In this document: in pieces, positions 1 through 64,000 of the stretch
How positions within the stretch are numbered: position 1 is the first letter of the stretch
Layout of the letters: every line of letters starts with the position of its first letter
Source: a virus
Lineage: Duplodnaviria; Caudoviricetes
Virus record (IMG/VR): IMGVR_UViG_3300021399_000103
Coordinates: 32,001-96,000 of that record
Strand: one strand, 5' to 3'
Length of the DNA stretch: 64,000 bases
Translations under genes and position numbers: made by a program
The notes under the pieces: generated by a model
The model's input: the letters and a program-made list of their open reading frames with translations, nothing else
Told to the model about the DNA's origin: nothing
The model's database searches: none

Positions 1-1
1 T

Positions 2-367
2 AAGTTTTATAATCCAGGAAAACTTGATATGTTTTTTGCGTTAAAAGTTATTGATTATTATACTAATTTATCTATTACTGAAAAACAGAGAGAAAATTTT
101 ATTAAGTTGTATGATGACTTTATGTCTTCTGGATTCTATACGGAAGTATTTCATGCAATTCCAGAAGATGAAGTTGGATATGTTTATACAGTAATGAAGG
201 AATCAGTAGATCAAATTTATAAATATCAAAATTCTGCTTATGGTATTTTAGATGCTATGAATACAGATTATGATAATTTAAGTTTTGATATTAAGAAATT
301 AACAGATCAACTTGGTAATAAAGAGAATGCACAGTTCTTGGATCAAGTTATGAGCAAACTTGGTTAA
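2..367 (+). CDS. Hypothetical phage protein, 5'-truncated; probable tail assembly chaperone by position
   Basis: Frame is open from position 2 (KFYNPGKLDMFF...) to TAA at 365-367. It lies directly upstream of the tape measure gene. Confidence 0.6.
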   Translation, partial: KFYNPGKLDMFFALKVIDYYTNLSITEKQRENFIKLYDDFMSSGFYTEVFHAIPEDEVGYVYTVMKESVDQIYKYQNSAYGILDAMNTDYDNLSFDIKKLTDQLGNKENAQFLDQVMSKLG

Positions 368-397
368 TCTTATTAAATCTTTTTTGAAATAATAAAG
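352..397 (+). promoter_or_regulatory. Tripartite motif copy 1 (degenerate); putative phage late promoter
   Basis: gagcaa-N6-ttaa-N16-ttgaa-ataataaag, with the same spacing as six other copies. Confidence 0.4.
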
Positions 398-412
398 AAG
401 AATGAATAGTAA

Positions 413-450
413 AACCCTTGTGAGGATTTTCTTCACAAGGGTTATTTTTT
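413..450 (+). terminator. Rho-independent terminator-like hairpin
   Basis: AACCCTTGTGAGGA-ttt-TCTTCACAAGGGTT (one G-U pair) followed by a T-tract. Confidence 0.8.
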
Positions 451-477
451 ATATTGGAGAGAAAGGAGCAGAAAAAT

Positions 478-3400
478 ATGCCAAAACAGTTAAATGTTAA
501 TTTAGCGTTTACCGCAGATACTGCGCAAGCTAAACAGCAGATACAAGAATTGCAACAATCTTTAGCTAAATTATCATCTGAAACTATAAAAAATAATATA
601 GGAACAAAGATGACAGAAGATTTGCATAAATCAGTTACCGCAGCAAGTCAGCTTAAAGATATGCTACAACAAGCGGTTAATCCTAAAACTGGAAACTTAG
701 ATTTGTCTCGTTTTTCTGAGCAATTAAAAGCTAGTGGTAGAGATATTCAAAGTTATGCACAAGATTTAAATAATCTTGGTCCAGAAGGAACTAAAGCATT
801 TATGCAATTAGCTCAATCAGTAGCATCTGCTGAAGTTCCTATGCGTAGAACAAATGCACTTGTAAAAGAGTTTGGAACTACATTAATGAATGCTGCTAGA
901 TGACAATTTTCAAGTAGCATGTTGCATGGATTTATGGGTGCTATTCAAGGTGCTTATGGATATGCGCAAGATTTAAATAGATCTTTAACTGATATTGCTA
1001 TTGTTACTGGAAATTCTGTTGATAATATGGCGGCATTTGCGGATCAGGCAAATAAATCTGCCCAAGCTTTAAGTACAAGCACATTAGCTTATACAGATGC
1101 TGCATTAATTTATTATCAGCAAGGTTTAAATGATGAAGAAGTTCAAGCACGTACTGAAACTACTTTAAAAATGTCTAATGTTACTAGACAATCAGCAGAA
1201 GAAGTTTCAAGTTATATGACTGCTATTTGAAATAACTTTGCAGAAGGTTCAGATAATCTTGAGTTATTTGCTGATAAAATTACAGCGTTGGGAGCAGCAA
1301 CAGCTTCAAGCTCAAAAGAAATCGCTACTGGTTTACAACAATTCGCAGCGTTAGGTAGTTCTTTAGGATTGAATTATGATGATGCAGTTGCAGCGTTAGC
1401 TACGGTAGTTGCGCAAACAAGACAATCAGCTTCAACTGTTGGTAATTCATTTAGAACATTGCTACAAAGATTTGAAAGTTTAAAACTTGGAAAAACTCTT
1501 GAAGATGGCGTTGGTTTAACGAAATATTCTGAAGCATTAGCTAAAGTTGGTGTTCAAGTTCTTGATGTAAATGGTGAAATGCGTGACATGAGTGATGTTA
1601 TTCAAGATCTTGGCGCAAAGTGACAAACTTTAGGTAGAGAGCAACAAAATGCGTTAGCGCAAACAGTTGGTGGCGTTAGAAACTCTAATACATTGATTGC
1701 TTGGATGGATCATTTTGATGAATTTCAAAAAAATTTAGACATTGCGGCGAATGCAGAAGGTGCACTTGAAAAACAAGCTGAAATATATGCAGAATCTTGA
1801 GAAGCTGCACAAAAGCGTGTGCAAGCAGCTTGACAAGCGATATATCAAGATTTAATTGATGATAAATTTTTTATAACTATTCTTAATGGATTTGAAAAAG
1901 TTTTAAAAGGTGTAGATAATCTTATTGATGGAATGGGCGGTTTAAAGGGTGTTTTAGGCGTTGTTGGGGCTTTGATTACCACTGTTTTTGCCGATGGTTT
2001 AGCGAAAGGTATACAAAATGCAGTATATAATTTTAAAGTGTTTACTGGACAAGCACAACAAGATGCAGATGCTTTAGCTGTTCAATTTAAAAATGTTGCT
2101 GATCAAATGGGGCAAGATTTACAGAGTCCTACGGCAACAGCTGAAGTTGGAGTGTTAAAAGATCAGATTGATTTTGCTTTAAAATTAAGACAGGCTAGTG
2201 ATTCAATTACTGAAGCTAATAAACAGCAGTTATTATCTTTAAATGAAATTACCAAGCAATATGGTGCTGCTTATGTTGAAGCGATGAAGTTAAAAGAAGC
2301 AGCTGAAGATCAACGAGCTAACGCTGCAGGAAATGCAAGAGAGTATGCTGCAAATTTAGGAAATACAGTAAAAGAAAAATCTCAAAATAGAGCAAAAGTA
2401 GATTCTGTAATAAACTCTGAAAATTTAGATAAATTAGCAAGTGATTTTACTGCTAAACAAGCAGATTTAGGAAAATGAGCATCTAATCTTGCTGACACTC
2501 AAAATTTTGATGTATGAAAAGATTCTTTATTGCCTAATTTAGAGGCAGAATTTAAAGTAGTTATAGATCAAAGCGCTGAATTGCAGGATGCTTTTGAAAA
2601 TGTAAATAATGTTTTGTCTAATAGTAAATCAACAGATGAGGAAAAGGCTGCTGCATTACAGCAATTAGGAGAGAAATTTAAAGATGTTGCGAATAATAGT
2701 GATTTAGTTAAAGAACATATTGCAGATTCAATGAGTACAGCAGCTGTTGATATAGCTGGTGGACCAGGACAGGCTGCGAATGAATTAGCACAAAAGATGA
2801 AGGATGCAGCTAATGCTCATTTTGAATTAAAGGCAGCATCAGAACAAGCTGATAATGCACAAATAAATTATAATGAACGTTTAAGATTAGCAAAAGAAGA
2901 ATTCGAAAAATTAAAGGGCAAAGTGGATGAATATTCTACCTGTCTCGTAACTTGTGCAAGAGGAATATCTCAATTATGAACTGCCTTTAATTCTTTGGGA
3001 AAGGTTTTAGATACTTTAAATGATAAAGATTTAACCTGAGCTGAGAAAATAAGAACTATGATACCATCTTTAACAATGGGAATTCCTACATTGATTTCTG
3101 GAATTACTACTTTAGGTGGAGCATTTGCTTCTTTAGGATGGGCCGCAGAAGGAGCTACCGCTTCTTCAATGACATTCATGACGGCATTAACAGCAACACC
3201 TTTAGGTCCTATTTTACTCGCGTTAGGTGCGCTTGCTGGAGCCTGATATGCATTTGATAAAATTGTTTATACTAGTGAAGAAAGATTGGCTGATTCAAAT
3301 AAAAAGCTTGAAGAAGCTAATGAGGCTTTAAGTAAAGCTGAAGAGGCAGCACAAAAAACAAATGATGCTTATCAAAAATTAGTAGATACTTTAGATGGAT

Positions 3401-6400
3401 TTGATTCAAAAAAAGATGCTATTAATCAATTAATTGAAGGAACCACAGAATGAAAAGAGGCTATTGCTGATTCTAACTCAGAGTTATTAGCAGCATTAGA
3501 AATGTCTGGTCAATTAAGTCAAGCGAAATTATCTTATGGTAAAGGTGGATTAATAAGTGTTGATAATGCAGATGAATTAAAATCAAATGCTCGTTCTGAT
3601 AATATTGCGGCTGATATAGGGGTTGCGCTATCTAGAATAAATGTTTCAAATGAAGAGAGTAATCATGCGTTAATAGAAGCAGTAAATGAAATAAGAAATT
3701 TAAATGATCATGAAGCGTATCAACGTGGGGATATTTCTTATGACCAATTAATAGATTATAATAAAACTATTGGTAGACAATCAGATGAAGAATTATTAAA
3801 TACAGTCAAAGATTGAGCGCAACAAATTGTTGACAATGGATACGCAGGTCAAGATTTAACTAGAGAACTTATTGAAGATAGCAACGGTCAATTGGCTTTT
3901 TTAGAAGAAATTAAAGACAGAAAAGATGTTCTTCAAGCAATTCAAAAAGCTGCTGATCAAATAGCTGGTGCTGATAAAGAATCAGATGCTTATAAAAAAG
4001 AAGTTGGGCGAATGGCTGCAGATTCAGCCGGATATGATACGTCAGGAATGTCTGGTTCAGCTTTAGAAAATTTTTATTTAAAATTATATGAAAACCTACA
4101 ATCTCAAGCTCAAACTGAATGGGAGGGGATGGATCAAAATCAGCAATTAAAATATTTTGCTGAAGGATCTGGTGGTCAATATAAATATGATGAAGCTACT
4201 AGTGAATTAATAGAAACTGCATCTAGTAAAATTGTTGAAAGTTCTGAAATTGCTCAAAGTGAAATTAAAACTCTTGGACAGGCAGCTTTGATTGAAGAAA
4301 AGGCGAGTGCTGCTGAAGCTCAAGACTTAATAAAATATGAGACAGAGTCAATAAAAAAACAACAGCAAGATCTTTATTCTAAAGTTAGTAATAATTTTGG
4401 TGACCAACTGACAATAGAAAATGCATCTACTTATTCAGATAAAATGGATCAATGATCTAGTGAGCAGATGAATTTTGCAATTCAAACAGATATGTCTCAG
4501 TTTGAAACAATCGAAGAATTTATTAAATATGTTGAAGATGCATGTAAAGAAGAGCATCATATTGATTTTGAAGTTAATGCAGATGATTTAGTTAATTTTA
4601 AAGGAAAAACAGAAGATCTTAAAGCTGAGGTCGATACTTTATCTCATTTTTTACAAAATAATATAGATAAATTTCAAGATTTGAGCGAGCATATTGTAGA
4701 ATGTAAAGAGGCCGCTGATAAAGTAGCTTATTCATTTTTAAGATTTGATGATGCTATGCAAGATGTTTCTAAAAATTATAAAAAATGGAAAAAAGCTCTA
4801 GATAGTGGAGATGTTATAGAAATGAATAATGCTGTTCAGGATTTAAAGAAAACATACGGGAATTTATTGGACATGGATGGATCGCAATTATCCGATGATT
4901 TTCTACGAGATTCAAAAAATTTAGATTTAATGAATACAGTATTAACAGGAACAGAAGAAGAGGCTATAGCGGCATATGAAGAATTACAAAAAATAGCTTT
5001 TATGGATTTGGGAGAAAATTTAATTCCAAATCTTGATGAAAGTAAATGAGAAGAAGCTTATAATACAGTTACAGATGTTGTGGATAGATTAAACTTAAAA
5101 TTAGGTGATCCTTTGACTCCAATGAATGGTGTTGATTATACAAATACTGTTAATTCATTAAATGAAATGTTGGCAGCCGTTGGAGATGATATAGATGCAG
5201 CAAATGCTATCATGGCAGCATCTGGCTGATCAGGAGAATTAACAGATCAACCAGTAGATGTTGAAGAGCCTGATTTTAAAGAAGATGTAAATGTTGATGT
5301 AGTTGAAAAAGATATTCCATATGAAGGTGTTCATGTTGAAACTACAGATACTGATTTTACTCCAAGCACAACTGGAACTGTAAATGGTACCGCTTCAGAA
5401 GTTCATTTTTCAAAAGGTGCGCAGACAACGACTCAAAATAAAAAAACTGCTCATGTTCAAGCATATCAAATAAAATCAGATTCAGCACTTCATTATACTG
5501 GAGGAGCTGCCCCAAAAATAAAAAGCATGCCAGCACGAAACCTTGGATCTGGAAATGGCGGTAAAAAAGGCGGAGGCTGTTTTGCTTCTGGAACTTTAAT
5601 TACTACAAATCATAATTATAAAAATATTGAAGATGTCAAAATTGGAGACATTGTTTTATCGTATAATGAAAAAACTAAAAAGAATGAATATAGTAAGGTT
5701 CTTCAAACTATGATTCATAATGTATATGAAAAAATCTATAGTTTATTTGTTAAAAACGATAAACTTAAAGTCACTGGCAACCATAGATTTTTGGTAATTC
5801 ATAATAATGAACAAAAATGAATTGAAGCTGCTGATTTACAAGTTGGTGATTTAGTATTATTTGCTAATGGTTCATTACATCAAATTTCTAAAATTGATAC
5901 GCAATTAAGGTTTATGACCGTATACAATTTTGAAGTTTCTAATACTCATAATTATTATGTTGGAGAAAATCAAATATTAGCACATAATAAAGGCAAGAGT
6001 GGTAGCTCTAAAGAAAAAAAGAAAAAAGTAGAAAAGCCAAAAGAGAAGAAAGAAAATATTAAAGAAAAAGATCGTTATCACAATATTAAAGAAGCTATTG
6101 AAGATTTAAATACTGAAATGGATAGACTTAATAAAAATAAAGATCGAGCTTATGGTAAGCAACGTCTTAAATATATGGATGACGAAATTAAAAAGACTAA
6201 AGATCAAATTGGTTTGACTAAAAAATATATTGCAGAAATAAAGAATTATTCAAAAGTAGATAGAAAAAATCTTGAAGATGCGTTAGGTAAAGGTTGGACA
6301 GATATTAATACAGGAGAATTGGTTGGTGGTCTTGGTCTTTCTGATGAAGAGATTAAAAGTGCCTTTGATGAAAAAGGCATTTTGAAAGATTATGAAAGTT

Positions 6401-9135
6401 TGTTTAATAAGATTCAAGATAAATTTGATCAAACTGCTACTAAAGCTTATAATGCAGCTGTTGATGAATATAATAAAGCTAAAGATGTATTTAATGTTAG
6501 CGATCAGGGTGATGCAGCGACAGAAGTTTGAGAAAAAGCAAAAGAAAAATTTGAACAAGCCGAAGAGGCTTATGATAAGCAAAAAGAAAACTATGATAAG
6601 CAATTAAAATATTTAAATCAATATGAAGATACAATGAATTTAATGCAAGAAAAAGAACAAGAATTGCTAGATCAACAAAATTCATTATTTGATAAAGCAT
6701 TGGAATTAGTATCGAAAAAAATTGAATTAAAAATAAGCATTGCTGATAATGAACAAAAATATCTTGAATGAGTTTATGATAATATAGGTGATAGCGCAGA
6801 TAGAGCTGCAGATAGAATTGCAAATCTTGGTAAACAAGCACAATCATCAGCGAAAAAAGTTCAAGCTAACGCAGAAGGCTTGCGTGACATGCTTTCTAAA
6901 GTCACAGAATCTTATAAAGGTCAAGTTGATTTTAGTGATATTAATATGACATTAGATATTAATGATCCAAAAGCAATGCTAACAACTATAAATCAGGTTA
7001 TTGAAAAAATGCAATCTAAGGGTTTAGAAGCGCCTGTTGAAGATATTGTAAATTTAATGAATGGTTATAGAGATGCTCTTATGGAAGAGTACAATAACCT
7101 TCGTGATATCAATGAGCAAGTAACTGAAAATATGGTTGATGCTTTTGAAGATATGATGGATAGCTTGAATGAGAATCTTGATAAGAATGATGGTTTCCAG
7201 AGTTTAATGGATCATTATAAAGAGATTCGTGATTTATTAGGTCAAGAGCAATTAGGATTATCTGATGAAGAAATGCGCAAATGAGACCAACAAATGCTTG
7301 ACATTAAACGCGACGCAGCGCAAGTAGCGCAAGCTAATTATATAGCAGCGCATGATGCAGCTGAAAGAGCACGTAAAGAATATGAAGAAGCAATTAAATC
7401 TGGTAATCAGTTTAGAATTGATCGTGCTAAAGAAGTTTTAAAGACAACTGAAGAAGCTGAAAAGGCAGCGCAAGACGAAGCCTTAACAAGATTAGAAGAA
7501 ACTTTACAAAAAGCCAAAGAGATGTATGAACAAGCATTGGAAGATAATGAAAAAGCTTATCAGAGATCTCTTGGTGGCGGTATTTTACCAACGCTTGATA
7601 AACTTCAAGATCAATTCGATATGCAAAAAGAAATTAATGATTTGCATTTAGATGATTATGAGAAGTATAAAAAACTTGGTGATTTACAAGCCAATATTAA
7701 TAAACAGTTAGCAAATAATCCTAATGTAAAAGTCCAAGGTAAATTAAAAGACTTGATGGATGATGTTAATGATAAAATGGCTGCTGGTGCTGAAATATCA
7801 GAAGGTGAAGCAACTATTCTTGAAAAGCGTTTACAGTTATTACAAGCTGAAGACCAGTTAATGGCAGCGCGTAATGCCAAGAGCGCGGTAAGAATGACTC
7901 GTGATAATGAGGGTAATTTCAGTTATACTTATACCGCAGATACGTCAAAGATAGAAGAAGCGCAACAGAATTATGCGGATAAGTTCTATGATCTATTGGA
8001 TTATGAACGTCAATATTCTGAAGATACTCAAGCTGCGATTTTACAATCTTATAAAGAATTCTTGGATAAGAGAAATGATATTATTAACGATGAGTCATTA
8101 ACGCAATCTGAAAAAGAAGCTTTATTACGTCAGTTAGAAAAGGATATGAAAGCTAAGGTTGAATTCTATACCAATGAAATGGAAATGGTTACTGGTGAAA
8201 TGGGTAGACTAAGAGACGAAGATTGGGCTGATATGGAAAAGACTCTTGGTAGAATGCTTGCGGCGCCAGATGATTTTGAAACTAAATTTGAAGATACGAC
8301 TCTTGGCAAAATGGCTCCAGCTTGAAAAGATGCAAAAGATGGATTAGAGGGCTTTGTAAACGCGGCAAAAACATTAACAGATGCTGATTTAGGTGCTTAT
8401 GGTAAATGGATTCAAGAAAATGAAATAAGTATGCAAAATGTTGGTTCATCAACCGCTGAATATGGAGAAAAATTAAGTAGTATATATGACGGTTTAAAAA
8501 CAAAGAGTACTGAAGCTAAAGATGCAGCTAAAGGTATGGCAGATCAAATGCAAGAAGACTTTCCGAAGATTCTTGAACAAGGTAGAGAATTTGATGAAAA
8601 ATTTAGTGGATATTTATCAAATATCACTACAAATTTAGAGAATGTTGTTAAAGCTATTAATGATGTTACTGCAGCACTATCGGGCGTTGATAAGAAATGA
8701 AATTTGCAAGATTTATTAAGTCAAGCTCTTGGAAAGAACGCAAATTCTAAAGATTCTGAAATTTTAGACGAAGATCCAACAGCTGGATTTGATACTGGTG
8801 GCTATACTGGAAAATGAGGTAGTACTAATGGAAAACTTGCTGTACTACATCAAAAAGAAATTGTATTGAATGAAGATGATACAAGCAATATGTTAAAAGC
8901 TGTTGATATTGTTAGGAGCATATCTAATGCTATTAATTTAAATAATGCTATTAATCCTAATATGTTTAGTAATATAATTGATTATAGTAAACTTGCGGCG
9001 GCCGGTACTACCGATCTACAACAGCAAGTTCATATTGAGGCATCATTCCCGAATGTGCAATCACATAGTGAAATTGAATTAGCATTTAATAATTTAATTA
9101 ATTCAGCAAGTCAGTATGTTAATAGAAAAAGATAA
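478..9135 (+). CDS. Tail tape measure protein, 2885 aa with TGA=Trp, containing an internal HINT domain
   Basis: RBS gaaaggag precedes ATG 478. Sixteen track fragments share one frame and join across TGA. The N-terminal core resembles TP901-type tape measure proteins (LTDIAIVTG, TVGNSFRTLLQR, YAES[W]EAA). A hydrophobic stretch lies at about 3058-3250, followed by long coiled coils and a C-terminal GFDTGGYTGK[W]G..LHQKEIVLN motif. Confidence 0.9.
5578..5988 (+). other. HINT (intein-like/BIL-type) domain, 137 aa, in frame within the tape measure protein
   Basis: Begins CFASGTLI and contains KNIEDVKIGDIVLS, VTGNHRF (block B TxxH), [W]IEAADLQVGD and VYNFEVSNTHNYYV. It ends ILAHN followed by Lys. 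There is no endonuclease insert. Confidence 0.92.
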
Positions 9136-9140
9136 TTTTA

Positions 9141-9177
9141 AAGGAAGGTAGGAAATACCTTCCTTTTATTTTTTTTT
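9141..9177 (+). terminator. Rho-independent terminator
   Basis: AAGGAAGGTA-ggaaa-TACCTTCCTT plus a T-tract, immediately after the tape measure stop. Confidence 0.85.
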
Positions 9178-9223
9178 GGTCAATTAAAGATAATTAAAAA
9201 TATAAGAAGTTTAATTATAAAGA
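9178..9223 (+). promoter_or_regulatory. Tripartite motif copy 2; putative phage late promoter
   Basis: ggtcaa-N6-ataa-N16-tttaa-ttataagag, between the terminator and the RBS of the next gene. Confidence 0.55.
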
Positions 9224-9249
9224 GATATAAGAGAAAAAGGAGGAAGGAT

Positions 9250-12200
9250 ATGGCAGATTTAAATGCGAATAAAGTCGATGATATGCTTGAAGCGTTAAAT
9301 AGAGCTATTGAAATTCACACTAAGAATGCGGTGCAGGGATTACCGTATAACAAAAGTGAATTAGTTGAGATTGTCGATATTACTGAACGTAATCTGGGTA
9401 AGTATATCGTATGGAACGGCTCCGCAAGATATCAAGCTTTTTCTGAAAACACAGCCTATGAAATGGGAACAAAAGTTTATGTCAATATCCCGAATGATGA
9501 TTTTAAGGAACAAAAACATATTATTGGCCCGTATGTAGCAGATGGCGAAAGCGCGGTTTTTTATAGGAATCCATTAACAGATTTTCAGCCATTAACTGGA
9601 AATATCTTACAAGATAAGAAAGTTGGTGAAAAGAAAAATGGATATGATACTACGTATGGGTTAGTAGCTAATTATAATAAACAACCTTATTATAAAGTAG
9701 ATATTACTGAAGCAGACTATGAGTCAAATAAATACTTTATTAAAAATGAGAATGGTGAATATAAATTATGCGATGACGCAGAATTTGACGAAGAAAAGTT
9801 TTACTATTTATATGATGATAAAAAAAGTCAGGTTGTTGAAATATATCGAGCGCCAGACTTAAGTAGACCTTTTAAGTTAGAAAAACCTTCAGACCCAAAT
9901 TCAAAAGTATCATTAGACTTAGAGACACCGAGTTATCAAGGTTATAAATATATAGGCATTTCCGCAGAGTTTAAAACTTTATTAAATACATTCTCACCAA
10001 TAGCAGGAGATTATGGTATTGTTGTAACTATATGACATGCTGTAAAATATGATGTACAAGAAGACGCAGCTATTGAAAAACGAGATTATTTTTTAAGTGT
10101 TAAAGATATGATTGGAAACGTGTATAATTTTAATACATATTTCAAACAAGCTGTTTTATATGATATTTCTGCTTTTGGAGAAGTTCAAAGTATAATCGTT
10201 GGTTTTTATCAAAGAGGTAATTTTATTATGAGTAATAATAAAGAAGTACCTACTCATTATACTTTAAATGGAGATAGCCATCTTTTATCAGACAATATTT
10301 TGGTAAGAAATGTATCTGTTACTTTTGGTGATGATTTAATGGAACATAATGATAGGGCTATAATCTTTACTCGTAATGGAACCACTTATGATCCTGTACA
10401 AAAAGATATTCTTAATACTAAAACTATTGAGCTACGTTGAACCCATTTAAATTCTACTTCAGATGAATTTGAAAATTTGGATAGTTCCAAAGCAAGTTCT
10501 CAATGTGGTAATTATAAAATTCATTGATATGAAGATTCTATTCACGATAGAACTGATTATATTGCTTCAGTTCAAGCAGAAAGCGAAAATGTTGAAGTTA
10601 AAATGAAAGCATATAAAACTTGAGATGCTGTAGAAAGAAATGGGACTAGTACGGATGAGCAAATACAAGAAGCAAGAATTAATTTAATTAATACCTTTAA
10701 TTTAAAACAGGGCGTTGATTATCAATTTGATACTATGAATCCAGATAATCCTGTATTTATTGGAAAAATTGAGGAACGAATTAATCAAGTTATATCTAAC
10801 GCAAAAAATGCGTCAAACGTAAGTTCTTCAATAGCTGGTGATACATTAGCTGGGAGTGGATGAAAACCAATAGATGTTGCTAATACTGAGTGAAGTATAG
10901 ATTTTATTCCTAATTATAAACGTTCATATTCTAAGGTTATGGCTATCATAGAATATGATGAGGGTGATACTAAACACAAAATTAAATCTAATATATTACA
11001 ATTTGATAATTTAAGAATTACATCTAATTCTTTGTCTGATGATAAAGCGAGTGCTTTAAGAATTGGATTCAGCGATGGCACGGATGGAGATTATCCTATT
11101 TATAATGGAACTACTGGTGAATTATTAAGTAGAGAAGATGTAACTCGTGATCGTAAATTTCAAGCAACATGTAAATCATTGATTGATGATAAAGATTATT
11201 TAAATGGTAACGAAACTATAATTTGACAAATACCTAAAACTGGATCAATGATTTTAATGAATCAAACATTCTTAGAAGAAAATGGTTCAACTTTATTAGA
11301 TTCGACTGCGGATGAATTTAAATCATTTATTGGTACGTTGGATTATGATGCAAAATATTATTATATTAAACGCAGTGTTAGTGATTCACCAAATCCAGTT
11401 AATAGTAAACAAACATATCAGATTGCGCCATATTATAATAAGGCTAATACTAATAACACTATTTACTGCTATATAATTAAAAATAGTGATATATTTAAAA
11501 GTTCTGCTACATTAACTTTTGGTCAGCATGGAACATCTGGAACCGATTATACATTTAGTCTTGGGTTTATCCAGAAAATAGCTCCTAAAAAAGATGAAAA
11601 TAATAATATTATAAAAGATGGTAATGGTAATGAACTTTGAGGAGAAGTTATTGGGCAAGGTGATACAGCTTTAACTATTGGTGATGAGAATTATTTGGAA
11701 ATTGGGTTTGATTTATTTAATTCTAAAAACGAAAAAATAGATTTGACACCAGAGCAAAAAAATGCTATAATTAAATTATGAGTTGATAAAAAGGACTCAG
11801 AAAATAAAACAAGTATTGATGGTTTCTATTCTGGATTAAGTTTAGATGAAGATGATAATGTTGTTGGTAATGCTACTCATTTAGATTTTATCACAACAAA
11901 AAATGGTAATAATTACGATAGAGTTGCTGTAAAAACCAATAAAAATGATATTAATAATTTGCGATATATTGTTTTGCAAGCAGCGGTAACTAATAAAAAT
12001 GTTCAGACTGATGAATCTACATTAAAAGCAGTTAAATTTGTTCAATTGTTGCCTGTTCATGTTAGAGCAGCTGGAACTGATTGAGTGTTAAGAGGTTCTG
12101 ATTATATTGTTTATGATGATAAAGGTGCTAATCCTAGCTGTTATAATGATTATTATCAATTAATTGGTTCTAAAGGCGTAAAAAGAACAGGTTTTGAAAT

Positions 12201-15200
12201 TTATTTTGGCGCCGATATTTCGGAAGAGGCAAAAAATCGTGGCAATTATCCTCAGTTAATTGCTTTGAATACAATAAAAGAAAATATAAATGGAGAAGAA
12301 CAAGAAATAGGGATAGATTATAAACTACAAGTGCCTCCATTATATATAAATGGTTTGTCTAAAAATATAGCAATCACCCATGAAGATAATTTATATACTT
12401 GTCCGTTAGTTATACTTCAAAACAAATATCAAATACCTGCAATAAATAATTGGAATGGAGAATTAGTTGTTGATAGTGTAGGAAATAAAATTCTTGCTTC
12501 TATGGTTGGCGCTGGTCACAAAAATGAAAATAATACATTTACTGGTGTGTTAATTGGTGATGTAAGCCATGATAATGAAAAATTAACTGGATTATTTGGA
12601 TATGATGCTGGAGCAAGAGTATTTGAATTAAACACTAACGGTAAAGCATTTATTGGAAAATCTGGTAATGGTAGAATTTATATTGATGGGAATACTGGAA
12701 CTATTAAAAGCGCCGCCAGAGAGAGTAGTGACACAAAGGGCACAGAATTTAATTTAGCACAAAATTATATTGATGTTAGAAGTAGTAGTGATAATAATCT
12801 TAGTCGAATTCACTTGGATGTAACAACAGATAATGATACTGAGGCTTATTTTTCAATAGATAATGATAATGGCAATAGATTGATGCATATTGCTAATGAT
12901 GATTATTATTTACAAACTGATAATTACTCTGAAAAAAATAAAACAGGATTAAAATTAGACCTTAAACGAGGCATTTTAAATAGTTATGATAAAATAACTA
13001 TTAACGGCGGCAATGAATCAGAGATTTATTTTGGAAATACTAATAATTTTATTAAAATTGGGATAGATAAAAATAGTAATAGTTATTTTCAAATGGAAAA
13101 AAGAGTGGTCAGTGCAGATAGTGCTAATAATGCTTTAAATTCAGCTATTGTAAATTTAAGTAATGCTTTTATTGCGGAAGGAGAGTTAACTGAAGACTAT
13201 CGACCAATAACTGATGAAGATGGCAATAATATAGTAGTTCCTCAAGTTACAAATAGTGAAATAACTAATAAAAAGATTTCAAATTTAAAAACTTTTGAAG
13301 ATTATTGTGTTTTAAAAAATAATTTTTTAAGATCCAAACGATCTGATTTAGTAGTTGAAACTGAAAGTTTATCTGATATGGAGGAAATTTTAAATGAAGC
13401 ATGAATAAATTATGATACAAATAGAAAACAAAAACGTGATGAATATTTAAGAAAAATAGCACAATATCAGCAATATAATGATAATATTAGCAATATTCAA
13501 AATCTTAAAACAGAATTAGAAACGGCGCAAAATGATTTTGATTATAATACAGAAAATTCTTCTAAAAGAATATATTTTGATGGATTAACAAGCATATTGG
13601 GTGAGTCTAATGAATACTTAAATGAAGATGGAAAAACATATAATGAATATAATGATGAAAATATTAAAAATGAATATGTTGCTTATGAAGCAGCTGTTAT
13701 AGAAATTAATAAAGAATATAATGAAACAGAAGAAAGATTAAATAATTTATATAAAGCCGTACGAGAATTCGGTGATTTATATGAAATAGCTAATAACAAT
13801 TATCTTCAAGCACAACAAGAATTGGCTAGTTTAAATGAAGATCCTGATGCTTCCCCTGCTCAAATTCAAGAGGCAGAAAGGATTGTGCTTGAAAAAGAAG
13901 CAGCTAGAACAACAGCTTGAACTAATTATGCTAATAAACAAAAAGAATATAATGATGCGTATGAAAATAGTAATATCGAAAACCTTTTACGTATTGCTAA
14001 AGATAATGAAAATACTTTATTTCAAAAAAGAGAAAAATATTTAAACGCAAAAGAAACATTAGAACAAGCGCAAGAAGTTTATGATATGGTTTCAAATAAT
14101 TCTATAGGGGATACAATTAGTGATTTAATAGAATATTTAACGCAATCTGATAATTGAAAAAACCTAGAAGAAAATGATCTTTATTTAAATAATAATGAAG
14201 AATTAGCACATATGATTAAAGATGGAGAAAATGTTAATGATACTAGTAGTATTATAATTAATTATGAAAATGAAAACATTTCATATAAAAATCTTAATGA
14301 TAGAATTGCTAATAAAAAAGAAAATGTTAGAATTCTAACTAATGATTGTTCAATTATTGAAAAAGGGTATAATACATTATTAAATGCAATAAGAGAATAT
14401 AGCAATGCTCAAAATCTTGCCACCGGAACTTCTGGATCTATTGTAATAACAAATCAAGGAACGGAACGTATTAAAGTTGGCGAAAATTTTACTGTTGATG
14501 ATGAAGGTAATATTGAAGCAATTGGTGGCACTATTGGCGGTTGAGTTATTGGTAAAAATTATTTAAAATCAGCAAATGAACAAATATTTCTTTTACCAGG
14601 TACTCAATCTAGATGACGTCAAGTTATAAACGGAGGACTCTATACTAATTGAAAGATTTTGGTTGGATATAATAGGACAATTAATGTAGGATCTGATTAT
14701 TGAGACAAAAATCCAGATAAGAGAGCAGAAGAATATAGATTTGGCATTAATAATGAAGGTGAAATGTTTGCATCTGCTGGAAAAATTGGGGGATGAACTA
14801 TTGCTTCTGGATGATTATCAGCAGGCGATAATAATCAAGTAGTAGGAATGAATGTTACTAAGCGTAGCAATTATGATGCTTCAAAAGGAAGACTAAATTG
14901 GGCTTTTGTAGCAGGAGCACCAACCAACAGTTGAGCTGATTGAGATAAAGCACCTTTTAGAGTATCAAATACTGGAAAATTATATGCTAGTAGTGCAAAT
15001 ATTAGTGGAACTATTACCGCGACGGCTGGAAGTATAGGCGGATGTGAAATAAAAGATGGCGTACTTAAAGTTTCTTCTGCGAATATCACAAGTGTTAATG
15101 CAGATACAATTAATACTGGAACTTTAAGTGCCGATCGAATTGCTGCAAATAGCATTTCTGCATCAAAAATTAAAGTCGGAACATTAGATGTAAAAAATAT

Positions 15201-15417
15201 GTTATTTAATGGAAGTACGATTGGTCTTAATCGATTGGGTGTTTTAAAAAGTTTTTCAACTGATGCAAAAGATTTTCAATTTCCAAGTCAATGAAGCTAT
15301 ATTGATATTAATGGAAAAAAATATTGAGTCGGAAATAATTTAGTAACGCATCCAATAGCTGGGGTAAAATCTTGAGAAATGCAAGGTATTTATGTATTAG
15401 GGACTTATAGTTTATAA
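9250..15417 (+). CDS. Large tail-tip/central spike-like protein, 2055 aa (TGA=Trp)
   Basis: RBS aggagg. Same-frame fragments join across TGA. It has beta-rich segments (GKAFIGKSGNGRIYIDG), a coiled-coil block, and C-terminal G.IGG[W].I repeats typical of phage tail proteins. Ends TAA. Confidence 0.75.
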
Positions 15418-15433
15418 TTAATGGGGTGTAAAA

Positions 15434-15826
15434 ATGAGACTTTCAAATAAGGATATATTAGAAATTTTAAATAATTATGATAAAAATTTTAATGAATCTT
15501 TAACAATTAATCTTCCTATTAAAATTGGATATTATATTCAAAAAAATATAAGAAAATTAAAAAATATAAAAGTAGATATTGATAAAATGTTGGTATATAT
15601 TGGAGAAAAATATGGCACATTAGAAGAAGATGGTTATGTAATTAAACCAGAAAATATGACACATGCACAAAAAGAATTAGATAATTTATACGGAATAACT
15701 CAAGAAATTAATATAGATACAATTTCATTAAATGATTTTCCGAATGATTTATTTATCAATATGAATCAATTAGATACTTTAATGTTTATGATAAAAGAGG
15801 AAAAGGAGACAGAAGAAAATGAATAA
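15434..15826 (+). CDS. Hypothetical phage protein (130 aa)
   Basis: Intact ORF packed between tail genes; it overlaps the next start. Confidence 0.7.
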   Translation: MRLSNKDILEILNNYDKNFNESLTINLPIKIGYYIQKNIRKLKNIKVDIDKMLVYIGEKYGTLEEDGYVIKPENMTHAQKELDNLYGITQEINIDTISLNDFPNDLFINMNQLDTLMFMIKEEKETEENE

Positions 15827-16022
15827 TCAAACAATTCAAACGCTCCAAAATATTTTGGATGCATTAATGACAATTAGTGTAAAAGGTGCTGATACAATTA
15901 CAATGGGTAATGTATTACAGGCAATGCAGCAAGTTATTGATACAGAACAATATCTTGCGCAGCAACCTAAGGACGCACCAGGTCAAGAACAACCTGATTT
16001 TATTCCAGAAGTAAAGGAATAA
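15819..16022 (+). CDS. Hypothetical phage protein (67 aa)
   Basis: RBS aaggag; coupled overlap with the upstream stop. Confidence 0.65.
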   Translation: MNNQTIQTLQNILDALMTISVKGADTITMGNVLQAMQQVIDTEQYLAQQPKDAPGQEQPDFIPEVKE

Positions 16023-16035
16023 GAAAGGAGAAAGT

Positions 16036-19000
16036 ATGGCAAAATTATACCCACCATATATAGAGGGTACATTGCCAGCCTTTTGAGTAGATGATGAAGG
16101 GAATGGCGAGATGGTCATTCCCTTTGCTTTTAATAAAGCGGTATCTAAAGAAGAAATAAAGTCTTTATCTATAAAAATAAAATCAGTTCAGAATGATGTT
16201 TTATTAGGTTCTACTACTTTAGAAGATAACGGCGGTAGTTGATCTACTAATGGAGAAGTAAGATTTGAAGTAAAAGAATTTTATTTACAAAATGGTACTA
16301 GTTTAGGTATTAGTATAAGAAGAGGAATGTTTTATAAAATTCAACTTGCTTTTATTGATAAAGGTGGGACTGTTGGATATTATTCAACTGTTGGTGTTAT
16401 TAAGTGTACAAGCAAACCAACTGTAAGTATTGTAGGCTTTGATAAAAATAAAGTTAATAACAACAGCACTGAATTTATAGGTAGCTTTGTCCAGTCAGAA
16501 GGTGGCGATGTAACTGAAAAAGTGTATTCAAGTAATTTTAGAATTGTAGATTTACAAGGTAATGAAATTTTTGATACAGATGAAGTTTTACATAATGTAG
16601 AAAATAATCCAAATTCTTACTCTTCTGAAGATAGGGTATTATTCAATAGAGATTTAGATTTTGGTCAAATATATAGAATACAATATAACGTAACTACTAC
16701 TAATGGATTGAAAATATCAAGTCCAAGGTATTTGTTAACGCAACAAAAATCTTTAACAATGGAGTTTAAAGGTTTGTTAAAGGCAGCATTAAATTATGAA
16801 GATGGGTTTGTTGATGTCCAAACTATCGGTGCGGTAAGTGCGGACGGTGGCGAAGAGATTATTGATGGCACATTTGTGCTGGCAAGGGAAGATTCTTTAA
16901 ATCCAGGAGTATGAGAAGAATTAACGAGATTCGCTTTTAACCATGAATTTCCTACAAGAAATATATTTAGAGATTTTACAATAGAGCAAGGTAAAACTTA
17001 TACTTATTCTTTACAACAATATAATCCTTATGGGATTTATTCAGATAGGAAAAAATCTAATCAAGTATATGCGGATTTTGATGATATGTTTTTATATGAT
17101 GGTGAAAGACAGCTAAAGTTACGTCTTAATCCACAGGTAAGTAGTTTTAAAACTCAGCTTGCTGAATCACGTTCAGAAACGATTGGAAGTAAATATCCAT
17201 TCTTTTTTAGAAATGCAAGAGTTGGATATAAGACATTCCCAATATCTGGATTAGTATCAATGCGTACGGATGATAATGAATTTTTTGTTAATTATGAAGA
17301 TATAATTCGTGAAGATTTCATTGCCGATAGAGATGCTACGGATACAGTTGAAAGTAAGAAAAAATGATCTAAAGTTTATAACCATACAAATCTATTATCA
17401 GAAAATTTTGCTTCTGAAAGATTGTTTAAATTAGAGGTATTAGATTGATTAAATAATGGTAAGGTTAAATTATTTAGATCACCTGGTGAAGGAAACTATT
17501 TAGTGCGTGTAATGGACACTTCTTTATCGCCAAATGCGCAGATAGGTCGTATGCTGCACACAGTCTCGACAACCGCATATGAATGCGCAGATTGTATTTA
17601 TGAAAAGTTAGTTGAATATGGAATTATTAAGAACGTCTCTTCAGATTCAATTGCTGCTACAATAACCAATTGGAGAGAGCATAGTATTAATAATTTTTCA
17701 TTTAATGAAAATATTAATAACGGTTTAGCTTCTAATAATTTATTAGACGATAGTGAAGATTCAGCTTATACTACTTATTTAAGATTTATTGATTTTATTC
17801 CAGGTACTCGCTTTAAGTTAGTATTTGATCCTAGCGGGAATTTTAACAGTAGTAATTCAACCATTGTAGAAATTGGTTCTACTGGAGATTATTATGCGGA
17901 TGATGTAGAACCTGTTTATGGAATATATTTATTAAATAATTCTGTAACAAACGAACAGGGAAAGCCTTTATCATTGCAGTTTCCATCTAGCGGTGGCAGT
18001 GTCAGTTATCAGTATGAAACTCCAGGTCAAAATGAATTTAATCTGGTAAAAAGTACACAGGCAGATGTTGGTGCGTATGCTCAATTTGTTGGGCCTGTAG
18101 ATAATTTAGTAAAATCTGTTGAATGCGCAAAAGAGCAAGTTACACAAATTTGCATGTCTAATTATATTAAACGACCAGTTGAATATTTATATTATAGAGC
18201 TGGTGGTGGATCTTTTTCAACGGATTTAAAAAATATTTTTACAGATAAAGATAAAGAAAAAGGAACTAGAAATTTAGTAGATGGTTTGCGCTTATATTGA
18301 GATTTAAACTTCAGACCAACAGATGAATTTAATGATGATGAGTCTATGGAATATTCACCTTTTAGCTTATACATAGTTAAAAATATAGATATTGAGGGTC
18401 ATTTGGTTAATTGAGGTAGCGCAGATGATTATGAAGCGCAACATTCCGCTAATCACTATTTTGAAAAATATTACATTGATCGAATTATAAATGCGCAGAT
18501 TCCAGAAGAAGAATTAATTAATTATTGTGCAGTAATTGAAAAACTTGCAGAATTAGACGCGTTAGAAAACCCAGATGAGGAAGCCATTGAGGCAAAGGCG
18601 CAAATTAAGCAATGGTTAAATAATAATAAACTTTATATGATTGATGCATGGACTGGTGATATCTGGCCAGTTTCCGCAGATAATATATACGACCCAACTA
18701 TTACGTATAATGGAGAAAATATTGATTTAAGGGAAATTCAAAAATATAGTTTGGATAATGTTGATCCATTAGACTCTACTATTACTATTGGTAATGGTGT
18801 TTATGGAGAGATGTATTATCAAAGAGTTATTATTGAATATAGTTTTGAAGATAAGGTTTATCATTATGAAGATAAAGATGGGAATATCTATAATGATGAA
18901 GAAAAAAATATATATGAGAAAGAAAATCCTCCTATAAAAATTACTTACAAAAAAACTCCAAACCCAAATGGGTTGCCAGAAACTTGATGAGATGTTCAGG

Positions 19001-19707
19001 ATTGAGCAAGATATTATGCAATAGTTAATATTTTATTAGAGGGTAAAGATCCAGAGGATATTTCTGAAGAAGATTATTGACAATATTATCCAATGAATTA
19101 TTTAAAATTTTATAAAAAAACTGATGATATTGAATTTCTTCCTACATTTGGAGAGGTTCAAGCAGTTTTTGGCACAAAATGATCAGGTAGTTGAGGTAGA
19201 GATACAGATCATATACAAATGGTTATGCAACATTCAGATGGTACTTGATCTTCTCATGGATCATCATGCACTCATTCATTTTTTCAATTTATCCCAAATT
19301 TTAAAGTGTTAGATGACAATGGTGACGTAAAAAAATATTATGATAAAGAACATAATATAGAAGTACCAATGGAGACATGACGAGATGTTAGAGAAGATAC
19401 AAAAGTTTATGTCTATAGACCAACTTTTCCTGGTGAATTTGAATATGATTATGGTATAACTATAGAAGATGGTGGCAACAGTGAAATTGTTATTGATTTA
19501 AGTAAATATGCTGATTGAAATAAAGTTTACAGTAAACCAGCTTATGAAGCAGCGAAAGCTTTATTAGAACCAGAAAAAAATTCTAATAAGGGATGAAATG
19601 AAGAAAATCGTGATAATTTTACGATTGTTAATGATTACAATAAAAAATATGCTCAATTTAATAAAGATATAGATTATTATCTAAAGATATATAAAGAAAA
19701 GAAGTAA
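16036..19707 (+). CDS. Putative baseplate/tail structural protein, 1223 aa (TGA=Trp)
   Basis: RBS agaaaggag; starts MAKLYPPYIEGTLPAF[W]. Four track fragments share the frame. Contains ETIGSKYPFFFRN and KLFRSPGEGNYLVRVM segments. TAA at 19705-19707 abuts the next RBS. Confidence 0.7.
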
Positions 19708-19718
19708 GGAGGTAATTT

Positions 19719-22481
19719 ATGAAAGATCCAATGTTAGATGAAGAGTTTTTACATAAGTTAGATCAATATCCTCATAAGTTTTTATGAGCAAAAATTATCT
19801 CCTTAAATTTTGAAGAGTTCCCAATGGAAGAGATTACTGGTAAGATTACTGGTGGTAGTATCAATATTGATGGGAACTCTGCGGTTCGTCGCACATGCAG
19901 TTTAACCATGGTGGCGAATGATGTGGATATAAATAATTTTTATTGAAGTCTTAATACTAAGTTTAGAGTTGAGATAGGATTAGAAAATTGAATAGATGAC
20001 AGTTATCCAGATATTATTTGATTTAAACAAGGTATGTTTTTGATATCATCTTTTAACTGTTCTGTTGGAACTAATAACTATACTATTAGTATTCAAGGCA
20101 AAGACAAAATGGTATTATTGAACGGTGAAGTTGGTGGAGTTGTACCAGCGTCTTGAGATTTTGGTAAAATTGACGTTACGAATGATGATGGAACAGTAAC
20201 ACAAGATTTTTATCCAATTAAAGATATTATTTTACAAGCTGTTCATGAATATGCGCAAGAACCTTGAAGCAATATAATTGTTAATGACCTTGATGATTAT
20301 GGCATTGAATTGTTAGAATATATGGGTGAATCGCCATTATATTATATTATCGGTGAGCCAGATAGCGGTGATAATAATTCTAGAGAAATTTATCAAATGA
20401 CCATGGATGGCGATATGGATTGCTATGCTCGTTTGGATTATTGAGAAAATGGAGAAAGAAAAATTGGAGAGCAATATTTCCCAACAACAATTTCCCAGCT
20501 TGAAAATATTCCAGACACGGAGCGCACAAACGCAGCCGGCGCACTCTGCTATGAAAAGCTTATAGAGCAGCTTGATCCTAGCGGAAATGCCACGGAAACA
20601 ATAGATTATATGCCAGTAAAAATTACTTTTAGCACGGCACCTGGCGCACCTATTTATACAGTAGCAAAAATAACTAAAAACAATGGTATGCAAGTTTGCG
20701 GTTATAGAATTTGTGATATCGTTTATCCTTATGATTTAATTGCCTCTCCTGGTGAAGCTCTTACTTCAGTATTAGATAAACTTGTAAAAATGCTTGGTAA
20801 TTTTGAATATTTTTATGATGTAGAAGGAAGATTTATTTTTCAGAAGAAAAAAACATTTACTGATGTTTCTTATAATAATATTGTAAATGAGCATTCAATA
20901 AATTCAGAAGTATGAGCAGATAGTAGTCAGTATAACTCTAAATACTCTTATACTTTTGATAAAAACTACCTTGTATCTTCTATTCAAAACTCTCCTAATT
21001 TAAGCAATTTAAAAAATGATTTTTCTTTATGGGGCGAGCGCAAACAAGGAGATATAATAGTGCCCATTCACATGCGCTATGCTATAGATCATAAACCGAT
21101 GTGGTATAAAGTTATTGGTCATCATATTCAAAGAAATAAAAAAGGTCTTGCTTATAATAGTAAAGATAATATTAATGGTGATTATGAACAGACTGATTTA
21201 GAATATATAGATAAAGGAACTGGAAAAATTATAAAAAATCCTATGTATGAGCAAGTATCTGTAGATAAAAATACATATGTACCAGAAAAATATTATTATT
21301 TAGTTGGAGATACTTATGTATTAGATATTAGCCAAGAATTTAATGGAGAAGGAGAAATAATTTGTTATTTACCACTTACTGAAGTGTATGATGATGCTGG
21401 AGCTATTTTTTATACAGAAGAAGGTTTAGAATATATTAATAGTAGACGAAAAGAAGAAGGGTTAGATCTTATTGAGTTTACTAAAAATGATAAAGCTTAT
21501 TTAGTTGATTGACGTGAAATAATATATCAAATGGCTAATGATTATCGTCGTCATTATAGAGAAGAAGACTTTTTAATTAAAGTAAGAGATAACAATATGA
21601 TAACAAATTATGACTCTTTATATCCAAAAGGATATACTGGTTATGAAAAATATTATATTGACTTTGAAATGAATTTAAGCCAAGGAGTTGTTGCTTATTG
21701 GCGAGAAATATATAATTATGAGCAAGCTGGAAAAGAAGGTAGATATTTATCTAATGGAAATTTTGAGTGTGTAGATGATGAAAGTACGCCAGCTTGAGAT
21801 GGAGATACCGTTTATGCAAAAGATGTTTTGGTTCGACATGGCGAAAAAGTTTATCGCTCAACAGAAAATGGTAATAAGACTGAACCAGAGGCGGTAGAAA
21901 ATCATTGATCAGAATTTTTAAGTGAATTTAGATATAATGAAAGTGGGTGAAATCCAGATGTTCTTGATAATCCAGAAGCACTTAATTTCTGATTTGATTT
22001 TTTAGATACTGCTGGTGATTTAAATAAGTACACTGTAAGCAATATTGGTCAAAGGACAAAAGCAACTAATGATACAACAATAAAAGCCATTTATTTTAGA
22101 GAAACTCCTAATGTTATATTTTATTTAACAGAGGATGAAAAAGAAAAAAGTAAAAGAAAATTTCTGTCAGAATGAATAAAACCTGGATATAGTTACATTC
22201 ATATTCCTGCTGGATTAGATAATTTGTTTGCCATTAGTTCAAGAGGCAAGAATGCTATGGATGTAATTGATGAATATCTTTATTCTTATACTTATCCAGC
22301 GAGTGCAGTTAATTTAAATACAATACCTATTTTTTATTTAAGTCCTAATACTTTAATTTATGTAGAAGATAAAGATACTGGTATTATTGGTGAATATATT
22401 GCACAAAAATTTTCTTTTCAACTTGGGACAACAGCTCAAATGACAATTAATGCAGTACAGACTGCGAAGAGATTATATTAA
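19719..22481 (+). CDS. Putative baseplate hub/tail protein (DUF5048-like), 920 aa (TGA=Trp), with a small CBM5/12-like insert
   Basis: RBS aggagg. N-terminal GKITGGSINIDGNSAVRRTCSLT and C-terminal IPIFYLSPNTLIYV motifs resemble phage hub-like proteins. Fragments share one frame. Confidence 0.7.
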
Positions 22482-22496
22482 GGAGGAATTGGGATA

Positions 22497-22835
22497 ATGG
22501 CAAAAAAGATAGCTCAATTTTACTATAAATCAGATAATGCTAATGAGAGAAATCGTCCATCTGGCGCAACAAAAGCAGCTTTTATTGATGGAACTATTTT
22601 TGCAGATGTTTTTCCGATTTCTCAGTTGGGTATCCAAGGATTACCAGGAACAAAATTTTATTTAAATGGTAATATTAATCCTATTGTAATAGGAGCTTCT
22701 GGCATTTATGATTTAGATATTAAAAATGGAGCCAGAGTTACTGATTTAAGTTTTGCTGCAAATTCAATGAATAATATTGATAACAGTAATTCTGGATATT
22801 TAATAGTAGATGTTTTATATGGAGAGGAGGATTAA
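22497..22835 (+). CDS. Hypothetical tail-region protein (112 aa)
   Basis: RBS aggagg; intact ORF containing QLGIQGLPGTKFYLN. Confidence 0.75.
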   Translation: MAKKIAQFYYKSDNANERNRPSGATKAAFIDGTIFADVFPISQLGIQGLPGTKFYLNGNINPIVIGASGIYDLDIKNGARVTDLSFAANSMNNIDNSNSGYLIVDVLYGEED

Positions 22836-22838
22836 AAT

Positions 22839-25800
22839 ATGGGTTTTTATGGAAACATAAGTAGTGTAAATAAATCGACTTTCCAGTTTGATAAAATTTA
22901 TTCTAATAGAGCAGAAATGGAAGATAGCTGTAAAGATGATGGAATTTTTATTGGTCGATATGTTTTAGTTGATTATGATCAAGAATTATCTGCAGCATCT
23001 ATCCTTTCAACACTAAGAAATGATGGTACTCTTGGCGAAGAAGCTTTAGGTTTAGTCGGCTATCAAGTAAAGATTAAATCAACAAATCAAGATACTCAAC
23101 AAGAAGACATTATAGACCCAGGAAAGCATGTTATAATTGCTAGTGGATTAAGCAGAGATCGTGATTATACTCTTGACAATAGTAGAATTAAGAATGCTTT
23201 AGATGAAAGTAAAGACGTATATTGTGTTGTTCTTGGAAATTTAATTGGACAACAAAAAGTTGGAACTGCTGAATATGAATATTCTCTTAAATCAGATATT
23301 ACGCCTTTATTATATAAAGCTAGTATTGGTACTGAAACAGTAAAAAATGATCAAGATCAAGATGTTGAACAGCAATATTTAGAATGAACTTTAACTAAAG
23401 ATTTAGATGATTTAAATATTAAGGCAAATTCATATCTTGCTAACTATAGAGTTGATGAAGCAAGATTCCCTGATTTGGGAAGAGGTTGGGACTCAACAGT
23501 TTGGCAGAAAACATATAAGAATAATGAAGCAGCATATGTAATGATTGCAGAATTAAATTCAGTTGTGCCTACTTTTGATGTTACAGTAGATGCGCCAACT
23601 GAAGTTCCACTAAAACCGCACTATGATACTGATACATCTAATGTATATTATCGTTTACATGTGCAACCTTCTTGAGGTATGCGTGTTCGCGCAAGCGATG
23701 GCTCATTTTCTTTTGATAGTAAAAAATATCCATCAGATGTTAAAGGTAGCTTTATTATAGATCAGAAATTAATAGATAATCATGCTAGACCAAGAGAATC
23801 TGGGTATTATCCAGATAATATTTGAACAGATAGTCATATTTTAGAACAAAAAGTTGTAAATAAAGATTTAGCAATTTATTTTAATAAAGCTGGTTTTGAT
23901 AAAAAATTTCCACATTTAAGCGAAAGCAGTGATGACATCATTAATATGATGCCTACTGGATATAGCACTAATAAATATTATAGTCATAAAATTGAAGATG
24001 AAAATGGTAATACAATAAGAGAAGAGGGATTAGTTGCGCAGCAATATCCAGATACTTATGAATTAAGTATTGTTCTTCCATCTATTGGTAATACGATTTC
24101 TAAGATTTGAGATATCGTATATGGTGAAGGTGCTGTTTATGATGCTCTTGGAAAGTTCTTATGAGATAAAGAAACTAATAAGTTTGCTGCCGAAGAAGAA
24201 TATATTAAAAATCAAGAAAATAATAAATGAATAGTTTCAGAAGAGCCTGTGTTAATGAGAAATACCGCTATTGAATGGAATACAAATACAGGTATTCGAA
24301 TGAATAAAGGTATAAAACTTAATTTTAATGAAGAAACAGGTAAGAATGATAAAGAGATAATTACTTATAATAAAGAAGCATTGAATTCAATGGCTGGTAT
24401 TATTAATACTGTCCACGATTTAATGGGAATGATAATCATTGAGAGAGAGAACACTTCGTTAGAACCTGAAGCAGTTACTACTTGAGATCCAGAAAAAATT
24501 TATTATATTGATGGTAAATACTATTATAAAGCCAGAGCGTATAATTTTGAAAATTATACAGCTGGTGACGGAATACCTGGAAATAAAATTATTGACGTAA
24601 CTGATGGTGGCGATCCAGTTATTACTCATAATGATGAAGATGATAGTGATATTATAACAACACGTTATTTTAGACAATCTGAAGAAATGTATGATAATTA
24701 CTATGCTACTAAGGAAAATGAGGAAGGTAAAGAAGAATCATATCTTGATAGCTCTGCCTATTTTGATTATTATAAAGTTGATGAAGATTATGCGAATATT
24801 CTTGAAGATGCGATTTATGGTACATTAAAATTAAAACATTTACCTAATCTTTCTTTTGAAAATTATAGTAATGCTGAAACTGATGTAGATGGTAAAGATT
24901 TATATTATTATAAAGAAATTAAGGATAACCAGGGAAAAGTAACTGATAAAGTGTATGTTTTAGCAGATGTAAAGAATGCAGAAAAAACACCAGTAAATAA
25001 TGTATCTTATTATAAGATGAAGTTTGAACCGGTTACTGCGAATGAACTTGAATATTATTATGTACCAGATGTCTATTGACTTGGTATAAAAAAGTTTAAA
25101 ACTTCAAGAGAATTAAATAATTGAAATGCTAAAACTACTTTTGAAGATGGCGATTTTGATTTTTTAAGTCCTTGTGCTGAAAAAGATATAGATACTGCAT
25201 TGGGTATAAATGGTATTCATTTAGATGAAGATAATAATATTATTGAAAATAAAGGCGAAAACGTTACCACATTTATTGGTTATAAATTTTTGTTAGGGGT
25301 TCAATTAAATCCAAGTAAATCTACTTATGTTTTACGAGATGAAAACATAAAGAATGAAGAATATACTCAAATAAATCAAGATGATAATTGAATTACAGCA
25401 CAAAGCGGTCCTGATGAAGGTACTGTATATGAAATTTCTATCACTGTAGACGCTGATGGAAAAATTGTTACCAATAATACTGAAGATAGTACAAATAATA
25501 ATCATACTATTACAGAAATTTTACAAAATGTAGAAATTTCAACAGTCGCAGGTGAAAATAACGTTAGTCTTTTACATTATAAATATAAAGCAGCGCAATA
25601 TTACAATACAAAAAACGTAGATGCAGAAGGTAAAGTAAAAACCGATGAAGAAAATATAAAAACATTGCTTGAATGAAAACAGTGAGTAGAAAATCCTAAT
25701 AATAATATTAAAGAACTTGATTTAATTCGCGCAACTAAATTAGTTAGAGTTATTTCAGATCCCGTTTATACAATTCAAAATGCTAAAATTATATCTGGAT

Positions 25801-28544
25801 TCACCTTAAAGCCAGATGAAAATACTGGAGATATAGATTATTATTATCATCCAGGTTATTCTATTATTAATGGCAGAAGTGCTAATGACATATATAAAAG
25901 AGAAAATATAGCTGATTTGACTAAAGAGCAAGGTAGAACTAGAATTGAATTAGGTCAGTATTTTAAAATAACATCTCAATCAGAATCTTTTGTTTATTTT
26001 GACCCTCAAGAAAATTATTATTATAAAGATGATTTTGGAAATTACTTAAAAGAAAATAACGCTGCACTTAAAGAGAGTGGACAAACTTTGGCAATAACAT
26101 ATTATAAATTAATGCAATTTATAAAATTAGATGATGGATATAATATATTTATTCCTAATATGTATCGCGAAGTTCAATTGGATGCTAATGGAAAACCTGT
26201 GCTTGATACAAATGGTAATATAATTTCAACGCCTATTGAAAATTACGACGATATTAGAGGTAATAAAAAATATCAAGTATATGAAGATTTGTATATTAAA
26301 CCTGGGGAAAATGGTGCGCCAGCAGATAAAAATGAGATATTTGCGGCAGGTGCAAAATGGAATATGAATGTAACTTCTATTCCAAAAGCTCAGGATGGCA
26401 GTAATGCTTTAACTTTAAGTAGAAAAACAAATACTTGAGAAGCTAGAGAATTAAAGGATTTTGGTAATGTTTTAAATACTATTAATGGTTTAATTGTTAG
26501 AATTAATCAGAAATTAGCCGATGGTGATATGATAACAAGAGACCAGAGAACAGTTCAAGGTGCTATTAATACATTAAATGATATAATTGCTAAATTTAGT
26601 ATATTAATTCCAGGTGAATTTGCTATGGTTGATACTTATGGTAGAGTTCACAGTGGAGATTGAGATAGTAAGCAAAAGTTTAGTTATAGCAATATTGGAA
26701 ATCCAAATGCGGGCTCGGATATTCCGGACGGTGAACCGGTTGCCGCAGACAATGAACGTTGGTTAAAATTAACTACAACTTCTGGAGAAGCTACTGACTT
26801 TAAACCACACATTAAATTAGAACATACATTTAATGCAGTCGCTGATACAACCACAACAGCAAATAAAAATATCGCAACAGGAACTGGTTTAAATAAAGGT
26901 ATTGGAGATACTTTATCATTGTATACTCCAATAGTAGATAATACTGGACACGTAGTTGGTAAGAATACAGAAACTGTTACATTACCTTATGGATTTAAAA
27001 CTATTTCTACAAATGGCAGAAACAGTAATAATAATAAGATTGCCTTAGCGGCACAAGATGATATAATTGCGGACAATACTCAAGATACTCTTGGAATTAA
27101 CTCAGGTAATGAATGGATTAAGATTGAAACAAATCCTAGTACAGATGTAATTACAATTAGTCATGATGTAAAAAATGTTTCAAGTAGTGAAAGTAGCTTA
27201 AATTTATCAACAGAAATTTCTGGAACAACTACATTCGATATTCCAACTTATACATTTGATGCAACTAATCATTATTCTAGTCATGATACGAAAACATTAA
27301 CAATGCCAAATAGCTATGGTAAATTCACTGGTGATACTGGTAGTAGCGAAGCTACTGCCACACATGATACATTCAGTATTACTGGTGATACATGAGTGAC
27401 TACTGCGGCAAGTGCAGACCAAATTAGTTTAGCACATAGTGCGCCTCATGAAAAAGCGCACGCAACAGTTGCTAATGAAACTCCAAATTTCGGCAGTACA
27501 TTTACTATTAAAGATCTTGATTTTGATAATAAAGGGCATAAAGCAAATGAGGGAACTCATACAGTAACCATTCCGCAATCTAGCTTGGTAACAGATGGTT
27601 TAGGTAATGTTATGACGGGTTTATCTTTAGTACCATCTACTGGAGTATTTACCCAAAATCGAGCACTTGTTGGTTCATTAGATTTAACTGGATATAATGC
27701 AAATGAAACAAATCCATTAATTACTGCAAGTGATACTATTAATGGAGCCTTTAAGAAAATTGAAACGGTTTTAGATAATAGTAATACTACTGTTAACACT
27801 AGAATTAATAATTTTAAAGGTACTTCTGCTGATGTAAATGATTCTACGGTATATGGTATTGTTAATAGTTCAAAAAATTCTTTAATTGGTAATATAGGAG
27901 ATAGTTGAAATGGAGCAACTCCAGCGTATACTTTATACGGATTAAAAGATTATATTGATCAAGCAGTAGCGGATCAATTAAATGAAGGAATTAGATTTTC
28001 TTCTCATATTTGAGGAGTACAAGCTTTCTATAATTCAACAGAAAATCAAGTGATTTCTGTTTCAGATCAAAATTTAGATAATGCCATAGTGCCTGTTTCT
28101 ATTTTAAATGAAAAAAGTTTAACTTATGGTGCTATTAATGGTAATTGTGAAGATTATTCACTTTCTTCAGATAATTCAAATTTAACTGGAATTAAGGTTA
28201 ATGAATCTGGATTATATAGAGTTCAAGCTTGTGCTGCAGTAAAAACACAAAGTACTGCTTCAAATTTAATAAATGGTGTAAAAGTATGAGTAATGAAAAT
28301 TAATGCAAATGGTGGAAGTAAAGAAAAAATTATTTCTATTACAGAATCATTGGAAAATTCTGCAACATCAACATTAAATGCGACTTATGCTACTTCTAGT
28401 AAATTAACTCAATTGAATGCAGGAGATGTTATTTATTTAGCAGTAACTCATGTTAATAGTACAGGTGCTTCTATAAATATATTAGCAGATAATGATACAT
28501 ATATATTATTAGAAAAACTTGATGGAGAATTAGTCCAAGCTTAA
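22839..28544 (+). CDS. Large tail fibre/baseplate protein, 1901 aa (TGA=Trp), with a C-terminal C1q/BclA-like head
   Basis: Ten same-frame fragments. Fibre repeats (DNTGHVVG, DATNHYSS, DNKGHK). The C-terminus reads GIKVNESGLYRV...LNAGDVIYL. Confidence 0.7.
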
Positions 28545-28571
28545 GGAGGAGAATAATCTCCTCCTTTTTTT
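28543..28571 (+). terminator. Rho-independent terminator
   Basis: AAGGAGGAGA-ataa-TCTCCTCCTT followed by TTTTT. Confidence 0.85.
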
Positions 28572-28573
28572 AA

Positions 28574-28619
28574 GGACGAATTACATTAAAATTATATAAT
28601 TATTTTTTAAATAATACGA
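28574..28619 (+). promoter_or_regulatory. Tripartite motif copy 3; putative phage late promoter
   Basis: ggacga-N6-ttaa-N16-tttaa-ataatacga. Confidence 0.55.
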
Positions 28620-28637
28620 ATAAAGGAGGGTAAGGGC

Positions 28638-29492
28638 ATGGCAGTAAATTATGTCAAATTTATGCGTGGTACACAAGCATTATATAGTAGCCTTGGTACA
28701 AAAGATCAAGATGCTCTGTATTTTGTATATGATAATGTGAATGATGATCACGGTAAATTATACCTTGGAAATAAATTAATTTCTGGCTCTTCTTCTAATC
28801 CAAGTGGGGATATTTCTCTTTCAGATATTCAAGATATCTTATTTGATAATAATTTAGCAGATGGAGATTTCCTTGTATATGATGAAGCAGAAGGAAAATG
28901 AGTAAATAAACCTTTTGCTGAAGCATTAAATGTTCCGATTATGGTTGGCGCAACTGCATCTGCGGACGGAGTGGCTGGCTTAGTTCCAGTACCAGTAGTA
29001 GGTGATCAATTAAAATTTTTGCGAGGAGATGGAACTTGAGCGACAGTAACAGGAGAATTATCTCAACAAGATAAAGCTGATATTAATCAGCTTAAAACAC
29101 AAGTAACAACTTTAATTGGCAACGATCCAAATAAGTCTGTATCTACTATAGTTTTTGAAAAAGTTGCAGAATTATTAATTCCAGAAGACGCCCAAGAAAG
29201 TTTAGATACTTTACAAGAGATTGCTGATTGAATTCAGGATCATCCACATGATGCTGCAGAAATTAATTCTAATATTTCTATATTACAAACAAAAATTGGT
29301 AATTTAGAAGATATTATTAATGGAACAGATACAACAGAGGGATTAGAGGCAAGAGTTTCTAGTCTTGAAACTACAATGGGAACTTTTACTCCAGTAGAAG
29401 GAAGCTATTTGGATGTAAGTTCCGCAATTACTTATTTGAATAATTCAGTCACTGAAATGAATGATCGTTTAAGATGGCATGAATTAGGATAA
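28638..29492 (+). CDS. Short fibre-like structural protein, 284 aa (TGA=Trp)
   Basis: Contains GATASADGVAGLVP..KFLRGDGT[W] and SLDTLQEIAD[W]I, both common phage fibre motifs. RBS aaggagg. Confidence 0.75.
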
Positions 29493-29521
29493 TAAGTTTT
29501 TAATAGAAAGGAGGAAAGAAA

Positions 29522-31195
29522 ATGGCTTTCAATCTAATTAATTTTAAAAAAGGTACTTTGGCTCGTCTTAATGAATTAAAGACACAAAGCGGCATTGAAG
29601 AAGGCACATTTTATTTAACGATTGATGAAAATAAAGAAACCAGTAGACTATATATTGGTACTAGTACAACAACGGCTTTACCAGTTAATAGTAATATTGT
29701 TACAGTAACAAATCAATCAGAATTAAATAATACATTAAGCGCAACTCCATTTAATGATGGTGATTTTGCTTATGTAACTAATGGAAATATTTTAGCTGTT
29801 AAAATTGGTAATCAATGGAGACAAATTAATACACCTCCATCAAGTTCAGATTATAAATTTTTAACTTCAGCTGATTATAGTATAGATACATCAAATGGTG
29901 TAGCTACAATTACTTGGACAGGATACAGATCTGATAACGACGAAGTTACAGCAGATATGACTGTTACTGGAACAAATGGTGTTACTGTTAGTAGTTCTGG
30001 AACCGCGCTGACAATCAGTGGAGATCCTGCGACATTAGCTTCTACAGCAGTAAATAGTTCAAATGCAACAACTATCTCATTAAGTTCTACTGGAAATACT
30101 GCAAGTGGATCTATTGCTGTTTCAGGTGGTAATAATATTACTTTAGAAGGAGCAGCAAATAACATTAGAATTTCTGCTCAAGATACAACCAATTCTTCAT
30201 TAACAGTGACAAATGCTTCAAATGGCTTTAATATTACTGTTCAAGATAGCAACAATGATGAAGTAAGTGGTACACTTAATCCAACTATCACTTATTTGAC
30301 AAATGAAGCTGGTACAACTACAGCGAATGTGACATTCCAGAATGGAATAGCTGCGCTTGATGTTTATTCAAAAGATGAAATCAATCGTAGATTAAAAGCA
30401 CTTGATGGAATGACCTATAAGGGAACTGTTGGTGCACAAGGATCTGCGGCAACTACTATTAGTGGAATTTCTAATGTTAGTATTGGAGATACATATAAAG
30501 TAGTTAGTGACCTCTCAAGCATTCCTATTAAAGCGCCTGGAAGTAGTACTATTACAACTACTGGTACGGCTAAATTAGGCGACTTATTAATTGCCAATGG
30601 TACAGAAACAAATGGTGTAATTACTTCTGGTTTGTATTATGATATCATTCCAGCTGGCGATGATTTAATGCAAACTTATTCAGTTGTAAGTGATACTTAT
30701 GGTATCAAAATTCATGATGATGTCACAAATGATGATATTGGTGGCATTAAACTTGCAGCAGGGAAACAAATTGCATTATCTGACTCTGGAACTAATGAAA
30801 AGACAGTTACAGTTGCTCATGCAGATATATCATCAGCTACAAATGGTAATCCTACAACTGCTACAAAAATTACTCAATCAGAAAATACTCCTTTAACAAT
30901 TAATGCCGTTACTGGTTTAACTACTAATAATGGACATGTTACAGGTATTACTATTACTCCTTATGAAGTTCAAGATACAAATGCAGCTTTAACAGAATTC
31001 TCTGAATCTGTTACAGCAGGAACTGGTAATAATGCAGGTAAAATAGCTACAATTACTACAAATGCGACTTTGACTTCTGGCGCAAATACTCCAGATCCGC
31101 ATTCAGCTTCATTTAGTTTGGCATCTGATAATTTAGCAGTTACTGCACCAACAAGCAGTCAAGTAAAAGTTAATTTCGTTTGGGATACATTCTAA
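29522..31195 (+). CDS. Thr/Ser/Asn-rich fibre-like structural protein (557 aa)
   Basis: Intact ORF with no TGA; RBS aggagg. Contains FKKGT..EGTFYLTID, MTYKGTV, GDTYKV and GDLLIA fibre motifs. Confidence 0.75.
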   Translation: MAFNLINFKKGTLARLNELKTQSGIEEGTFYLTIDENKETSRLYIGTSTTTALPVNSNIVTVTNQSELNNTLSATPFNDGDFAYVTNGNILAVKIGNQWRQINTPPSSSDYKFLTSADYSIDTSNGVATITWTGYRSDNDEVTADMTVTGTNGVTVSSSGTALTISGDPATLASTAVNSSNATTISLSSTGNTASGSIAVSGGNNITLEGAANNIRISAQDTTNSSLTVTNASNGFNITVQDSNNDEVSGTLNPTITYLTNEAGTTTANVTFQNGIAALDVYSKDEINRRLKALDGMTYKGTVGAQGSAATTISGISNVSIGDTYKVVSDLSSIPIKAPGSSTITTTGTAKLGDLLIANGTETNGVITSGLYYDIIPAGDDLMQTYSVVSDTYGIKIHDDVTNDDIGGIKLAAGKQIALSDSGTNEKTVTVAHADISSATNGNPTTATKITQSENTPLTINAVTGLTTNNGHVTGITITPYEVQDTNAALTEFSESVTAGTGNNAGKIATITTNATLTSGANTPDPHSASFSLASDNLAVTAPTSSQVKVNFVWDTF

Positions 31196-31241
31196 GGACA
31201 AAAATCGTTAATAAATAATCCATATCCTTTATGTTAGTTAG
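31196..31241 (+). promoter_or_regulatory. Tripartite motif copy 4; putative phage late promoter
   Basis: ggacaa-N6-ttaa-N16-tttat-gttagttag. Confidence 0.55.
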
Positions 31242-31250
31242 AGGATATCT

Positions 31251-31287
31251 AATTGGGAAAGGGGTTATCCTCTTTCCCAATTTTTTT
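31251..31287 (+). terminator. Terminator-like hairpin
   Basis: AATTGGGAAAGGGG-ttat-CCTCTTTCCCAATT followed by a T-tract. Confidence 0.8.
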
Positions 31288-31316
31288 ATATAAAAAGGAA
31301 AGAAAGGAGAAAATAT

Positions 31317-34300
31317 ATGGCTGATAAAATAAAGTTCTGACCTATTAGGGGTACAGAAGCACAAATTTTAGATGAGAACATATGTCCATATTATGATGGT
31401 AAAATCTATTTTGCGACAGATACAAATAAAATTTATCTTGATGCAAATGGAACTAAACATTTAATGGGCGGTGGTAGTTCTGGAATTGTTTATGCCAATG
31501 GTTCTGATACTCAAATAGTAAAAACTTCAGCAGATGAGACGGATTTTGGATATACAATTGCTTTAGATGCATTGGATAATCCATTAGTTTCTCCAAAAGA
31601 AGATGATTTAATCTTAAATTCTGATGGAAGATTCTTTAGAGTTACAGGTTATAATTCTTCAACTCAGTCAATTAGTGTTATATTGCTTGCGGTTAGTGGC
31701 ACTGGAGAAGGTGGAGGCGGTGGTTCGTCATTTAAAAGAAGATTTACAATAAATCTTGAAAAACCTAATCCATCAACATTAATTAATGGGCAGAATTTTA
31801 GAATTTATTTTACTGTTAATTCTGCAATTGATGCTAATGATTTTGTGTTAGATGAAGAATTTGTTGTTTATATAACATTAGCTGAAAAAGTTGCCGGAAC
31901 ATCGAATAGTTATATTAATTATTATTCTAGTCAAAAGGATGTTGCAAATGAAACTCGTTCTTACTTTGACATTAGTGAATTTTTAAGAGAATCTACAACA
32001 ACTAAAATTACTATTTATGCAAAAGGTATTGAAAATGGTACTAGTAAAGAATATAGCACTGATGTTACTACAACAGCATTAACTTTAAATAATTCTGCAA
32101 GTTTTTCTAATTTAAGTTTATTTGCATCTAATAGTGTTAACTTATCTTGTGAAGCTATTGGTAGAATGGATAAAATATTAAATTTCTACTTTGATGGGGA
32201 TCTTGTTGAAAGTAGACATTTGTCAGCAACATCGACAGAAACTCAAACTTATAAAGTGTCTCCAGAATTAGCAACTCAAGGTGCTCATACAGTTAGAATT
32301 ACTTTAAGTCAAGCTAAAATTAACACAACGACAGAGGAATGAGAAGTTCTTACAACTTTAGATCCTCTTGAATTTGAAATTGCGGTTTATGATAGTAATT
32401 CAGAAAATTTAACTCCTATCATTTGGTTAGGAAGTTATCAAAATGAATATTATAATTATGATAATATTCAAATTCCATTTATGGTTTATAATCCTGCATC
32501 TCCTGCAAGTACAATTGTTCATTTAAAGAAAAATGGACAGGATATTGCTGGTTCTCCAAGAACCATTGAAACAGATGCTACAAATTCTCGTTCATGGAAT
32601 ATCTTTGAAATTGCCGATGCAGATATAGATATGTTAAATTATTATTCTATTTCTTGCGGAGTAACAGAAAGAACTATTACATTTATGGTCAGTCAAGACC
32701 CAAATCGTTCAATGGAATTAATAAAGAAAGATGATTTGATTCTATGCTTTGACGCTACTGGTCGTTCAAACGCAGAATCTGAATCTAATAGAATTTTAAT
32801 TAATGATGCATTGACAAAAGAGAACATTCCAGCAAGTTTTATTAACTTTAACTGGTATAATAATGGTTGAATTTTAGATAATGATAAAAAAGCATGCTTG
32901 AGAATTAGTAATGGAGCATCTTTAGAATTACCTATTGGTTCAATGATTTTGAATGATGGCGATCATATTGATCAGCAATCAGTTAGCTTTGAAATGGAAT
33001 TTAAAGTTAGAAACGTTCAAAGCTATGATAACTTAGTTTCTAATACAACTCGTTATGAAGAGGATGACAGCTATTATGCAGCATTCTTAGCGCAGGAAAA
33101 ATATAATAACTATGACTCATTCTTACATGACTATTTACCTACTATTGGAAAAGAATATGATGATTTAAAATTTAGAAAAGTCCAAAAAGATATTAATACA
33201 GAAAGAGTTGTGGCAAAATATTATTCTGGTTCTGGCGCAACTTTAACTGGTTTTGGTATTGGTCCACAAGACGCATTCTTCTCTAATGGTACTGATACTG
33301 TAAATATTTCATTTATTGAGGATAAAGTTGTTAATTTTACAATGGTATTCTCATATCCAGATCAAAGATTATATATTTATAATAATGGTGTTATTACTGG
33401 AGTTATTGCAAATAGTATTAATGATACTTTTTCTATTGCAACAGATAAGTTAGTATTTAATTCAACATATTGTGATATTGATTTATATAAATTTAGAATT
33501 TATAAAACAGCATTAAATGTTAATGAAGTAGTTCAAAACTATGCTGTTGATAAGAAGAATATTGATATTTACGATCAAAACGCTTTAGCAAAAGCTAATT
33601 CCACATTGGGAGAATATCAATTTGATTATCAAGCAATGTTAGATTATAATGAAGCACATCCAAATGCTCCATTAATGCCTTATGTTATTTATGATACAAG
33701 CAGACAAACTTCAGATCAAATATCTTATGCTAAAAAGATTAAGATTCCTATTGATTTTGAATTTGTTAACACTCCATTAGAGCTAGCATATAGAAATGGT
33801 GAATTATTAGCTTTAGCTATTGCCGATGGATTATGTACTGCAAGTTCTAGTGCAGAAGTTAAAGAAGCTGCAGTTAAAGAATACTATTTGCATCATTGCC
33901 CTAGTTTTATTAGTACAAATGCAGAAATGGCAGTGCAAGGAACTTCTTCACAGTTCTATCCTAGAAGAAATTATAAGATTAAAACACAAACAAAATTTGA
34001 TGCAGATGAACAGAAAAGAACTCATATTTATCTAAATAGAGGACCGTTCTTAAATGATTTCTTAGCAGATCAAGAATTAACAAAGAATTTTACTGAATTT
34101 GCTGATCCTACGACAGGCGAAGCTTATAAGTTAAAATCTGCACAAGATTTCTTCTATATGGATAATTACACTGTTGGTACAACTAAATTCACAATGAAGA
34201 TTGATTATATGGAATCTTCTGGAACTTATAATACAGGTTTTGCTAATTTAGTTGCAAATGCTTATTCAAAGCATCCTTTAAGTGATTATAATAAAGCTGG

Positions 34301-37300
34301 AGCTTTTGCGAAAACTGTATATGAGAAAGATAGCAGTAATAGTTTTGATGAATCTAAGACTTATTATCAAGATTCAAAAGGAAAAACTAAAGCTGAAGTT
34401 ACTGCAGAAACATATCAACCAAATACATATTATATCACAGCCTATCAGCCATATCAGTTTAGTCATTTAAATGATTACAGAACTTCTGTTCAAGGTTATA
34501 GAGTTTTAGCTTTCCACAAAAAGAAGGTAGCTGGAACAAGTGGTAGTAATTATGAATTTATCGGTTTATACAACATGAACATTGACAAAGGTTCTGATGA
34601 AATGTATGGATTTAAACCCGATAAGAGCATTGTTGGTAGCTATTTAAAAAATAAAGCTATTAGCAAAAAGGCTGAATGTTGAGAATTTGAAAATAACTCC
34701 CGTACCTTCTGTTCTTTTAGAGATCCTTGGGATAGATATGAATTAAGTTTTAAAGGCCCAGATGCTGCATGGTTTGCTGAAAGAACCGCAGATTATCCGA
34801 ATGGAAGTAATGCATTAAATGGTGCGCTCGCGCCAGTTGTTGTAGATAGTTTTGAATATCGTTATAACACAAATGACGATTTTATTGATTTATTAATTGA
34901 AACTTCTACAGCAATAGATAGTCCAGATACTTGCGCGGATATTTTAAAAGAATTCGGCGTAGATATTGCTGGAAATGCTGAAGCCGCAGGAGATTTAATT
35001 TTAGATATTTATAAGAACTGAGAAAAAGCTGTTAAGTGGGTATGGTCTACTTCTACAAAAGATATTGCTTCTCTTGGTACTTATAATGAGATTGAAGTTG
35101 GTAATGAATATCAGCCAAATAAATATTATGTCTATAATGAATCAACAGGTGTCTATGAATTAGACTCTTCTCCTACTTACAGAGAAGGTATTGTCTACAG
35201 AAATAAAGTAAGCAGAGAAGAAACTGATACAGAAACAGGAGAGAGTATTACAATTGATGAATATGTAAATGCATTTGTTAGCGCAATTCCATATGTAAAA
35301 AATACATATTATATTAAAAATGCAGATAATACATATACCTTATCTGCCGATGATTTTGATGAGTCTTTAACATATTATCAGATTACAGAATATACAGATG
35401 AGCAACTAGCAACAAGAGCCGCAAGATTGGTAGAAAAAGATTCTGACGGAGTATTTGATCCTGCCGCTGAATATTATGTATATGATGGTAGTGTTCAGGT
35501 AAAAGATATTGTTACTGGAGTAGACACTCCAACAAAGAAGATTTCTTTAACTTCTGAATCTTATATTCCAAATACTTATTATAAAGGAAAAACTGTTGTT
35601 TATAATGGTAAGAGTTATAAGTATGATACTCAAGAATATCGTTCTGCAAAATTCTTTAATGAATTAGCAGATCATTTTGATATTGAATATCTTGCTACTT
35701 ATGTTATTATGACAGAAGTTTTTGAATGCTATGACTCTCGTGGAAAGAATTTAATGATGGCTTCTTGGGGCCCTCAAAAGGCTGGTGGAGATTACATCTG
35801 GTATCCAATTTTCTATGATATTGATACTCAGTTGGGTATTAATAATACAGGTATTCCTTCATTTGCATTTAATGTAGACGCAACAGAAGCTGGAAACTAT
35901 TCAACTTCTGATAGTATTCTTTGGATGAATTTCTATAATAGATTTAAAAAGTCTTATGTTTTACAGAAATATAGACATCTAAAGGGAATTACAACTGGAG
36001 TTCCTACAAGTTGGACTAGATTAGCTAATCCACCTCTTAAGAGTATTGACTTTATTGAGAGTTGGTATGAAACAGATCCAAACGTTTGCAATAGTATTGC
36101 AATGCGTGGTACAAGACCTATGATTGCAACAAATTTGGATGAATGGTATAAATATTTAACTATCACAAATCCAAAAGGTAAGTCTACTGGCGAAACAGGC
36201 TATATGGATGACAATGGAATCTTCATTGACGATAGTGGTAAAAATACTTACTTCTATGCATTACAGGGTGATAGATCTCAATCAAGACAACAGTTCTTGT
36301 CTAATCGTATTGAATATATTGACTCTTGGTTAAATGAGGGTAACTACCAGCGTGGTGGCGCTAATAGAATTAGAGGACGTGTTGCCGCAAACAATCCGGC
36401 AAAAACATCAGACCAATGGGTAGCGTCTGCGGAAGATCCTTACTTCAAGCCAAATGGTGAGAAATCACATGAATTTGATGCTGAATATTGGATTAATTTA
36501 ACTCCTGTTAGAAGTTCATACGTTACATTAAGTGATGATAATGAAGCTTATCCATCTCAGAAATATGATGGTATAAATCCAGTTAAATTTAATATTGACG
36601 CTATTGAGAATGGTGTTAAGAATAGTGCTAACTATCCTGAGCAGTTGTTATATATCTATGGTATGAATCAGATGGCTGATTTGGGTGAGATGCATAATTT
36701 ATACTGGCAAGAATTTGAATTATCTGGTGATGCTAGAAAATTAACGACTTTAAAATTAGGTTATGATGGTAAGGATAAAGATAATAATAACTGGTATAAT
36801 AGAAATATGAATCTTCCTACTATTCCTGGAAAGAAGCCTGAAGATGATTCTGGTTTTGGTTTACCTTTATTACAAGAAGTTAATTTAAGTAATATTACAA
36901 TTAATGCAGGCTCTCCTACATTGGATTTAACAAGTTGTGAAAAATTAAGAAATTTAAGAGCAACTGGTTCAAATTACCAAAATTTCTCATTTGCAGAAGG
37001 AGTAGCTTTAGATACATTATATTTACCAGACAGCATTACTCAACTACAATTAACAGAAGCCAACTTATTAACGAAACTTTTAACAGATTATCAAGCTCCT
37101 ACTAGAAATGCTTCTTCTGGAAAACTTGAAGCAAGACCTGGTTTATATATTGAAGGATTATTTGAAAATAATATTACAAATATTAATAATATTAAATTAC
37201 TTGGTGGCGGATTAGGATATGATAGTTATAAATTATTAGCTAAATGATATTCTATTAAAGATGCTTTAGATATTGTTGGAACAGACATTGGTAGTAATCA

Positions 37301-39119
37301 AATTACCATGACTAAAGTTAAATGAAGTCCATATATTCAATTAGTTGAAGGCGACACTTATATTTCAGCTGATTCTGCAAAATATTATATGGATGATGGT
37401 CACTATGGATTTGTTCCTTATTCATATAATAGAGATACTTTTAATGCTCAGGTACTAAGTGGAGAAATTTATAAATTAGATACTAGTATTCCTACTGCAA
37501 CGATTGATCAAATTGCGGACGTAGATATGCTTGCGCAAATGATTACAAATAATCATTATACAGCAGGCACTTCACAAGTTCCAAACATTACTGGTATTAT
37601 TTATGTAAATAATACTAATCCAATAGATGAATTATATATTAAAAATACTTTAGTTAAAAATTATCCTCAATTAAAATTCTTCTTTGCTAATGTAACAAAA
37701 TGTTATTCTGCAAAATTTGTTCTACCAAAAGAAGATGGTAGTTATTCTTATGTAAAATTTCAAGATGAAAATATTACAGAATTAACAATTCAAAAAATTA
37801 GTAGTTCAGATTGATTTGAAAATCCTTATAATTTATATGTTGCTGAGAAAGATAATTATGACTTCCATGGTTGGTCAACAACTAAAGATGATACTGGTTT
37901 AATTTCATCTGAAAATTGAGCTTCAGCCAAATCTTCAGTATTTGATCCAAACGTAAATGATTATATATTCTATGCTGTTTTTACTATTCATAATTATAAA
38001 ATGTCTTATTATGTTGGAACTGATTTAGTAGCAACAAAATATATTCCTTTTGGTTCTGTACTATCAGATCCTCAAATATTGCCATATTATACTGATGATT
38101 CATTAAATTTAACAGAAAATTATAAATTCTTAGGATGAACTCAAAATGAGAGAATTAAAATTGTGGAAAGAGCAAATCAGGCTAATCTTGTTGATTTTTC
38201 AAAAATGCTATCTGTTCAAGATTATAATTTTTACGCAGCATTTAAGAAACAATCTGTATATGATGAACCTACAGATTTAAAATATTTTGATTTTAGTCCT
38301 TTAACTTACGTAGACAAAGATCGTGTATCAGAAGCTTATGGTGATGATAGTTATAACATTACTGGATATATGATTTCTATTAAAGAAAATATGCAGTTAA
38401 AAGGTAAAATAACACTTCCTTCATATTATAATGGACTACCTGTTATAGCTATTGGCCCTACTTTTGGTAAAAATACAAATGCATCTGCGGGATGACAAGG
38501 CGGAGGTGCTGAAATTACCCATATTTTCTGAAAAGTTTCAGAATCAGAGCCTTGTAAATTAAGATATATTTCTAGTTATGCTTTTGCTGGAATGAATAAT
38601 GCACCTACAAATTTACAATATATTGAGCTTCCAGAAGGATTGCGCCATATTGACGGTTCAGCATTCTTCTGTGTTAAACATCTTAAAACAATTACTCCTA
38701 TTGTTAATGGCGATATTGAAGAAAATTCTATAATATTACCTTCAACGCTTAGATTTATTGGCGCCAACGCATTCAATGGCGCTTTTGCAGAAAGTGCTAC
38801 AATTAATCGAATTGTTATTCCGTCAGAAGTTGCTCGTTTAGGAAATAGAACTTTTGGTAATATTGATGCTATTGTTTCTTTAATTGAAATAGGTACTAAG
38901 GAACAAGGATCTTCTTTGGCGCAAATTGATGATGGTATTTTAGCAAATGGTGATAGACCAGGCAATCCAATAATTAATTATACAACAAGGGGATCAATAG
39001 AATCCTTTGTATTCTATTATAAATCACCAACTATAAGAGATGCGGTACAAGATATCGTAAATTTAAATTATATTAGAGCTAATAATGTTAGTTTTGTACC
39101 AGCAAATGATTTAGTCTAA
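31317..39119 (+). CDS. Giant multidomain tail-region protein, 2600 aa (TGA=Trp): LamG-like, CotH-kinase-like, LRR, InlB B-repeat-like and BspA-type LRR domains
   Basis: RBS agaaaggag; seven same-frame fragments. LamG-like: DLYKFRIYKTALN..EVVQNY. CotH-like: QGTSSQFYPRRNYKI, MKIDYMESSG, DSRGKN, WYPIFYDIDTQLG. LRR: LQEVNLSN, LDLTSCEKLRNL. B-repeat-like: YDFHGWST, YKFLG[W]T. BspA-type: IELPEGLRHIDGSAF, LPSTLRFIGANAF. Confidence 0.75.
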
Positions 39120-39138
39120 TTAAGAAAGGAGAAAAATA

Positions 39139-39360
39139 ATGAAAAAAACTGCTTTATATACTTATTTAGGCACCAACGGAACAATTACTTCTCCTGTTCA
39201 TCTTGAAGATATTTACTATATTTTAAGATATCGCTTAGAAGCGAGTGAAAATAAAGTCCTTGTAAATGATTCAACTGGTATAACAACTAAAACGATTGTT
39301 GTTTCTGCTGAAGAGGTAGATGACTGGAAAGAAATATATTCTAAGGTCAGTTCTAAATAA
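39139..39360 (+). CDS. Small hypothetical phage protein (73 aa)
   Basis: RBS agaaaggag; intact ORF containing YTYLGTNGTITSPVHLE. Confidence 0.75.
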   Translation: MKKTALYTYLGTNGTITSPVHLEDIYYILRYRLEASENKVLVNDSTGITTKTIVVSAEEVDDWKEIYSKVSSK

Positions 39361-39390
39361 TTTAACTTAATGAAAAATTAAGTATAATAG
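39345..39390 (+). promoter_or_regulatory. Tripartite motif copy 5; putative phage late promoter
   Basis: ggtcag-N6-ataa-N16-attaa-gtataatag. Confidence 0.5.
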
Positions 39391-39394
39391 TTAA

Positions 39395-39426
39395 AGGGAG
39401 AGAGTTAATCTCTCTCCCTCATTTTA
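39395..39426 (+). terminator. Stem-loop (terminator or 5' stabiliser)
   Basis: AGGGAGAGAG-ttaat-CTCTCTCCCT with a weak T-tail. Confidence 0.6.
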
Positions 39427-39448
39427 ATAAAGATAGGAGGAAAACTAA

Positions 39449-41803
39449 ATGATCACTTATATTGATAGTGAAAATAGACAAAACTATACGGTATTGTTTG
39501 ATAAAGCCTCTACTAAATTAGGTCTAAAGCCAATTATTGAAGAAGTTCGTGATCCAGAAACTCATGAAATAACTAAACATTATTTTAAGAGAAAATATGA
39601 TCAAACTACTCAGGCTTGAATTACAGTTGCTTGTGAACCTGATGAAATTGACACAGCAACAGATTCTATTTTAGTTGATGATGGAAATGGTAATAAAGTA
39701 CCTGTTCAGCAAATTACTAGTTTAAATGAATATTTTCAACATATTAGAGACTTAGCCGGTATGGCTATTGGTACAGGCCGTACTGGAACAGATCCATATT
39801 TTCTAAGACTTCCTCTTGATGAACCATTCTTTGAAATTAATGCTAATACTCGTGGGATTACAGTTCCTGGTGAATTAAGTCAGATTGCTGTAAGAGGTGA
39901 TAAATTAGCTGAAGTCGTATTCTTTAGAATTGATAGATATTATGATGCAGTAGATTTAAATACTCGTCATATTTATATTGAATGGGAATTACCAGATGGA
40001 ACAAAAGGTATTTCAAGAGATTTCTTGAGAGATACACAGTCTGAGAAAGATAAGATTATTTTTGGTTGGGCTATTGGTGAAGAATTAACAAAACAGGTCG
40101 GTACAATTAGATTTGCAGTTAGATTTGTTGAATGGTTTGATAATACTGTATTAGATCAGGATGATCGTAGAATTAATCTTGATACTGCTACAGAAGATAC
40201 TCAAATGCTTTATAGCTTTAGCTCATTGCCAGCAACAGTTTCAGTTGTTGACAGTTTAAATTATTCATTATTTGAAGATGATGAAGATTTAAAAGATTTT
40301 AATAGTTTAATTACAGAAGACAATATTGGAACTATGGTTCTTTATCTTGAAGATTCTGATCCAGATTCTGCTGATGAAACCGCACCAGAACTTGCGGCAT
40401 TACCTATTTATGTTAGAGATTTAACTCCAGCATTTTATGTTAATGCAAGCGCAATTGCGGAAAAAGAAAAAGAATATAAGATTAATCTTGTTAACGGTAA
40501 ACTTGAACTACGCGTTGAAGCTAATGCCGCAGATGGCGGACAAATTTCATATGTATTTGGACGTATTGCGCATACAGCCGACGAAGGTACGGGCGTAGCA
40601 GCAACCGGCGCAAGTGGTATTGTAGCTAAATATAAGTTTATTGAAGCTACAGATGTGTTTACAGATGAAGATGAGAGAACAGCAGAAAACTTTAATACAA
40701 AGAAAACTTTCTTTATGAAAGATTCTACTGGAATGTTAGCAGTTGTTAATGCTAATGATGCAGCTTTAGCAGTTGAAGAAGATCCAGATGTAGAATTCTT
40801 TGAAAGAGTTGCTTATGTTGAGGTACAATTACCAGGTCATTATTATGCTATTGCTGATAATAGAGCTGGTGGAAAGAAAGCTAATAGCGCATACAGTTCA
40901 ACATTCTATATTCCATGGGCAAGTAAGCCAGAAGTTGGGACAAAAATGGCTTCAAGATTTGTTGGCAATGAATTAGAATATACGTTAGCTGCCGATGAAA
41001 GTTTTAATGAAGCTTCTATTGATAATCGTGGTAAGACAAATTTGCGCACAAGTACTACAGTAGTTGCAGATACTAATTTAATTGAATTAAAGCCAACTGT
41101 TACTGCTGCAGAAACAGCTGGTTTAACATATACTTGGTATAAAAATGCTAATAACCATTTAATGGATAGTGGAGAAGTAGCTAATGCTGCTAATTACACT
41201 CGTCCAGAAGGATTAAAAGATGACGTTTGGGCTGCACAAGAAGCTACATTAATTGCAGATGCTGGATGGCAAGTTATTGAAGGTGCAACCGCACCTACTT
41301 ATGTAGCATCAGAACCTGGTTGCTATGCAGTTAAAGTCACAAATGATTTTAATAACAGCGTAACAACAACAGATTTATTAGATGCAGGTGCTTGTCGTGT
41401 AACAGGAATGCCTAAGATTCCATCAATTGATTGGACTTCATTTAAGGCATCAGCTAGTGCCGGCGCAATTCCAAATGCTATTGATATTGAATTAAAAGAT
41501 ATTAATGGCGATGCTGTTGATTATGATAAGATTGAATATCAGTGGCATAAAGTTACAATCCCAGATGCTGAACATCCAGGACTAGCAGCAGATTTAGAAC
41601 TTGCAACAGAAGATGATATGACTTCTCCAGCTTCTCCGGCAGAAGGAATGACTTTTGATGCTGAAGGCAAGGCTAAGATTCCATTCCAGCCTAAAGTTGC
41701 AGGTGCTTTCTTCTTAGAAGTTAGAAATACATTAAATGGTGCTACTGTTATTTATAATGGTGGTGAAGATGAATTAATTGGTACAATTCAGATTTCTGCC
41801 TAA
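39449..41803 (+). CDS. Baseplate upper protein (BppU-like N-terminal domain) with Ig-like domains, 784 aa (one TGA=Trp)
   Basis: RBS aggagg. Contains FEINANTRGITVP, AEVVFFRIDRYYDAVDL and FGWAI..VGTIRFAVRF. LTYTWYK and IEYQWHK are Ig-type strands. Confidence 0.7.
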
Positions 41804-41822
41804 TAGAAAGGAGGTTTAATTA

Positions 41823-42641
41823 ATGATTACAACTCCTGAAGAATATTTTAAATATTTATGGGGTATTGAAATCCAAGAACCTCTTTTAGATGAAAATGGT
41901 AATGAACAATTAGATGAAGAGGGAAATGTTATTATGGTGACAAAAAATCCTTATAATAACAAACCTCTTCTTTCTATTATATTACCATCTGATGAGAGAA
42001 CTTTTGATGTCGATCTTTCGTCAAGAACAATTTCAGTACCTACTTTTTTAAGTGTAGCAAAAGATCACAGAGCAGAAACAGTTTACTTTTTAGTAGATCG
42101 TTTCTTTGAATATAAAGATTTAGCAACAACATCATGTATGATTGAATTTATCAATGCAGAAGGTAAAGGTGGATTTTATCCAGTACCTTTCTATGACATT
42201 TCTTCATATCCAAGATATTTTTCTGAAGAAAATGGAGAACAGGTCGTGCATGAAGCCAAGATGATTATACCTTGGTGCATTGAAGGTGATGTTACTGCGG
42301 CCGCAGGTGAAGTTCAGTTTATTTTAAGATTCTATGAGTTAGATGAGACAAAAACTGAATTAGTTTATAATGTCAGAACACAAGTTGCTACTGGACAAGT
42401 TCTAGTTGGAATGGATCCAGGTGTTTTAGATGAGGCCGCTGCAGATTTAGAAGCTAATTTCGCACAACAGATTAATGATAAAATTGAACATGCAACAGCA
42501 ACAATTTATTGAACTGATTTGCCAGATAGCGAATTTAGGTCTGATTTTCAACCATCAAAATCAACGAAAAATTCTACAAATTATTCTAATGGACTTGAAA
42601 ATGCGTCACCAATGAGATTATGATTTAAGGATTCCGATTAA
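41823..42641 (+). CDS. BppU-like baseplate protein, paralogue of the upstream gene, 272 aa (TGA=Trp)
   Basis: Contains FDVDLSSRTISVP, AETVYFLVDRFFEYKDL and PWCI..AGEVQFILRF. Reads through TGA at 42510 and 42621 to TAA 42639-42641. Confidence 0.7.
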
Positions 42642-42659
42642 GGAATCCTTATTTTTTTT
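42626..42659 (+). terminator. Rho-independent terminator
   Basis: TAAGGATTCC-gattaa-GGAATCCTTA followed by T8. Confidence 0.85.
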
Positions 42660-42705
42660 GGTCAAATGGAGGAAAACAAATATATTGTTTTTTTAAGTAT
42701 TTTAG
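42660..42705 (+). promoter_or_regulatory. Tripartite motif copy 6; putative phage late promoter
   Basis: ggtcaa-N6-gaaa-N16-tttaa-gtattttag. Confidence 0.5.
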
Positions 42706-42767
42706 CAAAGAGAATTAACTCTTATAGAGAGTTTTATATATAATAAAGGAGAAAGGAGCGAGCGCAA

Positions 42768-45700
42768 ATGGCAAATGAATTAATTAGAATGAAGTCTGGT
42801 TTAATCAAAAACATTGAAAAAGATGAAACTGGACATTCCCCAGTTAATATTCAAGCTGGAACAATATATTTTGCCGTTGATGATGATAAAGAAACTGGTA
42901 AAATTTTATATGATGTAGATAGTACTCACCGCGTTGTCATGAGCACTCAAGCTGAATACGCCGATGAAGCTGGTAAAACTATAGGTATTACTGGTATATA
43001 TGCAGTTAAAGGTATGCAGACTAAAGCAACTAGTGTTTGAACTGGTGCAATTGAAGGTGTTAATGAGCTTTTTGATGGATTAACAATTGCTTATTATTTA
43101 CCTTATAATGGAACATCAACTGCGGCCACATTAGATTTAACTCTTGCGAATGGAGATTCAACAGGTCCTATTAACGTGTATTATACAGCTACTACAAGAG
43201 TAACAACTCATTATTCTGCTGGATCTACAATTATATTAACTTATTGGTCTGCTGGTTCTATTAAAGTGAGTGGAACTGCTACAGCAGAGGCAAGATGAAC
43301 AAGAGCTGATTATGATAATACTATTACTTATCAATTAAGACATATTTATGGATCATATACAGCTGCTGCTGCTTTATATCGTTATCAAGTTTTATTAACA
43401 AAAGATGAAACATCTTTACTTCCTGTTAACAGTGTAAATAATAATACAGGAACATCAAAAACTTTAACAACAGAATCATTTGATCCTTTTGGTCCAATTT
43501 ATTACTATAATGCAACCACCAATATTGCAGCTGATGGAGCGATTACCGCAGGTAATTTATTTGAACAAGTACTTGCTGATTTAAGGTATTCTTTTAATAC
43601 TGGGACAACTTTAACTGCAAGAAAAGCTATTTATATAGTCGCAATACCTCAATCAAATGGATTGGCAAAATTAGATTCTACTCCAATTACGCAAACTTTA
43701 CCAACTGCTAAAGATGGAAAAATTTATATTTATTTAGGTCAAGTTTATTATGAAAATAGTGGTAATTGTTACCGTGTAGAATTAGAGGTTAATCATCCTG
43801 TATATTATTATAAAAATGGAAAAATTGCTTTATATACAGGAGAACCAATAGCTACATCATCAAACACTGGATTAATGTCGGCAGATGATAAAATAAAATT
43901 AGATGGAATTGCAGAAGAAGCTACTAATACAACAATTTTTGCAACTTCGCCAATTATTGCTAGTGCCTCTACTGGTGCAGTAACTTTATCACATGCAGCA
44001 AGTGGAGTCGCTGCTAATACTTATGGAACTACAGCAACCACAGCGATTAATCCATCTTTTGGCGATACTTTTAGTGTACCTGGATTTAAAGTAAATACAA
44101 CTGGACACATTACATCGGCGGGTGCACATACTGTTAAAATACCTTCTACCTTAGCCACAAGCGAGGTAGATGGATTAATGAGTCATACCGACAAAGGAAA
44201 TTTTGATCTTGGTGTAACAATTGCTGGTAATCAAATTGATATTGGCGATGAACTTAGCGCTACAGATTTACGCACTTCATTAGGATTATCTAATGCAATG
44301 CATTTTATTGGACATGCTACTGTCTCAATTGGAGATAATACTACAACAGATCCTGAGATTTTAGATTATGATTTTGGCGTTAATGGAGCCAATGCTACGC
44401 CAGGAGACGTTATTATAGATAGTACTACTAATTATGAATATGTATGGTCTTCTCTTGGTCGATGAGAAAGGCTTGGTGGAGATAGCAGTTATAAGGTAGT
44501 TCAGAGTGCAGTAAGTGATTTTACTTATAATGAATCAACTACAACTACTACTTTTGTCTCTGCAGTGACTCAAAATACAAATGGTGTAATTACTGTTACT
44601 AAACGCAAATTACCAACATATAATAATTACACTCATCCAACTTATACGGCAAAAACAGCAGCGGCTGTTAAAGTAGGAAATGATAGTACTGGTCACGTGG
44701 TAATTGGAGATGCTCTTACTAAAAGTGATGTTGGTTTAAGTAATGTAACAAATGATGCTCAAATTCCAAAATCAATAGGAACTGCTAAAGGAGATATAAT
44801 TTATTTTAGTGCTTCTGGAACCCCTACAAGACTTGCAGTTGGAGGAAATGGCACTGTATTAAAAGTTAATTCTAGTGGTGTTCCTGCTTGAGCTTCAGAT
44901 AGTGATAGCCATTATACAACTCATCTATATGCAGGTGCTAGCGATGGAAATACTAATGCCGCAACAACAAATGGCAATACTTATTTAATTGTAACTGATA
45001 ATACTACTGCTAGAGATAGAAGAAAAATTGCTGGTACTGGTGCTACAACAGTTACTTCAGATGCAAACGGCAATATTACAATTGATTCAACAAATACTAC
45101 TTATACATTTGATGGAACATATGATTCTTCTACCAATAAAGCAGCTACTGTTTCTACTGTAACAAATGCAATAAATGCTTTAGATGGAAATTTAAATAGT
45201 ACTACTCCAGGAGCGGGAAAGACACTAACTGCCTTTAGTCAGACCAATGGAAAAGTCAGTGCGACATTTGGAAATATTAGTATTACGAAATCTCAAATTA
45301 GTGATTTCCCAACTACAATGACACCAGCAAGTCATACACATGGAAAGATTACGAATGATGGTAAAATTGCGAGTACAGATAATGTAACTATTGCAAATAA
45401 CGATAGATTAATTATATCAGATGCTTCTGATAGTTATATTTTAAAAAATACTTCTATTGTATTTGATGGCTCAACAACTAATAAAGCATTAACTCCAAAA
45501 GGTACGTGAGAACCGTTTAATAATTATAGTTTACCACTTGCCGCAAATGGAACTAGAGGTGGTATTCAAATTGGATATTCTTCAAGTGGGAAAAATTATG
45601 CGGTACAATTGAGTAGTGAAAAAGCTTTTGTAAACGTACCTTGGACTGATACTAAACAAAATATTACATTACAAACTACTAAAAAGGGATATATAACAGC

Positions 45701-45872
45701 TGTTGAGACAACTCCTACTGGTACTGCGGCAGCCCATGAAGGTATTGCTGATACTGGAGTTTATTTAACGACAACTGCTGGTCAAATAAATGCAAAAACT
45801 TATAAAGTAGATGAAGAAGTAACTTTAGAATATAATACAACAACGAAATCATTAGATTTTATTTTTGCATAG
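42768..45872 (+). CDS. Tail fibre protein 1, 1034 aa (TGA=Trp)
   Basis: Fibre motifs GLMSADDKIKLDGI, KSDVGLSNVTND and SHTHGKITNDG. Ends TLEYNTTTKSLDFIFA then TAG. Confidence 0.8.
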
Positions 45873-45934
45873 TTAAGGGAGAGTTTGACTCTCCTTTAAC
45901 TTTTATGATATAATAAGAGAGAAAGGAGATCGCT
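45870..45934 (+). promoter_or_regulatory. Terminator hairpin overlapping a sigmaA-type promoter and RBS (repeat copy A)
   Basis: Hairpin AGTTAAGGGAGAGT-ttg-ACTCTCCTTTAACT followed by TTT. -35 TTGACT at 45885-45890, 18-nt spacer, extended -10 TGaTATAAT at 45906-45914, RBS gaaaggag. Confidence 0.75.
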
Positions 45935-48130
45935 ATGGCGTTAAGAGTATGATTGCCGTTAAATGGCGATCTTGAAAATAAAGGGATTAGTAATATTTCA
46001 ATTTCTACGAATAATTTTTCTATTAATAATTTAGGAAAGTTAGGCAAATGTTATCAGGGTCATGGTTTAACTCATTTGTCTCAAGAAATATTAAATAATA
46101 ATTGAAGTATTGCTTTATGGGTTAAAGAAACTAGTGCTTGAAGTCAATATAATCAAATTCTTTTCTGTAAAAATTTAAAAGATTCTAGTGATTGCCAAAT
46201 TTATTTTTCTATTATAAATGGTAAATCTTTAAATCTTGGAATAAATGGTCCAAGTGGAACTGGTTCTTATAACTATAATTTTAATTTAAATACCTGATAT
46301 CATGTAGCAGCAACTTATGATGGATTAAATTATTGTTTATATATTAATGGAACTTTAGTAAAAACAGGTACTTGTACAACAGCATTTAATGCAAATAAAT
46401 TAAATCTTGGATTTGGATGTAGAAGTGCAAATGATAATGCTACATCTGGAACAGGTCAAACCAGCACTCAATGTTTTAATGATTTTAGGTTATATGACCA
46501 TTGTCTTTCTCCATTAGAAGTAAAAGAAATTTCGCAAGGGTTAATTTTACATTATAAATTAAATGGATTTAGTGGTGGAGTAGGTGAAAATCTATTACCT
46601 AATACAAGTTTTAATGGAATATCTCAAAAATATACTTTAAATAGCGGTACTGAGGGAGGATTTAGGTATGTACCTATTTCTGTTAATAGAAGCACCTTAT
46701 ATACAATAAGTTGTTATTTACGAGGTAATGCCAATATGACATTGTATCGTATTTGTTCTGGAGGTAATGAATCAACTCCTTGAGTAAATAGAAGTGATAT
46801 GTCTGAAACAGAATATAAATATTTTAGTATTACTTTTACTTCTCCAGCAGCAAAAGATATTTCTCAAATTTATATATGCACACGATATGGGACTTCTAAT
46901 TCTCAAACTGGAGATTGATTTGAAATTAAACCATATAGTTTAAAAATGGAACAAGGTTCAATTGCAACTCCTTGAATTCCCGTATTATCAGAAATTGGTA
47001 TAGATACTACTAAAATTGTAGATTCTTCTGGTTATGGAAATGATGGAACTGTTATTGACTCATTAACAACTGAGATAAGTAATACCGATGGAAGATATTT
47101 AATAGCAACTAAATTTCCCACAAATACTGCACATATTCAATTACCAGTAATTACTTATAGTAATTTTGGTTCATCATATACTTTTTCTTGATGAGAATAT
47201 TTAACTACTGTTAGTAGTAGTCCAATGCCATGAGGTTTTAGTGATGGTAATAGATTAAATTGTTATCATGTAAATACAAGTATGTTATGTTGAAATACAA
47301 GTAATGGAACAAGCAATCCATTTGAACCAAATATAACTAGTACAAGTTTATTAAATGGATGACATCATTTAGTGATAACTGGAAATGGAACGGTCACTAA
47401 TTTATATATAGATGGTGAATATAAAGCAAAAGCAAAAACCTATGTTGGATTAACTGGAACTCAAATATGACTAAGTGGTTGAGCAAATGCTACTGGTTAT
47501 TCAATGGTTAATAATAAAATGTCAGATTTCCGTATTTACGCAACCGCTCTCAGCGCAGAAGATATAGCCACGTTATATCATACTCCGGCGCAAATAGATA
47601 ATTTAGGTGGAGTACATGGATTTGAAATGAATGAAATAAGTAGTAATATTTTAACCTTAAAATCATTTGAACAAGGCGGTCTTGGCGATGCAAATGGTGC
47701 TGAAGTCGCTTTAAATACGAGAATACGAACTCTATACTTACCTATTATTCCAAACGCGGAGTATAAAACTTTTACTTCTTCTGGTTTTGTAGTTAGAGGA
47801 GTTCATTTTTATACTGAAAATCAATCTTGAATTTCATACTCATCTGGAAATTCTCAAACAATGAATTTTATTATACCCGAATCTTGTTATTATATAAGGA
47901 TTGTTTTCCAAAGAACAAATGCAAATACAGAATTACTTCTTAGTAATTTAAATTTAGTTAATCCTGTTTTAACTGGAATTATTGAAAAAAATTCATCATT
48001 GTTAAATGATGAATATAATATAAATATAAATAAAAATGGCATTATTTATGGAAATCATTTTAATATATCTAAAAAAAGTGGTATTGATAAAACGGGTATT
48101 ATTGAAGCAACAAATTTTATAGAAAAATAA
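45935..48130 (+). CDS. LamG/concanavalin-like lectin-domain protein A (two LamG domains plus a CBM-like insert), 731 aa (TGA=Trp)
   Basis: MALRV[W]LPLNGD; NT[W]YHVAATYDG..LYING; FNDFRLYDHCLS..EVKEI; GENLLPNTSF..KMEQGSIATP[W]IP; MSDFRIYATALSAEDI. Confidence 0.8.
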
Positions 48131-48142
48131 GGAGGTGCTAGG

Positions 48143-51067
48143 ATGGCACAATTAAAGGATACATTAATTTCTGGTGATTTGCGTGTCACTGGCACGATAT
48201 ATGGTGATGTTCCATTAAATGATTTGGTTGATGCTGATGATTTAAAAGCTATCGAAGCATTAAGTGGAACATCTGGTTTATTAAAAAAGACAGCTGCAAA
48301 TACCTGAACATTAGATACAAATGCTTATACAACAAGTTCTGGCGTAACTAGTGTTAGAGTACAAGCTACAAGTCCAGTAGTATCAAGTGTTAATACGGCA
48401 CAAACATCTACACTTAATACTACTATTAGTTTAGCTGATAATTATGGAGATACTAAAAATCCATATGCAAGTAAAACAGCACGATATGTACTTGCGGCGC
48501 CTGCTTCGGCGAACGGAGTGCCTACCTTTCGCGCACTTACCAATGCAGATGTAGGATTAGGTAATGTTGAAAATACAAAACTTTCAACATGAGCAGGTTC
48601 TACTAATATTACAACTCTTGGAACAATTACGACAGGTACTATTCCATGAGCTAATATTAGCGGTAAACCAAGCCAAGCTACTGCTTGACCTAATTGAAGT
48701 CAAATACAACAAAATGGTGCTGAAAATATTAATGAAGGCAATTCTGATTTAACTGATAATACAGAAATTTTTACTTCATATGCAAGTAATAATGGATTTG
48801 CTGATACAAATGCAAAAGGTGTTGTTTATCGTAGAGATGCTATTCATGTATATAATTATATAAAAGCAAAAACAGATACTTTATATGCGGCTAAGAGTCA
48901 TGCTCATGGCAATATTACTAATGATGGTAAAGTTGGTACAGCGGCTAATCAGGCAGTTTATACTACAACAAATGGCGTAGTAACGGCAGGAACATTGCCG
49001 ATTGCAGCAGGAGGTACTGGTGCAAGTAATAAACGCACAGCAGGATTAATTTATGATTGGACTGCAGTAGTGCAAGGACAAAAATGATCTAGACTCTGCT
49101 ATATTCCATGTTCTACATCCGTTACTGGTACTAATTTTATTTTAAATGTTCGAGGAACAAGAGGAAGTGTTGTTTATAATTATACCTTTATGATTACTAC
49201 ACATCATGCATCAAAATGCCATATTACAGCACTTGCTTGTTCAAATTATTCTGCGATAAAGATTAGAGGAGTAGTTGATTCTAGTGGAAATTGTTATATA
49301 GAATTATATGATGAAGCTAATAGTATTGCTTCAGGCACCACTCAAAGTGTATCTTGTCATTTATTCATTTTAACAAAGGGCACAACAGAGCCAACTTTAT
49401 ATACTGCCTTTACGGATGGTGCGACATTACCATCAAATTTTACTGCAGTGACTTTAGAATTAAAAGCAGCGGCTGGGATTCAAACTTCTGGAACATACTA
49501 TGGCACTTGGAGCGGTTCCGCAATTCCTGTTGCTAATGGAGGAACTGGAGCTACTACTGCAGCTGCCGCAAGAACCAATTTAGGTATTACTCCTGCTAAT
49601 ATTGGTGCTGCTACTAGTGGACATAATCATGATTCTACTTATGTTAATGTATCTGGTGATACTATGACAGGTGCTCTTACCCTTAGTGGAGCACCGACCG
49701 CAAATCTTCACGCAGCAACTAAGCAATATGTAGATCAATCATTTGCGGCTAATGACGCAATGATCTTTAAAGGTACTATTGGTTCATCTGGAGCTACAGT
49801 AACTGCATTGCCAGCTACGCACAGTATAGGTTGAACTTATAGGGTATTAACAGCTGGAACTTACGCAGGAGTTAAGTGCGAAATTGGTGATTTAATTATT
49901 TGTATTACTGATGGAACAGCTGCTAATGATGCGCATTGAACAGTAGCGCAAACTAATTTAGATGGTGCAGTAATTGGACCAGCTAGTGCAACGAGCGGCA
50001 ACATCGCATTATTCGATGGAACTACTGGTAAATTAATTAAGAATAGTAGCTATTCTCCAAGCAGTTTTTCCGCAGCGGGTCATACTCATAGTAGTATAGT
50101 AACTGTTGGAGATCAAAGAAATAACGATACAACCCCTAATAGTTATAATAATAATTTTATTTTTCAAGGACTAAAAACTAATAGTAAGATTGGGTCTCCT
50201 ACATCAGATAATTATTCTTACGTAATTGGTTTAAGAGGATGAAGTGACTCAAGTGGTGGTAATTCTCATGAATTGGCTTTTAATAATACTGGTATTTTTT
50301 GACGTAGCGGAGCAACAACAGCTTGAGGCAATTGATATCGTATATATACAACAGCAAATAAACCAACTGCCGCAGATGTAGGGTTGGGTAATGTAAAAAA
50401 TCAAGCAATTACAGTAACTTCTTCAAGTGTAAGCGATGGGAGTATTACTTTCAGTAAATATGAACATCCAACAACTTCTGGTAATAAGCATATTCCAAGT
50501 GGCGGATCAACTGGACAATTTTTAGGTTGAGATTCAGATGGAACTGCAAAATGAGCAACTCCACCTGATACTAAAAATACTGCTGGTTCAACTAATAGCA
50601 ATAGTAAATTATATTTAATTGGTGCTACCTCACAAGCTGCAAGTGTAACAACATACAGTGATGAAGAAGTATATACAACTAATGGTACATTAAGCGCAAA
50701 AATACTTTCCACTACAGCCGGTGTCAATGCAAATACGGCTAATTCTGGCACTGCTGGAGGTGTTTCTTTATATAGCACATCGCCAACTGATTATGGTGTT
50801 ACTATGCGTAACACTGGTACATCTTCAGGACAACTCGGAAAACATGGATATGTTCAAGGAGATTGGGCTGGGTATTTCTGCTTTACTGGAGCTACCAATA
50901 GAGGATATATATTTAGACATGCTGGCGCTAACGTAGCTTCAATTAGTGGATTAGGTCATGCTGTTTTTAATGGTTCAGTTACTGTTGGTGGTAATGCAGC
51001 AAATACTTCTGGTGGAAGAATGGAGTATGATGCAACAGTTGAAGCAATTGGATTTACATTTAATTAG
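48143..51067 (+). CDS. Tail fibre protein 2, 974 aa (TGA=Trp)
   Basis: RBS aggagg; starts MAQLKDTLISGDLRVTG. Contains PVANGGTGATTAAAARTNLG, GDTMTGAL and HAATKQYVD. Ends GRMEYDATVEAIGFTFN then TAG. Confidence 0.8.
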
Positions 51068-51135
51068 TTAAGGAGAGATTTGACTCTCCTTAACTTTTTA
51101 TGATATAATAAATAGAGAGAAAGGAGATCACTATT
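51065..51135 (+). promoter_or_regulatory. Terminator hairpin overlapping a sigmaA-type promoter and RBS (repeat copy B)
   Basis: Near-copy of 45870-45934. Hairpin AGTTAAGGAGAG..CTCTCCTTAACT plus a T-tract, TTGACT at 51080-51085, TGaTATAAT at 51101-51109, RBS gaaaggag. Confidence 0.75.
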
Positions 51136-53472
51136 ATGAGTTTGAAAGTTTGATTACCGCTTAATGGTGATCTTAAAAATTTAGGCTGTAGTGATATAAT
51201 AGCTACTAATAATGGGGCAACTGTTGATAATAATGGAAAGATAGGAAAATGTTATAGTTTTGATGGCGCCGATGATCGTATTTATGCTAATAATGTTTCT
51301 ATTTCTAATCAAGAAATGAGTGCATGTTGTTGAGTAAAATTTAATAATTTAACTAATAATAATTATCCTTATATTTTTGCATTAGGTAGTAATGTAAGTG
51401 GTACTAGTATTCAATTAGGATTAGCTTATTGAAAAACTGACGGTAAATTACATTTAGTTGGTCATGGTTCAGAAACAGCTTCTACATACGCCCCAATTTT
51501 AAACACTTGAACTCATTTATGTATAACAATAAAGGGGAATCAAACGTTATTATATGTAAACGGTGTTTTAAATTCAACAATAACAAATGCTAATTCGCCA
51601 AAAACCCAAACTTGTCTATGCATAGGAGCTAGACCAAATTCAACGGCAGGCGCAGGGACAGCAATAAGTTATCCAATGAATTGCTGTTTGAATGATTTTC
51701 GCATTTATGACCACTGCTTATCAGCATTAGAGATAAAAGAAATAAGTCAAGGTTTAGTATTACATTATAAATTAGATGGAGACACTCAACAAAATATTCT
51801 TACTTCAACATCTTCACAAACAAAAACAATTTCATCTACTGGAACAAGTGTTTATACTAGTTATTGATATATAGATGAGAAATATACTTCAGCAATGACA
51901 GAAGGAGCTTTGTTAACTGTAGAATATGATTATAGTGTAAATGATGTGACAGAAACAACTTCTTATTTATATTCACAATTTAATACTACAAGAGTTACTC
52001 CACATGAATCTTTAGATTATTCTACTTTAACGGCAACTACATTAGGTCATCATAAATGAACTTTTAAAGTCACTGCTGCGCAAGCCGATTATGCTACTAC
52101 TGCGCAATCTCGTATTAGGATAAGACTTATGAGTAGCAATCCAGGAGCATCTTTTACCATTTCTAATATTAGATTATATTTTGGAGAAGAAAAAAATCAA
52201 ATAGCAGATTCTTCTGGTTATAGAAATGATGGAGAAATAGTAGGAAATACAATAATTCAATCAAACTCTCCAAAATTTAATATGGCTACATATTTAAATT
52301 CATCGTCTCCAACAACAAATAATGATGTAGGATTAACATATATTCATTCTAATTTTGGATTAACAGCACCTATACAAATGTCGGTATGTTGATGAGCAAA
52401 ACCTGAAAATGGTTATGGTGGGACAACTAATCATGCTGCTTGATGTACATCAATAAATTCTTCACATCCTACTGATTATAACTCAACTGCTTTTCATCAT
52501 AGAGATGCTAAATTTGATATTTGTTTAAATTTAGCTTCTACAACATCTTTAAGTTTAACATTTAATAATTATACTAAAAATGAATGACATTATTATTGTG
52601 TTACTTATGATGGAAAAATAGCAATTTTATATAAAGATGGAGTTGAAACAAATAGAAGTACAATTAGTAGTACAGAAGCACCATTAAAAACTTTTACCAA
52701 TATTTTTATTGGTTATTCTAGAGCTGGTGGTGTTTGAAGAAAAACACTTGGCTCTTATTCTGATTTCCGCATTTATGTAACAGCTCTTTCAGCAGAAGAT
52801 ATTAAAAAATTATATCAAACTCCAATAGAAATAGATAAAAGTAATAAACTTCATTCTTTTGAATTTGATGAAAATGCTACTAATGATATTGAATTATTTG
52901 GTGGAAGATTGTGGACAAGTAGTTATGGTCAAAAGATTTTAAATTCAACGAATATGTTTATTAATTATAATACTAATGGAGAGCCAACTTTTTCTGGATT
53001 TTCATCAGCTGGTTCTGAATATATAAAAATAGAACCGGGCGGAAAAACATACTATTATGATACAGAGGTATCTATTGCCGCAGGTAATCAATTTTATATT
53101 GGAATTGAACGATATGATGTAGATAAAACTCCAAGGTCAAATAATGCTTGTGTGTATATAGTAAGCCAAAAACCAAGTACAGATTTAGTTCGAAAAAGAT
53201 TTTTTGGAACTGTAAATCTTGCAACTGATGGAACAAATACAACAGATACAATATCTTTAAGAGTTTTAAATAAATGAAGTGGTTCCACTAGTGATACTAC
53301 AGGAACTGCAACAATTCATTATTTAAGTTTAAGAGAAATAACTGGTAATCCTCAAGTTGCTTTATTAAAAAAGACAGGACAAGTTTTAACAAGCGAATTC
53401 ACAGAACGTGATGATATAGTATATTTTTATAAAAATGGATTTATTGGAAGTTCTGAAATGATAGAAAGATAG
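51136..53472 (+). CDS. LamG/concanavalin-like lectin-domain protein B, 778 aa (TGA=Trp); paralogue of 45935..48130
   Basis: MSLKV[W]LPLNGD; LNDFRIYDHCLSALEIKEISQGLVLHYKL; NE[W]HYYCVTYDG; SDFRIYVTALSAEDI. Confidence 0.8.
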
Positions 53473-53483
53473 GGGGTCAAAAG

Positions 53484-55871
53484 ATGGCATTTTTAAAAAA
53501 TTCGGTGGTCGCTGGCGACCTTCGTGTAACTGGAACAATATTTGGGGATGCAAATTTAAGTTCTATAAACGCAGATAGTACAGGTTTAGGCACAAATGGG
53601 CAGATTCTTAAATCTACTGGAACTGGAATAGTTTGAGCTGATGCTGCGAGTTCACATACACATGGTCAATATGTATTAAAAGCTGGAGATGAAATGACGG
53701 GGGCATTAGATATTAAAAGAACTACGAGTTTATCTCTGGCAATAGACAATAATTTAAAAATTGGTGCGACCCGTTATGATTTAAATTTTAATGTTAATAA
53801 TAGTACTGGTAGCGGTATTAATAATGGTAATGTAAGCGCAATTACTTGAGGTAAAGATGATGCTACTTATGCTGGAATATATTACCAATCTTCTAGTAAT
53901 TATGGTTCTCGTTTAATATTTGGAACCACTGGTTCTTATTCAAATGGTGCATATGCACGTATGATTATTCAAGCTAATGGTAATATAGGTATTGGGACAT
54001 TAACACCAAGCGTTATGTTAGATGTTAATGGAACTGGTAAATTTAAAGGTATTTCAAGTACAAATGCTATAAATATTGAACATTCTAATTCCGCAAAACT
54101 TACCGCAAAAGATACTACATCAACAGGTGAAGTATTCTATGGATTTGGCTCTGCTCATCAAAATCATGGAATTTATAGTTATGGTTATGCGCCGACTGCT
54201 TCAACTTGAACGACAGATGAAAAGTGAATGGTATATAGAGACTCCACTGGTAAAATTACCCTTAACGGCAATGCGACGACAGCAACTAAATTAGAAGCAG
54301 CTAAAACATTAACCATTGGTTCTAGTGGAAAAACTTTTGATGGTAGCGCTAATGTTAGTTGAACTCTTGCGGATATTGGTGCTGTTAGTAAATCGGGAGA
54401 TACAATGACTGGAGGCCTTACACTTTCTAATGGTTCTAGTGCGTATAATGACAAAGGACTATTGTTTACTCATGGTTCAAGAATTGGAGAAAATACTGGT
54501 GGTGATTTAGGTATTTATGCAGCAAGTGGATTATATATAAAACCTTCTTCCCCAACTGCTTCATCAGGTACTGAAGGTATAAGAATTACTGATGATGGAT
54601 TATATCCATGTGTTAATAATACTGAATCATTAGGATTAAGTAATTATAAATGGTCCAATGTTTATGCTACTACTTTTACTGGAGCATTATCTGGTAATGC
54701 TAGCACCGCCACTAAATGGGCAGCTGCACAACAAGTATATGTTAATTTAGCTTCTGCATCTAAAACAGCCACAATACAAGGTGGAAGTTCAACAGCTTCA
54801 GCTATTGGAGTAGATGGTAAATTACCGATAGCAAATGGTGGTACTGGTGCAGATACCGCAGCCGCTGCAAGAACAAATCTTGGAGCAGCGACAGGAAATG
54901 GAAGAATTTTCTATGGTACTTGTGACTCTGCAGCGTCCGCGGCAGAAAAGGCAGTAACTTGCGCAACTTATGATGCATTGACTGAAGGAGATATTGTTAT
55001 TGTTAATTTCAGTAATACTAATACTGCTGCAGTTGCAAATTTAAAATTAAATGTAAATAGTAAAGGCGCGAAGCCTATTAAAAAATTACATAATAGTACT
55101 GGTAATAATAATTTAAGTGCGGTTGGAGAAATAAATGCAAATGGCGTAGGAGTATTTTCTTATGATGGCACTAATTGATGTCTATTAAATGCTGATTATA
55201 ATACTACTTATACAATAACTTCGGTTTGATGTAATACTGCTGCTGGAACTGCAGCAAAAGCTAGTAGCAACGCAAGCTACTATGCTTTAAGACAATATAG
55301 CTATTTTGAATTAACATTGCGTTATGCAAATAGCGCACAAAGTGCATTGACTTTAAATGTTAATGGTACTGGAGCCAAACCAATTTATATTAATGGAACC
55401 GCTTCAAGCGCAAGTAATTATACTTTACCAGCAGGTAAATATTTGGTTTATTATGATGGAACTAATTATTATTTTAGAACAGATAATTATATTACCACTG
55501 GAAATATAACTGGGACTGCGGAAAATGTAACTGGAACTGTAGCTATTGCTAATGGTGGTACTGGAGCTATCACTGCAGCTGCCGCTAGAACTAATTTAGG
55601 TTTAGGTACATTAGCAACTAAATCCAGCATTGGAAATCATTCATATACTCCAGCTGGAGATATCACTGTAAGCGGAACAACATCAACGGCTACTGTTGTA
55701 AAGACTGTAACATTTAATCAAGTTATTACTAATGCAGAAGTTGCCAATGAAGTTTTGACAATTTCTGCGGGTGCTGCGGGAAGCAGTGCTAATCAAGCAG
55801 GCGTTCTTACTGGTAATCCAACTTATACATTTAGTGGAACACCTGCAACATTAACACATTCAGTTTCATAA
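53484..55871 (+). CDS. Tail fibre protein 3, 795 aa (TGA=Trp)
   Basis: Starts MAFLKNSVVAGDLRVTG, paralogous to fibre 2. Contains NGNIGIGT, GNATTATKL, two ANGGTGA..AAAARTNLG repeats and two LNVN..GAKPI repeats. Confidence 0.8.
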
Positions 55872-55904
55872 TAAAAAATTTTCTTAAAAAAAATTAAAAA
55901 ATAT

Positions 55905-55934
55905 TTGCTTTTAAAAAATATTTTTTGGTATAAT
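55905..55934 (+). promoter_or_regulatory. sigmaA-type promoter upstream of endolysin 1
   Basis: TTGCTT-N18-TATAAT with an extended TG and an A/T-rich upstream region. Confidence 0.65.
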
Positions 55935-55942
55935 AATAATCG

Positions 55943-56029
55943 TAAGGAAACGAGTTGATACCAGAATGGAAAAGTTGAAGAAAATGGATGGAAAATTTTG
56001 GCTGGAAAATCCTCGTTTCCTTATTTTTT
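55943..56029 (+). promoter_or_regulatory. Structured leader or small RNA with a large-loop hairpin and T-tract
   Basis: TAAGGAAACGAG (55943-55954) pairs perfectly with CTCGTTTCCTTA (56012-56023). The 57-nt loop contains three TGGAAAA copies. Confidence 0.5.
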
Positions 56030-56055
56030 AATAAAAAAATGAGAGGTAAATAAAT

Positions 56056-57996
56056 ATGAGCTTACAAGGATTTACAAATCACAAAGCAGAGACTCAAAAA
56101 ATTATTGAGGCTCATAAAAAAGATTTTAATTACAATACAGTAAAATCATTTTTACAATCAAAAGGTGGATATAAAGCCTATGTAAAATCATTAGGTGGCG
56201 TATTTGCTAAATATGTTGATTTTACTGGTAAAATTACAACAACAAAACAATTAGAAGAAATTGCTGATTATGTTTGAGGTTTATATGATATTTGAGGAGT
56301 AGATTATTCTAACGGATGTTCTTACACTTATTCAGAAAATATCTATAAAGCCTACGCAAAAGATGGTTCTCAATTTTATCCAAAAGAAGATCCTAAAAAA
56401 AGATTTAATATGAATTATGCGGCTTTTAGTTTTGGTAACGGTGAAGATTTACCTGGTGTAGATGAAATGTTAAGCAACCCTGATAAATATTACGCAGTTG
56501 TTAATTGCGGCCAGGGTCCGTTACAAGTATTGAAAAAAGCTGGATTATGTCCTAAATCTTTCCCAGATCCTGCTGAATATCCAGCTTATTGGAAATCAAA
56601 AGGATACAATTATACTTTAATCAAAAACGCAAAAGATCTTAAAGTTGGTGATATTATTTATGTTTTTAATAAAACTATCGCTAATAGAAGTTCTATTACC
56701 CAGTTAAATAACTGGCATGATGGCGGATATCATATCACAATGGTTGGCGAGCGCAATGATTTACTTGGAACTATCACCTACTTTGATTCAGGTCATGCTT
56801 ATACTTACTATGGAGAATATAGAAGTATTCGTAATATTGGCGAAAAGCCTTATGAATGAGGTGTAGACTGGATTGGTTTGAGATACAATTTTGGATTGAA
56901 GGAGGAACAAATGGATATTAGCAAATATAATGATTTACAATTAGCAAAAATGGTTTGAGAAGGAGCTTTAGGTTCTGGCGATACTCGTAAAAAAAATCTA
57001 GGGTCTCGTTACAATAGTGTTCAGCATTTAGTTGATTTAGGTAAAGATAAAATTAACGAAATTTTAAATGCTAAAACAAAAGGTCAACAATTAGAAATGT
57101 TAGCAGAAGCACAGCTTGGTATGGATGGAACATTACCTTGGGAAATGTTCGGATATAAAGATGAGTGGTGTAGCGAATTTGTAGCTTACTGCGCAAACTG
57201 TTTAGGATTTATCTCTGCTGGATTAATGCCAAAAGCTGACATTTGCTCTAAAGCACATGCTTTCTATAAGCCAAAAGGACAACTACATACAAAAGCTCAG
57301 TATACTCCAAAAATTGGTGATATTGCTTATTTTGGAGAAAATGGAGAAATGCATACTGCTATTGTAAAATCAGTAAATGGAAATACATTAACAACTATTG
57401 ATGGTAATCAATATGTTGATAAAAACACATGGCGCACTTCACATGTAGGAAGAATTAACTATAATATGAACGATAGTTATGTATGGGGATTTGCGAACCC
57501 GCTTAATGACGGCATAGATGCTAAATCCGCAATTAGATTAGCTATTGAAGTATTAGAAGGTAAATATGGAAGTGGCGATATAAGAAAGAATAATTTAGGT
57601 TCAAGATATACTGAAGTTCAGACTTTAATTGATAAAGAATTAAAGACAATGAGTGTTGCTGATGCTATTATTGATCTATTGGCTCAAGAAGTTTTAACTG
57701 GTTATTGGAGCAGTGGTGATACTCGTAAAAATAATTTAACAAAAGCTGGATATGATTATAGTAAAGTTCAAGCTAGAGTTAATAAATTAGTCGAAGATTC
57801 TAAACCAAAAGAAGGTTGGATTAAAGAAAATAATAAATGGTATTATTATAAGAATAATAAGAAATTAACTGGGCTACAATATCTTGAATATAATAGACAG
57901 AAGAATTGGTATTATTTTGATGCTAATGGAATAATGCAGACTGGAAAAGTTACAATTACAGCAACATTTGATTCTTCTGGAAAATTAGTCTCTTAA
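56056..57996 (+). CDS. Endolysin 1, 646 aa (TGA=Trp): NlpC/P60-CHAP-like domain, Cpl-7 repeat, CHAP domain, two Cpl-7 repeats, choline-binding-type repeats
   Basis: First catalytic domain: VNCG..DLKVGDII..YHITMV. CHAP: EWCSEFV..PKIGDIAYF..HTAIV..TIDGN. Cpl-7: GSGD.RK.NLGSRY..VQ. C-terminal repeats: GWIKENNKWYYY and WYYFDANGIMQTG. Confidence 0.85.
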
Positions 57997-58008
57997 TTGA
58001 TGAATGAG

Positions 58009-58034
58009 AGGGGCGATTAATATCGCCCCTATTT
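58009..58034 (+). terminator. Stem-loop after endolysin 1
   Basis: AGGGGCGAT-taat-ATCGCCCCT with a short T-tail. Confidence 0.6.
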
Positions 58035-58055
58035 AGAGAATAGGAGGAGATATTA

Positions 58056-59000
58056 ATGGCTTATGTTAAACAAATAAATGTTTCAAATACGGCATATGAT
58101 ATAAGAGCAAAAGCTTTGGGTGCTGCACAATTAGGTTCTGCTACCAGAGGAATTTATTTAACGAGCACTGGAGAACCAGCAGTGGTTGGTTGATATCCTG
58201 TTTATTGTACCATAGACGGAGGAAATAAAGCTAATTATCCATGACATAGATTTGCAACTTGTACAACTACTACAGGACAATATCAAGATTATGATGCTAT
58301 AATTATATTACGTTCAAGATATCATGGAGGGGCTTTTGGTATTGTAAAAGCGATGATAAGAACAAATAGTACAAACAGTGGAATGAACATGGATGTTGTA
58401 TGATTATATAGATATGGATTTGCTGTTAATGATATTTGTATGTCACCAAACGCAGGTACTTCTGGTCATAGTGTTACTTTTAATCTTTATGTAAAATGTC
58501 CTACGTATCCAAGAAGAATTGCGTATCTTATGGAAGGTTCTAATAAAGGGTGGAGTTTGATTAATTCTGCAGAAGCCAACGACACAACAGCAACAGATCC
58601 AAAAACAAGCTATGAAGTTTTTGCTAATGGGGGGATACCTAATTATAAGTATGCAATTGATAATGAAGGCAGCGCTTGAGTATTAAAATCTGGGGATACA
58701 ATGAGTGGAAATCTACATGTTGTCAATACTGCAAATAATACGGCCGGTTTAGCTATAAACATACAAACACAATCGTATAGTTTTGGTTTACATATGGGAA
58801 CTGGTGGAACAAATCATGGAATATATGATTGATCTACACCTGAAGGATGAATGATAGTAAGAGGTTCTGGCAATAATATTTGAACTAGTTTTAATGCAGA
58901 TACTTCTTCCGCTTCAATCAGAAATATCGCTTATGGAACAACTGCACCGAGTAATAGTTGAGGTGAAAATGGTCAAGTATATATTAGATATACTGCATAA
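58056..59000 (+). CDS. Short fibre-like protein, 314 aa (TGA=Trp)
   Basis: RBS aggagg. Contains LGSATRGIYL, VLKSGDTMSGNL and a C-terminal RNIAYGTTAPSNS[W]GENGQVYIRY. Confidence 0.65.
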
Positions 59001-59012
59001 TGAGGTGGATTT

Positions 59013-59723
59013 ATGGCAAATGCACAAATAGCTAGTGGAGTTTTTCGTATGTGAGGTGGTAATTGAAAATCAACTGAGGCAAATAACTGAGCATATTTAT
59101 ATTTAGTTGATCCAGCAGCAAATACTGTGGTTGTTGGAGGCAAAACGAAAAATTCAGAACCAGCAGGAGGAACAGCTATTGTAGATGGCACTGATTATTA
59201 TACGTTTAAACCAGATGTAACTTATAGTTATTGGTATATTCAAGAAGTTGATACTACAAATCATTATTATTGAATTAAACCTTGAAGAATGTATAATGTA
59301 TTTGCTTATCTTGAATGACCTTTGACTTATAATTCAAATCAATATTTTTATAATTCTGATTGATGAAAAGTAAATTGCACTGTTCAACGAAATACTAGTA
59401 ATAATGCCGCTAGATGATACTTTACCGAAACCACTAGTAGTTATACTACTTCAACAGTATATTACATTCAAAATGTGGATAATGATAGATATTTATGTGG
59501 CGGTACTAGTGATATGGGTTATAGCGCAGTTGCTAGAACTAGTAATGGCACTAGGGCAAAATGAGGCTTAAGTAGAGTATCTGCTTCTGCCTTAGGTAAT
59601 GAGGTGTGAATTAAAATTGGCGGTATTTGAAGAATAGGAATTCCTTATGTAAAAGCCACTGATGGTAAATGACATAGACGCGATACAACTCAAATAAAGA
59701 TAAGTAATGGAACTTGAAAATAA
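59013..59723 (+). CDS. Trp-rich putative lectin (ricin-B/beta-trefoil-like), 236 aa; absent from the standard-code track
   Basis: RBS gaggtg. About 14 in-frame TGA. Contains AR[W]YF..YYIQNVDNDRYL..AK[W] and a C-terminal V[W]IKIGGI[W]RIGIPYVK..GK[W] motif. Fills the intergenic gap exactly. Confidence 0.6.
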
Positions 59724-59725
59724 TA

Positions 59726-59771
59726 GGCCAAACTAAGATAATTTTGCCATCGCAATTTTTATAGATAGTAG
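59726..59771 (+). promoter_or_regulatory. Tripartite motif copy 7; putative phage late promoter
   Basis: ggccaa-N6-ataa-N16-tttat-agatagtag, followed by hairpin AGAACCAGT-aagag-ACTGGTTCT (59770-59792). Confidence 0.55.
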
Positions 59772-59834
59772 AACCAGTAAGAGACTGGTTCTTTTCAATG
59801 GAAAAGTTTTACTAAAAATGGAAGGAGAAAAATT

Positions 59835-60215
59835 ATGATGAATTACACAGGATACCCAGCTCCTAGCTATCCAAGTTATAATGCTATGAATATGGGTCAA
59901 CAGATGTATCCTCAACGACAAGAAGTTGTTAGGGTAAATGGTCAAAATGGTGCGAATGCCTACCAGATGGCGCCAAATAGTAGTATACTACTTCTGGATG
60001 AGACTGCACCAATTATTTGATTAAAGACAACAGATGGAGCATCATATCCAACAGTAACTGGATATACAATAACTCCTATTGAAACTCAAACTACAAGTAA
60101 AGTAAATACTGATTATTCTGCTCTTGAAGAGAGAATAGCAAAATTAGAGGAGGCATTCAATGCAAGGAAATCCGATGTTGCAGATGTTAAACCAATCAAG
60201 ACCATTAAACAATAA
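59835..60215 (+). CDS. Hypothetical protein, 126 aa (TGA=Trp), with a Y/P/Q/N-rich N-terminus
   Basis: RBS aaggag. Reads ..LLDETAPII[W]LKTTDG..LEERIAKLEE to TAA 60213-60215. Confidence 0.75.
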
Positions 60216-60411
60216 TAACGGTTTAATGAATATGATTGCGGCGTTTAAGAATTCGCCAAATCCGCAAGCCATGATAAGCAATATGATGGCTCAAAACCCT
60301 CAAGTTACTGGATTGATAAATCAATATGGGGGAGATCCAAAAAGTGCGTTTTACGCATTGGCGCAACAAAAAGGAGTCAACCCTAACGATATATTAAATA
60401 TGTTAAAATAA
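60160..60411 (+). CDS. Hypothetical N/Q/M-rich helical protein (83 aa)
   Basis: RBS gaggagg. Contains NPQAMI..GGDPKSAFYALAQQKGVNP. Confidence 0.75.
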   Translation: MQGNPMLQMLNQSRPLNNNNGLMNMIAAFKNSPNPQAMISNMMAQNPQVTGLINQYGGDPKSAFYALAQQKGVNPNDILNMLK

Positions 60412-60469
60412 CTCTTAAATGGTAAGACTTTTATCATTGAAAATCTTATTATTTAGGAGGAAAATTAAA

Positions 60470-61138
60470 ATGGAAAATGGAAGTTTAAGTGCTAGCGATG
60501 TTGCTTTATTAAGTGACCGTAATGGTTATGGCGACATGTGGGGCGGAAATTCAATGATGTGGATTTTTGCTTTATTAATTCTTGCTGGTGGCGGATTTAA
60601 TGGCTGAGGTGGAAATGGTTTTGCTAATGCTATTGGTTATGAAAATCTCGCAACACAGTCTCAAGTTGATCGTGGATTTGATACACAGAATATGATGGCA
60701 AATCAGAGAGAGACTCTCGCTGCTGTTAATGCTGGAACAGCACAGGCAGTAGCTGCTACAAATCAGACATTCCATGATACAATAAATGCTTTAAGCGATA
60801 AATATTCTGAATTAGCAAGAGACATTAGTGGTTTAGCAGTAGGTCAAGCTAATATGTTGGCTCAAGAAAATCAATGTTGCTGCCAGACACTTCGTGCTAT
60901 TGACGGAGTAAATTATGCAAATGCTATGAATACAGCTGCTATTAATGCTAATACAACAGAACAGACTCAAAAGATTCTTGACGCTATTACCGGCAATAGA
61001 ATGGCTGATATGCAGAATCAAATTAACCAGCTTCAGTTACAGCAAGCCGTTGCTGGCGTAGTTCGCTATCCAACAGCAAGTACATACTATGCAGGTTCAA
61101 ACCCATTCTGTAATTGCGCTTGCGGAGCAACACTTTAA
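60470..61138 (+). CDS. Hypothetical protein, 222 aa (TGA=Trp): Gly-rich hydrophobic N-terminus, coiled coil, CCC motif and Cys-rich tail
   Basis: RBS aggagg before ATG 60470. Contains WIFALLILAGGGFNG[W]GG, QCCCQT and NPFCNCACG. Confidence 0.8.
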
Positions 61139-61149
61139 TATAACAATCT

Positions 61150-61176
61150 AGGGGCAGAAATGCCCCTTTATTTTTT
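61150..61176 (+). terminator. Rho-independent terminator with a GNRA loop
   Basis: AGGGGCA-gaaa-TGCCCCT followed by TTATTTTTT. Confidence 0.85.
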
Positions 61177-61212
61177 AATCAAAGAAGGAAAAGTTTAGGA
61201 GGAATGATTAAA

Positions 61213-61623
61213 ATGTTAGAAGTTTATTCTAAAAATGTAACAACTGCGGAAAATGCTAGTATTCCGCTTACTACAGTCGCTTTACTAAAAGGTACAAGCA
61301 CACAATTATTGGGTACATCAACAATTCAATTAAATAAATGTGGGGTTTATGAAGTTACAGTATCTGGTAGCGTTATTGGTAGTGCTGCTGGAGAAATTGT
61401 CGTTCAGTTGGAGAAGAATGGAGTTGCGCAGCCGCAAGCAGTTTCATTCATTACAGCTGCCGATGCTACTTCACAAACACCGTTTTCATTTACAACATTA
61501 GTTCAGGTTCCTGATAGTAATTATATCAATTGCCCTTGCGCAACTACAACAGTAATTAGTTTAAGAAATGCTGGTATTGAAGCTACTTATAGTACTATTG
61601 ATGTAACAGCAGTTAGGGTATAA
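61213..61623 (+). CDS. BclA C-terminal/C1q-like beta-sandwich protein (136 aa)
   Basis: RBS aggagga spacing favours ATG 61213. Contains IQLNKCGVYEVTVS, VQLEKNGVAQP and FSFTTLVQV. Confidence 0.6.
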   Translation: MLEVYSKNVTTAENASIPLTTVALLKGTSTQLLGTSTIQLNKCGVYEVTVSGSVIGSAAGEIVVQLEKNGVAQPQAVSFITAADATSQTPFSFTTLVQVPDSNYINCPCATTTVISLRNAGIEATYSTIDVTAVRV

Positions 61624-61625
61624 TT

Positions 61626-62186
61626 ATGACAATAGAAGAGATTTATTCTGAATTATCAGCCCATATGATTAAAGGGTTAATGGTTCATAATCAAATGGCT
61701 AATTACTATTGTTTTCTTAATCTAAAAGGTTACGCAAAATGTCATACCTATCATTACTTATGTGAAAATAAAGATTACATGGAATTAAATCATTACTATC
61801 ATAGGCATCATAACAAGTTAATAAAAGAAAAACCTGTTACTGATCCTAAGATTATTCCTAACTCTTGGTATGCATATGTGCGCGCGGACGTTGATGCTAC
61901 TACAAAGCGCAACGCTGTAAAAACAGGACTTGAAAAATGAATTGATTGAGAAGAAGATACATTACAGCTTTATTCTAAAATGTATAAAGAGTTGTTCGCT
62001 CTTGGCGCAATTGCTGATGCTAAATATTTAGAATGTTTAATTGCTGATGTTAGTGATGAATTAGCGCAAGCTAATTCTTTATATATTAAGAAAAAATCTA
62101 CTGATTTTGATATTGAATCAATAATGGGAGATCAACAGGAAAAAGCTGAAAAATACTGACAAAAAATAACAGAAATTTGGAGGTAA
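61626..62186 (+). CDS. Ferritin-like helical-bundle protein, 186 aa (TGA=Trp)
   Basis: All-helical pattern with His/Glu ligand candidates (HMIKGLMVH, GYAKCHTYHYLCE, [W]ID[W]EEDT, DVSDEL). TAA at 62184-62186. Confidence 0.6.
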
Positions 62187-62190
62187 TAAC

Positions 62191-63777
62191 ATGAGCTTAA
62201 AAGGGATCGATATTAGTAATTGGCAAAAAAATATCAATTTATCTGCTATTAATGCCGATTTCATTATCGTAAAATCTTCAGAAGGGATTGGTTGAACTGA
62301 TCCAAGTTTTTCAAAATTATATAATGCGGCTAAAAATACAGGGAAAAAATTAGGGGTATATCATTTTGCTAGACCAACAGCTAATAATGATCCCGTTAAA
62401 GAAGCCGATAGCTTTCTTTCTGTTATTAGAAAAGAAGATGTTATCGGCAAAGCAATTTTGGTTTTAGACTGAGAAGCTGAAAATAAACAAAATACTGTTT
62501 GAGCTAAAAAATGGCTTGATCGTGTTTATGCGCAAACTGGTGTAAAACCTATGATTTATATGAGCGAAAGCGTTGTTAATGCTTACAATTGAAGTGCTGT
62601 CGCTAATGCGGGATATGCGCTTTGAGTTGCTAAATATAGAGATAATGCTGTTGATTATAATTATAATATGTCTAATGCTGGAACTGCTCCAAAAGTCAAA
62701 CATTGAAAAGAATATAAAATGTGACAATGAACTTCAGCTGGTATTTTAAATGGATATAGCGGAAGATTAGATTGTAATGAGTTTTATGGAACGGCTGCGG
62801 ATTGAGATGTGCTGGCCGGTAAAACGGTCGCACCAGCCCCGGTTAAGAGTTCCTACACAGCGCCGGGCGCATACCTAACTCCGCAAGCATGATACAATAT
62901 GACTATTGGGAAGGGGTATAATGTTGATGGCGCATATGGCAACCAATGTTGGGATTATTTTGCTTATTTTATTAAGTATTTTGGTCTTGGATTAAGTACT
63001 TATTGTGCTACTACTGGATATGTAATTGATTTATGGAATCTAAGAGATAGATACAATTATTCAAAACATTTTACATATATTACAGATCCAAAAAAACTTC
63101 AAAATGGAGACTGGTTAATTTGATCTAAAGGTTCATCTTGCCCATTATCACATGTTGGTATGTATTGGAACGGTCAAGTTGTAGGACAAAACCAGGGTGG
63201 TTTAAGATATGTCAATGCGCGCACCTTAAAATTAGATATAGCCGGCGCATTTAGATGGAAAGCTTGGGAAACAGAAACTCAAAAAGAAACAACTGATTTA
63301 TCCAAGTATACAGATCAGCAATTAGCTGAAATGGTATTACAAGGCACTTTTGGAAATGGAGATATTCGTAAAGCATTACTTGGTTCAAGATACAGTGCAG
63401 TCCAAAAGATTGTAAATAATCTTGTTTCTAATAAAAAATCAAATGAAGAAATTGCTAATGAAGTACTTCAAGGCAAGTGGGGCAATGGAGATGAGCGTAA
63501 AAAGAAGCTCACCGCTGCTGGATATAATTACTCTACTATTCAGTCATTAGTTAATAATTTAGTAAAAAATCAGACTAAAGTTAATAAAACATTAAAGGTT
63601 GGCGCAAAAGTTAGAATTAAACAAGGCGCTCTTGATTTAAATACTAAGAGAAAATATGCTTCATTTGTTTATAGCACAAATTATATTGTAAAATCTATGA
63701 GTAATAATAGAATCGTATTTGGAACACCTTCTGTCGTTATTGGCGCAACCGATAAGAGTAATATTATTTTAATATAG
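62191..63777 (+). CDS. Endolysin 2, 528 aa (TGA=Trp): GH25 muramidase, CHAP domain, two Cpl-7 repeats, C-terminal SH3-like region
   Basis: GH25: KGIDISNWQ, KLGVYHFA, LVLD[W]E, KPMIY, Q[W]TSAG, LDCN. CHAP: VDGAYGNQCWD..GDWLI..SHVG..GQNQ. Cpl-7: GKWGNGDERKKKLTAAGYNY..IQ. Confidence 0.9.
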
Positions 63778-63787
63778 GAGGAGCGAT

Positions 63788-64000
63788 ATGGAGATTTATA
63801 GCTTATTAGCAATATCTTTGTTAATCGAAGGATTGATTACTTATGGACAAACAATAATTAAACAAAAAAAGATTCAATGACAAATTGTAGTGGCAATTTG
63901 TGTGGCTTTCATTTTTTGTTATAATTCAAACATTAATTTATTTCCAATGTTAGGATTTACTGAAAAGTATCCAATTATTGGCACTATTGCAACAGCGATT
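63788..64000 (+). CDS. Putative holin, 3'-truncated (TGA=Trp)
   Basis: RBS aggagga. Small hydrophobic protein (LLAISLLIEGLITY..Q[W]QIVVAICVAFIF..IIGTIATAI) directly after the endolysin. Confidence 0.7.

Follow-up and report, generated by a model that had tools for sequence, protein, structure and literature searches.

A candidate RF2-binding protein beside a split opal-suppressor tRNA in a TGA-recoded gut phage

Phages that read TGA as tryptophan have been published as Agate phages (Borges et al., bioRxiv 10.1101/2021.08.26.457843), and the recoding of the phage described here is of that kind. [quoted passage not shown] Among the published code-4 genomes, however, only 35% carry a TGA suppressor tRNA, and that report describes neither an intron-split suppressor nor an RF2 antagonist. 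Release factors or synthetases were seen in few genomes, and unknown molecules were suggested (Borges et al.). How recoded phages overcome the host release factor is the open question addressed here, and the new part of the answer is a candidate: a 58-aa protein, predicted by structural modelling to bind RF2, that heads a small unit beside a UCA tRNA. The code-change module of Jade phages consists of a suppressor tRNA, TrpRS, and RF1 (bioRxiv 10.1101/2021.08.26.457843). As in those phages, a standard-code unit next to the lysis genes appears to supply the switch, but the phage studied here yielded neither an RF1 nor a TrpRS gene, and its unit, downstream of the lysis genes, holds the 58-aa protein, an Hsp20-like gene, and a split tRNA.

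The window, a stretch of 64,000 nt, had been described in a first-pass annotation as a tail and lysis region that uses TGA as tryptophan throughout, and for these genes the codon meaning is confirmed by sequence comparison. The annotation had proposed a comparison of coding density: open reading frames of at least 100 aa cover 0.525 of the window under table 11 and 0.968 once TGA is a sense codon. All window genes lie on the + strand. In-frame TGA occurs in 21 of the 25 genes of at least 100 codons, which together hold 209 TGA (208 if the tape measure gene is taken to start at 478) and 93 TGG; recoding of the whole region holds for these 21, and not for the genes at 15434, 22497, 29522, and 61204, which have no TGA. 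The 25 genes end in TAA (21) or TAG (4), and a GGAG-type ribosome-binding site follows nearly all of them, as had been observed for the rebuilt genes.

Homologues identify the amino acid. In the 11 TGA columns of the GH25 lysin, compared across 120 homologues, tryptophan fills 887 of 1141 cells, tyrosine 195, and glycine none, and seven columns are 100% tryptophan against a background of 0.6%. Opposite the TGA codons of 13 head-region genes, relatives show TGG 868 times and TGA 191 times, with other residues far rarer. The first-pass annotation had named columns other than tryptophan as grounds against its reading; the homologue columns confirm tryptophan. The sites it had singled out are in-frame TGA codons too: HINT (5818), GH25 (62470), LamG (46295), FLRGDGT-W (gene at 28638), and IGG-W (gene at 9250, two sites). 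Tryptophan content is 1.49% counting TGA and 0.46% without it, and TGA lies no nearer to gene starts than TGG (p 0.29). Recoding of TAG (coverage merely 0.562), recoding of TAA (0.60 on the + strand), and TGA as glycine (code 25; glycine is absent from the lysin columns) were rejected.

The features are collected in Table 1. The four large genes after the tape measure gene have no Pfam match and may act in the tail or baseplate, judging from their position; the last late gene is holin-like by position.

Table 1. Features of the window and of the unit beyond its end. Positions marked C1 are genome coordinates; C1 - 32000 gives the window coordinate.
Feature	Position	Strand	Remarks
Tape measure protein, 2885 aa, internal HINT domain	478..9135	+	22 TGA / 7 TGG
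Four large tail-region genes	9250..28544	+	2055, 1223, 920, 1901 aa; 24, 17, 14, 18 TGA
Fibre-like and accessory genes	28638..45872	+	uneven TGA use
Gene in fibre-like block	29522-31195	+	0 TGA / 3 TGG
Gene with BspA-type LRR	31317-39119	+	12 TGA / 19 TGG
Gene in fibre-like block	39449-41803	+	1 TGA / 9 TGG
Two LamG-domain proteins, fibre-like gene after each	45935..55871	+	total 48 TGA / 7 TGG
Cell-wall hydrolase: CHAP, CW_7, choline-binding repeats	56056..57996	+	4 TGA / 11 TGG
Small genes	58056..62186	+	include 59013-59723 (14 TGA in 236 codons)
Endolysin, GH25 and CW_7	62191..63777	+	11 TGA / 9 TGG
Last late gene, 96 aa, hydrophobic	63788..64000, on to C1:96078	+	2 TGA
Sigma-A-type promoter TTGACT-17-TATAAT	C1:96098-96126		consensus match
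58-aa protein, candidate RF2 antagonist	C1:96150-96326		first gene of unit
Hsp20-like gene	C1:96340-96714
tRNA-Trp(UCA)	C1:96747-97015		split by group I intron
Group I intron, 196 nt	C1:96781-96976		inside tRNA-Trp(UCA)
135-aa gene	C1:97059-97466
Terminator	C1:97467-97508

The phage genome spans 176 kb and is rated 94% complete, yet it carries a 130-nt end repeat. The late arm holds 238 TGA and 123 TGG, the early arm 17 TGA and 201 TGG (Fisher p 2e-47), while in both arms alike 70-93% of codons in the remaining two-fold boxes have A at the third position. Since the early arm is hardly recoded, recoding almost certainly takes place in a host with the standard code. A host that itself used code 4 would make a switch unnecessary; walled code-4 gut bacteria do exist, as in the Eggerthellaceae (bioRxiv 10.64898/2025.12.01.691617), and a single one of the 75 early ORFs ends in TGA. 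Such a host is nevertheless highly improbable, given that early genes almost never use sense TGA despite their strong bias for A-ending codons, that the relatives span three codes, and that RF2 is encoded in all five assembled genomes holding contigs that match the intron's pattern. The first-pass annotation had also proposed a standard-code host, arguing from the peptidoglycan lysins; because walled code-4 bacteria exist that argument is weak, and the conclusion stands on the TGG preference of the early genes. The phage carries CW_7, choline-binding, and CHAP domains, its nearest cultured phages infect Bacillota, and the nearest named cellular relatives of the RF2 encoded by phages of the clade are those of Oscillospiraceae. 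As for gene labels, "sigma factor" for the first late gene comes from PHROGs and phage annotations only, with nothing in Pfam, and family and PDB searches gave no confirmation for the capsid gene.

The tRNA search of the 64-kb window was empty, as had been reported, and the annotation's further claim, that the phage must switch the code, gains support just outside it. A TGA-free unit, 100-1,000 bp beyond the window end and directly after the last late gene, holds both a tRNA-Trp(UCA) and a predicted RF2 antagonist, two of the genes that the annotation had suggested seeking. RF1 and TrpRS, also suggested, were not found; profiles PF00472 and PF00579 gave no RF1, RF2, or TrpRS gene in the genome at its rated completeness.

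With the predicted intron removed, the tRNA folds as a perfect cloverleaf and keeps the identity elements of bacterial tRNA-Trp (G73, A1-U72, G2-C71, G3-C70, G4-C69, C35, and A36; PMC9976931). Position 34 is U, where bacterial tRNA-Trp has C; E. coli TrpRS tells this position by size, and rejection of U34 is not required (PMC12135181). The split tRNA is very probably the decoder of TGA. It is easily missed: ARAGORN without intron search reports no UCA tRNA, ARAGORN with intron search miscalls the intron end because the P9 hairpin mimics an anticodon stem, and a local Rfam scan overlooked the intron. This may help to explain why suppressor tRNAs have been overlooked in many code-4 phages. An assignment as tRNA-Ser(UGA) was dropped, as the correct 3' exon yields a class I Trp cloverleaf.

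The 58-aa protein belongs to no known family. Searches of a viral library, the Atlas, and PDB sequences gave nothing clear, a fold search gave no match (highest Z 3.7; RelE-like rows, weak at Z 2.8-3.4, are not trusted), and neither ArfA nor BrfA is among the sequence or fold matches listed. Its model is a compact beta-alpha-beta-beta-beta domain in which the chain ends as a beta strand. A UCA tRNA lies downstream at all 18 close homologue loci, and for six of six distant homologues, chosen blind to context, the distance to such a tRNA is about 10 nt or less; at one distant locus a TrpRS gene follows. TAG-recoded and standard-code relatives, of which eight have a completeness rating of 100%, yielded no full-length match. 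No homologue was detected either in G039 and G045, two near-complete TGA-recoded genomes with a UCA tRNA, so the protein is not universal. On the terminase tree its carriers are not monophyletic (AU p 0.017), and the link between protein and tRNA could reflect one cassette moved as a block. No phage RF2 inhibitor appears in the literature searched, with most subscription journals outside its scope.

ArfA and BrfA are small ribosome-rescue proteins that touch the domain 2/4 sheet of RF2 near the SPF motif. In complex models the 58-aa protein is placed on the RF2-specific decoding face, at the same sheet beside the SPF motif, with a value of 0.69 against 0.00 for the best control; the mark applied is reached by 58 of 80 solved pairs and 2 of 110 mismatched pairs. 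The partner was RF2 only, in the form of an Oscillospiraceae-like stand-in. At least 91% of contacts are shared between runs, with a partner pLDDT of at least 88, and the invariant residues E15, F19, and T57 of the phage protein lie in the modelled interface. Of the 24 RF2 contact residues, 20-23 are unchanged in each of five other bacterial RF2s, against 6-10 in the RF1s of the same bacteria, which is not independent support because these residues are conserved for decoding anyway. The site presumably overlaps that of ArfA, so the pass could stem in part from likeness to solved RF2 complexes.

Predicted binding need not mean blocking, and the location recalls ArfA closely enough that the protein could be a rescue or redirecting factor. 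This is improbable: unlike ArfA and BrfA, the phage protein is compact, acidic (4 K/R vs 10 D/E), tied to UCA tRNA genes, and devoid of a basic tail for the mRNA channel, and the phage already encodes a tmRNA. On balance an RF2 antagonist is narrowly the more likely reading, and we lean toward regarding the protein as founder of a family of phage RF2 antagonists that travels with opal-suppressor tRNA genes.

In the proposed scheme, a lytic phage whose Firmicutes host uses the standard code would gate its late proteins through a change of code. Either code gives the same reading of the early genes. The TGA-free unit, with a host-type promoter recognized by consensus, could be expressed at once; the group I intron, whose structure is backed by covariation, would splice itself out to leave tRNA-Trp(UCA), and the host TrpRS, judging from the identity elements, would charge it. 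The 58-aa protein, docked by prediction on the stop-codon-reading face of host RF2, would keep RF2 off UGA while RF1 still terminated phage genes at TAA and TAG. UGA would then be read as tryptophan, and tail and lysis proteins would be made full-length.

A tRNA that alone outcompetes RF2 by abundance, with the 58-aa protein a passenger or an aid to tRNA processing, splicing, or charging, is a less likely but weighty alternative. It would suit G039 and G045, the constant adjacency of the 58-aa gene to the tRNA gene, and the avoidance of the recoded codon by the genes at scaffold, capsid, and tail-tube positions in TAG- and TGA-recoded relatives, which fits imperfect read-through. Against it stand the RF2 complex model, well above its controls, and the arithmetic of read-through: with read-through of 90% per codon, full-length product from a gene with 22 TGA would be 10%, and with 80% it would fall below 1%; genes with 22-24 TGA need about 95% or more. 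With so little full-length product from multi-TGA genes, RF2 would have to be largely held off for useful amounts to be made. A splicing role in particular is unlikely, because homologues also adjoin intron-less tRNAs. The code switch by tRNA and antagonist together is thus the explanation that we favour as a whole, if guardedly. If it is true, the missing switch of recoded phages would be a tRNA that reads UGA plus a protein that keeps RF2 away, and a selective RF2 blocker could serve as a tool for UGA code expansion. With the candidate, the RF2 surface, and the residues named, the question becomes approachable in laboratory strains, with no need to culture the phage.

The intron in the suppressor tRNA is the sole RF00028 match in the genome (22.7 bits, E 9.5e-5), under the gathering cut-off of 50; in a study by Williams the threshold for tRNA introns was 18-20 bits (bioRxiv 10.1101/2020.01.27.920355). 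Across 10 copies, 97% of cells are paired and 24 of 42 pairs have changed on both sides. The core helices P3, P4, P6, P7, and P8 and the flanking P2, P9, and P9.0 are present; P2, P3, P8, P9, and P9.0 covary, and P4 and P7 vary hardly or not at all. By sequence reading, the U at -1 pairs with a G in P1, and the intron ends in G. At the same locus two relatives have an intron-less tRNA gene, one of them showing exactly the predicted junction. Some copies encode a PD-(D/E)XK endonuclease (PF11645), a family that we take to be linked to I-Ssp6803I. The intron resembles bacterial IC3 tRNA introns of type Leu.3Ug (bioRxiv 10.1101/2020.01.27.920355) and the tRNA-fMet intron with I-Ssp6803I in insertion after U34, terminal G, P1-P9 core, and optional PD-(D/E)XK endonuclease; it differs in residing in a phage opal suppressor and, in this clade, in a U-U mismatch in P1. 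Lak megaphages likewise have introns in tRNA genes, but these are called enigmatic and lie in sense-codon tRNAs (Tyr, Thr), and there TAG is recoded and RF2 encoded (PMC6784885). The literature searched, with most subscription journals outside its scope, gave no suppressor tRNA interrupted by a group I intron.

Because relatives without the intron are also recoded, it is probably a passenger. Splicing could instead time the code switch, a role compatible with the RF2 antagonist: 14 of 18 close-clade copies keep the intron, and in this clade the P1 mismatch, adjoining the U-G splice pair, together with the ability of the first intron bases to pair with the anticodon stem, might slow splicing. 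A timer is nonetheless rather improbable, as recoded relatives have the intron-less form of the same tRNA gene, and the endonuclease, along with related introns in the tRNA-Leu(UAA) genes of these phages, is as expected for a mobile element.

ORFs of at least 100 aa cover 52.5% of the window under table 11, 96.8% with TGA as sense and 56.2% with TAG as sense (the window runs from base 32001 to base 96000 of a virus record 176,419 bp long, which has an end repeat of 130 nt). The first-pass annotation had read TGA as tryptophan across the tail and lysis region, and this comparison agrees with it, as do the sites it named, every one an in-frame TGA. The 25 window genes of at least 100 codons hold 209 TGA and 93 TGG codons; 21 carry at least one TGA, and all 25 end in TAA or TAG. 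Under code 4, in which TGA is Trp, the Pfam domains of the window proteins come out intact. At the 11 TGA columns of the lysin, 887 of the 1141 cells contributed by 120 homologues are Trp and no cell is Gly (background Trp 0.6%), and in 13 head-region genes the phage TGAs lie opposite TGG 868 times and TGA 191 times across 80 related viral loci. On these alignments TGA codes for Trp, as proposed; the recoding is true, but of a published kind.

Features with their positions (C1, phage genome coordinates; L-numbers, DNA loci)
Feature	Position	Region	Remark
Tape measure with HINT		window	Pfam, whole under code 4
HINT domain of tape measure	window:5580-6000	window	
Two LamG proteins		window	Pfam, whole under code 4
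Stretches upstream of LamG genes	window:45885 and 51080	window	
CHAP/CW_7 hydrolase		window	Pfam, whole under code 4
GH25/CW_7 lysin		window	Pfam, whole under code 4
Late promoter	C1:15649	late arm	consensus sigma-A
Scaffold, capsid, tail-tube positions	L002:8155-11110, L002:14357-15415 (C1:23155-26110, 29357-30415)	late arm	
Promoter TTGACT-17-TATAAT	C1:96098	code-switch unit	kept in relatives
58-aa gene	C1:96150-96326	code-switch unit	
Intron of tRNA-Trp(UCA)	C1:96781-96976	code-switch unit	
Hairpin upstream of tRNA	L003:2711-2740	code-switch unit	
GIY-YIG nuclease, Mom-family gene, amidase	L004:5667-6635, 9288-10430, 16578-17234	early arm	
tRNA and tmRNA cluster	L005:7114-20000 and on to C1:155255		
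Three-part unit with homologue of 58-aa gene	L290:363-1662		1.8-kb contig
RF2 of TAG-recoded relative	L218:1066-2148		

The HINT domain has an N-terminal Cys and may cleave instead of splicing, since its C-terminal His-Asn is followed by Lys rather than Cys, Ser or Thr. Upstream of each LamG gene lies an intergenic stretch containing a hairpin and a sigma-A-like promoter; the two stretches are near-identical, which suggests that the LamG and fibre module was duplicated.

No suppressor tRNA had been seen in the window, and a search of the rest of the genome (ARAGORN with intron search) finds a tRNA-Trp(UCA) gene 747 bp beyond its end. Sequence comparison establishes that this gene is split, and how it is structured. 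Once the intron, the sole (sub-threshold) RF00028 match in the genome, is excised, the remaining 73 nt form a perfect tRNA whose anticodon is UCA and which carries the Trp identity elements of bacteria. Across ten intron copies from different phages, 97% of cells are paired (slid controls, 23-46%), and both partners have changed in 24 of the 42 pairs. Two relatives have a UCA tRNA without intron at the same locus, the junction in one being exactly as predicted, and a third has one inside its tRNA cluster. The collections yielded 37 distinct split UCA tRNA genes, 15 with long introns, and both long introns checked encode a PD-(D/E)XK endonuclease. Because intron-less alleles exist and both long copies checked encode this endonuclease, the preferred reading of the intron is a mobile passenger concealing the tRNA gene. 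The E. coli TrpRS-tRNA structure suggests tolerance of U34 (PMC12135181), which fits a phage in whose genome a family search finds no TrpRS gene.

The UCA intron may derive from related group I introns, which occupy the same anticodon position in tRNA-Leu(UAA)-like genes (identity read by eye; L152, L153, L156, L163) of relatives that recode TAG, recode TGA or use the standard code. A long variable arm occurs in 19 of the 37 split tRNAs (relatives L050, L051, L048, L174, L176, L219-L270), capped in 17 by a UCCA loop that copies the normal Trp anticodon stem-loop; two intron-less UCA tRNA genes share this capped arm, and the phage's own tRNA has a short one. Some 26 tRNAs and a tmRNA are clustered elsewhere; the one CCA Trp-like element in this cluster is degenerate and scores under the Rfam cut-off, which apparently leaves the UCA gene as the sole sound Trp tRNA of the phage. 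The hairpin 7-10 nt upstream of the tRNA, differing in sequence with pairing kept between phage and relatives, may be a processing signal.

The tRNA belongs to a unit free of TGA, here termed the code-switch unit, in the order terminator-like hairpin, promoter, 58-aa gene, Hsp20-like gene, tRNA, 135-aa gene and terminator. By arithmetic, 90% read-through gives a full-length yield of 10% from a gene with 22 TGAs and 95% gives 32%, and a family search finds no release factor gene in the phage genome; the calculation calls for more than a tRNA. The 58-aa protein matches no family in family searches, and its predicted fold is a confident beta-alpha-beta-beta-beta (pLDDT 95). A close homologue occurs at 18 viral loci, each of which has a UCA tRNA downstream (14 with intron, 4 without), and by gene neighbourhood the family is tightly linked to UCA tRNAs. 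Of 40 phage records, just six, all TGA-recoded, have full-length matches, and TAG-recoded and standard-code records yield short weak pieces at most. An AU test under one model rejects a single terminase clade of carriers (p 0.017), and two near-complete TGA-recoded records have no homologue. On one 1.8-kb contig, a homologue, tRNA-Trp(UCA) and TrpRS form a three-part unit.

The 58-aa protein was modeled with a stand-in Oscillospiraceae-like RF2, because among named cellular RF2s this type is closest to the RF2 carried by the phage clade. The complex scores 0.69, the best of three controls 0.00; this mark is reached by 58 of the 80 complexes of solved structure and by 2 of the 110 mismatched pairs, counts that hold only roughly for the alignments used here. 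Contact agreement between runs is at least 91%, and partner pLDDT at least 88. The predicted RF2 contacts, mainly residues 199-203, 213-220 and 321-343, flank the SPF motif (206-208), and of the 24 contact residues, five other RF2s share 20-23 and RF1s 6-10. E15, F19 and T57, among the most conserved residues of the 58-aa family, contact RF2 in the model. The model supports binding to RF2; likeness to solved complexes may contribute to its score, because the predicted surface overlaps the ArfA site. A compact acidic domain on the stop-codon-reading face of RF2 would be likelier to block than to help. The chances are about even that the 58-aa protein is the missing RF2 antagonist, a role for which it makes a specific candidate open to testing. 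In the proposed mechanism, the unit would be expressed early, the intron spliced out and the tRNA charged by host TrpRS; the 58-aa protein, predicted to bind RF2, would inhibit it, and the code switch would set the timing of lysis.

The late arm (+ strand, C1:15.7-97.5 kb) has 238 TGA and 123 TGG, whereas the early arm (- strand) has 21 TGA and 201 TGG. In other two-fold codon boxes the A-ending share is 70-93% in both arms alike; therefore, a code-4 host would have put many TGAs in early genes, and the standard-code host first suggested is upheld. TGA is the stop in just 1 of 75 early ORFs: early genes are code-neutral, giving the same product under either code. Of the 21 early-arm TGAs, four belong to leaders that were extended falsely and the other 17 to the genes of a GIY-YIG nuclease, a Mom-family DNA-modification protein and an amidase; because their genes contain TGA codons, these three proteins are probably produced only once the code has switched. 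The genetic code itself may be the main gate on late genes, since the late arm is likewise headed by a consensus sigma-A promoter and three TGAs, at positions mostly Trp in relatives, occur in its first gene. Genes at the scaffold, capsid and tail-tube positions, identities assigned by position only, use TGA for none of 110 Trp codons in TGA-recoded relatives and have next to no TAG in TAG-recoded ones, which suggests that read-through is costly in abundant proteins; most neighbouring genes have 40-80% TGA.

Terminase relatives use codes 4, 15 (TAG recoded) and 11 (standard), and the phage falls in a TGA clade itself nested within TAG-recoded phages, one of which encodes RF2. In described features, namely the late/early code split, the mixture of codes 4, 15 and 11 and RF2 in a TAG relative, the phage resembles the Agate phages (Borges et al.). 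The RF2 of the TAG-recoded relative has a sizeable family of related RF2 proteins (P0245-P0282).

Follow-up and report, generated by a model that had tools for sequence, protein, structure and literature searches.

An invariant lysine at +1 and a possible self-excision route for a Hint domain within a phage tape measure protein

What is a catalytically intact Hint domain doing in the middle of a phage tape measure protein (TMP)? TMPs are rulers, anchored in the baseplate by their C-terminus and visible in the tail tube as density approximately 20 Å wide (PMC5099701, PMC11445458), that set the length of the tail at 0.145 nm per residue (PMC5099701); because this density is so narrow, a folded Hint domain most likely has to leave the protein. 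The window considered here—the whole stretch of DNA analysed, 64,000 nt in length—comprises positions 32001–96000 of a 176-kb phage genome, and the original prediction for it was of a non-splicing domain, co-opted by the phage as an autoprotease. The features of the gene, in window coordinates, are:

2–367, plus strand: 3′ end of the upstream gene, a YomO-like tail assembly chaperone (inferred for the window by synteny)
463–468, plus strand: AAGGAG, the Shine–Dalgarno / ribosome site of the TMP gene
478–9135, plus strand: TMP gene, 2885 aa under table 4 (TGA=Trp); PF10145, E 3e-29, and PHROG families
1051–1674, plus strand: PhageMin_Tail (TP901-type TMP core) domain, N-part
1921–1977, plus strand: hydrophobic segment 1 of the N-part, residues 482–500 (Kyte–Doolittle scan)
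3184–3240, plus strand: hydrophobic segment 2 of the N-part, residues 903–921 (Kyte–Doolittle scan)
5545–5577, plus strand: Gly/Lys-rich N-flank, with Gly at −1
5578–5988, plus strand: type A BIL / PT-HINT domain, 137 aa, Cys1701–Asn1837
5578, 5773, 5782 and 5818, plus strand: Hint key codons Cys1, Thr66, His69 and Trp81 (TGA)
5926, 5947 and 5983–5988, plus strand: Hint key codons block-F Asn117, His124 and His136-Asn137
5989–5994, plus strand: Lys+1 and Gly+2, the proposed ligation nucleophile and its neighbour
5989–9132, plus strand: C-part, 1048 aa, charged and probably helical
8770–9129, plus strand: conserved TMP C-terminal region, at the end of the C-part

The protein is placed among siphophage TMPs by its core domain, by its conserved C-terminus and, through synteny in relatives, by its position after the tube and chaperone genes (the order there being YomU-like tube, YomO-like chaperone, TMP). 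PHROG TMP families 4211 and 34405 match the N-part as well as the final 120 residues, and the conserved N- and C-termini of the TMP lie on opposite sides of the Hint domain. Across the TMP family, with the Hint present or absent, the C-part measures 1050 ± 57 aa (range 926–1260) and the N-part 2040 ± 306 aa (range 1539–2802); since the one is near-constant in length while the other varies, the Gly-rich linker that separates them is a true boundary. This is the best support for the view that the Hint acts as an autoprotease, cutting the TMP in two: an N-part of variable length, which holds the hydrophobic segments, and a C-part that stays at about 1050 aa. For reasons developed below we take this view as a serious rival but lean against it. 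Further downstream, at 9250–57996, the window contains a series of putative tail genes of very large size (2055, 1223, 920, 1901, 2600, 1034 and 974 aa). Most of these match nothing in Pfam; Laminin_G_3 lectin domains occur in two (45935–48130 and 51136–53472), and BspA-type leucine-rich repeats in one (31317–39119).

Turning to the domain itself, its description in the original prediction proved exact: a complete 137-aa Hint at residues 1701–1837 (nt 5578–5988), bearing Cys1, a TxxH motif (Thr66, His69) and a terminal His136-Asn137, followed by Lys at +1 and set in a linker between parts of 1700 and 1048 aa; a length of 137 aa leaves no room for a homing endonuclease, again as claimed. The match to PF07591 (PT-HINT) scores 55.2 bits (E 1e-14) against a curated cut-off of 27.7, and the 176-kb genome contains no other match to PT-HINT. 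By sequence, the best match is C. thermocellum BIL4 (E 8e-17); by structure, the predicted model shows the Hint fold, with pLDDT >90 across most of the domain, and its best Foldseek match is 2LWY (E 2e-12, rmsd 1.5 Å, TM 0.91 by target) followed by Tetrahymena BIL2 (E 3e-11). The domain thus belongs with the type A BIL / PT-HINT domains, having its catalytic residues intact and without a canonical +1 nucleophile.

Cys1, His69, His136 and Asn137 are found in all 172 homologues, with Thr or Ser at position 66. The crude dN/dS of the Hint is about 0.17 against close relatives and 0.3–0.4 between tandem copies, and at distance the Hint is better conserved than the C-part (60% versus 23% identity); the domain is kept under purifying selection. 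At its borders we see neither a target-site duplication nor any meaningful DNA repeat. The invariance of the catalytic residues speaks against a Hint that stays unprocessed in the virion, whether triggered late (at infection) or serving as a passive folded spacer, as does the difficulty of fitting one to three folded 137-aa domains per chain into the TMP density of the tube; a conditional trigger is conceivable, given that activation of BIL2 is linked to the binding of zinc (PMC8616854), but we regard this explanation as highly improbable.

Trp81 of the domain is encoded by TGA (5818–5820), a position aligned to Trp in 170 of the 172 homologues; because the residue is conserved, the reading of TGA as Trp is correct, and code 25 (TGA=Gly) is ruled out. 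The original prediction stands on this point, but not in its suggestion that the domain is ‘adapted to the phage code’: 22 of the 29 Trp codons in the TMP gene are TGA (7 are TGG) and the same domain occurs in both standard-code and recoded phages, so the codon is uninformative about the domain and only reflects its residence in the TMP gene. Over the whole genome, TGA is read as Trp chiefly in the plus-strand late genes (the region at 9250–15417 of the window, with 24 TGA to 3 TGG codons, being an example) and rarely in the minus-strand block, most minus-strand genes having no TGA=Trp; the same strand and late-gene distribution of recoding has been described for recoded gut phages (bioRxiv 10.1101/2021.08.26.457843). 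The phage genome has 28 tRNAs and, in addition, a weak tRNA-Trp(CCA) at C1:143983–144053; within it we found no release factor gene and no convincing candidate for a UCA suppressor tRNA / tRNA-Trp(UCA).

Textbook protein splicing depends on a +1 residue that is Cys, Ser or Thr; BIL domains, for their part, are regarded mainly as self-cleavers. In the TMP linker, the +1 residue is Lys in 157 of 157 complete copies (from 122 TMPs), making it as fixed across the TMP Hints as the catalytic residues themselves; +2 is Gly in 98% of proteins, −1 is Gly or Ser in 99% and −2 is mostly Gly, whereas residues −12 to −2 and +3 to +12 of the linker vary among carriers. The 157 copies are not independent, as the TMP Hints form one clade, and Lys is also the commonest +1 residue in other related Hints, but there it reaches only 15 of 52 and 19 of 49 (roughly 30–40%), with 13 residue types seen at +1 among 52 related BIL/PT-HINT domains. 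Lys+1 is kept even in eleven proteins whose flanks contain at least three Arg but no further Lys; the change from AAA to AGA, converting Lys to Arg, is a single transition. That Arg never replaces Lys+1 favours a need for the amine over one for charge alone. For an autoprotease, Lys+1 would only tune C-terminal cleavage or supply a needed new N-terminus, and the failure to find Arg or any other residue at this position weighs against such a role. A non-nucleophilic function for the lysine is allowed, because Lys is the commonest +1 residue of the subfamily and some distant arrays have Arg instead or end in His-Asn-Lys-stop.

A second line of evidence comes from homologues with tandem copies of the domain. 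There are 30 of these, 25 with two and five with three complete copies (65 copies), joined by linkers of 2–6 residues (KG, KGG, KGGG or similar); copies within one protein are 54–73% identical, and copy number shifts eight times on the tree. A predicted model of a tandem contains two separate Hint units (pLDDT 79), an outcome that favours none of the mechanisms over another. C1, T66, H69, N117, H124, H136 and N137 are retained in each of the 65 copies; at every one of the 35 internal junctions His-Asn-Lys still precedes the following Cys, and the linker is never shorter than two residues. As one copy is enough to sever the chain, the internal junctions are unneeded for cutting alone; likewise, stripping the domain off both fragments requires no more than the Cys of the first copy and the Asn of the last. 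Extra copies would be cheap for an autoprotease if any single cut is enough, but not one of the 35 redundant junctions has decayed; their preservation is, we infer, what would be expected if each unit excises itself and rejoins its flanks.

Our preferred reading, to which we would give an even chance, is that the Hint excises itself and rejoins its flanks via the invariant Lys+1, restoring one continuous TMP. Cys1 would form a thioester with the Gly or Ser at −1, which the amine of Lys+1 would then attack: through its ε-amine, to give a Gly-ε-Lys isopeptide or, alternatively, through the α-amine freed by cyclisation of Asn, to give a normal peptide bond. The 137-aa domain itself would be freed through cyclisation of Asn137. 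An irregular junction, and the few residual KG(G) residues left by each copy, would be tolerated in a Gly-rich linker, and the element would be inherited vertically, be dispensable, and expand and contract in tandem. We are more doubtful of the ε-isopeptide form of this Lys-dependent re-ligation in particular, and make only tentatively the broader suggestion of an unrecognised splicing class, wherein Lys+1 replaces Cys/Ser/Thr with its ε-amine as nucleophile, the TMP is held together by one to three Gly-ε-Lys isopeptides, and the same occurs in Tim44-like proteins (see below).

There is biochemical precedent. Type A BILs form an N-terminal thioester, are cleaved at Asn, and ligate when a free amine attacks, cleavage being the dominant outcome (PMC4031507); for Tetrahymena BIL2, ligation through the ε-amine of Lys, producing an isopeptide, is reported (PMC8616854). 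The label ‘non-splicing’ given by the original prediction sits poorly with this capacity of type A BILs for amine-dependent ligation (PMC4031507, PMC8616854), with the invariance of Lys+1 and with the kept internal junctions; its statement that such domains mainly autocleave is borne out by the predominance of cleavage products (PMC4031507), which favours an autoprotease, as does the release of toxins by PT-HINTs through autoproteolysis (PMC3482391). If a TMP made of several chains, with as many as three copies, is to assemble, ligation must proceed with much higher efficiency than type A BILs have shown to date. Our proposal has real weak points: characterised type A BILs yield mainly cleavage, and tandem arrays would multiply the cost of failed splicing; moreover, a neutral insert between two Gly runs, with no endonuclease, should be lost easily, yet this one persists under purifying selection.

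The same chemistry could also operate between chains, the thioester at the Gly-Gly or Gly-Ser end of the N-part being moved to a Lys elsewhere in the style of ubiquitination by BIL2; candidate acceptors are the Lys+1 of an adjacent TMP chain, or some other protein of the virion or the host. The −1 Gly or Ser and mostly Gly −2 resemble the tail of ubiquitin, TMPs are oligomeric such that partner chains are close (PMC11445458), BIL2 joins its N-extein to other proteins in trans (PMC8616854), and a cross-linking function would give the host a reason to retain the domain. Set against this, Lys+1 in cis is both the nearest amine and the conserved residue, and empty alleles work without the domain; we consider this explanation improbable.

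A region search gave 120 long homologues, 116 with the Hint in the corresponding linker and four close homologues lacking it; a search of 50%-identity representatives gave mostly empty TMPs. Of 154 TMPs in a tree built from flank sequences, 99 are empty and 55 have one to three copies, proportions that are not to be read as frequencies because the first search favours carriers; the tree needs 12 gains or losses, at least nine of them forced by strong branches. The clade of 16 to which our query belongs has 12 carriers and four empty members: on the Hint tree its Hints group together (support 88), and monophyly of the carriers, to the exclusion of the four empty alleles, is rejected by the flank sequences (AU p 3e-13). 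Taken together these results give at least three losses in the clade, the simplest reading being vertical inheritance accompanied by that loss. In the empty sister P0044 the Gly-Lys linker is unbroken, and the downstream half of this linker matches that of carrier P0007. Given the 99 of 154 homologues that are empty, and losses that leave a continuous linker, the Hint is dispensable.

This comparison of TMPs with and without the domain, suggested by the original prediction as a check, upholds the linker as a boundary but not the idea of ‘built-in maturation’, the Hint being absent from most homologues and repeatedly lost. An autoprotease would require empty alleles to be cut by another protease, or to go uncut. 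It would also, if acting early after folding, presumably part the ruler from its baseplate anchor, and no naturally split TMP was evident at the linker in a by-eye check of short matches. In its favour, long vertical persistence without an endonuclease suggests some benefit, and TMP cleavage has been proposed for JBD30 on the T5 model (PMC11445458). Of the co-opted autoprotease, then, the intact BIL-like Hint, the missing +1 nucleophile and the boundary remain as support, with repeated loss, invariant Lys+1 and intact arrays against. Two TMPs of this family contain a second, distant Hint (P0045, residues 3117–3263; P0055, residues 3132–3278), which shares 31–35% identity with the linker Hint and has Met or Ile as its +1 residue. 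It lies about 115 residues from the C-terminus, close to the cut proposed for JBD30, and within this protein family may represent a genuine counterpart of the cleavage type.

GenBank phage matches were all distant (<40% identity), and no cultured phage with the element was found among them; those from Ruminococcus and Dickeya phages, in which the +1 residue is Ala, Ser, Leu or Thr and the protein is not a TMP, were rejected as the same element. Viral contigs gave no match in a single-sequence search and 16 loci with an alignment query; the 24 Lys+1 copies in these were excluded as evidence, the pattern having contained HNKG. Scanning of bacterial genomes was done with patterns leaving out the +1 residue, and led to Tim44-like membrane proteins, in which the same G|C...HN|KG layout is found in a Gly-rich tail, after a signal peptide:

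L065:3125–5728, L082:3911–5680 and P0331–P0450: Tim44-like proteins with tandem Hints

The Tim44-like homologues (n=120) have one to five Hint copies each, with Lys+1 in 278 of 283, Gly−1 in 273 of 274, and KG or KGGG linkers. Their Hints are about 30% identical to those of TMPs and separate from them in the best tree, a common origin not being rejected (AU p 0.39). Invariant Lys+1 together with intact arrays, in two unrelated host families, would predict efficient amine-based ligation. Other relatives also deserve description. The nearest to the TMP Hints, with Lys+1, are in other large proteins (FGE-sulfatase-like, Ig-like), at least some from phage contigs:

L023:4768–7344, P0264 (L008), P0266 (L009) and P0263: large-protein Hint relatives

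L023 has three tandem Hints, and two of the large-protein relatives end His-Asn-Lys-Arg-stop. P0282, P0284 (L006) and P0291 have C-terminal arrays of two to three Hints that terminate in His-Asn-Lys-stop; the linkers are R, RA or KA, with Arg instead of Lys at the first junction. The closest canonical relatives (P0292–P0330) are inteins of DNA cytosine methyltransferases, with Cys+1 and with or without a central insertion, nested among BIL-like domains.

Were ligation to be true, it would extend intein chemistry, provide a genetically encoded single-domain isopeptide ligase, and help to explain how BILs persist without an endonuclease; were cleavage true, a large siphophage tail could be built from a ruler severed some 1050 residues from its anchor, an outcome that bears on how very long TMPs define tail length.

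In the literature, with subscription journals mostly outside coverage, we encountered no account of tandem Hints with Lys+1 as a family, nor of the TMP element. Its closest counterparts are C. thermocellum BIL4 (2LWY) and the type A BIL / PT-HINT domains generally, with which it shares a length of ∼137 aa, Cys1, TxxH, a His-Asn end, no endonuclease, no Cys/Ser/Thr at +1 and location in a variable region; it is distinguished by invariant Lys+1, its place mid-chain in a virion structural protein, and head-to-tail arrays. A pretoxin HINT of polymorphic toxins was rejected, since the C-part is a conserved 1050-aa TMP segment and no variable toxin domain follows. BIL2 of Tetrahymena BUBL1 (6TMM, 6Y75) is similarly a Hint without a canonical +1 nucleophile, but is eukaryotic, only 26% identical, and located between ubiquitin-like domains, its acceptor Lys being in ubl5 or another protein; the available portion of PMC8616854 contains no Lys+1 rule for it. 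The TMP Hint resembles class 1 mini-inteins in its patchy occurrence at a single site, in the continuity of the empty alleles, and in Cys1 and His-Asn, and canonical inteins are on record in actinobacteriophage TMPs (bioRxiv 10.1101/2025.01.02.630785). We rejected assignment to this class on account of Lys in 157 of 157 copies at +1 in place of Cys/Ser/Thr, and a site that is a variable Gly/Ser/Lys/Arg linker rather than a conserved motif; the TMP Hint differs further in having Asn at block F4 (172 of 172), where Asp is described for class 1, and in its tandem copies. Lastly, there is likeness to the processing of siphophage TMPs, cutting being known or proposed for T5 and JBD30; the cut proposed in JBD30 is ∼90 residues from the C-terminus (PMC11445458), as against ∼1050 for the TMP Hint site.
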